Positions 1 to 64,000 of a stretch of 64,000 nucleotides of DNA are shown piece after piece. The stretch is from positions 32,001-96,000 of IMG/VR virus record IMGVR_UViG_3300047494_000112; one strand, given 5' to 3'. Under the pieces are notes generated by a model that saw only the letters and a program-made list of their open reading frames with translations, had not been told where the DNA came from and searched no databases. The position numbers and the translations under genes were made by a program. Position 1 is the stretch's first letter. Every line of letters begins with the position of its first letter. The DNA comes from a virus.

Positions 1-862
1 GAAGTTTTGCTTTATAAGCTTTATTATGATCTAATCTTAGCTTGTTATGAATTTCAGCATCTTTTGGTGAAAGGGCTTCAACTTCTTCTTTAATCAAATA
101 TTGTGGATTTTTTCGATCTGTTTTTTTAGCAATCCAACGCTGGTATTTAGCAATGGGAGTATTATCAATGTTTACATTAGCACTTGGATGCATTATACCT
201 GAAAGCTTTGGATCTTTTAATACTCTAACATTTTGTGCTAGTCTATCAAAACTTTTTTCTGATTTAGATTCAGCTCTATTGTTAAAATAGGTAAAAATAT
301 TGGCAAGAAATCTACGTAAATCAGAAGTAGCACCGGGATCAGCTAGTATTTTTGCTCTCTTTGCATACAAAGCATCACGAATAATTTTTGTCTGATCGTA
401 AATTATTTCATAGCTAGGAAGAGGATCACCTTTTTTATCTGTTAGTTTAACATTGGGATGAGAAATTACTTTGGTTATCTTGGCAATAGGGACACGCAAA
501 TTAACCTTAAATTGAGCAAATACATTTACTGCTGCTTGCTGCCATTCTAATATTGTTTTAATCGGTATATTTGGAGCTTCACCTTTTTCCAAATAATAAG
601 ATAAAACAGCAAAGTATTTTAATGCAGTAATAAATTCATCTGTTGTCATACTCATTACAAAATATCCGGCTGTTAATTTAAACGTTTTAGCTTCAATCAA
701 GGATTCCAAAACCCCCAACTTTTCAGCTAGCTTCATCAATTCACCTAGCTTGATTGTAAAAGTTGCGTCCCAAAGAGATTGCGAATTAGCTACAATAGGA
801 TGCAATTTTTGATTGGTTTGAACCAACCTAGAGACAATCCTAGTAAATTGCTTCTCGTACAC
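1..862 (-). CDS. hypothetical protein, 3'-truncated by window edge (absent from ORF track)
   Basis: GTG at 862 right after the TAA of 864..1499 with GGAG SD; frame stays open to the window edge (MYEKQFTRIVSRL...KLTAGYFVMSMTTDEF...). Confidence 0.75.
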   Translation of the reverse strand, partial: MYEKQFTRIVSRLVQTNQKLHPIVANSQSLWDATFTIKLGELMKLAEKLGVLESLIEAKTFKLTAGYFVMSMTTDEFITALKYFAVLSYYLEKGEAPNIPIKTILEWQQAAVNVFAQFKVNLRVPIAKITKVISHPNVKLTDKKGDPLPSYEIIYDQTKIIRDALYAKRAKILADPGATSDLRRFLANIFTYFNNRAESKSEKSFDRLAQNVRVLKDPKLSGIMHPSANVNIDNTPIAKYQRWIAKKTDRKNPQYLIKEEVEALSPKDAEIHNKLRLDHNKAYKAKL

Positions 863-863
863 T

Positions 864-1499
864 TTATTTTTCTCCTAATGCTTTTAGTCTTTGTTTTGCA
901 GCAGTACTAACATCACCATCTTGATCTTTTAGTAAAGCTTTAGCATGGTTAGCATTTCCTTTTTCAGCTATTGCATGTCTTACATTCTCATCTGGATCTG
1001 AGACTAGCTTGTCTCTATGAGAGTCATTTCCATGCTCAGCTACTGTATGTCTTACATACCAATCTGGATCTTTAATTAGCTTGTCCCTATGAGAATCGTT
1101 TCCATGCTCAGCTACTGCTTCTCTTACATTCCAATCTGGATCTGAAACTAGCTTGTCTCTATGAGAATCATTTCCGTGTCTAGCTACTGCATATCTTACA
1201 TCTGGATCTTTATCTTTTACTAGCTTATTTCTATGGTAATCATTTCCATACTTAACTACAGTCTGTCTTACATTCTCATCTGGATCTGATACTAGCTTGT
1301 CTCTATGAGAGTCGTTTCCATTCCTAGCTACTGCATGTCTTACATTCCAATCTGGATCTTTAATTAGCTTGTCTCTATGGGAATCGTCTCCATTCTCAGC
1401 TACTGCATGTCTTACAGCCGAATCGGGATCTGATACTAGCTTATCTAAATGCTTAGGATGACCAATTTCAGCTAAAGCTTTTCTTTGCCAAATGTTCAA
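864..1499 (-). CDS. 24-aa HEAT/LRV-like repeat protein (N-cap + 6 internal repeats + C-cap)
   Basis: Repeats GNDSHRDKL(V/I)(S/K)DPDxxVRxAVAxx; caps QRxALAxIGHPKHLDKL and GNANHAKALLKD. Confidence 0.85.
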   Translation of the reverse strand: MNIWQRKALAEIGHPKHLDKLVSDPDSAVRHAVAENGDDSHRDKLIKDPDWNVRHAVARNGNDSHRDKLVSDPDENVRQTVVKYGNDYHRNKLVKDKDPDVRYAVARHGNDSHRDKLVSDPDWNVREAVAEHGNDSHRDKLIKDPDWYVRHTVAEHGNDSHRDKLVSDPDENVRHAIAEKGNANHAKALLKDQDGDVSTAAKQRLKALGEK

Positions 1500-2674
1500 G
1501 GCACTATTCTCTTCATTTTTAATCTACTTTGAATTTTGGGATTAGAATCATTTAGAATATGTTGCTTTGACTCTCTAGGTAGGTCTTGCCATCTATCAAT
1601 TACATCATGTCTAACAACAGGATTAGCATGATGCGCCAATTTAGGCAGGTCTTCTTTTACAGTATTATCGGTAATATGGCCTAGCGTTGAAACATGTCGT
1701 TGATGGTGTAGATTAGGTAATACATGCTCAACATCTTCGTATTTAATGGGATGATTTTTGAGCAAATTATCATCAGCTGCACCCTCAATGCGTTCCAAAG
1801 AGTTGTGCTTAAACAACTCTTTGTTGTCAGTATGGTTAAGAATGTGATCAGGTGTGCTTTGTTTATTTTCATCTGTATCATTATAGACACTAGGATTACG
1901 TTTGTAGATAACATTTGGTTTAGCTGGAAAAACGTGCTCAGCCCAATCTTTTACATTTTTATGAAATTCAGGATTGGATGTACCATAAACTTTGAGATCA
2001 GCTCTTAAGATAGTTTTATGACCTGGGTGTTCAAAAGGGCGTAAAGCAACGCGAGCTACGGGATGAGATATACTAGGATCTGTTTTATGATGCAAATAAG
2101 CAACGTGAGTACCGTTTTCAATTTCGTGATGCAAGTCTTTTTTGTAGACACCTTTGTCCATATCTAAACATGAATCCCAACCTCTATCAGTGCTCATACC
2201 TGCCACATCGTAAGGATGACGTGAAATTGTTGTATCCAAATGGCTTTTACTAGCACTACGATAAGGATCATTTATATATGCTTGTTTTATCTTAACAGGC
2301 GCTTTTTGAGCTTCTAAAATTTTTCCAATTTTTAGCGAACGTTTTTTATCTGAATCTGATAAATGATGAGCAATTCCTTGTTTGTATCTATCAGGACTTG
2401 TCTCATAGCTGGTATATCTTTCTAAATAGTCTAATACATCTTTATTAGGCTTTGAAGAAGAATGTACAATATTATTAGGCAATTTTAACCGTGTTTTATT
2501 TCCGAATACGTGATCCGAGATAGGCTTGGTAATTTCTGTGTAATGATTTTTTCTTGAAGCTGAGTCTTGAGCTGGATAAGTTTCAGGACGAATCCAAGTG
2601 CTGACTTTTTTCTTTTGCTTTGGTGTAAGGTCAGCAGTAACCTTAATCATGTTTGACATCTTGAGTGGTTGCAC
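1496..2674 (-). CDS. hypothetical protein with SRHPYDVAGMSTDRGWDSC motif and degenerate C-terminal HEAT-like repeats
   Basis: 392-aa ORF coupled to neighbours; C-term HHANPVVRHDVI/DSNPKIQ resembles the repeat unit; start probably later than annotated. Confidence 0.65.
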   Translation of the reverse strand: MQPLKMSNMIKVTADLTPKQKKKVSTWIRPETYPAQDSASRKNHYTEITKPISDHVFGNKTRLKLPNNIVHSSSKPNKDVLDYLERYTSYETSPDRYKQGIAHHLSDSDKKRSLKIGKILEAQKAPVKIKQAYINDPYRSASKSHLDTTISRHPYDVAGMSTDRGWDSCLDMDKGVYKKDLHHEIENGTHVAYLHHKTDPSISHPVARVALRPFEHPGHKTILRADLKVYGTSNPEFHKNVKDWAEHVFPAKPNVIYKRNPSVYNDTDENKQSTPDHILNHTDNKELFKHNSLERIEGAADDNLLKNHPIKYEDVEHVLPNLHHQRHVSTLGHITDNTVKEDLPKLAHHANPVVRHDVIDRWQDLPRESKQHILNDSNPKIQSRLKMKRIVP

Positions 2675-2864
2675 CTCTAGAAATTAATGCTTCAGCAGTA
2701 TTTTGATGCTTTAAAGCCAATTTTTGGTGGTGATTAAAAATTGCCTGAAATTGACTACCGTGAGGCAACAAATGATCCTTGCAAAGCTGGCATTGCTCAT
2801 GGTGATGCCTAGCATTCGAGGCGTGGTATAAAGCTAAATTTGAAATTAGTTCTTTGTTATTCAT
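2643..2864 (-). CDS. small His-rich hypothetical protein
   Basis: 73 aa, overlapping stop/start with neighbours. Confidence 0.6.
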   Translation of the reverse strand: MNNKELISNLALYHASNARHHHEQCQLCKDHLLPHGSQFQAIFNHHQKLALKHQNTAEALISRGATTQDVKHD

Positions 2865-3790
2865 TTTTGTAGCCCTTTATTATGTAGCCAAGCCTTTGCC
2901 AGAGTAACAACGTCTGGATCGTGGCTTTGAAGCATTTTACGGACTTCAGCTTCAGTGACACTAGCTTGAACGTTAGCACGCTTTGCAACGTTTTCAAAAT
3001 TAAAAAATTCAGCTGTGTCATCATCTTGGGTAGGATTTGGCTCTTTTTCCTTGGCGTTAGGATTACCTGAATTATCACGCAATTTTCCTCTGCCTTGATG
3101 ACCAGGTTTACCTAAAGTAATGCCATCAGAAAAACCAGGACGAATAGATGAGACTGGAGTACCTGTTTGAACTGCCACGTTTGCAAACATTGGAATGTGA
3201 GCCAAATCCGATGATAAAATCTTTTTTGGTCTTCCAATTTTAGGTTTTACATGGTTTGGATCTAAAGATTTGACAGCTTTTTTCACATGATATTTAATCA
3301 CGTTATCAATAGCTTGTCTAGATACACCGTGCATATCACCAATCTGTTTAAGAGTATGACCTTTTTTGCGTAAAGCTAAATACCTTTGTCCTGCTGTAGC
3401 CTGTTCACCTAATTCTTCAGGGTCAGGTAAAGTTTGTAGCTTTTTTAGCTTTTCTTGTTTTCTATGTTCACTAACTTTAGCATTTCGAGCTTGTTGATAC
3501 TCCAAATATTTTTTACGCTCTTCTGGATTTGTTTGATATTTTTGTTTTTGTTTTTCAACTTGTGCTTTATGCTTTTCTGGATTTGCTTCCCTGTATCTTT
3601 TAAATTGATCTCTTTTTTGCTCCTTAATTTTTTCACGAAACTCAGGATCAGTATGAAATCGAGTAATTATTGAGATATAAGGAGGAGATTTGCCAAAATG
3701 CTTTGCAACCTCAGTTTGAGTGTGCCCTTTGCCGAGCATGTCCAAATATTCTTGAACGTGGGGTGGAATAATGTGAGGTTTATTAGTCAT
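2861..3790 (-). CDS. double helix-turn-helix DNA-binding protein (sigma70 region 4-like HTH)
   Basis: GHTQTEVAKHFGKSPPYISII and GHTLKQIGDMHGVSRQAIDNVI joined by a charged helical linker. Confidence 0.7.
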   Translation of the reverse strand: MTNKPHIIPPHVQEYLDMLGKGHTQTEVAKHFGKSPPYISIITRFHTDPEFREKIKEQKRDQFKRYREANPEKHKAQVEKQKQKYQTNPEERKKYLEYQQARNAKVSEHRKQEKLKKLQTLPDPEELGEQATAGQRYLALRKKGHTLKQIGDMHGVSRQAIDNVIKYHVKKAVKSLDPNHVKPKIGRPKKILSSDLAHIPMFANVAVQTGTPVSSIRPGFSDGITLGKPGHQGRGKLRDNSGNPNAKEKEPNPTQDDDTAEFFNFENVAKRANVQASVTEAEVRKMLQSHDPDVVTLAKAWLHNKGLQK

Positions 3791-4016
3791 CGGCAGTAAT
3801 CAGATATTTAATTAGAGCAACAGCCATATCGTTAAGCTGAGCTCTATCAATTTGAATGTGAGCCTGTTCTCCCTGTTTAACAACTACGCCTTCTAAATTG
3901 TGATGAGGCTTGCTACGAATTGTAACGTAAACCCCACCGTCTGGATATTTGTTAATGGAAATGTATTCAGGATAACAGCCCTGTGTAGCTGTCCAAGCAA
4001 AAATGTTCTCAATCAT
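3783..4016 (-). CDS. hypothetical protein
   Basis: 77-aa ORF overlapping both neighbours on the coding strand. Confidence 0.65.
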   Translation of the reverse strand: MIENIFAWTATQGCYPEYISINKYPDGGVYVTIRSKPHHNLEGVVVKQGEQAHIQIDRAQLNDMAVALIKYLITADD

Positions 4017-4437
4017 TACTCTTTACTCCTAATTCTTTTAGTCTATTTCTTGCAGCGTGTTTAATAGACTCATCTTTATCATTCAATAGAGCTTTTGCGT
4101 GGTCAAGGTTTCCTTTCATAGCTACAGCTCTTCGTACTTCAGGAGAATAATCATGCAATAGCTTGTCTCTGTGCGAATCGTTTCCAGTCCAAGCGACAGT
4201 TCGTCTTACGGTAAAATCTTCATCATGCAATAGCTTGTCTCTATGGAAATCATTTCCATGGATAGCGACGGCACCTTTTATATCAGGATTATCAGAATGC
4301 ACTAGCTTATCTCTATGAAAGTCGTTTCCATGCCAAGCAACTCTTAATCTTACTCCAAAATTTTTATCCTCGACTAGCTTATCTAAGTGCTTAGGATGAC
4401 CAATGGTAGCTAGAGCTATGCGTTGTTTAATGTTCAT
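4009..4437 (-). CDS. 24-aa HEAT/LRV-like repeat protein (3 internal repeats, more diverged)
   Basis: IGHPKHLDKL cap, GNDFHRDKL repeats, GNLDHAKALL C-cap. Confidence 0.85.
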   Translation of the reverse strand: MNIKQRIALATIGHPKHLDKLVEDKNFGVRLRVAWHGNDFHRDKLVHSDNPDIKGAVAIHGNDFHRDKLLHDEDFTVRRTVAWTGNDSHRDKLLHDYSPEVRRAVAMKGNLDHAKALLNDKDESIKHAARNRLKELGVKSND

Positions 4438-5390
4438 GACTCAATTGGCTTTGCTATAGCATTAATGGCTGCAAACGTTTTCTCGTTTACTGATGAAAAA
4501 TGAAAACCTGATATCTTACCAGAAGCTGCTCCACCACCGGTTTTGCAGTTTGCTATCAAGTTCAGCAATGCTGGATTGTTTAGTGTTCTAGTGTAATACT
4601 TTGCAGTCATGCCAAATTCAGATCTCAAAGCTGTACGAGCTGCAGCAATGTTTTCCAATTTATCACTCTTGGCAATTCGATAATAGGTTTTACCTTTACT
4701 AGGAATTACTGCAATAATGATAAACATGCCAGGCTTTTTATCGTCACCAGCCTCTGCCTCATCGACTTCAATGCTATCCAGATCATGCGTAACAGTTAGC
4801 TTGACACCCGCAATTTCCTTCAACGGACCGGCCCATTGTTGAAAGGTTTTGCCATGAGCACCGGCTTTTGGATTAAACTCACCAGTCTTGATTGCAACGG
4901 TAAATTGCCATAGATGGCAACACTCATGCAGAAACGTATCGAATATATCAAATACAGTATTGTTTGTCTTATTGCTAACACCCAAATAATTTTCTTTTGG
5001 CTTGTATATTCCTGAAGCACCTTTGCGAGTAGCTGTGCCTAAATTGCATAAAGTTAATTTATCTTGCCAGATATATTTGTTAGCCCAATAAAACATGCAA
5101 GTCATTAGAGGAATCGTGCATACCTGAGCTTTTTTCATCAAGAAAAAGGAGCGAATATCAAAGTCAATGGGTTTGATTAACTTTTCGTGAGCACGAAACC
5201 ATTCTTTATCTACTGATTTTGGTATAAATTTTTCAAAGTATAAGATAGGAATAACGCGGTCCAATGTTGACGTCTGAGTTGTACCTTTGTCCAAAAGAAT
5301 TGTTGCCTCATTTCCCTGAACAGCCGTAGCAATACCAAGATTGTATAAACCAAGACCTGCTTTAATTAGGACTCTAGTGCCTGCTTTCAT
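4434..5390 (-). CDS. SprT-like zinc metalloprotease
   Basis: HECCH (HExxH) followed by downstream AHGKTF His, typical SprT spacing. Confidence 0.75.
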   Translation of the reverse strand: MKAGTRVLIKAGLGLYNLGIATAVQGNEATILLDKGTTQTSTLDRVIPILYFEKFIPKSVDKEWFRAHEKLIKPIDFDIRSFFLMKKAQVCTIPLMTCMFYWANKYIWQDKLTLCNLGTATRKGASGIYKPKENYLGVSNKTNNTVFDIFDTFLHECCHLWQFTVAIKTGEFNPKAGAHGKTFQQWAGPLKEIAGVKLTVTHDLDSIEVDEAEAGDDKKPGMFIIIAVIPSKGKTYYRIAKSDKLENIAAARTALRSEFGMTAKYYTRTLNNPALLNLIANCKTGGGAASGKISGFHFSSVNEKTFAAINAIAKPIES

Positions 5391-5767
5391 TCAATTGGCT
5401 CCCATTTTGATTTTTCATTTAAAACTTCAATTTTACTGGGAGGAATTTTAAAGGATTTATCTGAAAAAGCTAATCTATCAGACATTGCTCCGGATTGAGG
5501 CATGATAGATTTAACAGGCACATGATCTAATTTGAAGCGATAATGTTTGATACTTGGTTTGAACTTGCGTTTCCTGGCATCTACACTATACCAAAGCAAA
5601 TGTTGATTTGTCTTTGAAAAATCCGAAACTCGACCAGCAGGATAATTGACACTTCTTAGTCCTATCTTTTTTATAGACTCATGATTTTTAGGAGAACTGA
5701 TATGATAGCCATACTCATTATCCTCTAGTGAGGATGCTACATATCTCATCCTTTCACCTATTTTCAT
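5387..5767 (-). CDS. putative His-type ADP-ribosyltransferase-fold protein (PARP/Tpt1-like)
   Basis: GYHISSPKNHESIKKIGL matches the YHxT...sI...GL N-terminal motif; C-term IPPSKIEVL. Confidence 0.5.
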   Translation of the reverse strand: MKIGERMRYVASSLEDNEYGYHISSPKNHESIKKIGLRSVNYPAGRVSDFSKTNQHLLWYSVDARKRKFKPSIKHYRFKLDHVPVKSIMPQSGAMSDRLAFSDKSFKIPPSKIEVLNEKSKWEPIE

Positions 5768-6129
5768 TTGATAAAGCTTTCAGGAAATTCTGGCCAACAA
5801 TAGTCATGGGTTATCTCTTCGTTTTTCTTAATATTCATTAAAGCATAAAATGTAATTGTAGGTAAATTGCCATCTAACTTGCAATCCCAATTTGTATTAG
5901 GATAGTATCCATGATTAATCAATGATCCGTAGCCTAATGCTAAAAACGTTTTCCCTTTGTCCATAAAGATATAATTTGCACAGTCTCCTTCTGGTACAAA
6001 AATAATTGGATCTACCAAGAACGCTGTACCTTTGAGTATGTTTGTTCTGGCAAATACTCCACGACCCCCACGTTTTGATTTCTTTATAGCCAAATAAGGA
6101 TGAGATGAAGTTAAGTCAACGGTAATCAT
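5764..6129 (-). CDS. SET-domain lysine methyltransferase
   Basis: GRGVFA, GSLINHG (NH), EEITHDY: canonical SET signature. Confidence 0.85.
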   Translation of the reverse strand: MITVDLTSSHPYLAIKKSKRGGRGVFARTNILKGTAFLVDPIIFVPEGDCANYIFMDKGKTFLALGYGSLINHGYYPNTNWDCKLDGNLPTITFYALMNIKKNEEITHDYCWPEFPESFIK

Positions 6130-6673
6130 AATTGACCTTTAGCGTATCAAAGACTGCACGACCTTCATATGGTGGCAAATGAAAATAATCAGCTATTCGT
6201 TTGAATGGTGTCTTGGCATACTGTTTGGATTTAAGATGAAACATTTGAATGTTACTTATTGTGCAATGAAAAATATAATGTGGAAGCTCAATTTGTAGCT
6301 TAAACTTTTTATGCAGTAAGTCAGATAATGACCTAAATCTATTCATGCCAGGAAAAAGTATTGCAATGGGCGCACCATCAGTAGGAGTACCTAAAGATAA
6401 CGGACGGACATGATGTTTAAAGCCAGAAACGTCAATTGGGTGACCTATTGGCTGTTCTTTTGGAAAATCCATAGGTAAAATTAAATGAGAGTTATGAAGC
6501 AAAGTGACATGTAAATGATGAATGTTTGTGCTATTATGTGGCCACCCAGACAAACCAGTAGAACGAAGATATTTGAGAATATCTCCTTTTGTTTGAAAAT
6601 CAGGGTAGGCACCAATATGTAATTCACGGGGCTGGTTGTTCATTCCCAAAGAATAGACGGAATTTCCTAGCAT
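6116..6673 (-). CDS. 2H phosphoesterase (T4 gp57B/Acb1-like)
   Basis: Two HxT motifs (LHVTL, FHCTI) about 80 aa apart; size matches. Confidence 0.75.
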   Translation of the reverse strand: MLGNSVYSLGMNNQPRELHIGAYPDFQTKGDILKYLRSTGLSGWPHNSTNIHHLHVTLLHNSHLILPMDFPKEQPIGHPIDVSGFKHHVRPLSLGTPTDGAPIAILFPGMNRFRSLSDLLHKKFKLQIELPHYIFHCTISNIQMFHLKSKQYAKTPFKRIADYFHLPPYEGRAVFDTLKVNYDYR

Positions 6674-6714
6674 ATTGTATTACTCCAAGCCTTATTCTAT
6701 TTTTACCAGAGTTT

Positions 6715-7434
6715 TTAATCTTTGTGTTCCAAATCTGGATAACGCTCTTTTACAGCTTTGAACACTTTTTCTTTTATCTTGCCACCAATTGCTGAAGCAC
6801 GAGATAAAGCATTGGCTGCATGATTTCTATCTGCAATAGGAAATTTGCGCTTATCTGGAAAGACAAAATCACTGTCAGGCAAAGCATTGCGCTCTTCAGT
6901 AGTTAGCTTTTTAGCTTGAACTACTGAAGATTTGATCAACTTGCGATTGCTACGCCATTGCTTACCGTTATGCTGAGCCCAACGAGCTTCACCTAGCATA
7001 CGATCCAAATGTTTACTAGGATCCTCATGCGTGTGAAATTTACGGTTATAAATGTGTTTCACATTTCCTTTGGCAGTATATTGAATTTTGCCATTGATTA
7101 CATGAGGAATTTTTACATGAATCATATATTTAGGTTTTTCTCCTGGTAAACCTATATGCCTACGCTTAATGACAATTTTTGCTGCTTTTTTATTGCCGTG
7201 AACAAAATGATGAGCCACTCTTTTTGGCGTAAAGATTTTGGCCCATTTGAATTTTGGAGAACGTTTTTTACCTGAAGAGTCAATTGTATGATAATGCTTT
7301 GCCAAGATTGATTTAAAGCGTTCATGATCTCGAGCAATTTTATCATTGGTATATCTACTACCACCAAGAGCAGCAGTAATTTCAATTGGCTCTTCTATAT
7401 AATTACCTAAGCATTCAGAAGGTAAAATTACCAT
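6715..7434 (-). CDS. basic putative virion protein with C-terminal LPDSDF..RKFPI.D..HA.NAL domain
   Basis: Motif recalled from head-associated phage proteins (DUF6582-like, unverified). Confidence 0.55.
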   Translation of the reverse strand: MVILPSECLGNYIEEPIEITAALGGSRYTNDKIARDHERFKSILAKHYHTIDSSGKKRSPKFKWAKIFTPKRVAHHFVHGNKKAAKIVIKRRHIGLPGEKPKYMIHVKIPHVINGKIQYTAKGNVKHIYNRKFHTHEDPSKHLDRMLGEARWAQHNGKQWRSNRKLIKSSVVQAKKLTTEERNALPDSDFVFPDKRKFPIADRNHAANALSRASAIGGKIKEKVFKAVKERYPDLEHKD

Positions 7435-7447
7435 TATAGCCTCCTAA

Positions 7448-8443
7448 TTAGCAATTCTTGCACTTTTTAGCGTGCATTGCTGCCATCTTTTCATGATAAT
7501 CTTTGAAGGCAACATGTTTTTTTATAGGACCTTCATAATCTTTATTCCATTCAGGACGCTCAGGGTGATCTGCAATGTAGTTCTTCATGTACTCAATTCT
7601 TTTGCCGTGATGATCTACTTCAGCTTGATGCAGCTTCATCATACGCTGATGATGTTTTTTGGCTGACTGATGCTTTGGAGCAGCTTCAATTTGAAACGTT
7701 GCTTGTACTTTTTCTTTTAACGACATTTTGGAATCCTTTGCTTTAATCTCATTATTGGGCCATTCAGCGCTAAATGGAATTTTTCTATCTTCTAACTTTT
7801 TTCGGTGCTTATAAATGTTGTTTACAAATTTTACATTATGCCCGTTATCTTGCATGTGTTTAACAGGGTCTGTAATTATTTTTTGAGCTGTAGGACGACC
7901 AGGTTTATTTGAAAAGTCTTCCCCAGAGTCTAAAACTTTAAACCGGCTTTGCTTACCATTGCTCCACTTTGATAGAGTAGGTCTAGCCTTACGAACTTCT
8001 TGCTCATGCTTCTTGTCAAAAACAACGGTAGATTTTCCAGTTTTAGGGTGCTTGTATTGCAACCAAGGTACATGCCTAGGCGCTGCATAAGGAGCGGTCT
8101 CATGAAGCGAACCTCCAAAAGTTCCCTTGTTTACTTTTTGATGAGGTTTCCAAGCACTATATTTTTGTCCTTGAGCATTACCTGAATGAGACCAGTCTTT
8201 ATTGTGAACATAACTCTGTTGATTTTTACTAAAGTCTTTTGGTGCAAGAGACTTATCAACGTGGTCGAGCCTAGTTACTGGTAGCTTTGCTTCTACTACT
8301 TTTAATGGCGGACCTAGATACTGATCACCAGAAAAATTTATCTTGGCTCGACGTTGCTGATTTTCAGCTAATGCTTTATTATCAAATTCATCTTCATTCC
8401 ACATTAGATCATCTTCTAATGCAGGTAAAACTGAATCTTTCAT
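7448..8443 (-). CDS. hypothetical protein, acidic N-terminus and His-rich helical C-terminus
   Basis: 331-aa ORF in the head-gene block. Confidence 0.65.
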   Translation of the reverse strand: MKDSVLPALEDDLMWNEDEFDNKALAENQQRRAKINFSGDQYLGPPLKVVEAKLPVTRLDHVDKSLAPKDFSKNQQSYVHNKDWSHSGNAQGQKYSAWKPHQKVNKGTFGGSLHETAPYAAPRHVPWLQYKHPKTGKSTVVFDKKHEQEVRKARPTLSKWSNGKQSRFKVLDSGEDFSNKPGRPTAQKIITDPVKHMQDNGHNVKFVNNIYKHRKKLEDRKIPFSAEWPNNEIKAKDSKMSLKEKVQATFQIEAAPKHQSAKKHHQRMMKLHQAEVDHHGKRIEYMKNYIADHPERPEWNKDYEGPIKKHVAFKDYHEKMAAMHAKKCKNC

Positions 8444-8589
8444 CTAACTCTACTACCAAATTTAGTACGGCGTTTTATTCTCATACTAGGCTTGCGGTAA
8501 TAGGACTTACCTTTAACGCTAACTAGCTTTGAAAATCCTGTTCTAGTTCTAACCCTTTTGGTGTAGGGCTTTACAACTACCAAAGGCAT
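8440..8589 (-). CDS. 49-aa highly basic peptide (absent from ORF track)
   Basis: MPLVVVKPYTKRVRTRTGFSKLVSVKGKSYYRKPSMRIKRRTKFGSRVR fills the gap exactly; its TGA overlaps the next ATG. Confidence 0.65.
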   Translation of the reverse strand: MPLVVVKPYTKRVRTRTGFSKLVSVKGKSYYRKPSMRIKRRTKFGSRVR

Positions 8590-8590
8590 T

Positions 8591-9082
8591 CTATTTAACT
8601 CCTAACTCTTTTAGTCTCTGTTTTGCAGTATTTCTAACATATTTATCTTTATCTTTTAGTAAAGCTCTTGCATGGTTAGCATTTCCATTCCTAGCTACTG
8701 CATGTCTTATATATCTATCTGGATCTGAAATTAGCTTGTCTCTATGAGAATCATTTCCATTCTCAGCTACTGCTGCTCTTACAAACTCACTTGGATCTGA
8801 GACTAGCTTGTCTCTATGAGAATCGTTTCCATGCTCAGCTACTAAATATCTTACATTCTCATTTGGATCTGAAACTAGCTTATCTCTATGAGAGTCGGTT
8901 CCATGTGTAGCTACTGCATGTCTTATATTCTCATCTTTATCTTTAACTAGCTTATCTCTATGAGAGTCGTTTCCATTCCTAGCTACTGCTGCTCTTACAG
9001 ACTCACTTGGATCTGACACTAGCTTATCTAAGTGCTTAGGATGACCTATAGTAGCTAAAGCTTTGCGTTGTTTAGGTGTCAT
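8591..9082 (-). CDS. 24-aa HEAT/LRV-like repeat protein (4 internal repeats)
   Basis: Same caps and repeat consensus; 163 aa. Confidence 0.85.
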   Translation of the reverse strand: MTPKQRKALATIGHPKHLDKLVSDPSESVRAAVARNGNDSHRDKLVKDKDENIRHAVATHGTDSHRDKLVSDPNENVRYLVAEHGNDSHRDKLVSDPSEFVRAAVAENGNDSHRDKLISDPDRYIRHAVARNGNANHARALLKDKDKYVRNTAKQRLKELGVK

Positions 9083-10797
9083 GAAAGATGACCTTTGATC
9101 AAAGGTCCAAACGTCTCTTTTGTGTCTTGACCTAATCTATGGTAAAAATCATGAGCTTGCATATGTTTTCCAGCTTTAAATAAATTTGACATGTGCAAAT
9201 GCCTAGCAGCTCGTCTTAAATTAGGAGCAGCCAAGCTAGCCAAATGACCGTTAAACAAGTGGTGATGAATAAAATTATGATTTAATGCGTCTCCTGCTGT
9301 AAGTTTTGCAGAATTTGATAACTGATCATCTCTTTCATTTTGTGAATGAATTTCTCTATCTGGTTTTGGACCCATTGACAGGTGGTTACGCAGCATTTGA
9401 ACTCGATGATTATATTCGGGTGAAAAAACATCCTCAGTAGCCGTTTGTTTAGCCAATTTGGCTGCAAGGTGCCAAAATTTTGAATGTTCGGCTGTGTTTT
9501 TTAAATTAGCTGCGTGGTGTTTAATTAGGCTAGAAATTTCACGCTGGGTATTCTGATGAGGGCCAATTACTAATGCTTTGACCAGTTTTTTCTTTTTGAC
9601 GGGAGCAACCACATCTAACGGTGATTTGCCTTTGGGTATAAAAGTCGAAGCAGGTTTTTTGGTAGGGCTCTTGATCACAGATTTTAGCTTGGCTTTTTCT
9701 TTTGGATCTAGAGCTTTCTTTAGATTTTTGCTAGTCTGCGACTCTTTTACGGCAGGCTTTTTAGATTTAGTTACAGGTACAGGAGCAGGCTTGGATGTAG
9801 GTTTAACCGGTTTTTTAGGCTCTGGATCATGACGTTCCATGTCAACATATCTGATACTAGGATCTTTTGCGTCCCAAGAATGGCCTAAAACCTTGTAATG
9901 AGAGCCTCGAGGTAGTAGAAATTCTTTTTCACCAGGATGGCTACCTGCAATAGGGGGTAGGTAAGCTCCTGTATGACCTTTCTTGTGAAAAATGCGAGCT
10001 ACGGTAGTATTACCTTCATCTGAATGAGTGTCAGTTGAAAACTCGCTAGCAATATCTCTATCTAATGAAGTTCCTGTATAACCTTTGTCTTGAAACACTG
10101 TACCTTTTGGTAAAGTACGAAAACCTTCATCAACACCTCTATAGGTTACAGTATTATGCCTCAAAGAGTGGCTAGTAACTTTATCCAAAGAATTTACCTG
10201 ATCCTTGATCTCTTGATCTCGATTTTTAGCCCATTCAGCATGTGCTTTTGAGCCTCTTTTAATATTGTGCGGCGTCCACCCATTTTTTAAATCGGTTTCA
10301 ACTGTACCATTCTTTCTAAGCTGCCGATTTAACTCATTGCTGCTTTCTTGATAGTTTTCAACGTGTTCTCTATCCTTAGGAGAAAAAATTTTTGCTTTCT
10401 TTAACGCTCTATCGGTATGCTCTTGGACAATGTTTTTATGCTTTGGATCTTTTAGTGCTTCTCTATGCCAAGGAGACAAATGAGCAATGGGAGGTTGCTC
10501 AACTTTTGTTTGATACTTTTTACGATCTACTAGCCAATCAGCTTCCCAAGATTTTACCTCATGCTTACCAGGTTTTTTAATCTTGATATCTGAAATGCTC
10601 CAATGCAAATGAGACTTGCGGGGGTTTGTAGGTACTATCTCAATATCTTCTTTGGACCAGTGCATGTGCTTTTTGCGTGATTTCTTTTTCTTGCCAGCAA
10701 AAACAGGTGTAGAAGCCAACAGCTCTTGATAAACCAAATCTGTAAAGGTTTGGTCTTCAGGCAACACTTCAGCTAAAATTTTCTCAATATAGTCCAT
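9079..10797 (-). CDS. VIP2/Alt-like ADP-ribosyltransferase (R-S-E class), multidomain
   Basis: TYRG, DKGYTGTS, GEKEFLLPRG (ExE); preceding YQESSNELNRQLR helix typical of the family. Confidence 0.85.
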   Translation of the reverse strand: MDYIEKILAEVLPEDQTFTDLVYQELLASTPVFAGKKKKSRKKHMHWSKEDIEIVPTNPRKSHLHWSISDIKIKKPGKHEVKSWEADWLVDRKKYQTKVEQPPIAHLSPWHREALKDPKHKNIVQEHTDRALKKAKIFSPKDREHVENYQESSNELNRQLRKNGTVETDLKNGWTPHNIKRGSKAHAEWAKNRDQEIKDQVNSLDKVTSHSLRHNTVTYRGVDEGFRTLPKGTVFQDKGYTGTSLDRDIASEFSTDTHSDEGNTTVARIFHKKGHTGAYLPPIAGSHPGEKEFLLPRGSHYKVLGHSWDAKDPSIRYVDMERHDPEPKKPVKPTSKPAPVPVTKSKKPAVKESQTSKNLKKALDPKEKAKLKSVIKSPTKKPASTFIPKGKSPLDVVAPVKKKKLVKALVIGPHQNTQREISSLIKHHAANLKNTAEHSKFWHLAAKLAKQTATEDVFSPEYNHRVQMLRNHLSMGPKPDREIHSQNERDDQLSNSAKLTAGDALNHNFIHHHLFNGHLASLAAPNLRRAARHLHMSNLFKAGKHMQAHDFYHRLGQDTKETFGPLIKGHLS

Positions 10798-11112
10798 TTA
10801 TTTGCCTTTTAGAAAATTTTGTACCTTAGGTGGCAAGAATTGATGCAATCTATCGACTTGTTCATTGTGATAATTTTGCATTTTATTGTGCATATCACTC
10901 ATGTCTTTGTGCAATTTTGATAACTCTCCGCCTTTTATCTTGCTCATACCTAAATGATAGTTAGACAAATGACCGTGATGATTAGCTAAATTTCCGTGTG
11001 CTATTGAACGTTCCACTGTAGAATTAGCCTTGTGTAGCTTCTTTTCAAGCTTATGCTGAGCATTTGTGCCTTCAATATTGCCACCTGTGAATATTCCTGA
11101 GGTTATTTTCAT
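10798..11112 (-). CDS. His-rich helical hypothetical protein
   Basis: 104-aa ORF abutting both neighbours. Confidence 0.65.
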   Translation of the reverse strand: MKITSGIFTGGNIEGTNAQHKLEKKLHKANSTVERSIAHGNLANHHGHLSNYHLGMSKIKGGELSKLHKDMSDMHNKMQNYHNEQVDRLHQFLPPKVQNFLKGK

Positions 11113-11113
11113 G

Positions 11114-11932
11114 CTAATTTAACCAAGCCATGAATGGCATTTCGCTAGCTGACGCATACGCGGGAGTAGCTACGCTCGATAGTTCAAAGCCACAGATATC
11201 TAGCGTATTGTAGTATCCCAGACGACCGGTTTTTGCATCAATTTTGTAGGAAGGTTTACCGTGGGTGACATGTTCACACCCACCTTTGGACAACAATTTA
11301 GCACAAACTGAACAAGAAAAATCTGCAGCATGAGCGCCCATGCTATAACAATTTCTTTTCTTACTCAAAATATCATTCACCAGTAAAGGGTCTTTGGTTC
11401 TATCCCAAGCCACTAGCTTAATAACTTTCCAAATATTACCTGAGGTACAAGGTATAGGACGCATGATACAATCGACAATTACACCCTTTGATTGCCAAGG
11501 ATCGTCATTTTTGTGCTCAAGGTATGAAGATTTTCCTTTCCAGGTACGGTAAGCAGGCTGACCACCGTCGGTGCACCATCCAGTTAATTCGGTATAAGGA
11601 AAAGCTTGACCGTTTCTGTTAGGCAAATCTGAAGGCATGCTAATAACAGGAGTTAGTACATAGTCACGGATATTCTTGCTAATATTTAGCTTTTCAGCAG
11701 CAATGGGTAGCCAAAATTTGGCATCGTCTGTCAAATCTCGTACCGAGTCTATTAAGGATGTGTTGGCTAATACCTTTAATCCTTCTTTGTTCTTGAATAA
11801 ATTTAGATCAAAGCATTCAATGCCTCTTGGGCCAATTGCATCGCTTTGGACGAAATGCGGTCTAGTCATGATCATCACCTTCGTATGGAAGCACCTTACC
11901 ATGAACGTGCTTAACGTTACCTTTATTTTCAA
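11114..11932 (-). CDS. prohead (head maturation) protease, HK97/S78-like, with Cys cluster
   Basis: PNRNGQAF, LEH...KG, YSMG (catalytic Ser), ELSSVATPA; CSVC...CEH insert; next to portal; start probably later than annotated. Confidence 0.75.
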   Translation of the reverse strand: MKIKVTLSTFMVRCFHTKVMIMTRPHFVQSDAIGPRGIECFDLNLFKNKEGLKVLANTSLIDSVRDLTDDAKFWLPIAAEKLNISKNIRDYVLTPVISMPSDLPNRNGQAFPYTELTGWCTDGGQPAYRTWKGKSSYLEHKNDDPWQSKGVIVDCIMRPIPCTSGNIWKVIKLVAWDRTKDPLLVNDILSKKRNCYSMGAHAADFSCSVCAKLLSKGGCEHVTHGKPSYKIDAKTGRLGYYNTLDICGFELSSVATPAYASASEMPFMAWLN

Positions 11933-12437
11933 TTTTGGTAACCTGAAATCTTGTTTTGTGCGGTAGTATCATCTCTTTTTGATATTTGTACTGGTTGTTT
12001 TTATCAAAAGCGGAATCTATGTGAGGATGATTCTTAGGTACCTTTAGATGCATGTTAATGTCTAATTTATCTTGATTTAAATCTCGCTTCAATTTATCTG
12101 AGTGAAGCAATTCAGGATCTTTTGTAGTAGACATGTAACCATAATGGATATACTTGTTACCCACTTTATAGTTTGTCTTGGTGTTTGATCGAATTGCCCT
12201 ATGTGTCATGAAACCTTGATGATTAGCCGTTTTATCTAAAGCTGAATTTATTCTGTCTACATGTCTTTTTGCATATGCCTCAACATAACTACTATTCTTT
12301 TTCCCTCTAAGATAATCATTAAAGGTTGAAGCGTCACCGTGTAAATAGTTTCGGATGGATTCTCTTTCTTCAGGAGTATAAGGCAAATTTGCCTTTGCAG
12401 ATTCTACAAGCCATTGTATCTTTGCTTTAAGGCTCAT
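11862..12437 (-). CDS. VIP2/C3-like ADP-ribosyltransferase (R-S-QxE)
   Basis: YL...FNDYLRG, THRA, GYMSTT, YQKEMILP. Confidence 0.8.
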   Translation of the reverse strand: MSLKAKIQWLVESAKANLPYTPEERESIRNYLHGDASTFNDYLRGKKNSSYVEAYAKRHVDRINSALDKTANHQGFMTHRAIRSNTKTNYKVGNKYIHYGYMSTTKDPELLHSDKLKRDLNQDKLDINMHLKVPKNHPHIDSAFDKNNQYKYQKEMILPHKTRFQVTKIENKGNVKHVHGKVLPYEGDDHD

Positions 12438-12450
12438 TTACCTTATTTCC

Positions 12451-12762
12451 TTAATAGGGAAGAGTATAATCTGTAAACTCATTAGCTATTCTATCATGAG
12501 CATGACTTCTAACATTAAGATCTGAATCGTGACTCAGTTTTTTCAAATGGTCGTAATTGCCAAATTCAGCAACTGTTTCTCTAACCAAAGGATTCTTGCT
12601 CTTGATCAGTCTATCTCTGTGTTCATCTGTACCATACTGAGCCAAGTCTACATGATATCTAGGATTCTTGAAAAACTTTTTAATGTGCTTTGGATGACCA
12701 ATTTGTATTAACGCTGGTATACTATCCCATTTGATTGCACTCTTTAGCTTTTCCTTAGCCAT
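12451..12762 (-). CDS. diverged 24-aa repeat protein
   Basis: IGHPKH cap, GTDEHRDRLIKSKNPLVR unit. Confidence 0.75.
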   Translation of the reverse strand: MAKEKLKSAIKWDSIPALIQIGHPKHIKKFFKNPRYHVDLAQYGTDEHRDRLIKSKNPLVRETVAEFGNYDHLKKLSHDSDLNVRSHAHDRIANEFTDYTLPY

Positions 12763-13768
12763 AACCTTCAGCCTTCAATTGGTCATATGAATCTTTGTAA
12801 TGAGGATCATCTCTATGAGGTTCAACTTTTGACAAAGGTATTTTGTTTTCTTTAATGTATCGGTACTGTTCATGCCAAGGATGATGAATTGCTACAATGT
12901 TTTCAGAGGGTACATCGATTTTAGAATAGGTAGGCGAATATTTGTAATGATCAGGGTCGTCGTGAAACTCTACAATTGAGCCGAATCCGTTACTATACCT
13001 TTTAGCATGAGACGCTTTGTCATGCGAATAAATACCTAATGGTCCTTCATAGCCTTTGGCATCTGATAAGCGTAATCCGTGTTTTTCAATACTAGGTATG
13101 TTTGAAGGTCTGGTAACATGAAATCTACGCATACGGCCTTCAGGTATTGGAGACTGGCCCATTTCAGGTGGTACAGGTTTAACCGAAGCTGTTACCTGAT
13201 TGTTAGGCTTTACACCGGCTAGTCTTTTCAAGCGCAATTTTGCTGCATTTGAAACTTGCTTGACAGAGTCTTGGGTTAGTTTTTCAGCATGTTCTTTGTT
13301 GGCGTTTTGCGCTACGTTTAATCTAACGCGTCTATCAGGATCTTGAAGTAATTTTTCTCTGTGAGCATCAGAACCATGACGGGCTATAAATTTTCGAACT
13401 TGATAGCTTTTATCATTGATTAGTTTATCTCTGTTAGAATCGTTACCATGCCAAGCTATATAAGATCTACCGACAGCATTAAGACATTTTTTATCTAACA
13501 GAAAATGTCTAATTTTGTCACTACCTACTTCAGCCAAATGTAAGCCTAGATTGTGTTTAGTTGCTTGACCTTGTATAGTTTTAGGTTTAAACGCTGGCAG
13601 TTGATCACTTAATTTTTCTTTAAACTCTTCATTACCATGATCTAGTAAAGCATGACCTAGTCGTTCATTATCCCAATTTGCGTCTTCAACTTGATACGAG
13701 TCTAGATGTTTATTTACATGTTTAGGGTGACCTATTTTAACTTTGGCTATTTCTTGATCCCAGTTCAT
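12755..13768 (-). CDS. 24-aa repeat protein fused to a C-terminal His-type ART-like domain
   Basis: IGHPKH cap and GNDSNRDKL repeats; C-term RRFHVTRPSNIPSIEKHGL...GIY. Confidence 0.6.
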   Translation of the reverse strand: MNWDQEIAKVKIGHPKHVNKHLDSYQVEDANWDNERLGHALLDHGNEEFKEKLSDQLPAFKPKTIQGQATKHNLGLHLAEVGSDKIRHFLLDKKCLNAVGRSYIAWHGNDSNRDKLINDKSYQVRKFIARHGSDAHREKLLQDPDRRVRLNVAQNANKEHAEKLTQDSVKQVSNAAKLRLKRLAGVKPNNQVTASVKPVPPEMGQSPIPEGRMRRFHVTRPSNIPSIEKHGLRLSDAKGYEGPLGIYSHDKASHAKRYSNGFGSIVEFHDDPDHYKYSPTYSKIDVPSENIVAIHHPWHEQYRYIKENKIPLSKVEPHRDDPHYKDSYDQLKAEGYG

Positions 13769-15708
13769 CTTTTACCTACTTCAACCAAAGTTTTTACAAC
13801 CTTGTTTGCCTTTCTTAAAGCTAGTGCTCTAGCTCTTCTATCCGCCAAGGCTTTAGCTATGGTTTTCATGGTCTTCTCTTTGATAACCTTTTGTCCTTTG
13901 GCAGAAATGTTTATCCTTTTTCCACCTTCTCCAAAAGCGCCGGTGTCAACACTTGGATCATAATCTCTATGCAGAGACATGTTTGCTCCAACACCAAATC
14001 TTGACATGCTCTTTAAAGCAGAGCCAACAAATTGTTGAGACTGATCATCGCCACCAGCCTCTTGCTGAGATTGTTGCTGCAATTGCTGCGTCATTTCATC
14101 AATTTGAGCATTGTACATTGCAATTTTTTTTCGCATTGCCAAGTCTTCTTGAAAATTTGCAACAATTTGATTGATATCTAACGAACCAGCAGCAGCAAGC
14201 ATGGCAATGGGAACAGGAATACCCATACCGTTCATATCGTTTAGCATTTGCAAGTAAGCTTGATCTCCTTCGGGCGACAAGTGTTTGTGATAAACGACCT
14301 TTGGAATTAACAGGTCATGCGTATCCATATCAACGCCAGCAATTGTTTTGTGGCGATGACGTGGGATTACATCATTGTATAAACGTCTATTAGCAATACG
14401 ATAAATGCGTTCATCATCAGTTTCAATGCGAGGTCCACTAGAGCCTGTTACCTGATATCGACGTTCTTCTCTAAAATCGTTAGCTGCTGAAATTGCGGGA
14501 AATAGCTTTTCATAAAACAAGCCAGTAGTAATTTTAGCACGAAAAGTACGAATATTATCAAGCATAACTGATAGAGAAGCATCCAAAGTTGAAAGAGAAA
14601 CTTCTCCAGTTAGTATACCCTCTGATAAGCCAAAGGCTCTATACTTGTTTGCTGAAGCATACTCGAAAACTTGATCTACGTTCCAAAACTCACCAGCAGC
14701 ACGAATTTCGTTTGTATTGACGCCTGTACGAGTGACAATTATAGCACCAGTTGGATCCAAATCTCCTTGTAGAAATAAATCACGAAAAGACTCTAAATCA
14801 GATTGAGTTGGAATCCATTCGTCATCGCCACCTACCATTACATGTAGCAAAGCTCTTTGACGTCTATTAGCCACGTCAATTGTACCGCGCATTAGAGCTT
14901 TTTCAATTAAATGAACAGGCAAAACTCTTTCATACATGCTAACGCCAAATGGTTCAGCAGTCATTGTTCTACGTGGAATATAGATAGTGTTGGCTGGCTC
15001 TAACGGAATACGTCCCTGCTTGATCTTTTCAATGAATTCTTGAGGAATATGTGACATTACTTGAGCAACACGAGGATCATTTGATTGCATGATCTTACTC
15101 AAGTCTTTAGGCATAATCAAGTCAATTATAGGATCAACGCCAAAGAGAGGAATGTTGACAATTTCAGTATTATCAATTGATTGCGGAAGAACTGCTGTAA
15201 ATACTTTTTCGTCTTGTTCAAATATTGCATTACCAATAAACGCACCTAATACCTGATAGTCTAAAGATATACCTGGTAGTAACGCACGTAAATGTAGACC
15301 TTCTAAAGATTGATGAAATTTTTCAAGGATATCTTTATCTTTAATACCTGATAAATGAAAATCAGAAAAAGGCAAATTTGCATAAACGTCAGCCGCTCCG
15401 CCACACACAGGATCATGGTAGTACATGTCACGAAATATCTTACGCTTAATACGGGGATCTTCAACAAAAATATTTTCGAGAGTAGCTCTTGAAACGTTTG
15501 AGCTGGTTTGAGTTTGCCCTATTGAGGTTCTACCTCCTTGCTGAGTTTGATCCCAAGCTTCCACGTTATGTTTTCTCAACTTGTCAGCTTGAGCTTGTAC
15601 ACCAGCCGTAATTTCTAATCGTTTTTGAGTAGCAGGCTTTAGATTAGATACTAAAGTAGGGCCTGTGTCCGTACTTGCTACAGTAAAATTACGATTTAGC
15701 TTAATCAT
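13765..15708 (-). CDS. portal protein
   Basis: 647 aa between terminase and protease; IFRDMYYHDPVCGGAADVYANLPFSDF, Y..PRR...GVS.Y recalled from portals of PaBG/Y3-type jumbo phages. Confidence 0.75.
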   Translation of the reverse strand: MIKLNRNFTVASTDTGPTLVSNLKPATQKRLEITAGVQAQADKLRKHNVEAWDQTQQGGRTSIGQTQTSSNVSRATLENIFVEDPRIKRKIFRDMYYHDPVCGGAADVYANLPFSDFHLSGIKDKDILEKFHQSLEGLHLRALLPGISLDYQVLGAFIGNAIFEQDEKVFTAVLPQSIDNTEIVNIPLFGVDPIIDLIMPKDLSKIMQSNDPRVAQVMSHIPQEFIEKIKQGRIPLEPANTIYIPRRTMTAEPFGVSMYERVLPVHLIEKALMRGTIDVANRRQRALLHVMVGGDDEWIPTQSDLESFRDLFLQGDLDPTGAIIVTRTGVNTNEIRAAGEFWNVDQVFEYASANKYRAFGLSEGILTGEVSLSTLDASLSVMLDNIRTFRAKITTGLFYEKLFPAISAANDFREERRYQVTGSSGPRIETDDERIYRIANRRLYNDVIPRHRHKTIAGVDMDTHDLLIPKVVYHKHLSPEGDQAYLQMLNDMNGMGIPVPIAMLAAAGSLDINQIVANFQEDLAMRKKIAMYNAQIDEMTQQLQQQSQQEAGGDDQSQQFVGSALKSMSRFGVGANMSLHRDYDPSVDTGAFGEGGKRINISAKGQKVIKEKTMKTIAKALADRRARALALRKANKVVKTLVEVGKR

Positions 15709-15717
15709 TTTGTATTC

Positions 15718-16143
15718 CTATTTGGCAAAGTTTAAAAACGCTTTTAGTCTATTTTTTGCACTAGACCTAACTTTGCTATCTTTATCTTTTAGTAAAGCTT
15801 TAGCATGGTTAGCATTTCCATTCCTAGCTACTGCATATCTTACATGCCAATCTGGATCTGAAACTAGCTTGTCTCTATGGTAATCGTTTCCATGCCTAGC
15901 TACTGCTTCTCTTACATACTCATCTGGATCAGAAACTAGCTTATCTCTATGAGAATCATTTCCATCAGTAGCTACTGCTTCTCTTACATGCCAATCTGGA
16001 TCTGATACTAGCCTATCTCTATGAGAGTCGTTTCCATGCTTAGCTACTGCACGTCTTACATATGCCTCTGGATCTGATATTAAAGAGTCTAAATGTTTAG
16101 GATGGCTAATTGAAGCTAAAGCTTGACGTTGGTTAGGTGTCAT
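15718..16143 (-). CDS. 24-aa HEAT/LRV-like repeat protein (3 internal repeats)
   Basis: Caps and repeat consensus. Confidence 0.85.
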   Translation of the reverse strand: MTPNQRQALASISHPKHLDSLISDPEAYVRRAVAKHGNDSHRDRLVSDPDWHVREAVATDGNDSHRDKLVSDPDEYVREAVARHGNDYHRDKLVSDPDWHVRYAVARNGNANHAKALLKDKDSKVRSSAKNRLKAFLNFAK

Positions 16144-16145
16144 TT

Positions 16146-16709
16146 TTATTTAACTCCTAATGCTTTTAGTCTTTGTTTTGCAGCAAGTCTAACTTCTTTA
16201 TCTTGATCTTTTAGTAAAGCTTTAGCATGGTTAGCATTTCCATGTGCAGCTACTGCATATCTTACATATTCCTCTGGATCCGAAACTAGCTTGTCTCTAT
16301 GGGAATCATTTCCATGCTGAGCTACTGCATATCTTACATCTGTATCTTTATCTTTTACTAGCTTATCTCTATGGGAATCATTTCCACGCTCAGCTACTGC
16401 ATATCTTACATCTGTATCTTTATCTTTTACTAGCTTATCTCTATGAGAGTCGTTTCCATGCTCAGCTACAGTCTGTCTTACATATCTATTTGGATCTTTT
16501 ACTAGCTTATCTCTGTGAGAAGGGTTTCCATGCTTAGCTACTGCTTCTCTTATAGACGAATCTTTATCTGAAATTAGCTTATCTCTGTGAGAATCGTTTC
16601 CATTCTCAGCTACTGCATATCTTACAGACGAATCTTTATCTTTAATTAGTTTATCTAAATGTTTAGGATGACCAATTTCAGCTAAAGCTTGGCGTTGGTT
16701 AGGTGTCAT
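16146..16709 (-). CDS. 24-aa HEAT/LRV-like repeat protein (5 internal repeats)
   Basis: Caps and repeat consensus; two near-identical adjacent units DKDTDVRYAVA. Confidence 0.85.
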   Translation of the reverse strand: MTPNQRQALAEIGHPKHLDKLIKDKDSSVRYAVAENGNDSHRDKLISDKDSSIREAVAKHGNPSHRDKLVKDPNRYVRQTVAEHGNDSHRDKLVKDKDTDVRYAVAERGNDSHRDKLVKDKDTDVRYAVAQHGNDSHRDKLVSDPEEYVRYAVAAHGNANHAKALLKDQDKEVRLAAKQRLKALGVK

Positions 16710-17038
16710 TTAGTGTATCCTATCGAGTGCATGTGAATCTCATGACCACCATCTGTCTTTTTAATCTGAATTGATACATCACGTTTAGGTGAAACCCAAT
16801 GCGTTCTATTGCCAGGTACTAGTGGAGACATTTCTTGACGTAAAAATTTGTGCATAGGTAAAGGCATATCATCAGCCGCATGGCGCATTACAACCTTTGT
16901 GGTTTGGATTCTTTCTTTAGACTCAGGATCAGTGATCTTGCCCATTTTTGTCATAGACATTGTGTAGCCACAGCCTTTTTTGCCAAGGCAAACTTTGCTA
17001 GCTTTTAAAATTAAAGGGTGGGCAAGTGGCTCTGACAT
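16706..17038 (-). CDS. hypothetical protein
   Basis: 110-aa ORF coupled to flanking repeat genes. Confidence 0.65.
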   Translation of the reverse strand: MSEPLAHPLILKASKVCLGKKGCGYTMSMTKMGKITDPESKERIQTTKVVMRHAADDMPLPMHKFLRQEMSPLVPGNRTHWVSPKRDVSIQIKKTDGGHEIHMHSIGYTK

Positions 17039-17529
17039 TACTGTAATCCTAAATCTTTTAGTCTTTGTTTTGCACTAGACCTAACTTCGCTATCTTTATC
17101 GTTCAGTAAAGCTCTTGCATGGTTAGCATTTCCATTCTCAGCTACTGCCCATCTTACATATGCCTCTGGATCTGATACTAGCCTATCTCTATGAGAATCG
17201 TTTCCATTCTCAGCTATCTCACGTCTCACCTTCCAATTTGGATCTGATACTAGCCTATCTCTATGAGAATCGTTTCCATTCTCAGCTACTGCACGTCTTA
17301 CATCTCGATCTTTATCTGAAACTAGCTTGTCTCTATGGGAGTCATTTCCATTCCAAGCTACTGCACGTCTCACATGCCAATCTGGATCTGATACTAGCCT
17401 ATCTCTATGAGAGTCGTTTCCATTCCATGCTACTGCTGCTCTTACATCTACCTCTGGATCTGAAACTAGCTTATCTAAATGCTTAGGATGACCAATTTCA
17501 GCTAAAGCTTGGCGTTGGTTAGGTTTCAT
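17038..17529 (-). CDS. 24-aa HEAT/LRV-like repeat protein (4 internal repeats)
   Basis: Caps and repeat consensus; 163 aa. Confidence 0.85.
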   Translation of the reverse strand: MKPNQRQALAEIGHPKHLDKLVSDPEVDVRAAVAWNGNDSHRDRLVSDPDWHVRRAVAWNGNDSHRDKLVSDKDRDVRRAVAENGNDSHRDRLVSDPNWKVRREIAENGNDSHRDRLVSDPEAYVRWAVAENGNANHARALLNDKDSEVRSSAKQRLKDLGLQ

Positions 17530-17760
17530 TTAATCTTCTTTAACAGGGATACAGGTTCTAGCTCCTAGATCAACCCACATGCTAAATTCCTTGCCCTGGA
17601 AAGAACCTTTAACGAGCTGCATAGGTTGTTTTGATGCTGACGAAAGAGGAGGTTTTTCTGTAGCAGCCACCAATGAACTAATAACCTCAACCTTTGCTTT
17701 AATTACTTTTTTGTCGGCTTCAGGATTACAAAACAATGGGTCAATTAATTCTCTAGTCAT
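17530..17760 (-). CDS. hypothetical protein
   Basis: 76-aa ORF abutting repeat genes. Confidence 0.6.
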   Translation of the reverse strand: MTRELIDPLFCNPEADKKVIKAKVEVISSLVAATEKPPLSSASKQPMQLVKGSFQGKEFSMWVDLGARTCIPVKED

Positions 17761-18179
17761 TACTGTGCTCCTAAATCTTTTAGTCTATTTTTTGCAATAG
17801 ACCTAACATATTTATCTTCATCTTTTAGTAAAGCTCTTGCATGGTTAGCGTTTCCATTCCAAGCTACTGCTTGTCTTACATCTGAATCTGAATCTGAAAT
17901 TAGCTTGTCTCTATGAGAGTCATTTCCATGCTGAGCTACTGTATATCTTACACCTACATGTGGATCTGAAATTAGTTTGTCTCTATGAGAATCGTTTCCA
18001 TGCTCAGCTACTGCATATCTTACACCTACATGTGGATCTGAAATTAGCTTGTCTCTATGGGAATCATTTCCATGCTGAGCTACTGTATATCTCACATGCC
18101 AATCTGGATCTGAAACTAGCTTATCTAAATGCTTAGGATGGCCAATTTTAGCTAAAGCTATGCGTTGGTTAGGTGTCAT
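17760..18179 (-). CDS. 24-aa HEAT/LRV-like repeat protein (3 internal repeats)
   Basis: Caps and repeat consensus; 139 aa. Confidence 0.85.
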   Translation of the reverse strand: MTPNQRIALAKIGHPKHLDKLVSDPDWHVRYTVAQHGNDSHRDKLISDPHVGVRYAVAEHGNDSHRDKLISDPHVGVRYTVAQHGNDSHRDKLISDSDSDVRQAVAWNGNANHARALLKDEDKYVRSIAKNRLKDLGAQ

Positions 18180-18181
18180 TT

Positions 18182-18601
18182 TTATTTTTCTCTTAACTCT
18201 TTTAGTCTTTGTTTTGCAATAGACCTAACATCATCATCTTCATCTTTTAGTAAAGCTTTAGCATGGTTAGCGTTTCCATTCCATGCTACTGCTTCTCTTA
18301 CATTCTCATCTGGATCTTTAATTAGCTTGTCTCTATGAGAGTCGTTTCCATTCCTAGCTACTGCATGTCTTACATTCCAATCTGGATCTGAAATTAATTT
18401 ATCTCTATGGGAATCGTTTCCATTCCTAGCTACTGAACGTCTTACATATCTATTTGGATCTGATATTAGCTTATCTCTGTGAGAATCGTTTCCATTCTCA
18501 GCTACTGCTGCTCTTACATATTCCTCTGGATCTTTTACTAGCTTGTCTAAATGCTTAGGATGACCAATTAAAGCTAAAACTATGCGTTGGTTAGGTGTCA
18601 T
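18182..18601 (-). CDS. 24-aa HEAT/LRV-like repeat protein (3 internal repeats)
   Basis: Caps and repeat consensus; 139 aa. Confidence 0.85.
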   Translation of the reverse strand: MTPNQRIVLALIGHPKHLDKLVKDPEEYVRAAVAENGNDSHRDKLISDPNRYVRRSVARNGNDSHRDKLISDPDWNVRHAVARNGNDSHRDKLIKDPDENVREAVAWNGNANHAKALLKDEDDDVRSIAKQRLKELREK

Positions 18602-18942
18602 GACGTACCTTGCAATTTCTGTGCTGCATACTTTTTGACGGTGTCATTAGGATCTTTTGTTAGCATTGAAGCTAAATTACGATCAGCATTTTTAGCTACA
18701 GCAATACGAACAATAGCTTCAGGGTCATGCACAAGCATTGATACAAATTTAATTACTCCAGTCATGGCCACAGCTTTTCTAACCAAAGGATCTGGATCTT
18801 TAACATACTTTAAAAGAGCAGTAGGGTTACCTGACCGTATTTCGGTATACTTTTGATGGTGTACTTTACGCAAAGATGCACCAGATTTGTTGTCTGGTGC
18901 TTGTTGCTGTAGTGCAGGAATGTTTGCAAAATCAGAGCTCAT
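18598..18942 (-). CDS. diverged HEAT-like repeat protein
   Basis: KDPDPLVRKAVA, HDPEAIVRIAVA, KDPNDTVK units with different caps. Confidence 0.75.
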   Translation of the reverse strand: MSSDFANIPALQQQAPDNKSGASLRKVHHQKYTEIRSGNPTALLKYVKDPDPLVRKAVAMTGVIKFVSMLVHDPEAIVRIAVAKNADRNLASMLTKDPNDTVKKYAAQKLQGTS

Positions 18943-19574
18943 GACTCACCTAACTCTTTTAATCTATGTCTTGCAATAGGCCTAACATTATCATCTTTAT
19001 CGTTCAGTAAAGCTCTTGCATGGTTAGCGTTTCCATCCCAAGCTACTGCTGCTCTTACAAACTCACTTGGATCTGAGATTAGCTTGTCTCTATGAGAGTC
19101 GTTTCCATTCTCAGCTATCACACGTCTTACATTCGGATTTGGATCTGAAATTAATTTATCTCTATGGGAGTCGTTTCCATGCTCAGCTACTGCATATCTT
19201 ACATTCCATTTTGGATCTTTAATTAGCTTATTTCTATGGTAATCGTTTCCATGCTTAGCTACTACATATCTTACTCCTGCATTTGAATCTGATACTAGCT
19301 TATCCTTGTGAGAGTCATTTCCATGCTGAGCTACTGCTTCCCTTACATTCCAGTGTGTATCTGAAACTAGCTTATCTCTATGAGAATCGTTTCCATTTAT
19401 AGCTACTGCACGTCTTACATACCAATCTGGATCTGAAACTAGCTTATCCTTATGGGAATCGTTTCCACTTATAGCTACTGCATGTCTTATATACACATTT
19501 GGATCTGAAACTAGCTTGTCTAAATGTTTAGGATGACCAATTTTAGCTAGAGTTAAGCGTTGTTTAGTATTCAT
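18939..19574 (-). CDS. 24-aa HEAT/LRV-like repeat protein (6 internal repeats)
   Basis: Caps and repeat consensus; 211 aa. Confidence 0.85.
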   Translation of the reverse strand: MNTKQRLTLAKIGHPKHLDKLVSDPNVYIRHAVAISGNDSHKDKLVSDPDWYVRRAVAINGNDSHRDKLVSDTHWNVREAVAQHGNDSHKDKLVSDSNAGVRYVVAKHGNDYHRNKLIKDPKWNVRYAVAEHGNDSHRDKLISDPNPNVRRVIAENGNDSHRDKLISDPSEFVRAAVAWDGNANHARALLNDKDDNVRPIARHRLKELGES

Positions 19575-19576
19575 GA

Positions 19577-20059
19577 TTACATTAAATCAAGTGCATTCGG
19601 CACATTAGAGTTGTAGAACCTCATCACATATAGACCTAATACTGACGCTTGAGTATAGCGTTTTACAAAAATATAAAGACCAGTCAAATTAGGATTATAA
19701 TAAAGATAAGCATTCGTAGGAGTAGGTTTGAACCCAAGGTAATCAAGCTCTGTTTTAATTGACTGCAAAGCAGCTTGAAATTCATGAGGACTACGGTTGT
19801 TCTTTTGGAATTGATAATTGAAATACCTAGGTATTGTAATATTACCGTTACCAACCGTAACAGGTTTAAAATGTTTCTCAATTAAACGTTTTTGAATCTG
19901 GACAACGTACCAAAAGATTTCATCAAAAATTTCTTCTTTTGGCGGACGAACCCAATCTACAGGTGAGGTAGCCTTTTCTTCTTGAACAGGCTTGCGAGAT
20001 ACTCTTTGTCTGGTGGTTCTACGAATATTTTTTGAAGGGGTAGGGGTGTTTTCGTCCAT
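19577..20059 (-). CDS. hypothetical protein
   Basis: ORF track 19577..20173; ATG at 20059 (MDENTP) with AGGA SD avoids overlapping the terminase. Confidence 0.6.
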   Translation of the reverse strand: MDENTPTPSKNIRRTTRQRVSRKPVQEEKATSPVDWVRPPKEEIFDEIFWYVVQIQKRLIEKHFKPVTVGNGNITIPRYFNYQFQKNNRSPHEFQAALQSIKTELDYLGFKPTPTNAYLYYNPNLTGLYIFVKRYTQASVLGLYVMRFYNSNVPNALDLM

Positions 20060-20132
20060 TTGAATTAATCCTAGTGTAGTTGTGAATACACTATGAATTA
20101 TAAGATAATCTAAAGGTATTTGAAATTTCAAA

Positions 20133-22310
20133 TTAGCGACGAGGATAACCCATGCCTCCTCTACTACCCACAATCCCCAAATTTACAGCAGCGCTACTAC
20201 CTCTGCCACCAGCATAAGTGCCAACAGCTCCTAGTGCGGTTTTAATCTCACCTCCGCCAATTGTTTTTCCTGACAATAGATCTCGAAAATCTGGGTCAAT
20301 TAGATAAGAATACCCTAAGACCAAAGCTCTCAAAATATCATCAGTGGTGCCTTCCCCTTTGCTAACCACCTTGGCATTATCTTGAACGGTAATTAATTGA
20401 AATGCTAAATGGGAAATTGGTTTACCTGAAAACCCTTGAGGATAAGCTGAGTCACCTGCAGTCTCAATTTGTTTAGGTTCCAATTCGGGCTTAGGTATTG
20501 AAATTCGACCGTTAATTATATCCTCTTTTAGCGACATGAACTCAGGATATTTTACCGAATATTGTTCCGCTTCAATGTCACAGTGCTCAACTAGGTCGGT
20601 TAACAGTTTAGAACTCTGCCAGCGATCAGCTACGACCAATTGAACATTCATGCGCTCAATAATAGGTAACAGAACATCTTCATAAATAAAGGTAAAATTT
20701 AGTGGCTGTTGTGGCTTTGGTTGAATTTCCGCAATGCCATCAAACACTGGCATTTCTAATTCAGTATCCCAATAGCCAGTAACCAAAGCGAAGGAGTTAA
20801 ATTTTTCACCAGCATCCAGAGCTAGTATTCGTTTGTTTCTATCTGGAGGTAAACGAAACACTACCTTACCTGTAATCAAAGGTTTACCTGATTTGCTGGT
20901 ATCAGGAGTAGCATAAATTGTAAAAGCATTTTTGTGCTTTTTGTTAACAATTGCTCCTACTTGATCCAGATCTTCAATGTAAGGTAAAGCAGAGTTAGGC
21001 GGTACAGCCCCAAAGTCACGAAGAGCTTTGATAGGATCGTCTATAAAGTCTTGTTCCAAGTCCTTTCGAGTAATGTTGGGATTCATTTCCCAGGTAGCAT
21101 AATGCCAGCCTGAAATATACTTTGAGGTTTCACTACGCTCATACAGCTTTACAATCATGTCTTTTTTTGACAAAGGCGAGGAGATGCAGGCCATAAATGG
21201 CGGCAATAAAGAATTGTAGCCCTTTTTCAATAGCTTGTAGTAGGCAGGTCGAAGAGTTTGAAAGGAGTTACGCAAAGATTTATAAACTTCTTCACCATTC
21301 ATTTTAATCTTTTGTGAATTTTCTTCTACAGAGAATAAACCAATTTCGTCAATGCCTCCTTGAAATGCAGTTGTACCACGAATCTTATTTTTATCAGGGC
21401 CAACAGGGTAAGAGAACAATGACCTATGCCTATACCTAGCATAGGTATCTTTAACTGTGTATATCTCTTCACCATATTTTTGACCATAATGATCTAGTAT
21501 TTCATGTAGCGAGTTATAGAATGGTGCGGTTTTTAAATATCCTACAATAGGATCCCACAAAAGATCTTTAGCTTTTTGCCAAGTTAACGCGGTAAATTGC
21601 CCGTGGAGATCCGTTGATGGGAGTAATCCATACATTTTTTGAGGTGATGGAGATTTTAGAAATGCGTGCATGTGGTAAGCTGTTAGCATTCCGACTGTTT
21701 GGCTTTTTCCAGATCGCTGCCCAGCTAAGCCAGCTAATTCACAAGGAACTTTGATTAAACCTTCAGCATGAAACTCTGACTTTGTCTTCTTGCATTTGGG
21801 GCATATGCCAAACTTTAGTAGCTGTACGTTTTCTAGAAATTTCTCTGGTTTGTGTCTAACAGGCACGTTATCCAGATATCCTTCTTTTGAGCATACTGGA
21901 CACGCTTCGGCAAACATTTTTGTACCTATCTCCAATTGCTTCGCAAACGGATAAGGAGTAATGTTTAGGTATTTAGGTGAGGTTAGAAACGTGTAGAAAT
22001 TTGGAGCTTGGGGAATGTCTCGATCATCAATTTTGAGATCGCGTGGCAGAGGGGAAGTTTTTTCATATTGTAATACATCCTCTGCCAAATTTTCAAAGTC
22101 AAAGTCACCACCTTTATCTTTTTTAATTTGAATTACTAGGTTGGGCTTTGCTACTGGCTTGTTGGCTTTTTTCTTTTTGGAAGCTTTGGCTTCAGCTCGT
22201 TCAAATGATAGATATTTGCTACAAACGTAGCTAAATGATTTTTTCTTGTCTGCACATGCTAAATAGAGTGAGCATGTTAGGCAATTTTTCTGTGTAGTTC
22301 CTTTGGTCAA
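20133..22310 (-). CDS. terL: terminase large subunit
   Basis: Walker A GQRSGKS, Walker B GIDEIG, nuclease ILALDAG...DD; upstream of portal; TTG start. Confidence 0.88.
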   Translation of the reverse strand: MTKGTTQKNCLTCSLYLACADKKKSFSYVCSKYLSFERAEAKASKKKKANKPVAKPNLVIQIKKDKGGDFDFENLAEDVLQYEKTSPLPRDLKIDDRDIPQAPNFYTFLTSPKYLNITPYPFAKQLEIGTKMFAEACPVCSKEGYLDNVPVRHKPEKFLENVQLLKFGICPKCKKTKSEFHAEGLIKVPCELAGLAGQRSGKSQTVGMLTAYHMHAFLKSPSPQKMYGLLPSTDLHGQFTALTWQKAKDLLWDPIVGYLKTAPFYNSLHEILDHYGQKYGEEIYTVKDTYARYRHRSLFSYPVGPDKNKIRGTTAFQGGIDEIGLFSVEENSQKIKMNGEEVYKSLRNSFQTLRPAYYKLLKKGYNSLLPPFMACISSPLSKKDMIVKLYERSETSKYISGWHYATWEMNPNITRKDLEQDFIDDPIKALRDFGAVPPNSALPYIEDLDQVGAIVNKKHKNAFTIYATPDTSKSGKPLITGKVVFRLPPDRNKRILALDAGEKFNSFALVTGYWDTELEMPVFDGIAEIQPKPQQPLNFTFIYEDVLLPIIERMNVQLVVADRWQSSKLLTDLVEHCDIEAEQYSVKYPEFMSLKEDIINGRISIPKPELEPKQIETAGDSAYPQGFSGKPISHLAFQLITVQDNAKVVSKGEGTTDDILRALVLGYSYLIDPDFRDLLSGKTIGGGEIKTALGAVGTYAGGRGSSAAVNLGIVGSRGGMGYPRR

Positions 22311-22363
22311 AATTCATACTCGATACATAGCTAGCCTGTTGCTAGCCTCAGCTTAAATGCTGG

Positions 22364-22669
22364 TTAGTCTGGCAAAAATTTATTCAACTGGGTTTTTAAA
22401 GCGTCAGTAACCTCACCTGTCCAAATGTCCCGTTCTGTCATCACCCAAAGTAGTGTATTATCTGGTTCAACCTGAACATTTAGAATGGAGTCACTAAATA
22501 CACCGCGTTTAATCCAAATTATAGACAATTCACCTTCGTCGTTGCCTGTAATCATTGGCTTAAGATAATCAGTTAAGGTATTCAAAACCTCAGTTGCAAA
22601 GGCTGTCAGATTAGGTGAAACCTGCTCCATGCACTGATAACGGTATGTTAGCTCTTCAAGAGTTTTCAT
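22364..22669 (-). CDS. hypothetical protein
   Basis: 101-aa ORF on coding strand. Confidence 0.6.
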   Translation of the reverse strand: MKTLEELTYRYQCMEQVSPNLTAFATEVLNTLTDYLKPMITGNDEGELSIIWIKRGVFSDSILNVQVEPDNTLLWVMTERDIWTGEVTDALKTQLNKFLPD

Positions 22670-22671
22670 AG

Positions 22672-22892
22672 TTAATCTTTAACCCCTGCAAAAAACAATA
22701 GAAAGAGAAAGACAATTAGAGCATAGATTGCAAAAAGGATAAGGAATGAGGACATTTACATGTCCATTCCCAGAATACAGATTACAATTACAAACAACAG
22801 CCAAAATATTAGTAGCAAAGCGTGCATTTTACACCTTAATCCCAAGCAGACGCAATTATTAACACAATAACAATCAAGATTATCAAAGACAT
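22672..22892 (-). CDS. three tandem hydrophobic micro-ORFs: 22836..22892 (18 aa), 22756..22827 (23 aa), 22672..22755 (27 aa)
   Basis: MSLIILIVIVLIIASAWD, MHALLLIFWLLFVIVICILGMDM, MSSFLILFAIYALIVFLFLLFFAGVKD tile the gap. Confidence 0.55.
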
Positions 22893-22897
22893 TTACC

Positions 22898-23413
22898 TTA
22901 ATCCTTTAAAATGACGCCGTTTCCAATGAATCTCATGTAGTACGGTACAGATAATGAAAATGCTGGTTCAATTACATTTTGTACCTTGTAGCTGGTAATC
23001 AATGTCCACTCCATGCTAGGGGGAGCGTATTCTGGGTGTAGAGTTAAGCTATATGCTGGCTTACTGGTATTAGGTGAGGAACACAGAAAAGTGAACGCTT
23101 TACCTATTGTTGCTGCATAATCTCCTGGATTTAGTCTAAAAAACGGAATCCAGCCCTTTTTTGTCAAAACTCGTTGATTTTTTCTAGCTTTTACTGTTGT
23201 TCCATTAGCCAATGATATCTCAACCAGATTCTCCGGTTTAATTATCAAAAACAGCCTAGGAGTTGTTAGATACCCATTTTCCAAGAATATCTTCGGACCA
23301 ATGTAATCCGAGAAATTGTTTGTATCTGTGGGCTGTAGAGTAGCAATCTGGCCTATTGTTAGTGGACCAAACTCTGTGGGAATTGAGGTAGTACCCGAAA
23401 CTCCATGAATCAT
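22898..23413 (-). CDS. stand-alone degenerate Hint (intein-fold) domain protein
   Basis: Block A-like GVSGTTSIPTEFG, block B-like VLTKKGW..L.PGD, block F/G-like AFSLSV...FIGNGVILKD; Cys1, TxxH and terminal HN are missing. Confidence 0.7.
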   Translation of the reverse strand: MIHGVSGTTSIPTEFGPLTIGQIATLQPTDTNNFSDYIGPKIFLENGYLTTPRLFLIIKPENLVEISLANGTTVKARKNQRVLTKKGWIPFFRLNPGDYAATIGKAFTFLCSSPNTSKPAYSLTLHPEYAPPSMEWTLITSYKVQNVIEPAFSLSVPYYMRFIGNGVILKD

Positions 23414-23571
23414 GTCATTTGTACCTAAAAATCTTAATCTAACGCAATTGCTGTACTTTTGTACGTTTGCGCTAAAATGGGTGTTTTATCGCAAGAATAA
23501 TCTATTCTTTTGCCTATTTTATACCGTTTTTCGCCGTATCTTGACCGCATTTTAAAACCTAACTAAATGCT

Positions 23572-23835
23572 CTACAAAGCATTTTTTGCTAATCTCAAGT
23601 CTTCAATATTAGGAGGTGCATTGCAGCCAATAGCTAATACCTCATTGGCCTCCTCCAATCTACCTGTACTTTTTAGATAAGTTGCAACAACTAGCCTAGG
23701 TAAATTGTAATCATCCGCTGAATTTGAAATTATACCAGCTCTTTGTAAGGCTAATAGCTGGAGTAGAGCTGCTGAAGCTTTATGCAAGCCTTTTTCATAT
23801 GCTACTGTTTGATTATACTGTGGGTTGTTGAACAT
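23572..23835 (-). CDS. hypothetical protein
   Basis: 87-aa ORF. Confidence 0.55.
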   Translation of the reverse strand: MFNNPQYNQTVAYEKGLHKASAALLQLLALQRAGIISNSADDYNLPRLVVATYLKSTGRLEEANEVLAIGCNAPPNIEDLRLAKNAL

Positions 23836-24052
23836 TTTGTTCCTTGTAGTTAATCTGGTTCAAGAGCTGTCCGAAGAGAGTTGCAGAGCAATCAGAGCAT
23901 ATAGGCTTGTAATTGCTAGGAGACGAACTGGCTGCATCTATTGTAATGTTAATCTCAGCTGTACACACTCTTCTACGTTGACAACGCCAACAGTCTTTTA
24001 TACCAAAATCTGATAATTTTGTGCTCATGTTTGACCTACTGTCTTGGCCCAC
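23813..24052 (-). CDS. small CxxC Zn-finger protein
   Basis: CWRC ... CSDC. Confidence 0.55.
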   Translation of the reverse strand: MGQDSRSNMSTKLSDFGIKDCWRCQRRRVCTAEINITIDAASSSPSNYKPICSDCSATLFGQLLNQINYKEQNVQQPTV

Positions 24053-24288
24053 TCAAGTGCTGCTTCAAAGGTGGCTGCACAGACTCTATAGAATCCAACA
24101 GGAGTATCAGGATACCACTGAATTTCCCAAACTTCTCCGGTAGCAATTGATTTAGCCAACTCTTCTTCACTAGGCCAACTATTTTGGTCATACACATCTA
24201 AATACTCTTGAACAGTCACGTACCTATTCAGGTGAGCATTATGCGTTACGCTCAATTCGCATTTGTGATCCGGCCACTCGATACTCAT
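24025..24288 (-). CDS. hypothetical protein
   Basis: 87-aa ORF, WEIQWYPDTPVGFY motif. Confidence 0.65.
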   Translation of the reverse strand: MSIEWPDHKCELSVTHNAHLNRYVTVQEYLDVYDQNSWPSEEELAKSIATGEVWEIQWYPDTPVGFYRVCAATFEAALEWAKTVGQT

Positions 24289-24956
24289 TCTGGTTTTCCT
24301 AACTCTTTGCCGTAGGCTTCCAATGTTGCTTTGATATCTTTAGCGGTAAACGTTGGTATTGCAGGGGTGTTGGGTGGTGCTGAGGGCTGTATGGCTACAC
24401 CAGGCATACCAAATTGTTTTGCAATCGTCTGCTCTATTATCTTATTGCTATTAGACTTGCTGACATTGAAATGCTTTAGCATAATTTCAGTTGCTCGAAT
24501 AGTCTGTATTTTTTCTGCCAGTTTAAGAGAAGCGCTATTATCCCATTCAACTCCTTCACCATCAATGTCCAACCTAATCATTTCCTCAGCATACCCAAAA
24601 GCAGTTTGCAAGGACATTACTTTTAATGCTAAAGAGGAAAGGGCTTTAGCTGTTTCCTCAGCATGTTCACCAAATTCTTGAAGCGACCTTGCTTTGTTTA
24701 GCTTTGGTCTGTTCTGTTTTTGTGCTAATTTAAACTCTTTGTTCTGTAGCTTAATTGAGCGTTTTAGCTTTAGTGCTGTACGTTCAGACTCAGACAAATC
24801 TTGATGCCTAGGTATTACCTTATTCGTCGCTGTTAAAGTCAAATTTGTCGTCTTTGTTTTTACTGGGTTTGACTTGTCCAAATTTGAGCTTTTTGTTACC
24901 TTTTTTATCTTTGCGCTTTTCAGCTTTTTCGTCAATTTCAGATCTTTCTTCATCAC
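24285..24956 (-). CDS. hypothetical protein, Lys-rich N-terminus
   Basis: 223-aa ORF; annotated start overlaps the helicase end, so the true start may be later. Confidence 0.6.
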   Translation of the reverse strand: MMKKDLKLTKKLKSAKIKKVTKSSNLDKSNPVKTKTTNLTLTATNKVIPRHQDLSESERTALKLKRSIKLQNKEFKLAQKQNRPKLNKARSLQEFGEHAEETAKALSSLALKVMSLQTAFGYAEEMIRLDIDGEGVEWDNSASLKLAEKIQTIRATEIMLKHFNVSKSNSNKIIEQTIAKQFGMPGVAIQPSAPPNTPAIPTFTAKDIKATLEAYGKELGKPE

Positions 24957-26220
24957 TCAAATCCTTGACAGTCATTGTCTTGTAATCTATTTTGACAGGA
25001 AATCGAAAGCTTAAATTTTCTCTAGCTTTTGGCTGGTCGATCCACATTATTCCAGTTTCTCTAGTAGTTGCATTGGCCGTAAAAAAGAAAGCATTTGAGG
25101 CGTCTTCAACCATGCCTTTGGCGTAACGAATTAAACCTTCTTCGTTCAGCTGTGCTGCAACCGCGATAATCATGTCGTTAATGGCTGCATATCGTTTACA
25201 GAATCTAGTAACGTTCCGCATTGCTTTCCATTGATCGTCACCATCAATTCCCTTTAACAAGCCAATGTAATCAATGAAAATAACATCAAAGCCAAAAGGC
25301 TTTAGCATCATTAATATTTCTTCAGCAGTCAAATCTTCATCAGGAGAAAACAGTGAGAGCGTAGCGCCTACTCGAACCAATTTTTCTCTAAATTTTTCAT
25401 ATCTAGATAAAATGTTACCTTTTTCAAACTTTGTCAAAGTACGAGGGTCATTTAGACGTGACATGTCTGTTTCTGTCAAACGTGATATCTCACGTCTAAG
25501 CATCTGCTCGTTTTTCATCTCTAATGGAACAATTGCAACACGAGCCCCAGCTCTAGCCATGTTGTGTGCCAATTGCCCAATCACAATTGATTTGCCTGCA
25601 CCTGTAGAACCACCAATTAACAATAGCGAGGTCCTTGGAATACCTAAGGCTTTGTCATCATAGGCTTTTATCCCTGTTGGGATAACTCTATCTGGATCAT
25701 ATTCCAGCATTTTTTTGACCGCTTTAACGTCACTACGGTCTTTTGCTCCAACATGAATAAACCAATTATCTGAATTTGTTCCTGTTTTACTTTTGCTCTC
25801 TACTAATTTTGCAGATACTTTGTTTTCTAATTGTTCAATATCCAAAGTCTTTTTTGTTGTAAACTCTCTGGCAATATATTGAGACATTTCTAACATTGAA
25901 CGCATACGTCGATATTTGTGCAATACTCTAATTGCCTTATCAACACTCTCGGGAGGAATTGCTTTCTCTTTAAAGTTAACTAAGCGTTCTCTAACAACCT
26001 CAGGAATAATTGGATCTGTTGTAAGCTCACCCCATGAAATTAGTTCACCTCTTTCTTTTAGCATTGTATTTATTCTGGCAAAGCAAACTTTTCCAGACTT
26101 TGTTGCAAAACAATCGACACCTAGACTAGCAAACAGCTTTGAAGCTTCTTTCTGTGATCTTGTACTTGCAATAGTTCTAATTACTCTTAATTCTAATGGT
26201 AGAGATACACACTTGATCAT
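24820..26220 (-). CDS. dnaB: replicative DnaB-like helicase
   Basis: IPTG..., GGSTGAGKS, LEMK, IFIDYIGLL, AAQLNEEG. Confidence 0.88.
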   Translation of the reverse strand: MIKCVSLPLELRVIRTIASTRSQKEASKLFASLGVDCFATKSGKVCFARINTMLKERGELISWGELTTDPIIPEVVRERLVNFKEKAIPPESVDKAIRVLHKYRRMRSMLEMSQYIAREFTTKKTLDIEQLENKVSAKLVESKSKTGTNSDNWFIHVGAKDRSDVKAVKKMLEYDPDRVIPTGIKAYDDKALGIPRTSLLLIGGSTGAGKSIVIGQLAHNMARAGARVAIVPLEMKNEQMLRREISRLTETDMSRLNDPRTLTKFEKGNILSRYEKFREKLVRVGATLSLFSPDEDLTAEEILMMLKPFGFDVIFIDYIGLLKGIDGDDQWKAMRNVTRFCKRYAAINDMIIAVAAQLNEEGLIRYAKGMVEDASNAFFFTANATTRETGIMWIDQPKARENLSFRFPVKIDYKTMTVKDLSDEERSEIDEKAEKRKDKKGNKKLKFGQVKPSKNKDDKFDFNSDE

Positions 26221-26276
26221 TTCTTTGCCTTAGGATACAATATTTCTACCTTTCCATCCATAGTCTTTAGCTGTTT

Positions 26277-26900
26277 TCATAACACAGACCTATTTCTAGC
26301 AGTTGAAAATATCGCAAGTTCTTTTGGAGTAAAGCTTAAACGAGTTTGACAAAAATTGAAAGGGTTGGACCCACCCAACAACAAAACAACTGTATGGTCT
26401 AAAGATAAGTTTAATATATCTCGAGTCTTTTCAATTTTATTGGAAGAAGAGTCTGTTGAGATACCATCTAAAACCAAAAGCGGCTTATATTCACTGAAGG
26501 ACAATTCAGTATCTTTACCACGCAAAGCATCTAATAGCTTATCGTTAAAGGAAAAATCTACATATTGCCAGACTGGAAGAGTACCTAAAGCAATGTTAGA
26601 ATTTTCTTTTGCAAAAGCCACAGCATTATAAAACCAAGGAACCATGAATTTACGCAACAAAGTGATATCGTCGTTTGAGCTCAAAACAATTCGTCTAGGT
26701 TGACCTGGTAGCTTATCTAAACTCGTATAGACCTTCATTTGATCAGCAATTGATAAGGTAAATGGCGGTTTACCTTCAATTTCCTCATTGTAAGAACGAA
26801 CATGGTCTTTAATTTTAATGGTACAATCGTACAAAAGACCGGAGGGAACTCCGGTTAACTTTAACAATCTCTTTTTCTCTTCGGTGTAGGAGAATTTCAC
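26277..26900 (-). CDS. hypothetical protein upstream of helicase (possible degenerate loader)
   Basis: 207-aa ORF; function guessed from position only. Confidence 0.55.
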   Translation of the reverse strand: MKFSYTEEKKRLLKLTGVPSGLLYDCTIKIKDHVRSYNEEIEGKPPFTLSIADQMKVYTSLDKLPGQPRRIVLSSNDDITLLRKFMVPWFYNAVAFAKENSNIALGTLPVWQYVDFSFNDKLLDALRGKDTELSFSEYKPLLVLDGISTDSSSNKIEKTRDILNLSLDHTVVLLLGGSNPFNFCQTRLSFTPKELAIFSTARNRSVL

Positions 26901-26961
26901 GTCTTTAGCCTATTTATAATATCCATTATCAAACCTTCAAAATCTTTTGTCGTGCTCAATT

Positions 26962-27171
26962 TTACCAGTCTAACAAAGGTTCACGTTGTACGTCAATACA
27001 GGTTACTAGTATTGGCCTTGCATCCCAAACATTGTATAAACTTTCCTTAACAGTGTCTTCCATGCTCTTAGCTTCATGGTCAGCATCCTCACCAGACATT
27101 ACAACTGAATGAGCTACGCATTGATCCAAATTACAAATAACCTCAATTGTAAAAGTGGTTTTAACTTTCAT
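26962..27171 (-). CDS. hypothetical protein
   Basis: 69-aa ORF. Confidence 0.55.
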   Translation of the reverse strand: MKVKTTFTIEVICNLDQCVAHSVVMSGEDADHEAKSMEDTVKESLYNVWDARPILVTCIDVQREPLLDW

Positions 27172-27389
27172 TCTATTCCCTCACAATGATCTGCAACTCG
27201 GTTCATGGCTTGTGCTAATAACAATACAGCATCGGTTAAGGCTTTGCTTGCACCTGCAGCTTCGACAACGGATATAGCATAGTAAATTGCTGACTCAGCC
27301 AAGGTGTGATGGCTAATGTCACACCTTGTAGGAATTCCATCCCCACGTAAATGGGGTCTATAGTTTTGAGATTTGTAACCTTCGGTCAT
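27168..27389 (-). CDS. small conserved-type phage protein
   Basis: AE.AI..A...VEAAGA...LTDAV.LL pattern. Confidence 0.6.
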   Translation of the reverse strand: MTEGYKSQNYRPHLRGDGIPTRCDISHHTLAESAIYYAISVVEAAGASKALTDAVLLLAQAMNRVADHCEGIE

Positions 27390-27402
27390 CTTGTTTCCTA
27401 AC

Positions 27403-27432
27403 TAAAAAGTGGGAGCGTAATAGCTCCCACTT
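27403..27432 (-). terminator. intrinsic terminator
   Basis: AAGTGGGAGC/GCTCCCACTT 10-bp stem (27407-27432) followed by a T-tract on the minus strand. Confidence 0.75.
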
Positions 27433-27441
27433 GCGCCAATG

Positions 27442-27645
27442 TTATAGCAAGGGTCTAGAATATCCAATGCCACCTGTACCTAAACCTAACAAGAGTTGAA
27501 TTAGGTAAATGGCAAAGATAACAGCCACAATAATTTGAATGACTTGTTTAATGTTACCTGGCAAAGGTAACAGGCCAAGAATTAGGGTTACACAGTAATA
27601 GACTAAAGCCATGATTAGTAAAGTAACGAGTAAGCTGATAAGCAT
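27442..27645 (-). CDS. small two-TM membrane protein
   Basis: Two hydrophobic helices around LPLPGNIK. Confidence 0.65.
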   Translation of the reverse strand: MLISLLVTLLIMALVYYCVTLILGLLPLPGNIKQVIQIIVAVIFAIYLIQLLLGLGTGGIGYSRPLL

Positions 27646-27657
27646 TTTGTATTTCCT

Positions 27658-29367
27658 TTAAAATTTACGTTTAGTTAAAGTGAACTCTCCGCGCACAGGT
27701 TTATTTTGTTTCAATTTCTCTAATATTGTTTTACTACTCCAGTATTTTCCAGCAGGGTTAATTGGTTTGTAGTCTTTTTGTCCAATAATTTGCCAAGCTC
27801 TTTTTAGCTCAGTATCTGACATGCTGTACCTTGGTGTTTCTCCTTTAGGTGCAATTAAATGTGGTCTTATTTCTTTTGTAAAAAGACCTCGAAAGCACCC
27901 TGTTGACTGACCAATTCCATCAATAAAAAGCTTTATTTCTGGATGTTTTTTACCTTTCAGCCACGTTGCAATACGATTAGACATTTGGTACATTAGAGGT
28001 GCGCCAATACCAGCTATAGCTGACATAGGGACCACTAAATAAATCATACTGGGAGCGGAAAGATCTATTCCCTGTTTGATCATAGACCTTATTCCAATTA
28101 AGACTGGAATCTTTCCTTGGTCTGCTCGAAGTAATATGTCTTCTCGATTACAACCGGCATGAAATACCTCTGCAAATTTTTCTTTCAAGCCTTCTTGAAC
28201 CGCCCGTTTGTTGATCAATCTTTGTAATTCAAAAGCATGAGCTTTAAAATCAACAGGGATAATTATGCAGCGATGCCCTTTTGCATAGTCTTTAAAGACT
28301 TGATTGATAATCAAGTCTGTTCTCTTTTCGTTCTTTGCCAAAAATTTCATGGCAAATACCCAAAGCCTATGATTGTATTTTGAGTACACCCCTGTTTCAA
28401 TCAAGGTAATCTTTGGAACAAAGGCTTGAGCATTTGCTCTAGCAACTACTGGACCAATTAACGAGCCAAGTAATATGCTTCGTCCATCTTTTCGGACTGG
28501 CGTAGCTGATAGCCCTAGCCTATATTTACAATCTAATCTTGAAATAAATTTGCTGAAAGCTGGTGCTGCTCCTTGATGAATCTCGTCTGCAACTAATAGA
28601 GAAAATTTTCCTTTTAAATGCTTTTTGATACGTTCAACAGCTGTTTCTTTACGAATAAATTTTTGATAGTTTAGCAACACAATATCGTATTTATCAATGT
28701 TTTTAATGTCTTTTGGGTTTTCAATTAGTCCAATGATTGGCCGTTTTTTCGTTTGAAGATCCGCAATGTTTGTCATTGCTCTACGTTTTTTCTTTTCATC
28801 TCCCATGAAGGTTGCATAAAATTGTCTAAGCAAATCTATCTTGTCAGTTACGATTAAAGTTTTGACATTTAATTCACAAACTATTGCAACGCTACAGACG
28901 GTCTTACCCGACCGTGGCGCTGCTTGAATAATACCTTCTTTGGTTTGAAGCCATTTTGCAACAATGCTCTTTTGATCTACAGTTTGCCTACCGTCTTCAA
29001 TTTGACCTTGATGCAATTTGCCCGTAAATTTTAGTTTGTAAGGCAGCTTGTAAATTGGTCTACGGTCATCAATGTCCTCAAGCTCGATACCTAATACGTC
29101 TTGCAATCGTTCAAGATTGCAAGGGGGCATTGAGATATACTTTTTCTCTCCTATATATTTTTCACGCCACAGCTGAATTTCCGATTTAAATCCTGGGCAC
29201 GTAGAACATTCTACTGCGTGTCTTAGACTTAGCAAAGGACATTTGGCACACATGCTCTCTTGATATAAGCGTACAAGAAAGTGTTTGTGGAGTTTGCTTT
29301 CATCTATTTTTTTGGCTGGAATATGGATTTTTGTATTGATTACAGAGCCTTTTATTACGGCTGTCAA
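27658..29367 (-). CDS. SF2 (UvsW/DEAD-like) helicase
   Basis: APRSGKT, VADEIH, GLSATP, QGIDL; TTG start overlaps the tnpB stop. Confidence 0.85.
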   Translation of the reverse strand: MTAVIKGSVINTKIHIPAKKIDESKLHKHFLVRLYQESMCAKCPLLSLRHAVECSTCPGFKSEIQLWREKYIGEKKYISMPPCNLERLQDVLGIELEDIDDRRPIYKLPYKLKFTGKLHQGQIEDGRQTVDQKSIVAKWLQTKEGIIQAAPRSGKTVCSVAIVCELNVKTLIVTDKIDLLRQFYATFMGDEKKKRRAMTNIADLQTKKRPIIGLIENPKDIKNIDKYDIVLLNYQKFIRKETAVERIKKHLKGKFSLLVADEIHQGAAPAFSKFISRLDCKYRLGLSATPVRKDGRSILLGSLIGPVVARANAQAFVPKITLIETGVYSKYNHRLWVFAMKFLAKNEKRTDLIINQVFKDYAKGHRCIIIPVDFKAHAFELQRLINKRAVQEGLKEKFAEVFHAGCNREDILLRADQGKIPVLIGIRSMIKQGIDLSAPSMIYLVVPMSAIAGIGAPLMYQMSNRIATWLKGKKHPEIKLFIDGIGQSTGCFRGLFTKEIRPHLIAPKGETPRYSMSDTELKRAWQIIGQKDYKPINPAGKYWSSKTILEKLKQNKPVRGEFTLTKRKF

Positions 29368-29480
29368 AGTGAGATTCCTCTCTTGCTGTTTAGACGCTCC
29401 GAAGAACGTAGTTTCACAGCCTTAAATTCCCGACCTCTTGTCGGTACTGAGGGTTTAGCCCAAGTTAGAATGTTACGCGC
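29350..29480 (-). ncRNA. putative TnpB omegaRNA (reRNA) overlapping the tnpB 3' end
   Basis: CCGAC/GTCGG hairpin (29430-29444), C(UUCG)G hairpin (29394-29409), GCTGT/ACAGC possible pseudoknot, short terminal stem; boundaries approximate. Confidence 0.55.
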
Positions 29481-30587
29481 AGCGTTTTTGTCTGCGTGGG
29501 CAGTATTTCCACACCTGCTACAGTGAAAGGTAGTACCTTTCCTATAGTCTTTGCTGGTGCTACCGCACTCACTACAACGCTGACTCGTAAACCTTGGGTC
29601 TACTAAAATGACATTACTACCATATAGCTTGGCTTTCGCTATGGTTTTTGTGATTAGGCTTGAGTGGCCCATTCTTAGCATGTCATGGTTAAGTTTCTTT
29701 TTGTATTCTCCTTTATTTTCAGTCATTCTTTGAATGTTTAAATCTTCAAACTTTATTATCTTAAAGGTCGTAACTAAATGATAGCTCGTTTTTTCTATCC
29801 AATCCTTTCTAACGTTACGTTCTTTTCTATAAAGCTTTGCCACCTTTAATTTCTGTTTGGTTTTATTTTTGCTAGCCTTTTGCTTTCTAGCTAATGCTTT
29901 TTGTTGTTTACGTCTTCTCTTTTCAATTTTAGCTAGTCTTGTTGAAAATTGCTTACCTATGATATCTACATTTCCATTAGATTTGGCAATTGTAATAGGG
30001 CTGTTTACACCTAAATCAATACCACAAGCTTTAGCTGTATGCTCAGTTTCATATCTAAAATCTTCACATTCAACTAGGCATGAAGCATACCATTCTCCGC
30101 AGTCTTTAGAAACGGTTATAGATTTAATTTTCCCCCACTTTAGTCTCTCTAAACCTTTTTCGTTTCTACATTTAACCCAGCCTATGGTCTCCATCCATAG
30201 GTAACCCTCATCGGTATAATCACAAGCCTGTGAAATTTTGAACGACAACTTGCCTATATTTTTAGATTTAAATTTAGGAAATCCAGGGGCTCTACCCGTC
30301 TTTAAATTGGCAAAAAAGTTAGAATAAGCTTGAGTCAAATCTCTCAACGAACAATAGAGTGTATTACCAGGAGTAAGCTTCAACCACTCAAACTTTTTAC
30401 GCTTTTTCATTTTGACTATAGCTTTTGTCATGTCAAAGAACGATAAAGTTTTACCTGTTTTCTTGTAGTGCTTTATACTCTTATCTAAAAAGTAGTTGTA
30501 TACAAACCGCACGTTTCCACAGTTTTGTTCAAACTGTTGTTTTTGTATCTCATTAGGATACAGTTTAAATTTAACACCTATAAACAT
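29364..30587 (-). mobile_element. tnpB: solo IS200/IS605-family TnpB RNA-guided nuclease (no tnpA)
   Basis: KFKLYPN HTH, RuvC GIDLG / FEDL / ADKNAA, Zn ribbon CSEC...CSRC. Confidence 0.9.
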
Positions 30588-30640
30588 TTTTGTTAGTTTT
30601 ATCCTTCGTCAGTGTCATGTAGCATCTTTACTGTTAAGAG

Positions 30641-30943
30641 TTAACTCAAGTCTAAAGGTGTTTCACAAAAAGCTTTCAATTTTTTAGCAGTATCTTTTCC
30701 TAAAGTTTGTTTTATGTATTCTATCCAACACTCATGTATCGTATCATGAAATTCTTGAGTGCTCTTTAAAACTTTATCTAAATTTTTATCTAACAACTCA
30801 TCAGTAATTCCGACGTTAGTAAACAAAGCTGTACCTATTAGTCTATCTCTTAACACCAGATAGTCCTTTAGACTAAGGTTTTGTTGGGTCATATTTTCCT
30901 CAATCAGATTTCCGGCAATACAGTCCACAGTGTTCAGGCCCAC
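30641..30943 (-). CDS. hypothetical protein
   Basis: 100-aa ORF; start probably at MTQQ. Confidence 0.55.
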   Translation of the reverse strand: MGLNTVDCIAGNLIEENMTQQNLSLKDYLVLRDRLIGTALFTNVGITDELLDKNLDKVLKSTQEFHDTIHECWIEYIKQTLGKDTAKKLKAFCETPLDLS

Positions 30944-31001
30944 AATAGATAAAGCAATTTTTATTTTTAAGCTGTTTTGGTGTAATCATTTTACCAGATC
31001 C

Positions 31002-31307
31002 CTAGTGCAAGGTGTCAGAAATTTCATCAGTGTGCCTAACACTGAGGCCAATGATTTGTGAGAGGATTGCCTCTGTCTCTTCTTCACGAATTTTAAGATG
31101 ATCAATTAAAAACCCACTAATTACCTCATAGTCAGTCACTTTTGTAGAATTAAACTCCATTCCCACTATCTTATTTTTGTAGACAGCAAGCGAAATGTCT
31201 TTTACCTTGCTTTTGGTCAATGAAAATTTGGACTTTAATGCAGCAGTGTCATTGAAAAAGATGCCTAATTTGGTAGCTTTGGCGTCGAAGCGGAGAATGT
31301 AGTTCAT
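31002..31307 (-). CDS. hypothetical protein
   Basis: 101-aa ORF coupled to the SbcC-like gene. Confidence 0.6.
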   Translation of the reverse strand: MNYILRFDAKATKLGIFFNDTAALKSKFSLTKSKVKDISLAVYKNKIVGMEFNSTKVTDYEVISGFLIDHLKIREEETEAILSQIIGLSVRHTDEISDTLH

Positions 31308-33652
31308 TGAGCATTGACCTTTATTTTAGCAGTAGTCTTATTATCTTTTCTAGTTAGTAGGACTGTCGAGGCTGTAGGTAACGATACCACTTTTTCATCA
31401 TGAGGCGTTAGGATAATTACGATCGGAACAAATTGTTGAAGTAAGGGGATAAAGTGCTGAAAAAAATAATTTCTATCTATTTCACTCATTCCGGCTTCAA
31501 CTTCATCCAGAGCTATTATATTTGGCTGTAGTTCCTTTGGCATTAGAATACGAAGAACCAAAGCTGACAAAGCAGAAAATTGTCTACTTTCAGAGCCAGA
31601 AAACGAGTTAACGTCTGCAATACCTCCTGATCTCTCAGCCACTATTGAAAAATTACTTTTTTTCAGATTGGAAGAGAATTTAATAGGCTCTGCAAAAATA
31701 CTACTAGCATATTGATTGCAAAGATTAATGTAATTGCTAACTAGTGTCTGAATGTGTTGAATACGAACACCTTTGGGTGAATAAATTTCAACCAGGTCTT
31801 GCATCAATTTATAGTCTTCTGTCTCTTGTTCAATCTGTTGGATTTCAGCTTTTAATCTAGTATAATTGTTAAGATCAATTTTTCCAGTTGAAACAGCTAC
31901 AGATAGTCTTTGTACCGTTTCATTCAACGGCATTATAGATTTAGACAATTCAGAATGAGTCTCTTTTAGTGCTTTATATCTTTCTCGTATTTGCTCACGC
32001 TCTGTTTTGGTATATTGCCGGTCGAGCCTTTGATGGACGGCGAGTTCAGACGTGATAAATTCAGCTTGCTTGGTAAGCTGTGCAAGTTTCTTTTTATTGG
32101 ATAATAGCGCTTCTTTTGAAACAGGCACCGAATTATTTTTGGGTAGATCATTTAACTGACGCTGCACACGCTGTAATTCACCTTTCGTATGCAAATGCTC
32201 TTCAACATGAACAAGTAGTTGTTTGGCGTCAGTGTACTCTGAATGTAATTCTTCAATACTTGATTCCCTAAAACGTTTGTCTAACTGATTAACTCTTTGG
32301 ATCCTGGAATAGTTTTCCAGCACTTCAAGCTGTTGTAGATATTTCGTTTTTTCGGTTTTAGCTTCTGCAATTAGTCTATCAACAGTAGATGAGGATAAAA
32401 TCTGATAACAAGTTGGGCATTTTTGTTTCTTTTGTAGTTGAGTAAACTCAGCAATTGTTGAATTGCTAGAAAACAAATTTGAGCTAATAACACTAATAGC
32501 TTCATTTATCTTCTCTTCTAAATTATGAATTTTTTCATAGGGCTCTAGTAAGGCTTCTGCTTTAGAAATAATACTATTACGATCTAAATGCCTCCAAGCC
32601 AAAATATCTGTTTCATGAATTGGGTATTCTTCTAGCAATAGTAGAGTTTTGTAGGATTGCTCGTATAAATTTTCCTGATCAGCTTCTGTAAAATTTCCGC
32701 TCTTTTTTAAGATACGCTTTAAAGCAGTTTTTTCTCGCTCTAATTTGAATCGTTTAAATTTTGCTTCTTCTGCGGCAATTTGTTTACCCCAAGCAATCTG
32801 CATTTCTTCAAGATCAGTTTCAATTCTGGTAGTCTCAATGCGTATATTCTTTAGTTCTTTTTTCAAAGTTTCAGAAGATTTTTCGCTCTTTAATGAAGAA
32901 AAGAGAGTGACCAAGGAATTGTATTTTTGTAGAGTTGCTCCAATTTTATCTAGTTTATGAACTTTATCTTGTAGTTTGGATGATATAGATTCAAGCTTTA
33001 ATGCCAGTTCTTGCTGCTCTTTAGGAGAAGCTTTAATTTCTTTTTTCTGGCTTACAAGCTTAGGTAATTGCATACGCGCTATTTTTTGTTGATTGGCTAT
33101 TCGTAGCAATTTTTTATTAATCACGTCATAGATACGGAGATTAAAAATTGACTCTATATAGTCATATCTAGCTGAAGAGCTCCCAATTTGAAGCACTGAA
33201 GGTCTAAAGGAATGAATATAGAGAAAAGAGTAGATATGGTCTGAATTTAGCTTTAGTAGCTTTTGAATCGTTTTACGCTGGTCATCAATCTTCATGACCT
33301 TTTGAGCTTTACCGTTGATCTTTATCTGGTAATCTAATTTCTTGTCGTATTTTTGAGTAATGACAAATTTGTTTTTGCCAGATGATCCATATAGAGTTGC
33401 TGAGCCTTTTTGAGGTACAATTTCTTTGGCTGAATTTTTCTTGGTTGAAAATGGAGGTTGAGCGAGCCATAAACCAATTAGAGCGTTGAACAGCATAGAT
33501 TTTCCGGCACGATTTCCGGAATATTTTTTACCTGATTTAATTGCATCTAAATTGATGCCTCGAACAACCCACAAAGGTGCAGAAGAGATGCTCCAAGAAA
33601 ATTCCTGATATAGATGATATCGTTTCAATTCAAATTTATCTAGCTTTATCAA
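31304..33652 (-). CDS. SbcC/Rad50/gp46-like recombination ATPase
   Basis: GNRAGKS, long coiled coil with CPTC hook, FSGSE signature, ALDEVE. Confidence 0.88.
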   Translation of the reverse strand: MIKLDKFELKRYHLYQEFSWSISSAPLWVVRGINLDAIKSGKKYSGNRAGKSMLFNALIGLWLAQPPFSTKKNSAKEIVPQKGSATLYGSSGKNKFVITQKYDKKLDYQIKINGKAQKVMKIDDQRKTIQKLLKLNSDHIYSFLYIHSFRPSVLQIGSSSARYDYIESIFNLRIYDVINKKLLRIANQQKIARMQLPKLVSQKKEIKASPKEQQELALKLESISSKLQDKVHKLDKIGATLQKYNSLVTLFSSLKSEKSSETLKKELKNIRIETTRIETDLEEMQIAWGKQIAAEEAKFKRFKLEREKTALKRILKKSGNFTEADQENLYEQSYKTLLLLEEYPIHETDILAWRHLDRNSIISKAEALLEPYEKIHNLEEKINEAISVISSNLFSSNSTIAEFTQLQKKQKCPTCYQILSSSTVDRLIAEAKTEKTKYLQQLEVLENYSRIQRVNQLDKRFRESSIEELHSEYTDAKQLLVHVEEHLHTKGELQRVQRQLNDLPKNNSVPVSKEALLSNKKKLAQLTKQAEFITSELAVHQRLDRQYTKTEREQIRERYKALKETHSELSKSIMPLNETVQRLSVAVSTGKIDLNNYTRLKAEIQQIEQETEDYKLMQDLVEIYSPKGVRIQHIQTLVSNYINLCNQYASSIFAEPIKFSSNLKKSNFSIVAERSGGIADVNSFSGSESRQFSALSALVLRILMPKELQPNIIALDEVEAGMSEIDRNYFFQHFIPLLQQFVPIVIILTPHDEKVVSLPTASTVLLTRKDNKTTAKIKVNAQ

Positions 33653-33659
33653 CTTGCCC

Positions 33660-33758
33660 TCAATAATTATTGATTTGTAGAATACCTAAACCGTAAAAAA
33701 TTCCGTACACAATTACAAAACCTAACAAGACATAGAAAAGGATTTTAATATTAGTCAT
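33660..33758 (-). CDS. 32-aa single-TM micro-ORF
   Basis: MTNIKILFYVLLGFVIVYGIFYGLGILQINNY fills the gap. Confidence 0.5.
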   Translation of the reverse strand: MTNIKILFYVLLGFVIVYGIFYGLGILQINNY

Positions 33759-34068
33759 CTGTATTTACCCATTTCCAAAAGCTTAGTAAAAAATAAACAA
33801 TTGCAATAAAAGCTTGTATAAAAAGAGGCGAAAATAAAATGATAATACTTATCAAACACGCTGTTTGTGCAGCTTGTGACCCTGGAGTTGTAAAAATAAA
33901 TGTGGCTATTAGAATTAGTCCTAAAGCTATTAGCCAAAAAGAGATAAAACGTTTTGTTACCTTTGACATTTTGACTTCCTTATATGCTATGTAGTCGATT
34001 AATAATTTCATCATGCACCTTCTTTTTGTGCTCATAGTCAGCAGGTAAGCAAGTTTTATGCTTTGCAT
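33751..34068 (-). CDS. membrane protein
   Basis: Two hydrophobic segments; start probably at MSKVTK. Confidence 0.55.
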   Translation of the reverse strand: MQSIKLAYLLTMSTKRRCMMKLLIDYIAYKEVKMSKVTKRFISFWLIALGLILIATFIFTTPGSQAAQTACLISIIILFSPLFIQAFIAIVYFLLSFWKWVNTDD

Positions 34069-34162
34069 TGCCTAGATAAAAGTATAGAGAAGCTAAAGCT
34101 TTTATGCTATACAACGGGCTTTGGTAATGCAGGTATAGAACATGCTTTTTAGCGTTTGTCAT
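33980..34162 (-). CDS. hypothetical protein
   Basis: 60-aa ORF. Confidence 0.45.
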   Translation of the reverse strand: MTNAKKHVLYLHYQSPLYSIKALASLYFYLGNAKHKTCLPADYEHKKKVHDEIINRLHSI

Positions 34163-34167
34163 CAGTA

Positions 34168-34926
34168 TTAACTTTTTTCATCTTGTTCTTCATGTTTTTT
34201 AATCTGAGTATCTGAATAGATACTTAAAGTTTCAAAGAGATCATAAATATCTAGAGTAACTGTTGCTTCTTGCAACAAGTATCTTGAAGTTGCAATATCT
34301 TTGCATCTTGCCAAGGTTACCTTAATATCCAAATCTTTTAGTTCTTTAATTGTAGGAATAAGCTCAGGATCTCTGCTAAGAATTAAAGCTTGTTGGATAT
34401 CAGGATTATCATAAGCTTCTCTCAAAGCTATAATTGTCATGTCTACAGCTACACTTTTATAAACAGATTTGTTAATGTTTGTCTCAGTCGATCTAGGTAA
34501 ATTTTTAACAATCACTTCACAGCCTTCAATGCTGCTAATGTAATGCAAAAATCTGGTAATTGAATCTTGATCCTGATTGGCTGAGAAATAGTGAAGGGTT
34601 TTTGCATAAGGAAAAATTGCTTCTCGAAATTTTCGATAATCAATGTACTTTTTTGCAAAATATACAGCGGCGGAATGAGCAAAGGTGCCATCGACTAAGA
34701 CCATTAAGGTCTTCTTATCTTCCTGAATATGCTCAATTGTATTAAGCCAATTTTTAACCGATAGCTTATTTATTCCAAATTCACCCTCTCGCTGTTCTTT
34801 AAAAACTTCTCTCCTAACAGGCCAGCTTTCTTTTTGAAAAGTCTGAGCTTCAGTATCATGCTTTAGATTTTCTTCGGTAGTATCAATTACTTTTGATTCA
34901 ACTTTTACTTCAATAGTCATTTTCAA
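34168..34926 (-). CDS. NYN (LabA/PIN-like) domain protein with degenerate acidic residues
   Basis: VLVDGTF, KSVAVDM, LILSRDPELIP...IKVTL align with NYN motifs. Confidence 0.7.
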   Translation of the reverse strand: MKMTIEVKVESKVIDTTEENLKHDTEAQTFQKESWPVRREVFKEQREGEFGINKLSVKNWLNTIEHIQEDKKTLMVLVDGTFAHSAAVYFAKKYIDYRKFREAIFPYAKTLHYFSANQDQDSITRFLHYISSIEGCEVIVKNLPRSTETNINKSVYKSVAVDMTIIALREAYDNPDIQQALILSRDPELIPTIKELKDLDIKVTLARCKDIATSRYLLQEATVTLDIYDLFETLSIYSDTQIKKHEEQDEKS

Positions 34927-34932
34927 ACCTCA

Positions 34933-35124
34933 TTATTCAGTATCTTTTTTAGTCCAAGCTTCAAGATCAGCATTTTCAGCACATTCTATTAGGTGCTCTA
35001 CAATGTACCTATTTACTGATATGCCTTTTTGTTTTGCATAAAAAGAAATCCGATCACTTAACACTTTTGGCATACGAAGAGTATATTTTGCCTTTTCTCT
35101 CATTTTCACACCTATATTATTCAA
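34933..35124 (-). CDS. Arc-like ribbon-helix-helix DNA-binding protein
   Basis: YTLRMPKVL...AKQKGISVNRYI. Confidence 0.8.
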   Translation of the reverse strand: MNNIGVKMREKAKYTLRMPKVLSDRISFYAKQKGISVNRYIVEHLIECAENADLEAWTKKDTE

Positions 35125-35345
35125 TTGTATTCGTCATCAAAATTGCAAGAGAAAACCTCTTGTTTACCGCACTTAGAGCACTCACAAATATCTTGGTCAT
35201 CGTACGTATGACAACAGTCTACTACCCGCCAATTGTGATTGTGTGGCCCAATATCAATTTCTTTATCGTACATTGTATATTTGTTTTTAACTCTAGCTTC
35301 AGCAGCCATCATAATTTCTCTCATCAAAAGACTCTTCATCTGCAT
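35121..35345 (-). CDS. small Cys-rich protein
   Basis: H.HNW...CECSKCG. Confidence 0.55.
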   Translation of the reverse strand: MQMKSLLMREIMMAAEARVKNKYTMYDKEIDIGPHNHNWRVVDCCHTYDDQDICECSKCGKQEVFSCNFDDEYN

Positions 35346-35589
35346 TTGGATTTTTTGACCAAATGCCTAAACCTGAATTATCTCGAACAACTAGATCGTT
35401 ATCTCGGATATGATCACCTGTATTAAAGACGCTGATGCAATAGTGTGGATTACATAGGTGATTGCGAATGTCAAAAACAGCCTCAATTTCTCCTTCCATT
35501 GCTTTGAAATCTTTGCCGTATTCTTGATGAATAATCCAAACTCTATCACCTACATGCCATCGTTGTTTTTTAATAGGCCAAGCTATCAT
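35299..35589 (-). CDS. hypothetical protein (KOW/SH3-like start)
   Basis: VGDRVWII...GEIEAV. Confidence 0.5.
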   Translation of the reverse strand: MIAWPIKKQRWHVGDRVWIIHQEYGKDFKAMEGEIEAVFDIRNHLCNPHYCISVFNTGDHIRDNDLVVRDNSGLGIWSKNPNADEESFDERNYDGC

Positions 35590-35684
35590 TTCTTCCGTCT
35601 CTTTCTATACCAGTTGTACATTGATCTAATTTCAGTACCTAGACAAAAACAAAAAGCAATTATCAGCACGTCTTCAAAGGTCAC
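35586..35684 (-). CDS. 32-aa TM micro-ORF with basic tail
   Basis: GTG start; MTFEDVLIIAFCFCLGTEIRSMYNWYRKRRKK; TGA overlaps the next ATG. Confidence 0.45.
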   Translation of the reverse strand: MTFEDVLIIAFCFCLGTEIRSMYNWYRKRRKK

Positions 35685-35726
35685 TACACTAACCTGCGTC
35701 AAACATTGCGTTACCGTTTGCCATAT

Positions 35727-36785
35727 TTACTTTTCTTCTCCTGTTAATGCTAGTAGTTTTGCCATTATCAAATCTTGTTCTGGAACCAAAAACGTTGCTA
35801 GTTCTTTTTTTATTCCAACCAATACCTCATGCACCTTTACAATCTTTTTCAAAGGTATTTTATCAACACTTACAGCATCCAACAATTTTTTTCTAGCTTC
35901 ATTTTGCCAGCCATCAATTTCAACTTTTGTGTCTAATAAAAAACCGTTATGAAATAACAGATACATGCCAACAGAAATATATTCATTCGCCTTCAATTTC
36001 CGTACTGAGGTAATTATTCCTTTTGGTCTATTGCTATAGACACAAGCAAGCATTTTAGCTGCAAGCATATCTATGCCAGCGCCATAAGATTCTAAAGCTT
36101 GTGCCAAGGCAAGCTTCAAGTTTTTACCACAACCATGATATGCCATAATAGTGCTCTGCAAAAGCCCAATTGCTGATCTAGGCTCAGCATAAGCATTTCG
36201 CGCTATTGAAAGCAAAGTTTTATCGTTTATAAAATCAACTTTTTCTTTTTTGCAAATGTGTCTTAATCTAGGCACCAAATCTTCCGGTTCTAAACCTCTA
36301 AGAGTTAAATGAAGAGAACGCCCTACAATTGTTTTTAGTAATTTTTCAGGTTCATTTGTCACTAATATCCAAACTGTATTTCGCAGCGGTTTTTCCAAAG
36401 GCTTTAGTAAAGCTGAAGCCGCTGCTGTAGACAACCGCTGTACTTCATCTAAAATAATGACACGAAAATTTGCTTTTGGCTTAAATTGAGCCAATCGAAT
36501 TAATTTTTCAATGTCCTCTTTGTTACCCTCTGCACCGATATTATGATCTAATATATCAGTTGTTGCTGTACCATAAGGTAACTCGTTAATTAGATAGGAT
36601 ATTAGATACGCTAATGTGGATTTCCCTAAACCGGTTTGACCTGAGATTAATATTGTGCTAGGTACTTGCTTGCTTTTTAAAAAACCTTTGATAATTGATA
36701 CAACATTTGGTTGCCCTACAACATCTTCTAAGGTTTGTGGCCTATATTTTTCAGCTAATTGAATTGCGGATCCAAAATCATTCAT
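35727..36785 (-). CDS. clamp loader AAA+ subunit, DnaX (Pol III gamma/tau)-like
   Basis: EKYRPQTLEDVVGQ, GQTGLGKS, ILDEVQRL, LLKPLE. Confidence 0.88.
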   Translation of the reverse strand: MNDFGSAIQLAEKYRPQTLEDVVGQPNVVSIIKGFLKSKQVPSTILISGQTGLGKSTLAYLISYLINELPYGTATTDILDHNIGAEGNKEDIEKLIRLAQFKPKANFRVIILDEVQRLSTAAASALLKPLEKPLRNTVWILVTNEPEKLLKTIVGRSLHLTLRGLEPEDLVPRLRHICKKEKVDFINDKTLLSIARNAYAEPRSAIGLLQSTIMAYHGCGKNLKLALAQALESYGAGIDMLAAKMLACVYSNRPKGIITSVRKLKANEYISVGMYLLFHNGFLLDTKVEIDGWQNEARKKLLDAVSVDKIPLKKIVKVHEVLVGIKKELATFLVPEQDLIMAKLLALTGEEK

Positions 36786-36878
36786 TGGTTTTACTACTCT
36801 TTCAAAATTCTGACAACTCTTTAGCTTGACATTGAATAGTTAGCATTTAGGTTAAAATCTGACTTGCCAAAAATAGCC

Positions 36879-36914
36879 ATCTATAGAGTTGGTAATTTTA
36901 CCAACTCTATAGAT
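36879..36914. terminator. perfect 17-bp inverted repeat, probable (bidirectional) terminator
   Basis: ATCTATAGAGTTGGTAA-TT-TTACCAACTCTATAGAT just after the GH gene, T-rich on both sides. Confidence 0.6.
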
Positions 36915-36925
36915 TTTAATCTTTG

Positions 36926-38503
36926 TTATTGCTTAATGATAAAGATCAATGGATGATCAGTTTCATCAACTGGAATGTTACCTGTTGTTGAGGTTTTTAC
37001 AGGAACGGTTCCCATTGTTGGATCATATTCTGTAATCAAAGATGCACCGTTCCCGTAGAGATGAGAATAGTCATGTGTGATCGGATTAACTGATCCAGTT
37101 CCAGGGTAGTTGGCGTTGCTACAAAGTTGTGTTTCACGCCAAATGATGACCATCTCTTGAGTTGGTGAGAACTCAAAAGTTTCAGCATAGGTGTGAGAAT
37201 CCGCTGCTGAAAGAGTCCAGCTTTGTGGAATAGGTGTTGTGATGGTTGCACCTGTAGTCCAAGGCATTGTACTATTAAGAATAATGTTAAAGTTATGAAT
37301 GTACAAAGCCTCTGTTGTAAGTTGATTGTTGTTATCAAAGATGCCAAAATTGTCGCTGGGATTATCAGCAGCAGCATCATGAATTAGCTTGTAGGCAAAC
37401 ATGTGGTGAATGCCTAAGCTTGCACCATCCAACCAATAGTCTAATTGCTGTTTACCTGCAATATCTGCTGTAACATTGGAGGGATAATTGTAGTCACAAA
37501 GATAATTTGATCCAATTGGATAACCTTCTTCTGTAGCATAAGCAGGTTCATCAGCAGCAGTAAATGTAAAGGGAACACCATCTACATAGTAGGTACCACC
37601 ATTTTCATTTTTATATGCTTTTGATTTAGAAACCCAATACATTGGAGGGCTGCCGTTTTGAGCATAAGGGTGTTGATTGTCAGCAAAAGCAACAACTGAC
37701 GGACTTGGATAATTTGTGCCTACATAGGGGTAAGGATCAGGTAGAAAGGTTTCTTGGTTAGCGCCCCATCCAGTATAATATACTGTCTGAATGCCCGAAT
37801 AATAAAAGTTGTCTTGTCCAGTATAGTGCTGAGCAAGTGTTAGCATAACAGCATTTGCAGCATTAATCTCGTCATTAAAAACACACGATTTTGGTGTTTT
37901 CCACTGGTTACCTGGACCGTTGGTAACACAACTGGTACCGTATTCAGTCCCAGCAACTATACCTTGCGGTGGTATTCCAAAATTCGGATTTGAGATTGTA
38001 GCAGTATACCGAATTGGGAAATTATCAATTTCATTTGGACCTTCAACGGCAAGTACCGATCCAGGACACGCCGCATTAATTTTATCAATTGTTGCCATAC
38101 GATATGGCAGTGGATAAGATCCATTTGTAAGATCTGCTGTAAGATAACTATTTGAACTTGCAATTAGCATAACCAATTGGTTTGGAGTGGTTGTTCCGCT
38201 CCCACCATAATTGCAAGCAATCTGCTCAAATGTTAAATTTGCAGCATCGGTACCAGTTATATCTGCATCTCTAATTTTGTGAATCCCAAGATAATTTAGA
38301 TCCGCAACCACATTGGATACTGTCCACAATGAATTGTTGGTACCTGCCATTTGTGTAGTCACACCTTCTGAATCCATTAGTCCGTACACAGAATAAACAG
38401 GTGCGTTTTTACTTAAAATTTGAACTGTCCCTGTTTGTGCATTGGCATTAAACACAACCAGAAAACAGGAAGCTAGTACTCCTAATATAAAATGTTTCAT
38501 CAC
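36926..38503 (-). CDS. secreted clan GH-A glycoside hydrolase-like protein
   Basis: Signal peptide (..ANA-Q), VEGPNE acid/base, TEEG nucleophile. Confidence 0.7.
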   Translation of the reverse strand: MMKHFILGVLASCFLVVFNANAQTGTVQILSKNAPVYSVYGLMDSEGVTTQMAGTNNSLWTVSNVVADLNYLGIHKIRDADITGTDAANLTFEQIACNYGGSGTTTPNQLVMLIASSNSYLTADLTNGSYPLPYRMATIDKINAACPGSVLAVEGPNEIDNFPIRYTATISNPNFGIPPQGIVAGTEYGTSCVTNGPGNQWKTPKSCVFNDEINAANAVMLTLAQHYTGQDNFYYSGIQTVYYTGWGANQETFLPDPYPYVGTNYPSPSVVAFADNQHPYAQNGSPPMYWVSKSKAYKNENGGTYYVDGVPFTFTAADEPAYATEEGYPIGSNYLCDYNYPSNVTADIAGKQQLDYWLDGASLGIHHMFAYKLIHDAAADNPSDNFGIFDNNNQLTTEALYIHNFNIILNSTMPWTTGATITTPIPQSWTLSAADSHTYAETFEFSPTQEMVIIWRETQLCSNANYPGTGSVNPITHDYSHLYGNGASLITEYDPTMGTVPVKTSTTGNIPVDETDHPLIFIIKQ

Positions 38504-38601
38504 AAACTCCTTTTTAAAACTAAAATAAAGGTCTAGTTCAAAACCTTTCGCAAAAGTCTATAAAAGATTTTCGCAAACTCTTAAAGTCATTACCTTACTA
38601 G

Positions 38602-39960
38602 TTATTTTACCAAAGTCATTCTAAGTTTTTCCTTCTCAGATTCATTAATCTTATGAAACGCAATCTGTATCAAAGACTCTTGAAATTGTGCTGGAGTCAT
38701 GCCTTCGCCCTGTTTAACGGCCAATTCAATTTCTTCTGGCCAGTCACAAAGAGTAACCTGCGCCATTTTTCTTCTATTTGGCTCAGACATTGCACCCATG
38801 TATATGACAGTATCTACACGGCCTGGTCTAGTTGAAAGAGTTTCACCATTCTTGCTAATGCCTATAGCAGGATCAATTTTGTCTAAATTATTTGTGGTAA
38901 TTATCAAAAATATTCCGTCTTGTACCTCAACGCCTGAGATAGAATTTAGAATATTATCAAAGCTCAAATCCTTACTCTTACTTAGATTCCTTCTGCCATC
39001 AAAAACAGCATCAAAATCTTCAAACAAAGCAATGCAAGGTGTAAACATTTGCTCCCAAAATTTAGTAAACTCCTGATCTGACATTGTGTTCAAGTGAAAT
39101 CTATAAATCATTATTCCCATGTCTTGAGCCAACGCGCGAACCAAAGTAGATTTGCCACAGCCTCCGGGACCATGTAAAAGCCAGCCTCTACGCCAAGGTA
39201 TCTTTCTTTTAGAATACCATTGTTCCATTGCAAGCCACTCTTTTGCTTGATGAAGGTAAGGAATGACCTCAGGTTCTAGGTACATGTGAGAGAAAGCTGA
39301 ATCTTTTTTAATTGTATATTGATCTTTTGTATAAAGAAATGAGCCTTTAATGTTAAAAGACAGATCCTTTTCCCAATCCAAATATTCACTAGGGCTATTA
39401 GTTGAACCTTTTGGAACAATCGAATCGTTGTCACCTTCATTAGAAATTTTATCTCTATTATATGAAATGTCTCTGCCAATTTGGTTTTTTACTCCAAAGC
39501 CATTACGGTTAGAGTAATCAAAAGTTTGCCTATATAGCTCTTCTTTTTTCAATTGTTTTTCGTGAGATTCTTGAATCAGTCTCTCAAAATTGAAACCTCT
39601 AATAGCTGTAAGGTTAATGTTATAACCTGAGTATTTTACAAATAGAAATCTAAAGCCCTTGTAGTTTAATCCTTCCACTCGTGAAATTTTAAAAGGTACG
39701 GTTCTATGCCTGGATCCTTCTTGATTTGAATTAAATTCAAGATAATTTGCGCTATATTCTTTTGTTATAGGTGGCAATCTTTTCCATTCTGTAAACAAAT
39801 GTTCTACTAGATCTGTGGCTAGTCCTGAACCAGGGTGTATAATGCCTCTAGACAAAATTATGCCTGAAACTCTGTTATAGATATCTTTGATATGGCTCCA
39901 GACAGTACCTATAACTGCTAATGCTCCTCCGCCTAGCATTAGTTTTGTAACATCAATCAT
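38602..39960 (-). CDS. BCS1-like membrane-anchored AAA+ ATPase
   Basis: N-terminal TM, RRGWLLHGPGGCGKS, FEDFD, TTN..D.A..RPGR. Confidence 0.85.
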   Translation of the reverse strand: MIDVTKLMLGGGALAVIGTVWSHIKDIYNRVSGIILSRGIIHPGSGLATDLVEHLFTEWKRLPPITKEYSANYLEFNSNQEGSRHRTVPFKISRVEGLNYKGFRFLFVKYSGYNINLTAIRGFNFERLIQESHEKQLKKEELYRQTFDYSNRNGFGVKNQIGRDISYNRDKISNEGDNDSIVPKGSTNSPSEYLDWEKDLSFNIKGSFLYTKDQYTIKKDSAFSHMYLEPEVIPYLHQAKEWLAMEQWYSKRKIPWRRGWLLHGPGGCGKSTLVRALAQDMGIMIYRFHLNTMSDQEFTKFWEQMFTPCIALFEDFDAVFDGRRNLSKSKDLSFDNILNSISGVEVQDGIFLIITTNNLDKIDPAIGISKNGETLSTRPGRVDTVIYMGAMSEPNRRKMAQVTLCDWPEEIELAVKQGEGMTPAQFQESLIQIAFHKINESEKEKLRMTLVK

Positions 39961-40473
39961 TTAAACCCCTTCAACTTTATAATTTAACAAAGCTTCATGC
40001 AGCATGATACGCGCTGGAAAATATCTGGTTTTCCAGAAATTTATAATCTTTTGAGTAAGTGGCTTTGCTCTAAAAGGGTCTCCATTATCATAGTTATCAG
40101 CTAATTTTACTTTGATAGCAGAAATGTTGCCTGAGTCAATAATGTCTTGCACGTACTCAAGATACGGACGTTCATCATCTTTTTTGTGTGTGAGTAACAC
40201 AACGATTTCAACCGTCTTTGGAGAAAAGCCTTTTATTAACAAATCAACAGCTGTAATGTCTGTGTCTTCAATAATGTCGTGCAGCCACGCTGCACACAAT
40301 TCGTCATCAGACGTTGAGTCAGGCCAAGCAGATATAACATAATTAAACACTCTATTAAGATGCTCAAAGTAAGGTCTGCCTGAAAGGTCAAGCTGACCTT
40401 CATGCTTAAACCTTGCTAATTCTTGAGCATCGTAATATTTCATTGGATGACCAGCCTTCTTTTCATTACTCAT
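39961..40473 (-). CDS. HD hydrolase, RelA/SpoT-HD (Mesh1-like)
   Basis: H.GQ....G.PYFEH, WLHDIIEDT, KLADNYDN. Confidence 0.8.
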   Translation of the reverse strand: MSNEKKAGHPMKYYDAQELARFKHEGQLDLSGRPYFEHLNRVFNYVISAWPDSTSDDELCAAWLHDIIEDTDITAVDLLIKGFSPKTVEIVVLLTHKKDDERPYLEYVQDIIDSGNISAIKVKLADNYDNGDPFRAKPLTQKIINFWKTRYFPARIMLHEALLNYKVEGV

Positions 40474-40482
40474 TGCTATCTC

Positions 40483-40827
40483 CTATTGTTCATCTGGTTC
40501 TGGCTCATAATTTGTGAAAAGCTTAGCTTCTTTTAGCATATACACGTGAGGAAAATCGTAGTAAGGTAGGCCTTTGATTATCGACAAATATCTATCTTCG
40601 TCTATCAATTCTACATCAGGAGTCATTACCCAAATTTTTGGAATCATGCCATATTTGTGTGCTAGGTATAACCTATGGGAGCCTTCAAGAGCAAAGAATT
40701 GCTTTTTATAATCACCATAACCTATTACTCGAATTGTAGGTTCGCCAGCTAATTCCATTTCGTCAAACACCTTGCCTAGATTTCCATCCTCATAAGGCAA
40801 GTGCTTTGCATATATTCTAACTGTCAT
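40483..40827 (-). CDS. ParB/Srx-like domain protein
   Basis: ALEGSHRLYLA. Confidence 0.55.
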   Translation of the reverse strand: MTVRIYAKHLPYEDGNLGKVFDEMELAGEPTIRVIGYGDYKKQFFALEGSHRLYLAHKYGMIPKIWVMTPDVELIDEDRYLSIIKGLPYYDFPHVYMLKEAKLFTNYEPEPDEQ

Positions 40828-41075
40828 TTAGGTGAGTCTCCATTCCAAATAGTTACTCTGTCATCGGTGTAGAAAGTACGTTTGATTTCTCTATCACCAG
40901 ATTTTACCTGCATAGTCACATCTAGCTTACCCGGCTTGGTACTCAGCGAAATATGAGTAATCCAGTATAGAACCCATTCCCATCTAGAGTTACCGTAATA
41001 TTTATCATAGACATTATCTTGGCTAGCAATAGCATCTCCTACTTTTAGGTTTATTACTAAACGACTAGTTTCCAT
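40824..41075 (-). CDS. hypothetical protein
   Basis: 83-aa ORF. Confidence 0.55.
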   Translation of the reverse strand: METSRLVINLKVGDAIASQDNVYDKYYGNSRWEWVLYWITHISLSTKPGKLDVTMQVKSGDREIKRTFYTDDRVTIWNGDSPK

Positions 41076-41133
41076 TTTTAGTCCCCAGCAATTTGCACGT
41101 AATAGGTATCCAGATATACACGTTTTTGCATTG

Positions 41134-41337
41134 CTATTCTTTCTTTAGCTTCATTAATTTCATACCTCCACAATGTTCTACATCTGAACAGTGTGAAAAG
41201 CCTGAAGCCCTACAACTAGGGCAGTATAGCCCTGAAGGATTATCACTTTCAGGAGCATTAGGTTCTAATTTAAGGTCTTCGATGTAGCTTTTTGTTTTGA
41301 GCACAAAATTAATCCTTAAACGGGTCAAACTCCCCAC
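41134..41337 (-). CDS. small Cys-rich protein
   Basis: CPSC...HC...HC. Confidence 0.5.
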   Translation of the reverse strand: MGSLTRLRINFVLKTKSYIEDLKLEPNAPESDNPSGLYCPSCRASGFSHCSDVEHCGGMKLMKLKKE

Positions 41338-42688
41338 GACCGGCCATTGCTACGGCGAACGGATGTAAGGTGCGTTCAATTTCAATTGTTCCGTAGTGAT
41401 GTCCTAAAACAGAAGGCAGCCTTCTGTAAGCCATTGGACTCTCGTCTAAATCACCACCATGTATTGTTACATTTCTTGCAGTCAACCACTTGTGCCACTC
41501 TTCATTTGAAAACCTTCGTTTGGCTTCTTTACGGCCAAACAAACGACCAGCACCATGAACAGTTGAATACAAACCTTTTGCTGCTCTATCATTTTCTACG
41601 CCATGAACAATCACAGCATCATCACCCATAGAGCCGCCAACAAAACCGCGTTGGTTGGGAAACGCTGGCGTTGCACCTTTACGCACTACCCACAACATTT
41701 TACCCTCGTGTTCTTCTTGCCAAGCGTAATTGTGGTGGTTCTCAACGTAGTCAAGTTCTTCACCACCAATGATTTGTTTTACTCTACTAAGCACCCAACG
41801 ACGGCCTTCTCTAGCGTAATCACCTGCAAGTGTCATTGCAGAAATGTAGCGTTGACCTAGTTCACTAGCGACATTAACTACAGTGGGAGTTTCCCAAATG
41901 CCATCTTTGCCACCAGCCGCTTTTAGATATTTGGTTGCAGAAGAGTGACCTAATCCACGTGATCCAAAATGAACTCCTATCCATATTCTACAGTCTTCAA
42001 TTGAGCCACCAAATTCAGGATCATCCAAAGGCGTCTTGTCAATCAGAAGATCTACGTAGTGATTACCTGACCCTACTGTACCTAACTGTGACATTGCTTT
42101 GCTTTTGTAATCCATCCTATCTGCTTGACGCCATCTCTCGGTGTCATCAAACAAGGCGCTTTCCACTGGCTCATGATTGGTTCTGCCAACACCGAATGAA
42201 ATATGTTGCGTAATTTTCTCAATCAGACCTGGAATGTCGTGCATAATATCACGATATTCGATATCAAGCTGAATTGCACCACAACCACATCCAATGTCAT
42301 AGCCTACACCAGATATGCTGATCTGATCTTCATATGCAATGACTCCGCCAACAGGTTGAGCATAGCCAAGATGGCCATCAGCGCATAGTACGCCACTGAC
42401 AACATTTCCAACCTTCATGCAGTTTTGCATTTGTAGTCTAGTATTTTCTTCGTGCTCGCCGTACACTAGCAATGGTGCGTTTTGATATTTTTCTTCTTGA
42501 GGTGGTGCCACAAATTTTTCTGCTTCATGCTGCTTGAACTCTTGACGAGCTGATTCCTGGTATAAGCACCAGCGCATCATGGTCCTGCCTTTGTCACCCA
42601 TTGGTACACGTTCATCTGGATCTAAACCATCAATTAGGCACAACTCTCTGGCACGAGTCTCGTATGGATTAGCTTGACGTTCGTTCAT
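41309..42688 (-). CDS. rtcB: RtcB 3'-phosphate/5'-OH RNA ligase with N-terminal extension
   Basis: DGH, DIGCG, GSGNHY, HFGSRG, HHN, RKGA, HGAGR, DESP.AYR. Confidence 0.93.
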   Translation of the reverse strand: MNERQANPYETRARELCLIDGLDPDERVPMGDKGRTMMRWCLYQESARQEFKQHEAEKFVAPPQEEKYQNAPLLVYGEHEENTRLQMQNCMKVGNVVSGVLCADGHLGYAQPVGGVIAYEDQISISGVGYDIGCGCGAIQLDIEYRDIMHDIPGLIEKITQHISFGVGRTNHEPVESALFDDTERWRQADRMDYKSKAMSQLGTVGSGNHYVDLLIDKTPLDDPEFGGSIEDCRIWIGVHFGSRGLGHSSATKYLKAAGGKDGIWETPTVVNVASELGQRYISAMTLAGDYAREGRRWVLSRVKQIIGGEELDYVENHHNYAWQEEHEGKMLWVVRKGATPAFPNQRGFVGGSMGDDAVIVHGVENDRAAKGLYSTVHGAGRLFGRKEAKRRFSNEEWHKWLTARNVTIHGGDLDESPMAYRRLPSVLGHHYGTIEIERTLHPFAVAMAGRGEFDPFKD

Positions 42689-42918
42689 TAGAAATTTATT
42701 CCTTCGCTGTTATCTATCATTCCAGATAAAACCTGAGCTTTATCTGTCCAGTGACTGAGAGCTGCTTCTTGATTTTCAATCACTTTATCTTGCTCTTTAA
42801 TTAAGAGCAAAAGCTCTTTTAGCAAAGGTAAACTCCAGGTTTGTTGTAACCCAGCTTCCATCTGCTTAATGTGATTTTTGGCATCCTTGATAATATCTTC
42901 TTTCGATCTATTTTCCAT
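42688..42918 (-). CDS. hypothetical coiled-coil protein
   Basis: 76-aa ORF. Confidence 0.55.
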   Translation of the reverse strand: MENRSKEDIIKDAKNHIKQMEAGLQQTWSLPLLKELLLLIKEQDKVIENQEAALSHWTDKAQVLSGMIDNSEGINF

Positions 42919-42926
42919 TTGTTCCT

Positions 42927-43232
42927 CTAAGCTTCGGTTCCAAGATAAAAATCTCTCTTTTCAAGAGCTGCAATTATTCTACGTGCTGTTGGTAGTCTAT
43001 ATTGCCATAGCTTGTAGGTCACACCTTCTGCTACTCGGTATATCTTTTCCTTAATTGTCATTTCTCTATCAGGATCGACGCCTTCCTCTTCACACATTGC
43101 TCTACACATTTCTTCAAGGTAGTAAATTTCTTTTTCAGCCTCAGTAATGGTCATGTCCTGTTGTGTATATTCAGGCAAATTTGAAGGCATAGCCATCTCC
43201 AATAAGATTTGAGTTGATACATTCAGCCACAA
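42927..43232 (-). CDS. hypothetical protein sharing a motif with the RtcB N-terminal extension
   Basis: RAMC...GVDPD....W.Y...AR. Confidence 0.6.
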   Translation of the reverse strand: MWLNVSTQILLEMAMPSNLPEYTQQDMTITEAEKEIYYLEEMCRAMCEEEGVDPDREMTIKEKIYRVAEGVTYKLWQYRLPTARRIIAALEKRDFYLGTEA

Positions 43233-43234
43233 TT

Positions 43235-43295
43235 ACTTTACCAGATTAAAGATCAACCTGGTAAAGTCAGTTTTGCACACCGTTTAAAACTGACT
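43235..43295. promoter_or_regulatory. strand-switch region with two adjacent inverted repeats (divergent promoter / possible nick site)
   Basis: ACTTTACCAG-13-CTGGTAAAGT (43235-43267) and AGTCAGTTTT-11-AAAACTGACT (43265-43295); TGGTAAAGT resembles an extended -10 on both strands. Confidence 0.6.
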
Positions 43296-43340
43296 GTAGA
43301 AATCATAATTTGTAATACAAACTAGATCCGGATATATGCT

Positions 43341-44384
43341 TTGACTATTCAATTAGAACCAAAAAAATTTAGTCCTGCTTTTGATGACATTTGGGTTTCT
43401 CACCTAATCTATCAATTCAACAGCATTCAAGACATACGACAGCAAATTTCTTATCTAAAATATACGATACAAAGATGCAACTTTATTAGCAATCTACGAG
43501 CTAATACAGGATCCTTTGTCACCTGTACCTTTGCATGTTCTGATTTAGATTGGGTGCACAAATTTACAGATTCAAACAATCCTGCCTTAGTTTCGATACT
43601 AAAAAATGAACAGCTAGAAATTGCAAATATGCTGCGTATCTATTGCAAGGAAAAATTTGCTTTAATAGGTGAAAATGCAATTTCTGGTGTCAAAATTCAC
43701 CGGGAAAAGGGATCCAAACTGTTTATTGCTGAGGCAAGGAAATCAAATTTTACACAAGGCTATTCAGTAAAAAAGTTTCAAGATAGGTATAAATCCAAGC
43801 TTAATCACAATTTGATAAGCTGTGACCTAATTCGGCATTATCATGCAGTATTATCTGTATCTGACTACAAAATCATACAAAAACAGGCAAAGCAATGGCG
43901 GCATGATTTAAATATCACAATGACAAAGGCAAAAGGAACGGTCAAGTTTAAAGCTGAGATCCATAAACTCTCACAATATCTCGCCAAATGCAATATCGTT
44001 CCATCTTCGTCTGAGGTGCCTTTTAATCGATATAGATTTGATATTCCCTTGATTAATTCAAGATTGGTGCAAGCTAGGCTAAATTGGCATGATATCTACA
44101 CTCCTGTATCCACATTTACTGGTAGAGATTATGACGTAGATTCGGTAATTATTTACCTAAAATCTGTCATTCGAGAGCTAGAATTGCAGATAAAAAGGGA
44201 TGAATACATTGAAAAACATGCTAATCTAATTGATATACAGATTCTTGCACCTAAATTAAAACGTTCAATCTCATCAAAACCTACCAAGCCTGTACAAATA
44301 TACGAGCCTCAGAAATGGCGGTTGTTTTGTCCATATTTACGGCGAAAAATGGGTGTAGATCCACCTAAAAAGGCGGTGGCATGA
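43341..44384 (+). CDS. putative HUH-superfamily rolling-circle Rep-like endonuclease
   Basis: Motif I FVTCTF (aa 59-64), motif II RHYHAVL (H166/H168), W186, motif III YLAK (Y213/K216) in canonical order. Confidence 0.6.
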   Translation: MTIQLEPKKFSPAFDDIWVSHLIYQFNSIQDIRQQISYLKYTIQRCNFISNLRANTGSFVTCTFACSDLDWVHKFTDSNNPALVSILKNEQLEIANMLRIYCKEKFALIGENAISGVKIHREKGSKLFIAEARKSNFTQGYSVKKFQDRYKSKLNHNLISCDLIRHYHAVLSVSDYKIIQKQAKQWRHDLNITMTKAKGTVKFKAEIHKLSQYLAKCNIVPSSSEVPFNRYRFDIPLINSRLVQARLNWHDIYTPVSTFTGRDYDVDSVIIYLKSVIRELELQIKRDEYIEKHANLIDIQILAPKLKRSISSKPTKPVQIYEPQKWRLFCPYLRRKMGVDPPKKAVA

Positions 44385-44513
44385 CCCACTATCCGCAATC
44401 AAGCCAAATTCAGAAACCTAAAACGCCTCACAATTCTGCATTAGATACACAAGATACCAGTAATACGATTAGATACTGTAAATTTCACTCCCTACCATCT
44501 GCCTATTTACATA

Positions 44514-44710
44514 TAATAATGGTCCATATAGATATAAGCATGGAGATATAAGCATTAATAATGGTCTACTAATAATGGTCCATATAGATATAAGCATGGA
44601 GATATAAGCATTAATAATGGTCTACTAGTAATGGTCCATATAGATATAAGCATTAATCCATTAGTAATTAAAGCATTAATAATGATGTAGATATTAGCAT
44701 TAATGTAATA
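44514..44710. repeat. AT-rich 56-bp tandem repeat (2.5 copies plus degenerate tail) with AGATATAAGCAT sub-repeats; origin-like
   Basis: Units 44514-44569 and 44570-44625 identical, third partial from 44626; period not a multiple of 3. Confidence 0.9.
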
Positions 44711-44769
44711 GAGACAGTAGTAATTGGAATCTGGTAAAGTCAGCATGTGGACAACTAGGCGAATATCAA

Positions 44770-44910
44770 ATGAACAATGAAGATGAAATACCAGAAAATG
44801 ATGAGAGTGATAATGAATTGTACGACGCTGATCCAGATTGTGACCACCAGATAATTGCCAAATGGTCTGGTGTTGAGTGTAGCAAATGTGGTGGCTGGTT
44901 CTGTTTCTAA
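44770..44910 (+). CDS. 46-aa Cys-rich protein
   Basis: ...LYDADPDCDH...VECSKCGGWFCF. Confidence 0.6.
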   Translation: MNNEDEIPENDESDNELYDADPDCDHQIIAKWSGVECSKCGGWFCF

Positions 44911-44921
44911 AGGAAAGAAAA

Positions 44922-45215
44922 ATGAGTGATGACACTGACTGGTGTAAATCCATGCTTGAAAAAATGAGTGCAGCTCCCGTAGGACAAATGGACCCAGTAA
45001 TTGCCATACGTCTAAAAGCTTTAACTGCGCAGCAGAATATTACATCAGACCAAATTTTGGCAGTAATTGATGACTGTGTCTATGGCTCATTGTGTAGTGA
45101 TTTTTGTATTACTGTCATGAATATAATCTGGAAAGAAATGTGTAAAATTGAAGGTATTACTATCGAGGTAGCTTTAGCTTCACGCGACTACTCGCTTAGA
45201 TACAATGGAGAATAA
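44922..45215 (+). CDS. hypothetical protein
   Basis: ATG at 44922 with AGGA SD (track start 44886). Confidence 0.6.
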   Translation: MSDDTDWCKSMLEKMSAAPVGQMDPVIAIRLKALTAQQNITSDQILAVIDDCVYGSLCSDFCITVMNIIWKEMCKIEGITIEVALASRDYSLRYNGE

Positions 45216-46306
45216 AATGTACATGCTATTACCTGACGATTGGGCGATAAACTTTTTACCTTTGGTTGATCCTGCTCGTATTGATTTCCCAGAGACTCTG
45301 TATATCTACGAGATGACGGATAACGAACCCTACTTTTTATTGTGTGATTGGACTAGCTACCCCAATTTTTGTACCAAGAAAAAAGGCTAGGACAGTTGAT
45401 CTATCTTAGAGTGTTGGAATCCTTGAGGGAGATAGATGGCAATAATTTAGTAGGGTATTATGGTAGGTTTACTCGGAAACAGATACAACAAGCAGTGCTA
45501 AACCCAATGATAAAGTCAATGAACCGTCCCCGGTATGCTTTAGCAGGTTCAGAGATAGTTTTTATACCTGAGACTATAGATCTATCCTTAAATAAAAAGA
45601 GGTTTGTATGAAACGTGAATGGACAAAAGACAAAATTGAGTTGATTAAGGAACTAAATAGCTTTGGTCTTTTGAGACTGTCTACTCAAGTAGAAACAGTT
45701 TGGGGCTATAAAGTTGCCTGTTTAGTGTGTGGTGCTCAAGGCTTCAGCTATAAAGGTCCTGACGGCTTTCAATACCAGGAAGCTCATCACAAAGATGACT
45801 GCCTTGCTGACGAAATTGCTCACATTCACGAGATTGAAAAAGGTGAATAGAAAATGGCTATTTATAATCTACCTCTCGTTCATACCTGCTCATGGACAGG
45901 TATCAAGTCCTACAACTCTTGGGCGTTTGATATCTGGATAAGAATGTGGAATATTATAGGCAGCCCGATGAACAGCAAGGCAATTGCATTAATTAATGGA
46001 GATACGGTAGAGGTGCTTGATACTGCAATTACTCCTGAGTTTTCACAGTTTGACAAATGGAAAAAGTAAATGAGCTTGTATGAGAAAGACTTGGATGATC
46101 TATTAGTTACTCAGCTAATGAATAAGGAGTTAAACGCTGAAAATTTAAAGCTTCGTTCCCTGTTTCTAAAATTGGCTATAGAGCTTGAAGCTATAAACGA
46201 ATGGCCTAGCCGTAACCGAGTTAAAAACGTTTTGAGTATTGCTGATCGCATGAAGGCAATCGCAGCTAGTAAATCCAGTAAGATTGAAAGTGAATCAGAT
46301 GCTTGA
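45205..46306 (+). CDS. run of five small hypothetical ORFs (45205..45390, 45369..45611, 45608..45850, 45854..46069, 46070..46306)
   Basis: Tightly coupled short ORFs typical of early phage regions. Confidence 0.6.
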
Positions 46307-46596
46307 TAAATATTTATCAAGAGCAATTTTGATCTTAGGTCTAATTGCAGAAGGAATTTATTGCATTAGTCACGGCATGGTTCATACCGGACATATGATC
46401 CTATGGTTGACTGCTATTGTTGTAATTTTTGTTTTGTGAGGTTAGTATGGACCATGGCATTGGAGACGGTATTGGTGAATTAATCAAAGGCTTAATGATT
46501 CTGTGTGCTATCTTTATTCCTTTAGGACTGTGGAAACTGATAGATATATTAATCTGGGTTTGCCATCACATTAGCATAAATTTTGGAGTGCATTGA
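46299..46596 (+). CDS. two small membrane micro-ORFs (46299..46439, 46 aa; 46447..46596, 49 aa)
   Basis: Hydrophobic peptides that fill the gap in the ORF track. Confidence 0.5.
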
Positions 46597-47097
46597 ATGT
46601 CTAGAAATCCACACGTTGAAGGATATCAACCGTATAGAGATCCATATTTGGATACGGTTGATAGAATGGAACCAGATATATCTCACATTGATGCTAGTGC
46701 TGGTTGGGCTAGTGTTGCAATATCGTTGAAACGAATTGCTGACTCCTTGGAGTATCTGGTAAATAAAGCGAAAGAAAAATAAATGGTTTTAGGTGAAGAA
46801 AGGAAACTAAATACAGATTTTATTATCAAACTAAGGTCTGTATCTGAAGAGCGTGTTGTATTGGACATTGCTGGAATATTTAATGACGATAATGGAAATA
46901 TTGTTGACCTGAATTGGGATTTGCACTTGCTTTTTGAGTTTTATATCTATAAAGATGGCAGTAGTGAATGGACAAACGATCCAGAATTTACTGGCTTTAT
47001 GTTTAGAAATTTATCTGAGATTCAATCATTTAACGAAATGATATTAGATTTGTATGATATAGGCATGGAGCAATTTTCATTGAACAAGATAAGATGA
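46597..47097 (+). CDS. two hypothetical ORFs (46597..46782, 46783..47097)
   Basis: Abutting ORFs on the coding strand. Confidence 0.6.
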
Positions 47098-47102
47098 TAA
47101 AG

Positions 47103-47255
47103 TTGGCAAAATATCAATGCTTAAACTGCAACGCAACCTGGGAATCAAAACCAGGGCCCATTACTCAAAAAGATGGTAGTGGTTGTCCAGCTTGTGGCCT
47201 TTTGTGGATAAAATGGCTAAACTATGAAACAGATTTTGTAAGGAAAGAAAAATGA
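47103..47255 (+). CDS. 50-aa Zn-ribbon protein
   Basis: TTG start; CLNC...CPACG. Confidence 0.55.
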   Translation: MAKYQCLNCNATWESKPGPITQKDGSGCPACGLLWIKWLNYETDFVRKEK

Positions 47256-47295
47256 CAACTAAAAAAATTTTATTTCCAGTCGTGGGGTAATAGCA

Positions 47296-47976
47296 ATGGA
47301 CTATATCGGACCTTCTATTGGGCAAGATAAACCTACCAAGACAAATTATGTTGGAGTAAAGCCAAGAAAAGGTGATAGAGTATACGTTATAGCTGAGGAC
47401 TATGAAGGAATAATTCACCGCATAGTTCCTCGCACAATTTGGAAAAATGGGCACGAGATAAACTACAATCGATATGAAGTTATGCCCATGTTTTGGGTTA
47501 ATAAGACTACAAAAACGTTTAACAAGACGGAGCTTTACCGCACTCAATCTGCTTGGAAAGAACCTGAACCTGTGACTCTAATTCATCATCACATGCTATT
47601 ATCTGGCGTTGTTCAAAATGTTCCTAAAAATGATATAGATAGGATTCCACCTTTTGCAACCAAGGTTGTTGAAGACTGGCTTACCGAGTTGGTTAACAAG
47701 ATTAAAATGAAGATACTGATTCCAGCTAAAGCTGAGTATTGTTTTACAAAAGGCAATGAAGGCGTTACCGGAATTGTGTGCTTAGAAACTAGCCATGCTA
47801 GTGTGCATTTTTGGAATAGGGACAACTCATTTAAATTTGATCTATACTCTTGCGCCGAATTTAGTACTGATCAAGTCCTAAATCACTTTGAACCTTTTGG
47901 ATTGACCTATTACCAAATGCTGTTAGTTGATCGTGACAACTGTATAGTTTTGAATGAAAAAAGTTTAGGTAAGTAA
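47296..47976 (+). CDS. SpeD-family (S-adenosylmethionine decarboxylase-like) proenzyme with N-terminal extension
   Basis: HHHMLL, GVTGIVCLETSHASVHFW, DLYSC. Confidence 0.8.
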   Translation: MDYIGPSIGQDKPTKTNYVGVKPRKGDRVYVIAEDYEGIIHRIVPRTIWKNGHEINYNRYEVMPMFWVNKTTKTFNKTELYRTQSAWKEPEPVTLIHHHMLLSGVVQNVPKNDIDRIPPFATKVVEDWLTELVNKIKMKILIPAKAEYCFTKGNEGVTGIVCLETSHASVHFWNRDNSFKFDLYSCAEFSTDQVLNHFEPFGLTYYQMLLVDRDNCIVLNEKSLGK

Positions 47977-47999
47977 AGTTTTTAATACCACAAGTCTAA

Positions 48000-49052
48000 T
48001 TGATAATTGATAGTGCGAAGGCTTGGCGGCTTTCTAACCTTTTACCTATTCAATTACCTCAAGGGCTATCTCTCATGAATGTCTCCTTAATTAACACTGA
48101 AGACTCTCTAAAGCCACATATGCTTCATGTCATTTTACCTTACTCAAATGACGAGATGTGGAATAGTAGACCAAAAACTTTTTCAAAGACACTTCAGCAT
48201 GTAATTAATGCTGGTGCCTCAGTTACCGTTGTTGAGGCAGCGTTAGGTGGTCGTGCTTTTATTTGGGACAAGGTTCCAGGTATAAATCACGTTGCTGTAC
48301 GTCATAGCACTACTCTATGGACAAAAGAGAATCTAATCAATATTGGCATTCAGCGTTTACCTCATAGCTGGAAATATGTTTGCTGGATGGATGGTGATGT
48401 TATCTTTCGCAAACCCAGCTGGGTAATGGATACTCTTCATGCCTTACAGCGTTATCAGATAATCCAGCCGTGGTCAGACGCGTATGACTTGGGGCCACAT
48501 GATGAACACATGCAAGCGCATAAATCGTTTTGCTATCAATGGTGGCATAAACAACCCGTTTCTCCCAAAGGACCAAATTGGTGGAAATTTAGTGGTGGTC
48601 CATATGACTACCCACATTCTGGCTATTGCTGGGCAGCAGTTCGAGACTTTATCGAACGTGTTGGTGGGCTAATTGAAATCTGTATTTTGGGTGCTGCGGA
48701 TCATCACATGGCTCTGGGCCTTGTTGGCGAAATATTAATGTCAGTTCCTGGCTATATAAACGAAGCTTATTTAGATATCTTGCGTGTTTGGGAAGCTAGA
48801 GCTGTTGAGCATGGCAATTATAGCATTGGATACATTCAAGGTACAATTGAACATGCTTTTCATGGTCGAAAAGCTGATCGTAGATATGTTGACAGATGGA
48901 AGATAATTACCGAAAGTAATTTTGATCCTAGATATGATATAAAGAAAAATGTCTATGGAGTATACGAGTTGGCTGGGAATAAACCAAAGCTGACTCTTGA
49001 TCTGCTTCACTACATGATGCAAAGAAACGAAGACGCAAACACACTTGCATAA
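48000..49052 (+). CDS. GT-A fold glycosyltransferase-like protein
   Basis: KENLINIG, WMDGD (DxD), HSGYCWA, H.FHG; type recalled from giant viruses and large phages. Confidence 0.65.
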   Translation: MIIDSAKAWRLSNLLPIQLPQGLSLMNVSLINTEDSLKPHMLHVILPYSNDEMWNSRPKTFSKTLQHVINAGASVTVVEAALGGRAFIWDKVPGINHVAVRHSTTLWTKENLINIGIQRLPHSWKYVCWMDGDVIFRKPSWVMDTLHALQRYQIIQPWSDAYDLGPHDEHMQAHKSFCYQWWHKQPVSPKGPNWWKFSGGPYDYPHSGYCWAAVRDFIERVGGLIEICILGAADHHMALGLVGEILMSVPGYINEAYLDILRVWEARAVEHGNYSIGYIQGTIEHAFHGRKADRRYVDRWKIITESNFDPRYDIKKNVYGVYELAGNKPKLTLDLLHYMMQRNEDANTLA

Positions 49053-49293
49053 GGAAAATTATGGCATGGTTTTGATCTATTCTAGAGAGTTGATAAAAAC
49101 CCCTCTACCTTGGGTCAAAACCATGCTTCAATGCTCAGAATGCTCTAGTTGGTTTGTGTCGGATAAAGCTGGTAAATGCGGAGAGTGTATCAAGCCTGTA
49201 ATTGTAAAGGTTGTAGAACAAGCAATTTCAAAGGTGAAGAAGAAAAAGAAACTAAAGAAAAAGAAGATAAAAAATGGCAAATCCAAAAAATGA
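49045..49293 (+). CDS. small Zn-finger protein with Lys-rich tail
   Basis: CSEC...CGEC. Confidence 0.5.
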   Translation: MHKENYGMVLIYSRELIKTPLPWVKTMLQCSECSSWFVSDKAGKCGECIKPVIVKVVEQAISKVKKKKKLKKKKIKNGKSKK

Positions 49294-49459
49294 TAAAACC
49301 GAATTGGAACTCTTGATAGAGAACCTTTTAGATATTCACGATAAAATTATTCAAGGCAAAGCCGTTTATTGCCCAATTACAGTAGGTAGAGTAATCAGGA
49401 TTTTGAAAACTTTACCTATTGACCAAAAATTCCCAGAAACTAAAGCTTAGGGGTGGTTT

Positions 49460-49786
49460 ATGCCGTATTCATTGTTTAGAGAAAGTGACGGTGCTGGTGA
49501 CAGCGGCCAAATGTCTTGTGCTCTATATCCAATATATGATGAAAAGGATTCTGATATAATTGTAGATGTTAAATACGTCCACAACTCTCCTCCTGTAGTA
49601 GGAGCTTCTTTACGTGTAGGTAGTCCCTATGGTAGAACAATGCAGGCTCAGGATTATTGGACCACGACAATGGTGGCTGAAATATTAGATCAATGGGTAG
49701 AGGAACCTGAGGACAAAAACCGTAGAAAAGAATGTGTTCGGTTCAAGACGATAAATGGTTCAACCTATGTTTGGAAGTCATTTTGA
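49460..49786 (+). CDS. hypothetical protein
   Basis: 108-aa ORF. Confidence 0.65.
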   Translation: MPYSLFRESDGAGDSGQMSCALYPIYDEKDSDIIVDVKYVHNSPPVVGASLRVGSPYGRTMQAQDYWTTTMVAEILDQWVEEPEDKNRRKECVRFKTINGSTYVWKSF

Positions 49787-50427
49787 TGAAACAATACCTA
49801 AAAGTCAAGATTAAATCTTTAGCTCAAGAATCAAGAATAATCAAGCAGGAATTTTTTAAAGCTAAACGTAGCTTAAAGTGGCACCGTGATGGTGTGGATG
49901 AGCTCTATATCGTACGTAAAGCCTATCCACTTAGACCAGAAGAAGCCGCAGAATTAAAATACAACGAAGAGAAACAGGCCGAATTTGCTGAGCTAATGAG
50001 TGGTTTGCAGAGTCATAGGGTGAGTGTTGTTCAGCTAGAATCTCGTTGTTCTCAGTTGGCTTATGCTTACATGCGTGGTGTACCGTATTCCGTTGTAGAG
50101 CAAAATGTCAGAGAGCAAAATAAAATTAAAGCTTTTAGGCTAGAAAAGGTCGCTGAAATTCTACTTCGGTTTGATCCTGACTTGCGTAAGAGACTAAGCA
50201 ACTCTCGCAGTATGAAAAAAGATGCAATGGAGTTAATCAAGGCTTGGATTGAATTGCCTACGGTTGAAGCTTCAGCTGTAGAAACGCAAGACTCTCCGTT
50301 TACAAAAGAGTTTTTCGCTACACTAAAGCCTGTCTCGGAAGCCAGTGAAGCGTTAATGGCTGACCAACATTTTACCGCATCCAAATCAATTTGGCAACGC
50401 TTTGCGTCAATCTGGAGTTCAAACTAA
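49786..50427 (+). CDS. hypothetical protein
   Basis: ATG at 49786 overlaps the previous stop (track start 49732). Confidence 0.65.
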   Translation: MKQYLKVKIKSLAQESRIIKQEFFKAKRSLKWHRDGVDELYIVRKAYPLRPEEAAELKYNEEKQAEFAELMSGLQSHRVSVVQLESRCSQLAYAYMRGVPYSVVEQNVREQNKIKAFRLEKVAEILLRFDPDLRKRLSNSRSMKKDAMELIKAWIELPTVEASAVETQDSPFTKEFFATLKPVSEASEALMADQHFTASKSIWQRFASIWSSN

Positions 50428-50987
50428 TGCAGGATCTATATAACGAAGAATACTACAAAAATAATCTAGGTCCTATTCCATGTACCTGGGATGATCCAAC
50501 TTGGCGAAATCACGTAGGCAATATTGCAAAAGAGTTTGTACAACTCTATAATCCAAAAACGTTTATAGACGCAGGCTGCGGTATTGGCTTGCTAGTTGAT
50601 GAAATGGAAAAACGTGGCGTTGAGTCTTACGGTTTTGATATTTCAGAATACGGTGTTAGCGTTGCCCAAGAAAACGGTTTAAACTGTGTAACTGCTACTT
50701 TGCCACATGTTCCTAAAGACTGGCAGGCAGATTTAGTTTCCTGCATTGAAGTCTTAGAGCATCTGAATCAGGAACAAGCTGAAGCCTCAGTTGCAAGCAT
50801 TTGTGGCATGGCAAAGGAATATATCGTATTTTCATCCACTCCTGATGATACAACCGAAGCCTCGCATCACTGTGTTAAACCGGAGGAGTTTTGGACAAAA
50901 CTGTTTGAACAGCAAAAGTTTTTAAAGATTGACACGGCAAAATACATTGCTCCTCATGCAATAGTGTTTCAACGCAAACCTTGGTGA
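50427..50987 (+). CDS. class I SAM-dependent methyltransferase
   Basis: IDAGCGIG, GFDIS, CIEVLEHL; ATG at 50427. Confidence 0.85.
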   Translation: MQDLYNEEYYKNNLGPIPCTWDDPTWRNHVGNIAKEFVQLYNPKTFIDAGCGIGLLVDEMEKRGVESYGFDISEYGVSVAQENGLNCVTATLPHVPKDWQADLVSCIEVLEHLNQEQAEASVASICGMAKEYIVFSSTPDDTTEASHHCVKPEEFWTKLFEQQKFLKIDTAKYIAPHAIVFQRKPW

Positions 50988-50994
50988 GATAAAA

Positions 50995-51777
50995 ATGTCG
51001 GAGATTAAAGCAGTATTAATGCCAAATGAGAAAGAGGAGAAAATTGTAAAACAAGGTATTGGCTTTGGCAATAGATACGGCACTCTAAATCCACTTGTAC
51101 TAATAGCTAGAAAAATTGCTAGTAAGTGGGGTAATGACAAAAATCCTGAATACGATTATTTTATCACTAGATGGATTAGCTTTGGATCTAGCAGTTCCCA
51201 TATAATGGGGCTGCCAATATACAGTAAAAAGTTGAAAGAAAAATTACCGTGGTTATACTGGCTCTACTTTAAAGTTCTAACTCCTATTCATGATTGGAAA
51301 TTACGCCAACACTATAGATTTTTTGTAAGGCACCACAAGTTAACCATTTTAAACATTGAGCCCTCAACCTATACAGATCCTGATGAGCGTGTTTTTCATG
51401 CAGTATTTTCTATACTTGGAAACATGATTGAAGACGAGCTTGGTCCATTTAAGCTAAACCATCCTAACTATCACATTGATTCTCATTATCGAGGCTATAA
51501 TATGAGACATGGTGGTGATGAAACCTTTATTGACATGTGGCTGTGGTACAAGTTTGACCTGCCAAGAGAAATTGCCGCCTATGAAAATTGGCAAGATAGA
51601 AGAAATGAAAAATTTGCCATGATTGAAAAGACAGATGAAAAGGGATCAAAATACGTTACCTTTACTTCGCCTATTCCTCAACCGGATGATGATAAATATA
51701 GCTACAACTACATTGAAGATTTGAAGCAAAAGAAACTAGTTGAGTTAATTGAAATGCGCCAAGGAATGTGGACGTGA
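50995..51777 (+). CDS. hypothetical protein
   Basis: 260-aa ORF. Confidence 0.65.
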   Translation: MSEIKAVLMPNEKEEKIVKQGIGFGNRYGTLNPLVLIARKIASKWGNDKNPEYDYFITRWISFGSSSSHIMGLPIYSKKLKEKLPWLYWLYFKVLTPIHDWKLRQHYRFFVRHHKLTILNIEPSTYTDPDERVFHAVFSILGNMIEDELGPFKLNHPNYHIDSHYRGYNMRHGGDETFIDMWLWYKFDLPREIAAYENWQDRRNEKFAMIEKTDEKGSKYVTFTSPIPQPDDDKYSYNYIEDLKQKKLVELIEMRQGMWT

Positions 51778-52166
51778 GCTCGCCTTATACACATTTTATC
51801 AAGGACAAAAACTATGTTTATGCAGGTAAGCACCTGCTAATAGATTTGATAGGCTGCAAGTTAAACCTGTGCTCAGTTGAAGCGACAAAGAAAATTTTGA
51901 CTAGAGCCATTGAAATGACTGGAGCTTCGATTGTAAAAGAAGTGTTTCATTCTTTTGGAGAGAATAGCGGTGTCACGGGATTGATTCTGTTATCAGAAAG
52001 CCATGCAGCTTCACACTCTTGGCCTGAATTAGGTTTATTGGTTATTGATATTTTTACATGCGGTGAACACACCGAACCTAGCAATTGTTTGCAATTTTTA
52101 AAAGATTCATTTCAAGCTGAACAGATTTTTGTTCAGGAAATTAAAAGAGCGCTAACCGTAATATGA
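51768..52166 (+). CDS. speD: S-adenosylmethionine decarboxylase proenzyme
   Basis: GKHLLID, GVTG..LLSESH..HSWPE, DIFTCG. Confidence 0.9.
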   Translation: MDVSSPYTHFIKDKNYVYAGKHLLIDLIGCKLNLCSVEATKKILTRAIEMTGASIVKEVFHSFGENSGVTGLILLSESHAASHSWPELGLLVIDIFTCGEHTEPSNCLQFLKDSFQAEQIFVQEIKRALTVI

Positions 52167-52954
52167 GAATTTGGACCAATTTGGGCATGATAGGAGATAG
52201 TTTATCTGCTTGCCCTATGCTATTTGAACAGTCAAAAATTGAGCCTATTACAATAGGACCAAACTTTAATCAGTGGGTTTTTTCTGGATTAGATTTTCCT
52301 GTTGTATTTGATAATAACCTAAATCAACAAGATTGCGTTTACAAATTAGATGCTTCATTGGCAATGAATTTTTCAGCTTGTCAGGGTTGGCAATGGCATA
52401 TGGCTCAATCGTACTTTGCCATGAACGGGCTAAAACCAATTCAATTGCCTTGTAGCTTTCCAATTAAATTTGAAATGTGTAATCTAACGCCGGGAATTGT
52501 AATTGCTCCTTATTCGGGCTCTGACTTTCAAGGTAACAAGTTTTGGCCTTTGGACAATTGGAAAGAGCTAGTTCAAAACTTTGATGAGCCTGTTTATCTC
52601 TTAGGGTCAAATCAAAATTATCCCAATGCAGCAACAAATGGTGGAAAGTCAGATACACTAAACTGGATTGAAGGTACAAACATTACTCCAGTATTTGATA
52701 AACCTATGGCATATGTAGCTGACCTACTAATCAAGTGCAAAATGCTAGTATCCATTGATACAGGCATTTCTCATTTAGCACATATGCTAGGAATTAAACA
52801 TCATGCCTTGTTGTATCCTGGATGTTTAGATATACGGTGGGTAAACAATCCTCATGCAAGACATGTTCAAGGATGGCCATCAACAATATCTCCAAATGAA
52901 ATGCTACAATTGTGTAAACAAATTCCGAATTGGAAATTAAATGAAGCTGTATAG
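52163..52954 (+). CDS. GT9 (heptosyltransferase-like) glycosyltransferase
   Basis: IGDSL, APYSG...K.WP...W, SIDTGISHLA. Confidence 0.8.
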   Translation: MRIWTNLGMIGDSLSACPMLFEQSKIEPITIGPNFNQWVFSGLDFPVVFDNNLNQQDCVYKLDASLAMNFSACQGWQWHMAQSYFAMNGLKPIQLPCSFPIKFEMCNLTPGIVIAPYSGSDFQGNKFWPLDNWKELVQNFDEPVYLLGSNQNYPNAATNGGKSDTLNWIEGTNITPVFDKPMAYVADLLIKCKMLVSIDTGISHLAHMLGIKHHALLYPGCLDIRWVNNPHARHVQGWPSTISPNEMLQLCKQIPNWKLNEAV

Positions 52955-53648
52955 TGAATATCCTGGCGCGTCCATGGAAATGAAATTTGATCCTGTTCTA
53001 CACTCTTTGCTTGTAGAGCGCATTAAACAAGAAAAAATTGCCACAGTAATTGAGACCGGAACCTATTTGGGTCTTGGTTCTACTACAAATACTGCTAAAG
53101 CTTTTTTGGAAGCCGGCGTTGACCCAGACTCTATTCTTTTTTATACGTTTGAAGCTAATACAGAAAATTACCAAAAGGCTTTAGAAAATCTAAAAGCTTA
53201 TCCTTTTGTAAAACCTATTCATGGTGCCACAATTGAAAAAGAATTGGTTGATTGGTTTATAACAAGAGATTCAGCTCTAATTAATCCTGACCAATATAAC
53301 GATATTTACATTGACGGAGCGGGCGATACTAGACCTGGATACATTGCAGAAAGTTTGGGAACCCCTGAATTAGCTCTTGATCAATGGCTAGGTGAAGGAT
53401 TACTAGCTAAATATTTGGTTGAGGTTCAGCATTTGAATCCACTAATTCTTTTGGACTCGGCTGGAGGCTTAGGTTGGGCAGAGTTTGAAATTACGATAAA
53501 TATAATGCAGTACAACAGATATACTCTGTTGCTTGATGACGTGCATCACGTTAAGCATTTTCGTTCATTGGAATACGCCAAGAAGCATCCTAATTGGACA
53601 ATACTAGGTGAGCAAAATGGCTGGGCCTTAATGAGTTATGATCCATGA
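52941..53648 (+). CDS. SAM-dependent methyltransferase-like protein
   Basis: VIETGTY.G.GST, LLDS, LLDD. Confidence 0.65.
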   Translation: MKLYSEYPGASMEMKFDPVLHSLLVERIKQEKIATVIETGTYLGLGSTTNTAKAFLEAGVDPDSILFYTFEANTENYQKALENLKAYPFVKPIHGATIEKELVDWFITRDSALINPDQYNDIYIDGAGDTRPGYIAESLGTPELALDQWLGEGLLAKYLVEVQHLNPLILLDSAGGLGWAEFEITINIMQYNRYTLLLDDVHHVKHFRSLEYAKKHPNWTILGEQNGWALMSYDP

Positions 53649-53866
53649 TTTTTTATGAGATAGTAGGTACATTGTGCTGCATGATTGCAGCAACTTTAAT
53701 GTGTTTTATGCCAAACAAAATGCCTTTGGCTCAAATATTCATGTTATTTTTAGCAGGCGATATAATACTTGGTTGTGTAGCAGCATCGAAGCACATTTTA
53801 TGGTTAACGCTTTTGATGGCTTATTATTGTTTGATCAATCTATATGGCCTTTGGAGATTAATTTAG
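53645..53866 (+). CDS. small membrane protein
   Basis: Three hydrophobic segments in 73 aa. Confidence 0.6.
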   Translation: MIFYEIVGTLCCMIAATLMCFMPNKMPLAQIFMLFLAGDIILGCVAASKHILWLTLLMAYYCLINLYGLWRLI

Positions 53867-54312
53867 TGACGGAAAAAGAAAAAGATTTGATACAGCGTTT
53901 AAATGGTTTGTTTGAGATAGAATTTAATCTATATTTTGTTACTCATTCAGCTCACTGGAACACGGTAGGAGTAACGTTTTACGAAATTCATCTATTACTC
54001 GAAAAACAATATACCCAAATTTGGGAATCTTTGGATGATATTGCAGAAAAGATTCGTCAATTAGATGCAGTTGCACCTTATGATTTACGCAAAATTGCTG
54101 CAAGTGAGGATATCTTAGACTGTCATGCCATGTCTGTTCAACAAATGGCTGAAACTTTGATGCGTAATCACGAAGTTACTATTGCTTGGATAAAAGGAGC
54201 AATTAGACTTGCAAAGGAAGCGGGCAGAGAAGACTTGGTAAATTACTTAGGTGGGTTGTGGGAGCAACATGGTAAAATGAGATGGATGTTGAGAGCCACA
54301 GCTCAACAGTAA
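53866..54312 (+). CDS. dps: Dps-family ferritin-like protein
   Basis: HWNTVG..F..IH..L..QY......D.IAE.IR; GTG start at 53866. Confidence 0.9.
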   Translation: MTEKEKDLIQRLNGLFEIEFNLYFVTHSAHWNTVGVTFYEIHLLLEKQYTQIWESLDDIAEKIRQLDAVAPYDLRKIAASEDILDCHAMSVQQMAETLMRNHEVTIAWIKGAIRLAKEAGREDLVNYLGGLWEQHGKMRWMLRATAQQ

Positions 54313-54337
54313 CCTAAAAGTGGTAAATAAATCATGT

Positions 54338-54429
54338 GGAAAGGTGGCCGAGTCCGGCTGAAGGCACCTGATTTGAAATCAGACGAACGTGCAAGCGTTC
54401 CGTGGGTTCGAATCCCACCCTTTCCGCCA
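54338..54429 (+). tRNA. tRNA-Ser(UGA)
   Basis: GGAAAGG/CCTTTCC acceptor, loop TT-TGA-AA, long variable arm, GGTTCGAATCC, encoded CCA. Confidence 0.93.
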
Positions 54430-54443
54430 AATGTTATTCTTAT

Positions 54444-54520
54444 TCGGGTGTAGCTCAGTTGGTAGTAGCAGAAGATTGTTAATCTTCAGGTCGTTGGTTC
54501 GAATCCAACCACCCGAGCCA
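54444..54520 (+). tRNA. tRNA-Asn(GUU)
   Basis: TCGGGTG/CACCCGA acceptor, GAAGA-TTGTTAA-TCTTC, encoded CCA. Confidence 0.93.
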
Positions 54521-54543
54521 ATTTTTAACTTAGGAGAAAAACC

Positions 54544-54879
54544 ATGAGATTAATTCGTAATACCCGCACCGATGGTTTGTGCAAATACGCAATTATTCGA
54601 TTGGATAAAATTGACTTAAATACGTTTGATGTTCGTAATCCTAGAGATTTGGCAGAGGCTATAGCCTCTGACTTTTCTGTAGTTGAATTTGGCGAGCCAA
54701 ATTCTGAAAACGAATTTTTTGTTATTAAATTAAAAGATAAAAATGCAAGAAAAGCTTTAAATGCCTACGTAGATTGTGCTAGGGCTGGCCCTGACGGTGA
54801 TAGTGAATATGCAAATGACGTGCAAGAATTAGCAAATCGTGCAGGATTTAATCATCCAAATTGTAAGGTACCAGATTAA
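54544..54879 (+). CDS. hypothetical protein
   Basis: AGGAG SD; EFFVIKLKD..A..AL.AY motif. Confidence 0.7.
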   Translation: MRLIRNTRTDGLCKYAIIRLDKIDLNTFDVRNPRDLAEAIASDFSVVEFGEPNSENEFFVIKLKDKNARKALNAYVDCARAGPDGDSEYANDVQELANRAGFNHPNCKVPD

Positions 54880-54944
54880 TGACAAATAACAAAATAGCCT
54901 TTGATAAACAAGACGCTTGAACCTTTAACTACTGGAGAAGAGAA

Positions 54945-55424
54945 ATGGAAAATACTCCAAATGTTGCTGCATTAAAGCAAGTTATTCGAGTTTTGACTGA
55001 GGTTGAAGCTAAAGGTAAATTATTTGATCTAAATATTTTTGCTTGTGAAAGCGAAGAAGCAAAAGATCATGATTGTGGCACTTCTGCTTGTGCTATTGGC
55101 TGGTGCATGTTCGATGATTGGCATAAAAAGCAAGGTTTTACTTTTGCCAAAGATGAAGGTGAGGATGAATTGTATCCAATCTACAAGTTTGTAGAAGACG
55201 GTGAGGAAGTTAGCCTAGACAGCTGGCAAGCTGTTATAGAGTTTTATAAGATTGAGCAAGTGGATGCTGATAGGTTGTTTACAATCCATGCTTATCAGAT
55301 TATAGATAATAAGGGGTTTATAATTGGACCTAAAGTAAATCCAACACCTGCAATGGTAAGAGAAAAAATTGAAGCTTTCATTGCTCCCTACATTCAGGAC
55401 AAAGGTCTAAATTCTCTACTCTAG
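54945..55424 (+). CDS. hypothetical protein
   Basis: GGAG SD; CGTSACAIGW motif. Confidence 0.7.
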   Translation: MENTPNVAALKQVIRVLTEVEAKGKLFDLNIFACESEEAKDHDCGTSACAIGWCMFDDWHKKQGFTFAKDEGEDELYPIYKFVEDGEEVSLDSWQAVIEFYKIEQVDADRLFTIHAYQIIDNKGFIIGPKVNPTPAMVREKIEAFIAPYIQDKGLNSLL

Positions 55425-55479
55425 AATAAAACTGGTAAAGTAGTGACGTTAAAACAAACTCAAACCGGAGAAATCAAAA

Positions 55480-56232
55480 ATGAGCAAATTACATGAAATT
55501 TTGGCTGTTGAAGGTGACCTCAAGAAAACCGCAACGGTAGTTCTTGATGAAGCCAAAAATACTTTGGCGAAAAAACCTGACCATTTCTTGAAAACAGCCA
55601 CGGTAACAAAATACTTTGATGAGAATGACATTAAGCTAAACACCGACGAGTATAAAGCTCTTGTCACTACCGTTGGAGATAAATTGGAATACGTTGGCGA
55701 GATGGTTACTCGTTACTATGATGCTTATCTGCAAAAAGAAGCAACAAATCAGCACGCAAAAGCTGACGTGGTAATAGATGGCAATGTTTTTCTCACGGAT
55801 GTTCCGGTAGTTGTTCTCTTAGGTATGGAGACAAAGCTAAAAGAGTTGCGTGACGTGTACGAAGCCATTCCTACACTACGTCCAGGCCCGGTTTGGGAAA
55901 TTGATCCAAATGAAGGCAAGGGTGTGTATCGTGCCAAGCATGATGAAAAGCGTTTCTTGACAAAGAAAACTCGAAAAGCTTTTGTTAAATCTCCGGCAAC
56001 TGACAAGCATCCAGCTCAGGTGGAGACAATTGATGAGGATGTTGCAGTTGCAGAGCGTGTAGTTACAACTTGGTCTAGCATGTTGTCTGTAACTGAAAAG
56101 TCTTTGCTGTTGGATAGGTTGGACAATTTGATCCAGGCTTTCAAGAAAGCACGTCAGCGTGCAAATGAAGCAGAAATTGTGCCTGCAGAAATGGGTAAAA
56201 AGATTTTCACTTACCTACATGCAGGTACCTAA
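55480..56232 (+). CDS. uncharacterised 250-aa helical/coiled-coil protein directly upstream of a structured RNA
   Basis: GGAG SD; KLHEILAVEG N-terminus, ATDKHPAQV motif; preceded by CTGGTAAAGT. Confidence 0.75.
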   Translation: MSKLHEILAVEGDLKKTATVVLDEAKNTLAKKPDHFLKTATVTKYFDENDIKLNTDEYKALVTTVGDKLEYVGEMVTRYYDAYLQKEATNQHAKADVVIDGNVFLTDVPVVVLLGMETKLKELRDVYEAIPTLRPGPVWEIDPNEGKGVYRAKHDEKRFLTKKTRKAFVKSPATDKHPAQVETIDEDVAVAERVVTTWSSMLSVTEKSLLLDRLDNLIQAFKKARQRANEAEIVPAEMGKKIFTYLHAGT

Positions 56233-56547
56233 CAAATAGACATGGTTCCGTCAACTTCACCGTGACGTTGACGTGTTGAGCCATGCACAAGGGTAAACTA
56301 AGCCTAACGCCTAAATCTCAAAATTATCATAATGATGGCCTGTGTCGAAAGCAGTGAGCCATTATTTTTGACCCACCAAAATTATTGGACAAGGCTGCAC
56401 TATGTTCTGATAAGCCAAAATACAATCGGGTCGCTGGTTCAAATCCAGCCTCTTCCTCCAAACTTTTATGGAAGAGTAACTCAGTGGTAGAGTACGATTT
56501 TTCATGATCAGGCAGACAGTAACTGAATACAGCGAATAGATCCAGTA

Positions 56548-56618
56548 TTCATCATGGCCGAATAGTAAGGCAATAGCTTTGTAAGCTATGGATGCGGGTG
56601 CGATTCCCGTTGATGTAA
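56548..56618 (+). tRNA. degenerate tRNA-Thr(UGU)-like element
   Basis: ATAGC-TTTGTAA-GCTAT, GCGGG-TGCGATT-CCCGT T arm, one acceptor mismatch, no CCA. Confidence 0.55.
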
Positions 56619-56627
56619 ATATACATA

Positions 56628-56655
56628 GGGGTGGTGGAAGGGTATCCACCACCCC
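56628..56655 (+). terminator. GC-rich 11-bp hairpin, possible terminator or 3' end of the ncRNA
   Basis: GGGGTGGTGGA/TCCACCACCCC; U-tract weak. Confidence 0.5.
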
Positions 56656-56678
56656 GCTTGTGTTTAATGGAGTAAAAA

Positions 56679-56927
56679 ATGAGTCAGCCAAAAACCCCAA
56701 TTAATTCTATACCGCACATGTCTGTTGGTGAGTTATCATTAGTGTTCACTACACTTGGATTATCACCTATTGGTTTAGCTAGAGTTTTGGGTGAAAGACC
56801 AAAGGTTATACTGTCTTGGCTAAAAGGCTCTCCTGTTCCTTTTACGGCAGCCATTTTTATGCGTTTGATGGTACTACATCCTGAAATTCTAGATTGGCGG
56901 AAAGAAGTCGCCTACTACCATTTCTAG
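56679..56927 (+). CDS. XRE-type HTH protein
   Basis: LGLSPIGLARVLG...ILSWLKG..PVP. Confidence 0.75.
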   Translation: MSQPKTPINSIPHMSVGELSLVFTTLGLSPIGLARVLGERPKVILSWLKGSPVPFTAAIFMRLMVLHPEILDWRKEVAYYHF

Positions 56928-56946
56928 CATAAAAACTCCGCAAGAA

Positions 56947-57105
56947 ATGTATGAGCTCTGGAAGGCTTTGATTGAGTTAGCTCATGGCACAAATAACGAT
57001 AAAGCTTTCATGAAAGCTGTTGCCGAATACATGTATCAATACAAACGACTAGACTACAATCAACAAGGCGAAATTTCACATCTAATAAATGAGAATCGAG
57101 CATGA
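56947..57105 (+). CDS. 52-aa hypothetical protein
   Basis: Fills the gap; TGA overlaps the next ATG. Confidence 0.5.
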   Translation: MYELWKALIELAHGTNNDKAFMKAVAEYMYQYKRLDYNQQGEISHLINENRA

Positions 57106-57884
57106 TCAAAATTTGGATAATGTCTGACCTTCATACTGAAATTACTGGACAAGAATTGCCTATCACCGACGTACCTGAATGTGATTATATTGTTATGGCA
57201 GGTGATTTTTCTAGAGCGTCCCTAAACACACTTCGAAATTTGGCAGGATATTTAGGTAACTCTACAGCCGATATTATTTATGTTGCCGGTAATCATGAAC
57301 ACTACAAATCATTCAGGTCTGTACCGGAAGCCATAAAAACTCTTGAGTCAGATTCACGGAATTTCAAATCACTGTATTTTGCTGAAAACAAGACAGTGAC
57401 TTTTTCAGGTATTCGCTTTATCTGTGCTACTTTGTGGACCGACTACAATTTGTACGGTGATCAGAACAATCACATGAATGTTGCCGAGCGTAGTATGAAC
57501 GATTTTAGCTTAATTCAAGGTGAACATTTTCCTTATTTGCGAGCTATAGACTGTATAGATTGGTATCACAAGTCTTATCAGTTTATCAAAGACGAGCTAT
57601 TAAAGTCTTTCGATGGTAAAACTTTAGTAGTCACTCACCATTTGCCTTCAGAAAAATCCATAAATCCTGTGTATGGAAAATCTAGTTTGAATCCTGCCTT
57701 TGCTAGCAATGCAGAAGAGCTAATTGCGTTAGAGCCAGACCTTTGGATTAACGGACATACTCATAGTAGCACCGATTATTATATCGGCAAGACTCGTATC
57801 CTTTGTAATCCACGTGGCTATTTATTTCGTAATGGTGAATACGAGAATAAACAGTGGGATCCTAAACTTGTCGTGGAGATTTAG
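57102..57884 (+). CDS. calcineurin-like metallophosphoesterase
   Basis: SDLH, AGD, GNHE, THH, GHTH, NPRGY. Confidence 0.9.
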   Translation: MIKIWIMSDLHTEITGQELPITDVPECDYIVMAGDFSRASLNTLRNLAGYLGNSTADIIYVAGNHEHYKSFRSVPEAIKTLESDSRNFKSLYFAENKTVTFSGIRFICATLWTDYNLYGDQNNHMNVAERSMNDFSLIQGEHFPYLRAIDCIDWYHKSYQFIKDELLKSFDGKTLVVTHHLPSEKSINPVYGKSSLNPAFASNAEELIALEPDLWINGHTHSSTDYYIGKTRILCNPRGYLFRNGEYENKQWDPKLVVEI

Positions 57885-57944
57885 CATGATTCTAGAAAAG
57901 ACCTATTCAGCTTACAACTGGAAAGAAAAACCTAAACTAGAGTA

Positions 57945-58727
57945 TTGGTGGCCAAAATGAAAGAACAGATATTAACCTCCTTGTACCACATTCAAAAAGA
58001 AAAGGCTGTTCAAATTCTATTTGCAGTAGAAAGTGGCAGTCGTGCTTGGGGCTTTGCTAGCCCTGATAGCGATTGGGATGTCAGGTTTGTTTATGCTAGG
58101 CCTATTCGAGACTATGTTAGATTAAAGCTGATACCTGACCATTTAGATTATCAAGACAAAGAAAATGACATTGATTGCACAGGTTGGGATATTCGTAAAG
58201 CTTTATCTCTTCTGTTAAATGGCAATCACGCAATTCGTGAATGGATTAGGTCTCCTATTGTATATGTAAATTTTGAAGACAGCATTGCTAAATTTTCAGC
58301 AATTGCTGAGAGAACTCACGTTAAAACTCGTCTAATGTACTCGTATCGACACATTTTGATAAAGTGCATTAGAGATTATTTGGACTTGGCTACCGAACAG
58401 GTAAATTTAAAAAAGTATTTTTACGGTATTAGGTCCACCTTGGTGATGAAATGGCTTGAAAGTAACGAAGGATTTGTTCCTCCGATAGAATTGCATCAAT
58501 TACTAACCGAAGTAGATATTAGTAATGAAGTGTTGCAAGAAATTGAGCATTTGTTGGAGTTGAAGCAAAAGAGTTCTGAGTTAGGCTTAGGTGCAAGACT
58601 AAAGGCAGTAGATGAAATGCTGTTTGAATATTCTGGTAAATTGGGAGAGAACGCTGATCCAAAACACAGCCAGGTTTTATTGGATCAAGTTGATGAGCTA
58701 GTGTACACAATTACTAAGAGAGCATAG
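57945..58727 (+). CDS. RlaP-type DNA polymerase beta-superfamily nucleotidyltransferase
   Basis: ESGSRAWGFASPDSDWDVRFVY, GWDIRKAL. Confidence 0.85.
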   Translation: MVAKMKEQILTSLYHIQKEKAVQILFAVESGSRAWGFASPDSDWDVRFVYARPIRDYVRLKLIPDHLDYQDKENDIDCTGWDIRKALSLLLNGNHAIREWIRSPIVYVNFEDSIAKFSAIAERTHVKTRLMYSYRHILIKCIRDYLDLATEQVNLKKYFYGIRSTLVMKWLESNEGFVPPIELHQLLTEVDISNEVLQEIEHLLELKQKSSELGLGARLKAVDEMLFEYSGKLGENADPKHSQVLLDQVDELVYTITKRA

Positions 58728-58735
58728 GTGATAGA

Positions 58736-58963
58736 ATGGACAACTGGCTAATTGCAGTTCTTGCTATTTCTATATTAGCTCTTTCAATAGGAGAGTCTAT
58801 TAATACAGCTAGTGTATCAAGACTTCAAAACGAAATTGACCAGGAAAACAAGCTAGAAACTCTTGTTATTCAATCTTTAAACGATAAAATTAAAATTCAA
58901 AATTCCACAATTGTGGACATGCAAGCTACAATTGCTAGCTTAATTGAACAGCATCAAAAATAA
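58736..58963 (+). CDS. TM-anchored coiled-coil protein
   Basis: N-terminal hydrophobic helix plus heptads. Confidence 0.55.
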   Translation: MDNWLIAVLAISILALSIGESINTASVSRLQNEIDQENKLETLVIQSLNDKIKIQNSTIVDMQATIASLIEQHQK

Positions 58964-58966
58964 ACT

Positions 58967-60583
58967 ATGGCAAAGAGGAAAATGAAATTGACCGTAATTG
59001 AGAAACACAAGGTTGCGATATGGCATGACCATAATCATGATGAGGATTATACAGGATTAAGACTGGCTGTTAAATCTGCTTTTGAAAATGCAATCGCAGC
59101 GGACAAAGTTTTCTTTATGACAGATGCAGATGATTTGTATGGAACATATTTAAAAGCAATACCTGAGGCCGGGCGCAAAGTTCATACCTGTCATGCTTGC
59201 CGTAGATTTATCCAGCAATATGGTGCCTTGGTCCGTGTAAAAGAAGATGGTACCTTGCAATCTGTATTTTGGAATAGTAAGCTAGTGCCTGATTTTTATA
59301 ATGAGATAATTGAACGTCTTCAAAAGAAGGTTGAAAAATCAAAAATCATCAGGCCATTTGTGACTTCAGAAAAAACTTTGGGAACTCCAAAGACAGGCAA
59401 CTGGCATCATTTTGCTGTAGAGATGCCAACTGAGATGGTTTACAAAGGTAAAGTTCTTTCAGCTTTTCAACGTGCAGCTGAAATTAAAGAAAATTATTTA
59501 CAAGTAGAGTCAGCACTAAAGGAGTTCAAAACTCCAATGCTTGATGCTGCTTTATCTTTGTTTACCAGCGAAAGCTTAAATCGCCCTGAAAAGTTTATTG
59601 GTCCGGTCAAATTTTTGCGTGATTTAAAGGACAGACCAAAAGGTAATAAAGGTATCAACCGTTTGTGGAAGGAAGTAGCTATAGCTCCAAATGGTTTTTG
59701 TCATCCTCGTGCGTCTGTTGTAGGCAGCCTGTTGTCTGACTTAGCTGAAGGCAAAGATTTTTTAACTGTTAAGCGTAACTTTGCTTATCAAACAAAATCT
59801 GACAATTATCAGCGAGCAAAGGAAGCACCTTCAGAGGGCAACATTAAAGCTGGAGAAGATATTATCAAGAAGCTAGGTGCTGAAAGATCTCTATATCGTA
59901 GATTTGCTCACATGGGAGATATTTTAAAGTTTACCTGGCAGCCCGCTCAAGAAAAAAGAGCTAAACCCAGCTCAGTATTTGGTGATTTGAAGACACGTAA
60001 GGCTTTAGATACAACTTTATCAGCACCAAAGAGTATAATGACCTGGTACAAATTTTCTAAAGATGTTTTACCTCAAGCACAAAAATTAGAGTTTAAAGCC
60101 CCAAGTCGAGGTAATTACGTTGCGTTGACTACTGCTCTGTATAAAGATGCTCCACCTATCCTTAAATGGGATATGGAAGATAACCGTAATCCTGTTGCCT
60201 TGTATGTTTATACAAACGGATCATATGCTAATGAATGGAGTTTAACAGCTAATGCTTGGGTACAAGTTAAGGCAGTTATTCCTTATCCTACACTTTGGGG
60301 CGACGTGCAATATGATTATCTGGGTAAAGGAGCAATTCTTTTGTTAGAAGGCTGTGTAGATCAAAAAACTCCAAACATGTGCTTGTTCTCTGAAACGCTA
60401 ATAGGTGAATTGTATCCAGCACGTTCTACAATTGAAGCTTTCTCAAATAGCAACTATCTTGCTGGTAAAGACAATGCAGACGCGTGTGGCTATAATTTGA
60501 ATACTTCTGGCTTCATGAATTTAGATGTTCGTGTAACAATTGGTGAAGCTGTCTCAACATATAGAATTGATAGGTGGGACTAA
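58967..60583 (+). CDS. large hypothetical protein with CHACRRF motif
   Basis: 538-aa ORF; no function recognised. Confidence 0.75.
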   Translation: MAKRKMKLTVIEKHKVAIWHDHNHDEDYTGLRLAVKSAFENAIAADKVFFMTDADDLYGTYLKAIPEAGRKVHTCHACRRFIQQYGALVRVKEDGTLQSVFWNSKLVPDFYNEIIERLQKKVEKSKIIRPFVTSEKTLGTPKTGNWHHFAVEMPTEMVYKGKVLSAFQRAAEIKENYLQVESALKEFKTPMLDAALSLFTSESLNRPEKFIGPVKFLRDLKDRPKGNKGINRLWKEVAIAPNGFCHPRASVVGSLLSDLAEGKDFLTVKRNFAYQTKSDNYQRAKEAPSEGNIKAGEDIIKKLGAERSLYRRFAHMGDILKFTWQPAQEKRAKPSSVFGDLKTRKALDTTLSAPKSIMTWYKFSKDVLPQAQKLEFKAPSRGNYVALTTALYKDAPPILKWDMEDNRNPVALYVYTNGSYANEWSLTANAWVQVKAVIPYPTLWGDVQYDYLGKGAILLLEGCVDQKTPNMCLFSETLIGELYPARSTIEAFSNSNYLAGKDNADACGYNLNTSGFMNLDVRVTIGEAVSTYRIDRWD

Positions 60584-60618
60584 TGATGAACATAGGTAAA
60601 TGGCACAGATAAAAAATC

Positions 60619-60852
60619 ATGAGCCTGAAACAATTTGGTCCGGCTAAAGCTACTATAGTTAGAGTTTGGCAAAATTATAGTAATACAAAAATCTATTCTC
60701 CTTTAAGAAACATTAGATTAGTGAATGAATGCCAAAGAAGCCTTGTGCAGCATTGTCATCACTGTGATAAGCGAAAGCGTTTTTACAAGGGAATTAAAGG
60801 ACGTTGTGAAGACTGTTTTAAAGCTTACATGAGAGAAGTTAGGAAAAGATAA
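60619..60852 (+). CDS. small Cys-rich protein
   Basis: CHHC...CEDC. Confidence 0.5.
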   Translation: MSLKQFGPAKATIVRVWQNYSNTKIYSPLRNIRLVNECQRSLVQHCHHCDKRKRFYKGIKGRCEDCFKAYMREVRKR

Positions 60853-60853
60853 T

Positions 60854-61405
60854 ATGGCTGGTTGGAAGATACTAGAAGGAGTCAAAGGCGCAGCATTGTT
60901 CCATAACGAAAAAGATGGAATAGAGAGGCGCCGATCTCTTCATAGAGATTGGTCAAAACCCGGTGAAATTATAATGATGCCTCATCAGCCTACGACCTTA
61001 GTTTCTATAGGGATGAATCCATCAATTGCAACAGGTGAAATAGATGATCCTACAATCAGAAAAGAATATACCTGGGCTAGGTCTTATGCCTGTTATCAAC
61101 GATACACAAAATTTAATGTGTGCGATATGATTACAAGCCATCCCCTTGATATGCTTGAATGCTCAAATCCTAGCAGCAAAGGAAATCATAAATTTATTTT
61201 AGATTCTTTAAAAAATATGCAATCTGATATCGTTTTATCTTGGGGTATATTGCCGAAAGGTTTAGAATACTTGGCTGAAGATTTGCTTTCTGCTCTAAGA
61301 AAGGCTGGTCACACACTTTATTGTTGGAGAATTAACAAAAACGGTTCTCCTGGTCATCCTAGATTTATTAACCTTCCTGATCTAAAAATTCAAAGGTATT
61401 TCTAA
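60854..61405 (+). CDS. DUF1643-family protein
   Basis: GMNPS.A....DDPTIR, LSWG, PGHP. Confidence 0.8.
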   Translation: MAGWKILEGVKGAALFHNEKDGIERRRSLHRDWSKPGEIIMMPHQPTTLVSIGMNPSIATGEIDDPTIRKEYTWARSYACYQRYTKFNVCDMITSHPLDMLECSNPSSKGNHKFILDSLKNMQSDIVLSWGILPKGLEYLAEDLLSALRKAGHTLYCWRINKNGSPGHPRFINLPDLKIQRYF

Positions 61406-61706
61406 TGAAACATTTACATCACTTTATCCGAGGATTTCTAATTCTTTGTATCTTGGCTTTTTTCGTGGTAATTATTGGAATAATTATTCATTATGCTAAA
61501 GCTTTAGGTTGTTGCGTATTAACAGTGCTAGTCATAAGTTATCTTATAGGCTGGATATTTGAACCAGAAGATTAAAAATGTTTTTATGGTTACTATTAAC
61601 GTATTGCTTTGTTAGCTTGATTAGAAAAATGGACCCTGATCGAGCTGTTTTGTTTTTACCTTTTTATATATTTATCTACATTTGGTTAATGATTCGGTTG
61701 TATTAG
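61405..61706 (+). CDS. two small membrane ORFs (61405..61575, 61578..61706)
   Basis: Hydrophobic 56- and 42-aa peptides filling the gap. Confidence 0.5.
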
Positions 61707-61715
61707 GAAATACAG

Positions 61716-62216
61716 ATGAAAAGCTTGCTTGCTACTAAAAAATACCCAAGTTCTTTAATTGAATTTGCTGAAGAGTGTAAAAAAATTATTCATGGATCTT
61801 TTCAATATTTTGCAGCAGATGACTCGACAATTGAATTAGATGCTACAGGCATAAAACAAGCCATTAAAAATGAAGATGAAGATAAAATATTTTCATATTC
61901 AGAAGCTGCATTAATAAAGTGTCAAAGTAAAATTGAAGCAGCTTTAAATGAATTGTTTGAGCCGCCAACATCTGATCTTATCAATAGCTCGCAGGTGTTT
62001 GCTTTATTGTCCATGTTTTTGACAATTTCCTTAAGAGCACAAGATATAGATAAACTTCGAGAGGATATTGCGGAATCTGATATACAAGCGCAAACAAAGC
62101 AAGAAGCTTACCACGCTTTAGTTTTAGGAGTATTAGACACCATTTATAGTTTAGCTATGCCTAAAATAGAAGAAACATCAGATACGGAGATAAAAATTGA
62201 GCGCGTTTTCAATTGA
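61716..62216 (+). CDS. hypothetical protein
   Basis: 166-aa ORF. Confidence 0.6.
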   Translation: MKSLLATKKYPSSLIEFAEECKKIIHGSFQYFAADDSTIELDATGIKQAIKNEDEDKIFSYSEAALIKCQSKIEAALNELFEPPTSDLINSSQVFALLSMFLTISLRAQDIDKLREDIAESDIQAQTKQEAYHALVLGVLDTIYSLAMPKIEETSDTEIKIERVFN

Positions 62217-62913
62217 CCTTACTGTAGATAAACCTTTTTCACTATTTAATGAAATGTTTTGGGCTAATCATAAGCTAATGAGCTATCGTGACTTTATCCT
62301 TGATCAATATACAGAGAAAAATAGATTATATCATGGGCTATACCATATTGCACAAATGTTCCAATGCCATAAGCAAATGACAAAAAATAATCAAAGCTAT
62401 ATTTCTGGCACTAATGTTGATAGAATAATATACGCAATTCTATATCATGATATTGTATATGATGCCAAAGCGCCTTGTAATCAAAATGAAGAGCAATCAG
62501 CAGCTTTGTGGCTAAAACATTTTCATGATCAAGAGGATGAATCTACAGTAGCTGTTGTGCATGAGATGATTACTGCTACATCTGGCCATTTAGCACAACA
62601 TCAATGTGACGACCTGACTAGCTGTTTTCTAGATTTGGACCTGTGTTCTTTAGCTGCTCCGTACAAAGAATTTGAATTGAATAACTGCCTAATTCGATTA
62701 GAGTATTCACATGTACCGGATCTTGATTATCACCGTGCTGATTTTTTGAAGGCTTTGTTAAAGAAACCAAAAATATATAGACACCAAGCCTTTGAATTCT
62801 TTGAACCTATTGCTAGATATAACATTGGCAAGCTATTAGCCACGTACTCTGCAACTCCTAATATTTCATCAGGTTTAGGCTTGCCTATTACAGATAATGT
62901 TCAAGCTTACTAG
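62197..62913 (+). CDS. HD-superfamily metal-dependent hydrolase (COG4339-like)
   Basis: R.YH...HI, YHDIVYD, NEEQSA, FLDLDL. Confidence 0.8.
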   Translation: MSAFSIDLTVDKPFSLFNEMFWANHKLMSYRDFILDQYTEKNRLYHGLYHIAQMFQCHKQMTKNNQSYISGTNVDRIIYAILYHDIVYDAKAPCNQNEEQSAALWLKHFHDQEDESTVAVVHEMITATSGHLAQHQCDDLTSCFLDLDLCSLAAPYKEFELNNCLIRLEYSHVPDLDYHRADFLKALLKKPKIYRHQAFEFFEPIARYNIGKLLATYSATPNISSGLGLPITDNVQAY

Positions 62914-62922
62914 GAAATAAAA

Positions 62923-63387
62923 ATGAAAATCATATATCGTACTGGTAGCCTGCTTGATTTCAAAGGCATGTACATTTGTCATTCTTGCAATATAAAGGGT
63001 GGCTTTAAATCTGGAGTAGCTGGTGTCATACGAAAAGAAATGCCTGAGGTACATGAAGCTTACCTTGAGCTGTTTAATAAAGGCGGCATTAAATTAGGAG
63101 AAGTGCAGTGGGTACAAACCAATTCAGGAAAAGAGGTAGGTAACATGTTTTGCCAGCCTGAATATGGCTATGATGGAAAGCGATATGTTTCATACGATGC
63201 AATAGATGATGCCATTAAACAGATAAATGAAGACTGTGCTGATTTCAAGGTTGCTTTTCCTTTGATTGGCGCGGGTCTTGGAGGAGGCGATTGGAACATC
63301 ATTGAGATGATAATTGAAAGGAATGCTAAACACTTTTCTCCTGTTGTTTATACATTAGATGGAGTTATACCTTATGGCAATGAATAG
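62923..63387 (+). CDS. Macro domain protein (ADP-ribose binding/hydrolase)
   Basis: HSCN..GG..SGVA, FPLIGAGLGGG.W. Confidence 0.88.
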   Translation: MKIIYRTGSLLDFKGMYICHSCNIKGGFKSGVAGVIRKEMPEVHEAYLELFNKGGIKLGEVQWVQTNSGKEVGNMFCQPEYGYDGKRYVSYDAIDDAIKQINEDCADFKVAFPLIGAGLGGGDWNIIEMIIERNAKHFSPVVYTLDGVIPYGNE

Positions 63388-63670
63388 GCTACAGTACCTT
63401 TTAGGTAAACTAGCAGAAGAGTGCAATGAGGTAGGACAACGCTGTTCTAAAGCAATGCAATTTGGTTTAGATGAAGTTCAGGAACTTCAACACCTGACAA
63501 ATAAAGAAAGACTAGAGCTAGAATTTAATGATATTCTAGTCATTGCTTTGCTACTGCATGATGAGTTTGGTTTCAATAATCGGAGACTAACCTCAAGCTA
63601 CATTGAAGTAAAGAAAGCAAAAATTGAGAAATACTACCTCTATTCCAAATCACTAGGAATGGTTGAATAA
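63359..63670 (+). CDS. MazG-like nucleotide pyrophosphohydrolase
   Basis: LAEECNEV...K...FG ... E.ND. Confidence 0.65.
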   Translation: MELYLMAMNRLQYLLGKLAEECNEVGQRCSKAMQFGLDEVQELQHLTNKERLELEFNDILVIALLLHDEFGFNNRRLTSSYIEVKKAKIEKYYLYSKSLGMVE

Positions 63671-63685
63671 TCTAGGATTAGTAAT

Positions 63686-64000
63686 TTGAGACTACCTACA
63701 ACAGATGAGTGGCTTAATAGCAAAACTCTTGAGAAAATTGTGCAAGCTGTACAAGCCACCACAATTATAGCAAAAAAGAAGCATGATTTTCGTGTAAGTT
63801 CATTACCTTACTGTCCTTTGCTTGAATTAGTAGCCAGAAAAGAGCTTGAGCAAACAGAAGAAATGGAATATGACTCTCATTTCTATTTTGCAATCGGTAA
63901 CGCGCTCCATTCGCTCTTTCAGAAATTTTCTAGAGACGCCAAAGGTGTGACCTTAATTGGTGATTGGAAATGCTCAAAGATAATTAGCATCAAACAAGAC
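63686..64000 (+). CDS. Cas4-like/PD-(D/E)XK exonuclease, 3'-truncated by window edge
   Basis: TTG start; RVSSLPYCP ... GNALHSLFQ. Confidence 0.6.
   Translation, partial: MRLPTTDEWLNSKTLEKIVQAVQATTIIAKKKHDFRVSSLPYCPLLELVARKELEQTEEMEYDSHFYFAIGNALHSLFQKFSRDAKGVTLIGDWKCSKIISIKQD

Follow-up and report, generated by a model that had tools for sequence, protein, structure and literature searches.

A multigene family of small capped LRV-repeat solenoids, most likely a repertoire of protein-binding modules, in the head and baseplate operons of an uncultured phage

The 187-kb contig of an uncultured phage carries about 20 small genes built on one shared, rigid 24-residue helical-repeat scaffold; their differences lie mainly on a single exposed face of one helix. 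In the window, the 64,000-nucleotide stretch analyzed here, the family comprises nine canonical genes (N-cap, n units of 24 aa, and C-cap) and three diverged or fused ones (table 1). The nine ORFs, all on the minus strand, are intact and lie where the original prediction had placed them. With the additional copies at contig positions 8174, 10365, 11916, 177781, 178452, 180691, and 183403, the canonical set of the whole contig reaches 16 genes with 102 units, all perfectly in register: a 12-aa leader, 24-aa units, and a 7-aa tail account for each gene, with no gaps. Fifteen of the 16 copies retain an intact frame and both caps; one copy is frameshifted. The proteins are basic (pI 8.6-9.7 in 13/16). 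Because the 81%-complete contig was assembled from a metagenome, near-identical units may in part have been put together in the wrong order. The family itself is real, since it is found in the genome of an isolate, Vibrio phage vB_VmeM-32. We found no published description of this phage LRV family in the literature. Phrog_20647 (matched by gene 864-1499 at 1e-68) and the GenBank "HEAT repeat protein" VmeM32_00052 of vB_VmeM-32 belong to the same protein family and are bare database entries of "unknown" function; the vB_VmeM-32 paper is silent on its HEAT repeat genes (PMC6483233).

Table 1. LRV-family genes and neighboring context genes in the window
Feature	Position	Strand	Description
Canonical LRV gene	864..1499	-	211 aa: N-cap unit, 6 internal units, C-cap
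Diverged LRV gene, counted among the nine canonical	4009..4437	-	142 aa; ATGA overlap with SprT-like gene 4434-5390
Canonical LRV gene	8591..9082	-	163 aa; ATGA overlap with 572-aa ADP-ribosyltransferase gene 9079-10797
ADP-ribosyltransferase (context)	9079..10797	-	572 aa; ADPrib_exo_Tox 2e-14; Lys/Pro-rich linker, helical C-terminal part
Prohead maturation protease (context)	11114..11932	-	phrog_18299 3e-64; 50% identity to GR7B
ADP-ribosyltransferase (context)	11862..12437	-	191 aa; between portal and protease; ADPrib_exo_Tox 2e-17
Short diverged LRV-like gene	12451..12762	-	103 aa; IGHPKH N-cap and 2-3 units kept
Fusion gene	12755..13768	-	337 aa; diverged LRV array N-terminal; phrog_20647 6e-18
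Portal protein (context)	13765..15708	-	33-37% identity to annotated portals of large phages; 75.5% to L024
Canonical LRV gene	15718..16143	-	141 aa; C-terminal tail altered; immediately upstream of portal gene
Canonical LRV gene	16146..16709	-	187 aa; copy used for structure model
Canonical LRV gene	17038..17529	-	163 aa
Canonical LRV gene	17760..18179	-	139 aa
Canonical LRV gene	18182..18601	-	139 aa
Diverged HEAT-like gene	18598..18942	-	114 aa; Pfam HEAT 2.7e-9
Canonical LRV gene	18939..19574	-	211 aa
Putative large terminase subunit (context)	20133..22310	-	37% identity, E 1e-128, to vB_VcorM_GR7B gene

As judged from sequence matches and a structural model, the family consists of LRV repeats, with the unit register G1-N-D-S-H-R-D-K-L-V-S-D-P-D-x-x-V-R-x-A-V-A-x-x24. 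The matches of gene 864-1499 to Pfam HEAT (2e-22) and LRV (9e-16) exceed the curated cut-offs. In the AlphaFold2 model of the copy 16146-16709 (pLDDT 97.3, pTM 0.89), helices of 7 and 10 residues alternate, corresponding to D-S-H-R-D-K-L and x-x-V-R-x-A-V-A-x-x in each unit. The top Foldseek match is 1lrv, the Azotobacter vinelandii LRV protein (Pfam PF01816; TM 0.83, rmsd 2.6), with alphaRep binders next (TM 0.72-0.77), and the structural neighbors comprise protein binders of the LRV, alphaRep, armadillo, and PP2A-A types. By sequence, too, 1LRV matches best (E 1.1e-10, seven repeats aligned without gaps in the same 24-residue register), and it shares the alternation of long and short helices and the solenoid shape. 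The LRV/HEAT-like alpha-solenoid with a 24-aa period proposed originally is thus borne out. However, 1LRV is a single bacterial protein of unknown function with an N-terminal Fe-S domain, whereas the phage proteins lack this domain, are small and capped, number 16-20 paralogs per phage genome, and combine near-identical scaffolds with a hypervariable face.

Entropy along the unit peaks at positions 15 (2.96 bits), 16 (2.93), 19 (2.67), and 23 (2.60), the four that the original prediction had singled out. Positions 24 (2.12 bits), 14 (1.95), and 13 (1.49) are also variable, and scaffold positions do not exceed 0.55 bits. With the modeled helix boundaries, a single arc of 100 degrees on the long helix holds all four peaks, opposite V17, A20, V21, and position 24. 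The four correspond in the alignment to positions 18, 19 and 22 (and 23) of alphaRep, whose randomized positions 18, 19, 22, 23, and 26 form the concave face contacting the target (PMC3754942); the predicted correspondence with the randomized alphaRep face therefore stands. Like the phage proteins, alphaRep and its parent thermostable HEAT-like (PBS-HEAT) family are capped alpha-solenoids with a constant scaffold and a variable number of repeats (PMC3754942). In both, the variable positions flank a conserved V-R (x-x-V-R-x-x) on the binding-face helix, and small residues are favored one position after the first post-VR residue. Unlike alphaRep, a man-made library of 31-residue units, the phage set is a natural multigene family of 24-residue units, presumed to bind. 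The alphaRep library was itself modeled on natural frequencies (PMC3754942), and HEAT-like repeats in general vary at exactly these positions, which counts against reading the phage family as binders.

We nevertheless favor, with moderate confidence, a lineage-specific expansion of small capped LRV alpha-solenoids whose most likely role is that of a repertoire of protein-binding modules, best read as accessory and rapidly turning over. The units stack as a rigid rod with a dedicated cap at either end; V17, A20, V21, and position 24 make up the hydrophobic side of the long helix, which packs into the core. As positions 15, 16, 19, and 23 differ in almost every unit, each paralog has its own long composite surface. 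This surface may bind proteins, as the same face does in the engineered alphaRep binders, and its targets would be diverse, most probably host factors (takeover or counter-defense) and possibly also the phage's own effector enzymes. The fusion of one member with an enzyme-like domain, as if the binder were used as a module, counts for this reading: the C-terminal ~155 aa of the fusion gene form a widespread uncharacterized domain with an H...Y...E pattern, which is probably ART-like. The LRV set resembles a natural binding-protein repertoire wired into virion operons. The ankyrin-repeat families of poxvirus and giant-virus host-range proteins and of Wolbachia phage WO are multicopy and fast-turning-over, and are thought to engage host proteins. 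Like the LRV set, they are small solenoid binders carried by a virus; they differ in fold, have no translationally coupled cassettes in structural operons, and their scaffolds are less homogenized at the DNA level.

The LRV copies lie inside head and baseplate operons and run in the same direction as the operon genes. Their starts overlap the upstream stop codon as ATGA (gene 864-1499 starts with TTG, its overlap with the stop of ORF 1496-2674 being 4 nt), and GGAG-bearing codons of the C-cap provide the Shine-Dalgarno sequence of the next gene. Promoter and terminator searches inside the array found no excess and no internal terminators. With such a start and such an end, each copy is a self-contained cassette, therefore insertable in essential late operons (terminase-portal-protease and baseplate hub-gp25-gp6-gp7), where it could be made with the virion proteins. 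The predicted co-expression with portal and protease agrees with this organization: the LRV genes are translationally coupled to terminase, portal, and protease and probably co-transcribed with them. The gene order suggests late co-expression with virion proteins, and LRV proteins might be packaged into the particle. Six copies lie between terminase and portal. For gene 20133-22310, a Pfam search gave no match; its assignment as a large terminase comes from position, size, and a Walker-type GQRSGKS motif, and its GR7B match lies just upstream of the portal gene with one small ORF between. The description of the array as interleaved with head genes holds for portal, prohead protease, and large terminase; the remaining interleaved genes encode ADP-ribosyltransferases, a SET-domain protein, a SprT-like protease, and HTH proteins. 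Outside the window, LRV copies occupy the baseplate operon. G001, an unrelated 150-kb phage with 15 genes and 84 units of the same subfamily, also has baseplate insertions, as well as four consecutive copies.

One could see in this wiring a set of cognate adaptors or chaperones, each LRV protein binding through its variable face the product of its coupled gene, be it an ART, the SprT-like protease, or a baseplate or head protein. The partner would be loaded into the virion, or an enzyme held inactive, and diversity would reflect different phage partners, not host targets. We consider this rather unlikely, although most dispersed copies do come after a larger gene and overlap it by 4 nt: ART572 and LRV163, the SprT-like gene and LRV142, ORF392 and LRV211, and, in the baseplate operon, hub and LRV212, gp25-like and LRV163, gp6-like and LRV187. 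The fusion to a probable ART-like domain, a physical link and the one hint at the ART chaperones offered as an option originally, also fits, and each of the three phages carrying the family has two ADPrib_exo_Tox genes. Such co-occurrence is weak evidence because ARTs are common in large phages, and the tandem runs between terminase and portal and in G001 lack one-to-one partners. Moreover, the relative L024 keeps ART, SET, and SprT genes without most of the LRV copies and has no LRV gene after its ART309.

Identical arrays in related phages, which would have spoken against the original prediction, are not what the comparison with L024 shows. The core head genes of L024 are 72-78% identical to those of the phage studied here (portal, 76%), but L024 has three family genes against ten in the same interval, only ~50-59% identical to those here, in keeping with an accessory family that turns over quickly. 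In the window, gene 12451-12762, for which a Pfam search gave no match, lies directly upstream of ART gene 11862-12437. One of the L024 genes, of 121 aa (L024 6593-6958), is likewise located between ART and protease, and its best matches in the window are canonical copies; another, of 115 aa, is the positional counterpart of 16146-16709. Gene 18598-18942 is an older member, as it is kept in L024 at 57% identity.

This copy-number change, the frameshifted copy, and the coupling signals that each cassette brings along would also suit a neutral or selfish expansion, in which cheap insertion between coupled genes is tolerated, the scaffold is kept folded and harmless, and the surface drifts freely. 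Scaffold codons are nearly fixed (GGA 70/71, GAT 70/70, CCA 48/48, GTA 64/66) against a genome-wide use of just 25-32% (GAT 68%); codon bias is insufficient to explain this. The unrelated G001 shows the same pattern with other frozen codons (GGT, AAA, GTC, CGT, GTT), so the family was homogenized or recently expanded separately in each genome. Hypervariable codons have fixed third bases and vary at the first and second. A per-site comparison, suggested with the original prediction, gave a dN of 0.78 at these codons versus 0.03 in the scaffold; in both phages the former amounts to ~13 times the dS of the scaffold codons lying between them. Scaffold helix 1 has a dN/dS of 0.03-0.04, and the proteins are therefore under purifying selection. 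In the phage studied here, hypervariable dN only equals the dS of helix-1 wobble sites (0.76), so that omega is at least 1 and not proven to exceed 1, and unconstrained exposed residues could yield part of the variability. Free drift is nonetheless unlikely. In G001, hypervariable dN exceeds all of the dS references, by factors of 2.3-13. The variable positions strongly favor Trp, Tyr, His, Arg, Asn, and Glu (Trp in 22/71 units at position 15), unlike what codon degeneracy predicts; all but one of the canonical copies are intact; and the expansions occurred independently in at least three unrelated phages.

On the reading that we favor, the family expanded through duplication of genes and units and through transfer of units between copies, rapid amino-acid change being limited to the variable face. 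Stretches of DNA that match exactly over 116, 82, and 67 nt connect distant genes at different array positions, whereas the longest match has a median of 32.5 nt; the 116-nt stretch is common to gene 17760-18179 and the copy at contig position 11916. Transfer between paralogs, predicted as recombination shuffling, is thereby supported, and each recurring variable cassette listed originally was recovered. Identical pairs over positions 13-16 and 19 number 11, compared with 1.8 in column shuffles (p = 0.0005), and cassette sharing is above chance in G001 as well. Cap sequences from the same genome location are no closer to one another than to the rest (mean distance 0.145 inside clusters, 0.150 between them), in line with recent expansion or concerted evolution.

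A role as virion structural or assembly parts (head decoration, internal, or baseplate accessory proteins), with variation tolerated because the residues face the solvent, seems very unlikely. Copies do lie inside head and baseplate operons of two very distantly related phages (the gp6 proteins of this phage and G001 are only 22% identical), and internal terminators are lacking. Yet L024, with such similar head proteins, has few copies. The terminase-portal gap, 4.4 kb here, is 0.3 kb in Vibrio phage GR7B, with no LRV gene in it, and a tblastn search of the phage collection retrieved the family from vB_VmeM-32 alone. This T4-like phage has 5-6 genes of the same subfamily (49-55% identity) outside such operons, where their neighbors are nucleotide-metabolism genes and small genes without a known function; they stand alone between terminators, one as a monocistronic unit. 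The inconsistent contexts, late structural operons in this phage and G001 versus stand-alone genes in vB_VmeM-32, count against the binder repertoire too.

Xanthomonas TAL effectors have near-identical DNA repeats with few variable residues, a variable repeat number, many paralogs, and repeat recombination, and the variable LRV residues are spaced i, i+1, i+4, a pattern reminiscent of the PUF code. The phage proteins share these TAL features, which, together with their basic pI and sub-threshold Pfam PUF matches (E 0.008), would fit modular TALE-, PUF-, or PPR-like readers of one nucleic-acid base per unit through positions 15, 16, and 19, with conserved basic residues tracking the backbone. 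This is highly improbable, contrary to the code offered as an option originally: TAL effectors have 34-aa repeats and a small di-residue alphabet reading DNA bases, whereas here nearly every unit is unique (61/71 five-position cassettes; 68/84 eight-position cassettes in G001), 30 residue pairs occur at positions 15-16, three to six internal units would specify very short sites, PUF and TALE are absent among the Foldseek matches listed, which are protein binders, and nothing indicates nucleic-acid binding. DGR and DNA-mimic readings are likewise disfavored. The same subfamily also occurs in a T4-like metagenomic fragment and, in other elements, as giants of 800-1,400 aa.

The window covers bases 32001–96000 of a single contig that is 187,324 bp long, classed as linear in IMG/VR and approximately 81% complete. 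The nine ORFs of common architecture named by the original prediction, 139–211 aa long and located on the minus strand between 864 and 19574, were found exactly at the places claimed, together with three diverged or fused relatives. By scanning the whole contig, we identified seven extra canonical copies beyond the window, three at 8–12.5 kb and four at 177.8–183.8 kb, for a total of 16 canonical genes. These genes encode a 12-aa leader (M-T-P-N-Q-R-Q-A-L-A-x-I), an N-cap unit opening with G-H-P-K-H-L-D-K-L, three to six internal 24-aa units, a C-cap unit opening with G-N-A-N-H-A-K-A-L-L-K-D, and a 7-aa tail (L-K-x-L-G-x-K). The 102 units (71 internal, 16 N-cap, and 15 C-cap) share a gapless 24-aa register, G-N-D-S-H-R-D-K-L-V-S-D-P-D-x-x-V-R-x-A-V-A-x-x, numbered here from its glycine. 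One of the distal copies is frameshifted within G-N-D-S-H-R-D-K-L and reaches a normal C-cap in another frame; a pseudogene, a repeat assembly error, or a programmed shift could explain it. In addition, the C-terminal end of the 392-aa ORF upstream of the LRV gene 864-1499 contains one or two HEAT-like units (A-N-P-V-V-R-H-D-V... and D-S-N-P-K-I-Q-S-R-L), the ORF otherwise lacking a family match.

Coordinates of LRV-family genes and neighboring features (window positions unless another sequence is named)
Feature	Coordinates	Remark
LRV gene	864-1499	
ORF with HEAT-like end	1496-2674	392 aa
Effector-type block	2861-12437	around and downstream of prohead protease gene
Double-HTH protein	2861-3790	
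Family gene	4009-4437	HEAT the only Pfam match
SprT-like metalloprotease	4434-5390	
ORF	5387-5767	same N-terminal motif as fusion C-terminal domain
SET-domain methyltransferase	5764-6129	
ART572	9079-10797	572 aa; Lys/Pro-rich linker
ART	11862-12437	191 aa
Family gene	12451-12762	no match in Pfam search
Fusion gene	12755-13768	diverged LRV array + C-terminal domain
Fusion C-terminal domain	12755-13225	~155 aa
Family gene modeled with AlphaFold2	16146-16709	
Family gene	18598-18942	HEAT the only Pfam match
Family gene	18939-19574	HEAT the only Pfam match
Interval compared with relative contig L024	15708-20133	L024 1000-4100
Frameshifted copy	contig 183403-183900	L017 (locus of this contig) 10403-10900
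Tandem paralogs in T4-like metagenomic fragment	L019 7723-12947	six

The family genes match the Pfam profiles for HEAT (best E-value 2e-22) and LRV (9e-16 at best), both above the curated cut-offs. LRV (PF01816) scores 57.5 bits in gene 864-1499, against a cut-off of 21.6, and 23–35 bits in six more members. In PHROGs, the family corresponds to phrog_20647 (1e-68), of unknown function. An AlphaFold2 model of one member, built on an alignment of the nine paralogs, reached a mean pLDDT of 97.3 and a pTM of 0.89. The modeled unit consists of a 7-residue helix (positions 3–9) followed by a 10-residue helix (positions 15–24), with no beta strands. The top Foldseek match in the PDB is 1LRV (query-normalized TM 0.83, rmsd 2.6 Å, 27% identity), followed by the engineered alphaRep binders 4zv6, 6bzx, and 4xl5 (TM 0.72–0.77), and by sequence the proteins align with 1LRV in a shared 24-residue register, with no gap across seven repeats (E 1.1e-10). 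Taken together, the profile matches, the predicted structure, and this alignment make membership of the LRV repeats well supported. Conversely, the unit does not correspond to the 31-residue PBS-HEAT/alphaRep repeat despite a close resemblance, being of 24 residues: HMMER opens gaps of four and three residues, seven in all, per unit. Unlike the Azotobacter vinelandii LRV protein, which carries an N-terminal 4Fe-4S domain (an accessory outside the repeat definition), the phage proteins gave no LRV_FeS match and no member has a Cys cluster.

Variation among the 71 internal units is concentrated at positions 15, 16, 19, and 23 (entropies of 2.96, 2.93, 2.67, and 2.60 bits). Positions 24, 14, and 13 follow (2.12, 1.95, and 1.49 bits), then positions 10, 11, and 20 (about 1.1 bits); all remaining positions are at or below 0.55 bits. 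On the 10-residue helix, the four most variable positions fall inside a 100-degree arc, opposite a hydrophobic arc formed by V17, A20, V21, and position 24; we infer their exposure from the helix boundaries and the helical periodicity. HMMER aligns the phage segment x15-x16-V-R-x19-x20 with 18-19-V-R-22-23 of alphaRep. The variable alphaRep positions are 18, 19, 22, 23, 26, and 30, they make up the concave face touching targets in crystal structures, and position 23 prefers small side chains (PMC3754942). Position 20, its counterpart here, is Ala in 58 of the 71 units. The likeness to the randomized alphaRep binding face put forward from the sequence therefore holds. The residues found at the variable sites, with Trp at position 15 in 31% of units and Tyr, His, Asn, Arg, and Glu elsewhere, form a spectrum far from that expected under free drift.

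The scaffold codons are nearly fixed, including at their synonymous sites: GGA (70/71 in the repeats, 25% genome-wide), CTA (66/71, 19%), GAT at position 12 (70/70, 68%), CCA (48/48, 32%), GTA at position 17 (64/66, 31%), and AGA at position 18 (67/69, 32%). Codon bias does not explain this freezing, because genome-wide usage is far lower, 19–33% against 92–100% in the repeats for most of these codons. At the hypervariable codons, bases 1 and 2 vary freely and base 3 is mostly fixed (T in 67 of 71 at codon 16).

A profile search of IMG/VR identified the family in a second phage, IMGVR_UViG_3300050132_000084 (hereafter G001), a complete genome of 150,145 bp with terminal repeats and no match to our portal protein. 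It encodes 15 genes and 84 units of G-N-D-S-H-R-D-K-L-V-N-D-S-D-x-x-V-R-x-x-V-A-x-H, hypervariable at positions 14–16, 19, 20, and 23. Its caps differ from those of this phage and it freezes a different codon set (GGT, AAA, GTC, CGT, and GTT).

Class-level Nei–Gojobori estimates gave a dN at hypervariable codons of 0.78 in this phage and 0.72 in G001. The dS of the interleaved scaffold codons is 0.058 and 0.055, and that of helix-1 wobble sites 0.76 and 0.29, respectively; the scaffold dN of this phage is 0.03. In this phage, the hypervariable omega is thus ~13 relative to neighboring synonymous sites and ~1 relative to helix-1 wobble sites, and we therefore limit our claim to an omega of at least 1, short of formal proof of positive selection. 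In G001, hypervariable dN lies above every synonymous reference. The scaffold is under strong purifying selection (dN/dS 0.03–0.04). Synonymous diversity is very uneven across the 72-nt unit (dS 0.76 vs 0.06). Across all 71 internal units, the wobble sites of codons 2, 3, 4, 5, and 7 show C and T at ~60:40 near linkage equilibrium, and the T-ending codons of the second unit half (12, 14, 16, 22, and 24) are 93–100% fixed. Two ancestral unit haplotypes do not account for this polymorphism, as 19 haplotypes occur over the five C/T sites, all lying within 16 nt, and |r| is ≤0.34. One idea is that long stretches of perfect repetition are selected against in the half whose amino acids do not vary.

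Five-position cassettes recur identically in 11 cases, where 1.8 would be expected (p = 0.0005). At the DNA level, perfect matches of 116, 82, and 67 nt link different array positions in genes up to 38 kb apart, the median longest exact match between genes being 32.5 nt. Distances between the non-repeat caps are independent of genomic location (0.145 within clusters vs 0.150 between them). These data indicate that units have been transferred between copies, together with a genome-wide homogenization or a recent burst, and they bear out the recombination-shuffled family proposed initially. Similarly, the 84 cassettes of G001 include 68 distinct ones and 18 identical pairs against 0.2 by chance, and two of its genes have three cassettes in common in the same order. 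A DGR target is unlikely, because no reverse transcriptase (RVT_1) match was found in the ~81%-complete contig, control genomes giving matches; moreover, the variation pattern is not adenine-specific.

Most copies begin with an ATGA start that shares bases with the stop codon of the gene before it, and most end in G-E-K or G-V-K codons (GGAGAAAAA or GGAGTTAAA, then stop), which put a GGAG a few bases ahead of the next start codon. Along the minus strand of the window, the terminase gene is followed by a 198-aa ORF, six canonical copies interspersed with one diverged copy and a 110-aa ORF, and the portal gene; then come the LRV-fusion gene, an LRV-like gene, an ART (ADP-ribosyltransferase) gene, the protease gene, a 104-aa ORF, ART572, and an LRV gene. 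This LRV stretch has fewer sigma-70-like promoters than expected by chance and a chance-level number of terminator-like sites. The baseplate operon, beyond the window, has the order hub, LRV, gp5-like, gp25-like, LRV, gp6-like, LRV, and gp7-like tail protein, all with 4-nt overlaps. In G001, copies lie on both sides of the gp6-like gene and ahead of a wedge gene; the gp6 proteins of the two phages are only 22% identical.

The Vibrio phage vB_VcorM_GR7B (terminase 37% and protease 50% identical to those of this phage) has in common the order terminase, small ORF, portal, two ORFs, protease, but 0.3 kb separates its terminase and portal genes, compared with 4.4 kb in this phage. A portal-based search of IMG/VR gave no relatives, whereas a metagenome scan identified a closer one, the 13.7-kb contig Ga0302325_10020866 (L024), with terminase, portal, and protease identities of 72%, 75.5%, and 77.6%. 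Its SET, SprT-like, and ART genes are collinear with ours. As the original prediction anticipated, the arrays are not identical across related phages: L024 carries three LRV-family genes in this interval (a diverged HEAT, a 115-aa LRV, and a 121-aa LRV-like gene), about 50–59% identical to ours, against ten in this phage. Its terminase–portal slot also contains several unrelated small genes. On this comparison, the expansion is specific to this lineage, family members change more quickly than the core genes, and the terminase–portal interval is a hyperplastic slot. In L024, a lipase-like 207-aa gene with a G-H-S-L-G-G motif and unrelated small ORFs stand in place of the LRV copies.

The fusion gene joins a diverged LRV array to a C-terminal domain that is not in Pfam and has 270 homologs (E <1e-3) among 1.84 billion representatives. 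Many of these lie within giant, polyvalent-type multidomain proteins of 1,000–3,000 aa, one of which also has ART-PolyVal. Among 25 homologs, His36 (R-F-H-V-T), Glu86 (I-V-E-F), His114, Trp117, and His118 are invariant, as is the H-x-x-W-H motif, and the consensus retains the Tyr of G-I-Y-S. Profile matches to Pfam PARP (E 0.025), DarT (E 0.24), and PARP3 (E 1.2) are all below threshold, as are the Atlas neighbors Tox-ART-HYD1 and PARP (0.91), but they agree in direction; single-sequence AlphaFold2 of the fusion protein gave a pLDDT of 38.8. The domain is probably an ART-like enzyme of the H-Y-E class. At the least, the fusion shows an LRV array put to use by evolution as a module joined to an enzyme-like domain. 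Two clear ADPrib_exo_Tox genes lie near the fusion gene, and each of three family-bearing phages has two such genes. These two ARTs, one with a Lys/Pro-rich linker, belong to a dense block of putative effector-type genes, which also includes SET-domain methyltransferase, SprT-like metalloprotease, and double-HTH genes; the ART, SET, and SprT-like genes are kept in L024. The block looks like a group of proteins for ejection or host takeover. A MoxR-VWA association of the LRV genes was rejected, as no AAA_3 match to a MoxR-type AAA+ ATPase was obtained in the contig, control genomes giving matches.

The best-supported reading is that these proteins are accessory, lineage-specifically expanded LRV solenoids with one diversified face, expressed from late virion operons, for which we propose a binding role. 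A first guess is that their targets are host factors, for takeover or counter-defense. The main rival is that they bind cognate phage partners, as would be consistent with the tight coupling to upstream genes and the LRV-enzyme-like fusion. Structural roles are less likely, the turnover of the copies weighing against an essential one. A nucleic-acid code is also less likely: the TALE/PPR-like code suggested earlier would use a small recurrent alphabet with one unit for each base, but positions 15–16 display 30 residue pairs among 71 units, and most cassettes are unique (61 of 71 five-position cassettes in this phage, 68 of 84 eight-position cassettes in G001), which also argues against PUF; PUF and TALE structures are absent among the structural matches listed. 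Neutral cassette spread is likewise less likely, given the residue spectrum at the variable sites; were it right, the family would still neatly illustrate concerted evolution within a multigene family of a virus. By pI, most of the proteins are basic, an observation that bears indirectly on nucleic-acid binding and argues against acidic DNA mimics.

A bolder version of the host-directed reading, which we consider rather unlikely, is that the LRV paralogs constitute a combinatorial counter-defense repertoire produced together with the virion and perhaps packaged in it. The proteins would then be in place when the next infection begins. Through its unique face, each rod would inhibit a separate immune sensor or effector of the host; alternatively, the rods would redirect the co-encoded ARTs to new substrates. 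Terminase and portal are sensed by bacterial Avs-type receptors, and by their position the copies between the two genes could shield these triggers. The plug-in cassette design would allow quick enlargement of the repertoire, an idea that the increase from three to ten copies relative to the nearest known relative fits. T4-type internal head proteins and Alt have a capsid-targeting sequence that the prohead protease cleaves, in T4 at L/I-x-E; in the LRV family the leader Q-R-x-A-L-A-x-I is conserved, but the would-be cleavage residue is Glu in only five of 16 copies under this T4 rule, which may not be that of this phage.

If the binding role is true, large phages naturally carry binder libraries that can expand rapidly and consist of small, very stable alpha-solenoids. 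In phages, they would parallel the host-range ankyrin families that poxviruses and giant viruses have, with the LRV fold, of unknown function since 1996, as their basis, and would form a new class of candidate anti-defense or host-takeover proteins with ~70 distinct binding surfaces in each of two genomes. For binder engineering, the family would also supply a naturally occurring 24-residue scaffold and a natural map of change-tolerant positions. It would likewise be a clear case of accessory genes entering phage operons that are essential and translationally coupled while leaving them intact.

Homologs of nearly full length are rare, 28 among 5.8 billion proteins at E <1e-5, with identity never above 57%. 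We found no description of this family in the literature searched for phage LRV/HEAT expansions, including a comparative overview of jumbo phages (PMC7824862) and the paper on the cultured T4-like Vibrio phage vB_VmeM-32 (PMC6483233). The latter phage encodes five or six members, in which a ~70-aa N-terminal domain replaces the short cap; one, annotated as "HEAT repeat protein", is isolated between predicted terminators. A T4-like metagenomic fragment (L019) encodes six tandem, more diverged paralogs with the G001 N-cap F-L-A-x-Y-G-T-P-x-H. Two of them use a second repeat of ~24 aa, H-N-N-P-E-I-H-K-E-I-L-K-H-P-K-T-D..., instead of the LRV unit. Giant forms, proteins of 800–1,400 aa containing blocks built to the same 24-aa plan, were identified in elements of 60–120 kb, whose large neighboring genes mostly encode LRV proteins too. 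The arrays of two such metagenomic contigs, L022 (120 kb) and L023 (60 kb), are a large-protein version of the same expansion theme: several adjacent LRV-repeat proteins of 520–1,390 aa are encoded there beside Toprim/DUF3991 and PBECR4 genes.

Follow-up and report, generated by a model that had tools for sequence, protein, structure and literature searches.

The window analysed here, 64,000 nucleotides of the virus record IMGVR_UViG_3300047494_000112 (positions 32,001 to 96,000), comes from a large uncultured phage and holds an uncharacterised protein gene, a structured RNA, a tRNA gene and a terminator-like hairpin in that order on one strand (Table 1). The protein belongs to the family DUF7873. 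The RNA begins 4 nt past its stop codon and carries, 190 nt past the stop, a domain built like a tRNA whose two halves have been swapped. At its gathering threshold Rfam reports three tRNAs only. Since no promoter-like site was found between the DUF7873 gene and the RNA in the window, and a terminator follows the tRNA, the gene and the RNA appear to be co-transcribed. RNase P processing of the 5' end of tRNA-Thr(UGU) would define the 3' end of the RNA; of 90 family members, 31 have a same-strand tRNA that begins no more than 60 nt past the RNA.

Table 1. Features of the locus, by position in the window
Feature	Position	Strand	Evidence or remarks
DUF7873 gene, 250 aa	55480..56232	+	Pfam PF25283, E 1.7e-72
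Whole conserved non-coding RNA (5' domain and tRNA-mimic domain)	56236..56537	+	ends approximate
Hairpin P1 of 5' domain	56241..56285	+	outer stem covaries (4-sequence RNAalifold); in MFE fold
GGGU...ACCC closing pair around 6-nt repeat track and variable hairpin	56291..56374	+	GGGY/RCCC pairing conserved in 8 relatives including RHph_TM30
6-nt repeat track	about 56294-56335	+	precedes the head; AAACUN-type hexamers conserved in the same 8 relatives
Variable hairpin	56331..56366	+	inside GGGU...ACCC closing pair
5' strands of closing helices H1 (56394-97), H2 (56404-09), H3 (56414-16)	56394..56416	+	covariation, helices 1-3 94-98% paired
Permuted tRNA-like head	56424..56499	+	elements in order in the next eight rows
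"Anticodon"-stem 3' strand AATCG	56424-56428	+	followed by GGTC
T arm	56433-56449	+	
Acceptor 3' strand CTCTTCC	56450-56456	+	
T (U73)	56457	+	first position of linker
CCA	56458-56460	+	
Remaining 9 nt of linker	56461-56469	+	
Acceptor 5' strand GGAAGAG	56470-56476	+	followed by TA
D arm, then A, then "anticodon"-stem 5' strand CGATT	56479-56493; 56495-56499	+	
3' strands of closing helices H3 (56511-13), H2 (56517-19 and 56521-23), H1 (56530-33)	56511..56533	+	same covariation as 5' strands
tRNA-Thr(UGU)	56548..56618	+	Rfam 57.6 bits and ARAGORN; directly after RNA
Terminator-like hairpin, 11 pairs then GCTTGTGTTT	56628..56655	+	ends gene-RNA-tRNA unit

The DUF7873 protein matches its Pfam profile with 244.5 bits (cut-off 27) over profile positions 1-242 of 244. 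The family comprises 2039 clusters at 50% identity and is found in the genomes of at least 577 bacterial species and in many phage lineages. Among its carriers are models that can be cultured: Streptomyces and Myxococcus xanthus for the bacteria, the Rhizobium phage RHph_TM30 and the Gordonia phage Phendrix for the viruses. The AF2 model of the window protein is confident (pLDDT 91.8); the protein has a pI of 6.3 and a basic stretch only at residues 151-175. Pfam, PDB profile and fold searches found no recognisable RNA-binding domain in it, and neither PHROGs nor PADLOC returned anything. A sequence-profile search of the PDB gave no match below E 0.1, and Foldseek of the model against the PDB and BFVD gave none at E <= 0.001, all rows having a TM below 0.25 except that of an uncharacterised 179-residue phage protein (E 0.022, TMq 0.44, rmsd 10.4). 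The wide VIA-align search returned generic helical-bundle rows only (Z <= 8.4), which is no proof of a new fold, and the ESM Atlas unnamed clusters only (0.81). No paper naming DUF7873 was found in a literature search.

Read directly, positions 56424-56499 form a perfect circularly permuted tRNA, with all stems fully paired and the anticodon loop absent. Each element of this head that an earlier, sequence-only reading of the window had named is in place, down to the perfect pairing of every stem. The acceptor stem has 7 bp, the "anticodon" stem 5 bp, and the linker is 13 nt long, beginning U-CCA. Two adjacent tRNA genes are excluded as the source of these elements because neither ARAGORN nor Rfam calls a tRNA there. 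Covariance models R1 and R2 score the window head at 165 and 139 bits, far beyond chance. Across the family, the conserved single nucleotides are the tertiary set of a tRNA (a GGUUCRAnUCC T loop, U8, D-loop A14, R15, G18 and G19), and pairing reaches 97-100% in the T, acceptor and D helices, where compensatory changes are seen. The window gives a single R2 match, as do its close relatives, and so represents a single-headed variant; Phendrix, Racecar and many actinobacteria have two heads in tandem.

Conservation extends well outside the head, from just past the DUF7873 stop codon to the CAGC of helix H1 (alignments A1, A2 and A4). The 302-nt RNA has an MFE z of -2.97, with 0 of 100 shuffles as good, and all its helices are maintained in relatives by compensatory changes. 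In a 21-sequence alignment, 34 of 35 pairs show such changes and 96.5% of cells are paired, while in a 103-sequence alignment 93.8% of cells are paired against 36-46% (about 42%) in slid controls, the percentages in the alignments fitted to the model (A6 and A7) being thereby somewhat inflated. The further hairpins that the sequence-only reading had listed (56241-56285, 56331-56366 and 56628-56655) are all present. Its closing helix, CTGAT with ATCAG, is there in the window, yet relatives do not retain it; family-wide, the "anticodon" stem instead continues into a covarying 14-bp irregular helix whose loops vary in sequence. The closing helices, as drawn from relatives, are GCTG/CAGC (H1), GTTCTG/CAG-U-AAC with U 56520 bulged (H2) and GCC/GGC (H3).

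The 5' domain is further marked by its hexamer track. Within the track, identity at lag 6 is 0.50 for the window, where other lags give 0.16-0.42, and close relatives have 0.53-0.64. The family mean of 0.52 compares with about 0.40 for other lags and for shuffles, and 27 of 94 loci have values of at least 0.6, a level that other lags reach at 0-3 loci. Because a conserved structured RNA flanks the two tRNA-like halves, we also considered a permuted group I intron-exon arrangement; it was dropped because no intron match was obtained at E <= 10 and the flanks merely pair with each other.

How general is the association of gene and RNA? Loci were fetched by the protein alone and then searched with R2, and only testable loci were counted; the profile used to search bacterial contigs was built on a 14-sequence alignment. 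A same-strand match lies downstream of the DUF7873 gene at 78/79 viral and 72/78 bacterial loci, with no opposite-strand match among those listed. The position of the RNA directly behind the uncharacterised gene, which the sequence-only reading had pointed out for this one locus, is therefore a general linkage, and homologues of the gene, once collected as that reading had suggested, are indeed followed by a covarying RNA. The RNA is present in all seven cultured phages checked (RHph_TM30, Vibrio K481, Racecar, KpLz-2_45, Phendrix, phiRSL1 and Pam2). A pattern scan blind to the protein found 13 permuted elements, 12 with 7/7 acceptor pairs and one (L025) with 6/7, and 11 of the 13 follow closely on a same-strand DUF7873 gene. 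For another (L019) the upstream DNA is cut off and the neighbour uncheckable, leaving as the one real exception a locus, L042, with Ro60 in place of DUF7873. Tandem identical tRNA genes were rejected as a source of the pattern, as the ARAGORN tRNAs overlap no 7/7 element.

The pair travels alone: its genomic surroundings are wholly variable in phages and bacteria, and a census of neighbours in both found no third conserved gene. The gap between stop codon and RNA is usually 80-200 nt. Near six Bacteroidota DUF7873 genes no RNA was detectable within 1.6 kb with filters off; a DUF7873 gene thus need not have an RNA in cis. Taken together, these results establish a genuine RNA of conserved structure whose association with DUF7873, in phages as in bacteria, does not depend on Ro60.

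The closest known RNA is YrlA, a Ro60/Rsr-bound Y RNA of bacteria and mycobacteriophages. In both, a long stem continues the anticodon stem, and the T arm, a loop-closed acceptor and the D arm follow; the tRNA tertiary nucleotides are retained, a presumed protein partner is encoded alongside, and tandem copies sometimes occur (Chen et al. 2014, PMC4201824). The permuted tRNA mimicry of YrlA type proposed in the sequence-only reading is borne out by a full-length alignment to positions 1-114 of the YrlA model and by the covariation of all four helices in the family alignments. The score is low, however: the Rfam YrlA model (RF02553) matches 56405-56516 with 33.9 bits against a cut-off of 69, and is the only non-tRNA Rfam family to match besides a weak beta_tmRNA. 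Relatives of the window RNA score 35-39 bits. YrlA RNAs are expected within about 4 kb of a same-strand Ro60/TROVE gene (PMC4201824). The window contains no TROVE ORF, as the sequence-only reading had noted, and there is none in the whole 187-kb record (81% complete); a strong YrlA match with a Ro60 gene elsewhere, which that reading took as the sign of a known system, is not what this record shows. Of the features of YrlA membership, the window RNA lacks three, namely a score above the gathering threshold, proximity to Ro60/TROVE and the GNCGAA motif. That motif had been seen in GTCGAAAG (56344-56351), read as the Ro-site GNCGAAN0-1G, but the match lies in the variable hairpin loop and is absent from the same place in three relatives (L002, L003 and L004); with GNCGAA conserved neither in the wider set nor in the family consensus, we regard this candidate Ro60 contact as a chance match. 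The RNA further differs from YrlA in its length of about 300 nt, in its extra 5' domain with the 6-nt repeat track, in the CCA that is gene-encoded in about 80% of DUF7873-linked members, and in adjoining DUF7873 in carriers most of which have no Ro60.

It could still be argued that this is an ordinary YrlA Y RNA, serving a Ro60 encoded by the host or by the 19% of the phage genome that the record lacks, and that DUF7873 is an unrelated neighbour. The fold is the same, YrlA is Rfam's non-tRNA match, and the low score is shared by true YrlA RNAs: the two beside Ro60 in RHph_TM30, a phage that carries both Ro60 and the DUF7873-RNA pair, reach only 36-37 bits, and L042, although adjacent to Ro60, has no RNA above the YrlA cut-off. 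We nevertheless consider this distinctly improbable. Seven other complete pair-carrying phage genomes (three complete by terminal repeats and four cultured phages) have no TROVE/Ro60, and among 97 viral neighbour ORFs a single one resembles Ro60, against the linkage to DUF7873 counted above. In RHph_TM30 itself, Ro60 is immediately preceded by two YrlA-like RNAs of its own, with the DUF7873 RNA 6.5 kb away, and the Ro-site motif is not conserved.

Two other kinds of RNA share the order of parts. In Cyanidioschyzon merolae and some archaea, permuted tRNA genes place the 3' half first, with a short linker after the CCA position, and a bulge-helix-bulge splice then restores an ordinary anticodon loop. 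In the RNA described here, the loop is permanently replaced by a helix, and the hosts are bacterial. Two-piece tmRNA (alpha- and betaproteobacteria, cyanobacteria; RF01850, RF04321) likewise runs from T arm through acceptor 3' strand, CCA and an intervening segment to the acceptor 5' strand, and two base-paired pieces are expected after maturation; the window RNA differs in having a full D arm and anticodon stem, and in having no G3:U70 alanine identity, tag reading frame or pseudoknots. That the locus is a permuted tRNA gene matured to a working tRNA (for example by RtcB, the route entertained in the sequence-only reading), or a two-piece tmRNA, is in our view extremely improbable, even though the same phage encodes RtcB and the beta_tmRNA match, weak and partial, covers the T arm, CCA and acceptor. 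No anticodon loop is conserved, the covarying 14-bp helix with its variable loops standing in its place, and the halves cannot be joined into a 7-nt loop, since the unpaired stretches are unequal and are followed by three more covarying helices. ARAGORN finds no tmRNA; of 103 rows only 4 have G3:U70 (the window has A3-U70), the discriminator varies among these rows (U 48, G 26, A 16, C 13), and in the 5' region indels between relatives break the frame and no reading frame is conserved.

If neither tRNA nor Ro60 ligand, what might this RNA be? It probably marks an undescribed RNA-protein particle. We favour, with moderate confidence, a two-part module in which DUF7873 and the co-transcribed RNA of about 300 nt, with its YrlA-type mimic as 3' domain, form a particle, the RNA is processed by RNase P and the particle engages tRNA-recognising factors. 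The mimic domain would be an L-shaped tRNA body, its acceptor closed by the short U-CCA linker and its anticodon loop replaced by the long irregular helix. DUF7873 would bind the RNA, most plausibly through the repeat track and/or the closing helix, and the RNA would fill for DUF7873 the role that a Y RNA fills for Ro60. Host RNase P would cut between U56469 and G56470, and exonucleases would trim to the CCA ending at 56460, giving a tRNA-like head in two pieces that ends in CCA and is held by about 26 base pairs, as in the YrlA of M. smegmatis, which has a 7-bp acceptor, an RNase P cut and a CCA end (PMC4201824). Such cleavage and trimming would fit the family-wide features: the acceptor has 7 bp in nearly all rows, NCCA is present in 82/103, and U at -1 (53%) and G at +1 (64%) are RNase P substrate features. 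The CCA is missing in about 20% of members (for example Pam2, Racecar, KpLz-2_45 and phiRSL1), and a free CCA end is not universal, because, of 47 long linkers, 18 form an extension hairpin in which the CCA side is base-paired. Through its head the particle would gain access to factors that recognise tRNAs, whether for RNA surveillance or repair or against host defences aimed at tRNA. The sequence-only reading also suggested a decoy against anticodon nucleases, a role for which an RNA with no anticodon loop seems ill suited.

The position of the RNA suggests a second option, that it acts in cis as a 3'-UTR or operon-processing element, the RNase P cut giving the DUF7873 mRNA a nuclease-resistant tRNA-like 3' end or organising the processing of neighbouring tRNAs. 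The RNA is always downstream on the same strand, usually close to the stop codon and with no promoter-like site in between, a tRNA directly follows it in the 31 members noted above, and MALAT1/mascRNA is a known case of tRNA-like 3'-end formation by RNase P (PMC8457004). Against this, other genes or tRNAs intervene between gene and RNA at two loci (L006 and L001), and several loci have gaps as long as 400-700 nt; a stabiliser would need neither tandem second heads nor a repeat track, and the full set of tRNA tertiary nucleotides is retained. We judge a cis-acting element unlikely; cis and trans roles are not mutually exclusive.

The repeats invite comparison with TRAP and with the antitoxin RNAs of type III systems, where short repeats of fixed period also lie beside the gene of a protein possibly reading them. 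DUF7873 is unlike those proteins in fold, and its repeats are 6 nt long, number only 5-7 and differ in sequence between clades. A toxin-antitoxin-like or defence cassette of this kind, the repeat RNA neutralising or regulating the protein, would agree with a stand-alone two-component unit in wholly variable contexts and with the short tandem repeats, but we give it very little credence. PADLOC has no match and DUF7873 no likeness to known nucleases; the RNA lies downstream of the gene, whereas that of ToxIN lies upstream, and its hexamers compare with ToxI repeats of roughly 36 nt. A cassette would also leave the strongly conserved tRNA body unexplained.

Literature searches on permuted tRNAs and phage tRNA-like RNAs found no description of a DUF7873-linked RNA, and a 2026 preprint on three bacterial tRNA-mimic families treats other RNAs (skipping-rope, DUF2693-FD and salivarius-1). 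The RNA accounts for a recurrent "empty" gap of 300-500 nt in phage tRNA clusters. In some records this gap is filled with spurious small ORFs.

To our knowledge, Y RNAs are known solely as Ro60 partners; here their unusual shape is tied to a different protein, with a fold that has no solved match. Should the pair form a particle, as we favour, a function could be assigned to a large DUF, an RNA family that Rfam lacks would be defined, and the purpose of tRNA mimicry in Y-type RNAs, a question open since 2014, would become testable. A more detailed picture, which we offer only tentatively as a possibility, is that of a widespread Ro60-independent RNP in which several DUF7873 protomers, about one per 6-nt repeat, display the RNase P-made, two-piece, CCA-ended tRNA body; this body would either be aminoacylated or act as a trap for enzymes that handle tRNA or toxins directed at it. 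If this were so, phages and bacteria would have a previously unknown means of intervening in tRNA metabolism.

The main result of this analysis is the linkage of the conserved RNA (56236-56537), with its permuted tRNA-like head (56424-56499), to the DUF7873 gene (Pfam PF25283), tested both RNA-first and protein-first. In the RNA-first direction, a protein-blind scan of IMG/VR (T loop, ten free bases, TCCA, gap, D loop) returned 56 loci, mostly ordinary adjacent tRNA genes. Mutually pairing acceptor strands were present in 13 of these (twelve at 7/7, L025 at 6/7), none of which overlaps an ARAGORN tRNA, and in 11 of the 13 tblastn placed a DUF7873 gene right in front of the RNA, on its strand. 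The sequence of L019 ends too near the RNA for the upstream gene to be judged, and the single real exception, L042, has a TROVE + vWA protein instead.

In the protein-first direction, 80 IMG/VR loci were picked by a DUF7873 peptide pattern alone, 79 of which extend far enough. R2, a covariance model of the RNA built from 21 diverse hits, matched downstream of the gene on the plus strand in 78/79 (full-length except in the end-truncated L146), with a weak match at the expected position in the remaining locus, L104. The peptide pattern also occurs in the genomes of more than 577 bacterial species (a lower bound), the carriers including Streptomyces, Actinomadura, Nocardia, Micromonospora, Myxococcus, and members of Chloroflexota, Cyanobacteria, and Planctomycetota. 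Eighty bacterial genome loci were fetched with it, and 72 of the 78 testable ones have R2 matches, often as two tandem heads; among the matches listed for the protein-fetched viral and bacterial loci, none lies on the opposite strand. The other six, all from Bacteroidota MAGs (L162, L164, L166, L169, L176, L181), showed no detectable tRNA-mimic RNA within 1.6 kb downstream, even with filters off, and in at least two of them a terminator-like hairpin lies directly behind the DUF7873 gene. In this clade, the RNA has either been lost or is encoded elsewhere.

In all seven cultured phages checked (Rhizobium RHph_TM30, Vibrio K481, Arthrobacter Racecar, Klebsiella KpLz-2_45, Gordonia Phendrix, Ralstonia phiRSL1, and Pseudanabaena Pam2), the RNA occupies an unannotated gap behind the gene, in several cases within a tRNA gene cluster. 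In K481 (L068 2408-2563), GenBank places a small hypothetical ORF over the gap, on the strand opposite DUF7873, which is probably spurious. The neighbour census, which covered the flanking ORFs, turned up no third conserved family in either phages or bacteria; hence gene and RNA constitute a self-contained pair in variable surroundings. Our literature search found no paper describing this pair. The sequence-only reading had suggested that the 250-aa protein is a new partner of the RNA: as to gene linkage this is strongly supported by the viral and bacterial counts (92-99% of testable loci), and the protein may bind the RNA.

Three relatives fetched via the protein (L002, L003, and L004; 63-80% protein identity) conserve the entire intergenic RNA, beyond the tRNA-like part. 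RNAalifold combined with a manual structure identified compensatory changes in the acceptor stem (CUCUUCC/GGAAGAG, CCCUUCC/GGAAGGG, CUCGCCC/GGGCGAG, CGCCCCA/UGGGGCG), T arm, anticodon stem, and three closing helices. The CTGAT/ATCAG closing helix originally drawn is not supported: it competes with the 56404-09/56517-23 helix and is not conserved in the relatives. A first covariance model, R1, was built from these three sequences and the window. In the 21-sequence alignment, 96.5% of cells are paired, with double changes in 34/35 pairs, and in a 103-sequence alignment 93.8% are paired versus 36-46% with partners slid by 1-3 columns; fitting both alignments to the model makes the paired percentages look better than they are, and the gap to the slid controls is still very large. 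A covarying RNA behind homologues of 55480-56232, which the sequence-only reading had proposed to look for, is found.

Read directly, the sequence of 56424-56499 contains all the elements claimed for it, with perfect pairing. Their order is anticodon-stem 3' strand, 4-nt variable region, T arm, 7-nt acceptor 3' strand, U + CCA, 9 further linker bases, acceptor 5' strand, UA, D arm, A, and anticodon-stem 5' strand. Neither ARAGORN nor the Rfam tRNA model calls a tRNA across this interval, and folding of the whole 302-nt RNA beats 100/100 shuffles (z = -2.97). Almost every member has a 7-bp acceptor stem, with NCCA next in 82 of 103 rows and a median linker length of 16 nt; 53% of rows carry U at -1 and 64% carry G at +1. 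The single nucleotides conserved family-wide are nearly all builders of the tRNA elbow, plus NCCA and a U-A-U that immediately precedes the acceptor 5' strand. At the weakly matching viral locus (L104 2359-2650; R2 17.6 bits), a repeat track is followed by an apparent tRNA-like element that is not permuted, in the order D arm, anticodon-like arm, T arm, acceptor 3' strand, UCCA.

How might the head be processed? The YrlA RNA of M. smegmatis, the sole one with a 7-bp acceptor among the Y RNAs of Chen et al., is an in vitro substrate of RNase P and is present in cells as two halves, one of them CCA-ended (PMC4201824). By analogy, cleavage would be expected between 56469 and 56470, followed by trimming to 56460. 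A free CCA end is not essential everywhere, since CCA is missing from about a fifth of members and 18 of the 47 long linkers fold their CCA side into an extension hairpin. The discriminator base is variable and G3:U70 is found in just 4/103 rows; no single amino-acid identity is conserved. Maturation to a real tRNA by way of RtcB, previously raised as a less likely option, gained no support.

Features of the DUF7873-RNA locus and its surroundings in the window
Feature	Position	Strand	Size	Evidence or remark
tRNA-Ser + tRNA-Asn	54338-54520			Rfam + ARAGORN
DUF7873 gene	55480-56232	+	250 aa	Pfam E 1.7e-72
Non-coding stretch	between DUF7873 gene and tRNA-Thr	+	~300 nt	no credible reading frame
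Closing helix	56394-97 with 56530-33	+		compensatory changes
Closing helix, one bulged U	56404-09 with 56517-23	+		compensatory changes
Closing helix	56414-16 with 56511-13	+		compensatory changes
tRNA-Thr(UGU)	56548-56618	+		Rfam tRNA model + ARAGORN
Terminator-like hairpin, strong	56628-56655	+
Metallophosphoesterase, calcineurin-like	57102-57884	+		Pfam; just downstream of locus
RlaP-type nucleotidyltransferase (PF10127)	57945-58727	+		Pfam; just downstream of locus
RtcB ligase	41351-42433	-		206.8 bits

The interval 55480-56655 holds four features, all on the plus strand. A scan for the sigma-70 consensus only found no promoter-like site between the DUF7873 gene and the non-coding stretch, where a phage-specific promoter is possible. 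On the simplest reading of this arrangement, gene, RNA, tRNA, and terminator would form a single transcript. The tRNA-Thr(UGU) starts only 14 nt past the last closing-helix pair; it combines a U1-A72 pair with a U2-U71 mismatch, its T loop (UGCGAUU) is unusual, and its CCA is not encoded, yet it scores 57.6 bits. A ferritin-like gene sits shortly before DUF7873 in the clade of the window (window 53674-54312; L003 1466-1984; L067 405-962) but does not recur there in the wider family (1/97 neighbour ORFs). The metallophosphoesterase, RlaP, and RtcB of this phage fit the RNA-repair toolkit described in jumbo phages (PMC7824862). These genes offer a suggestive setting, and the neighbour census, in phages and bacteria, showed that they are not conserved partners of the pair.

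Proteins of the DUF7873 family have a single domain and a uniform length (~250 aa; 2039 clusters at 50% identity). An AlphaFold2 model from 61 sequences (pLDDT 91.8) predicts four long helices packed onto a sheet that has a long basic hairpin. Foldseek found no credible match to this model in PDB or BFVD (maximum TM in PDB 0.24; one BFVD row above this, an unnamed phage protein, E 0.022), and VIA-align against 48,161 chains gave just generic helical-bundle rows (Z ≤8.4). The nearly invariant polar residues (H5, E24, D81, N90, E117, H177, Q180, K207, R225, and N229) would suit either a binding or a catalytic site, without identifying one.

The RNA upstream of the head carries a 6-nt periodicity. 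Over the best 36-nt segment of the 150 nt that precede the head, at 94 loci, mean lag-6 identity is 0.52 versus ~0.40 at every other lag and in shuffles, and it reaches at least 0.6 in 27/94 loci versus 0-3 at other lags. The repeat unit depends on the clade (AAACUN in that of the window; CAGCUU, CAGUGU, GAGACU, UAUCUU, and others elsewhere), often with GGG just ahead of the track. The window itself has a degenerate track (UAAACU AAGCCU AACGCC UAAAUC and so on; lag-6 identity 0.50). From this fixed period and drifting sequence, we infer possible co-evolution with a protein that would read one repeat per subunit, for which such a pattern is the expected look.

The sole meaningful Rfam match of the RNA, at a permissive threshold, is YrlA (RF02553), aligned end to end over 56405-56516 at 33.9 bits versus a cut-off of 69. 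It shares the architecture of a YrlA-type Y RNA but departs from that family on three of the four points of membership that could be tested. The Ro-site motif GNCGAAN0-1G (Chen et al., PMC4201824), to which the earlier reading had drawn attention, has a single occurrence in the window, within the loop of a variable hairpin; it lacks conservation, and its reading as a Ro site is not supported. No TROVE gene was found in the whole source record of the window (an uncultured virus; 187 kb, 81% complete), nor in three IMG/VR carrier genomes judged complete by terminal repeats, nor in Vibrio K481, Racecar, KpLz-2_45, and Phendrix. L042, the exception in the RNA-first scan, is a classical Ro60/YrlA locus: a GC-rich phage contig with two tandem permuted tRNA-like RNAs (4687-5021, minus strand) directly upstream of the TROVE + vWA gene (2945-4606, minus strand). 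As one of these RNAs has a 7-bp acceptor, U-CCA, and a further linker of just 3 nt, an encoded CCA is not peculiar to the DUF7873-linked RNAs.

Phage RHph_TM30 (MN988521.1, ~139.4-142.1 kb; L156/L157) carries a Ro60/TROVE gene 6.5 kb from DUF7873, with two YrlA-like RNAs of its own directly upstream. The record leaves these RNAs unannotated. The Ro60-adjacent RNAs score 36-37 bits in Rfam versus 35.9 bits for the DUF7873-linked RNA, and the Rfam cut-off therefore fails to separate the two kinds of RNA in phages. In shape, the two kinds of RNA are paralogous, each beside its own protein. With both systems present, RHph_TM30 is a natural system for asking if the DUF7873-RNA and Ro60-YrlA modules are independent.
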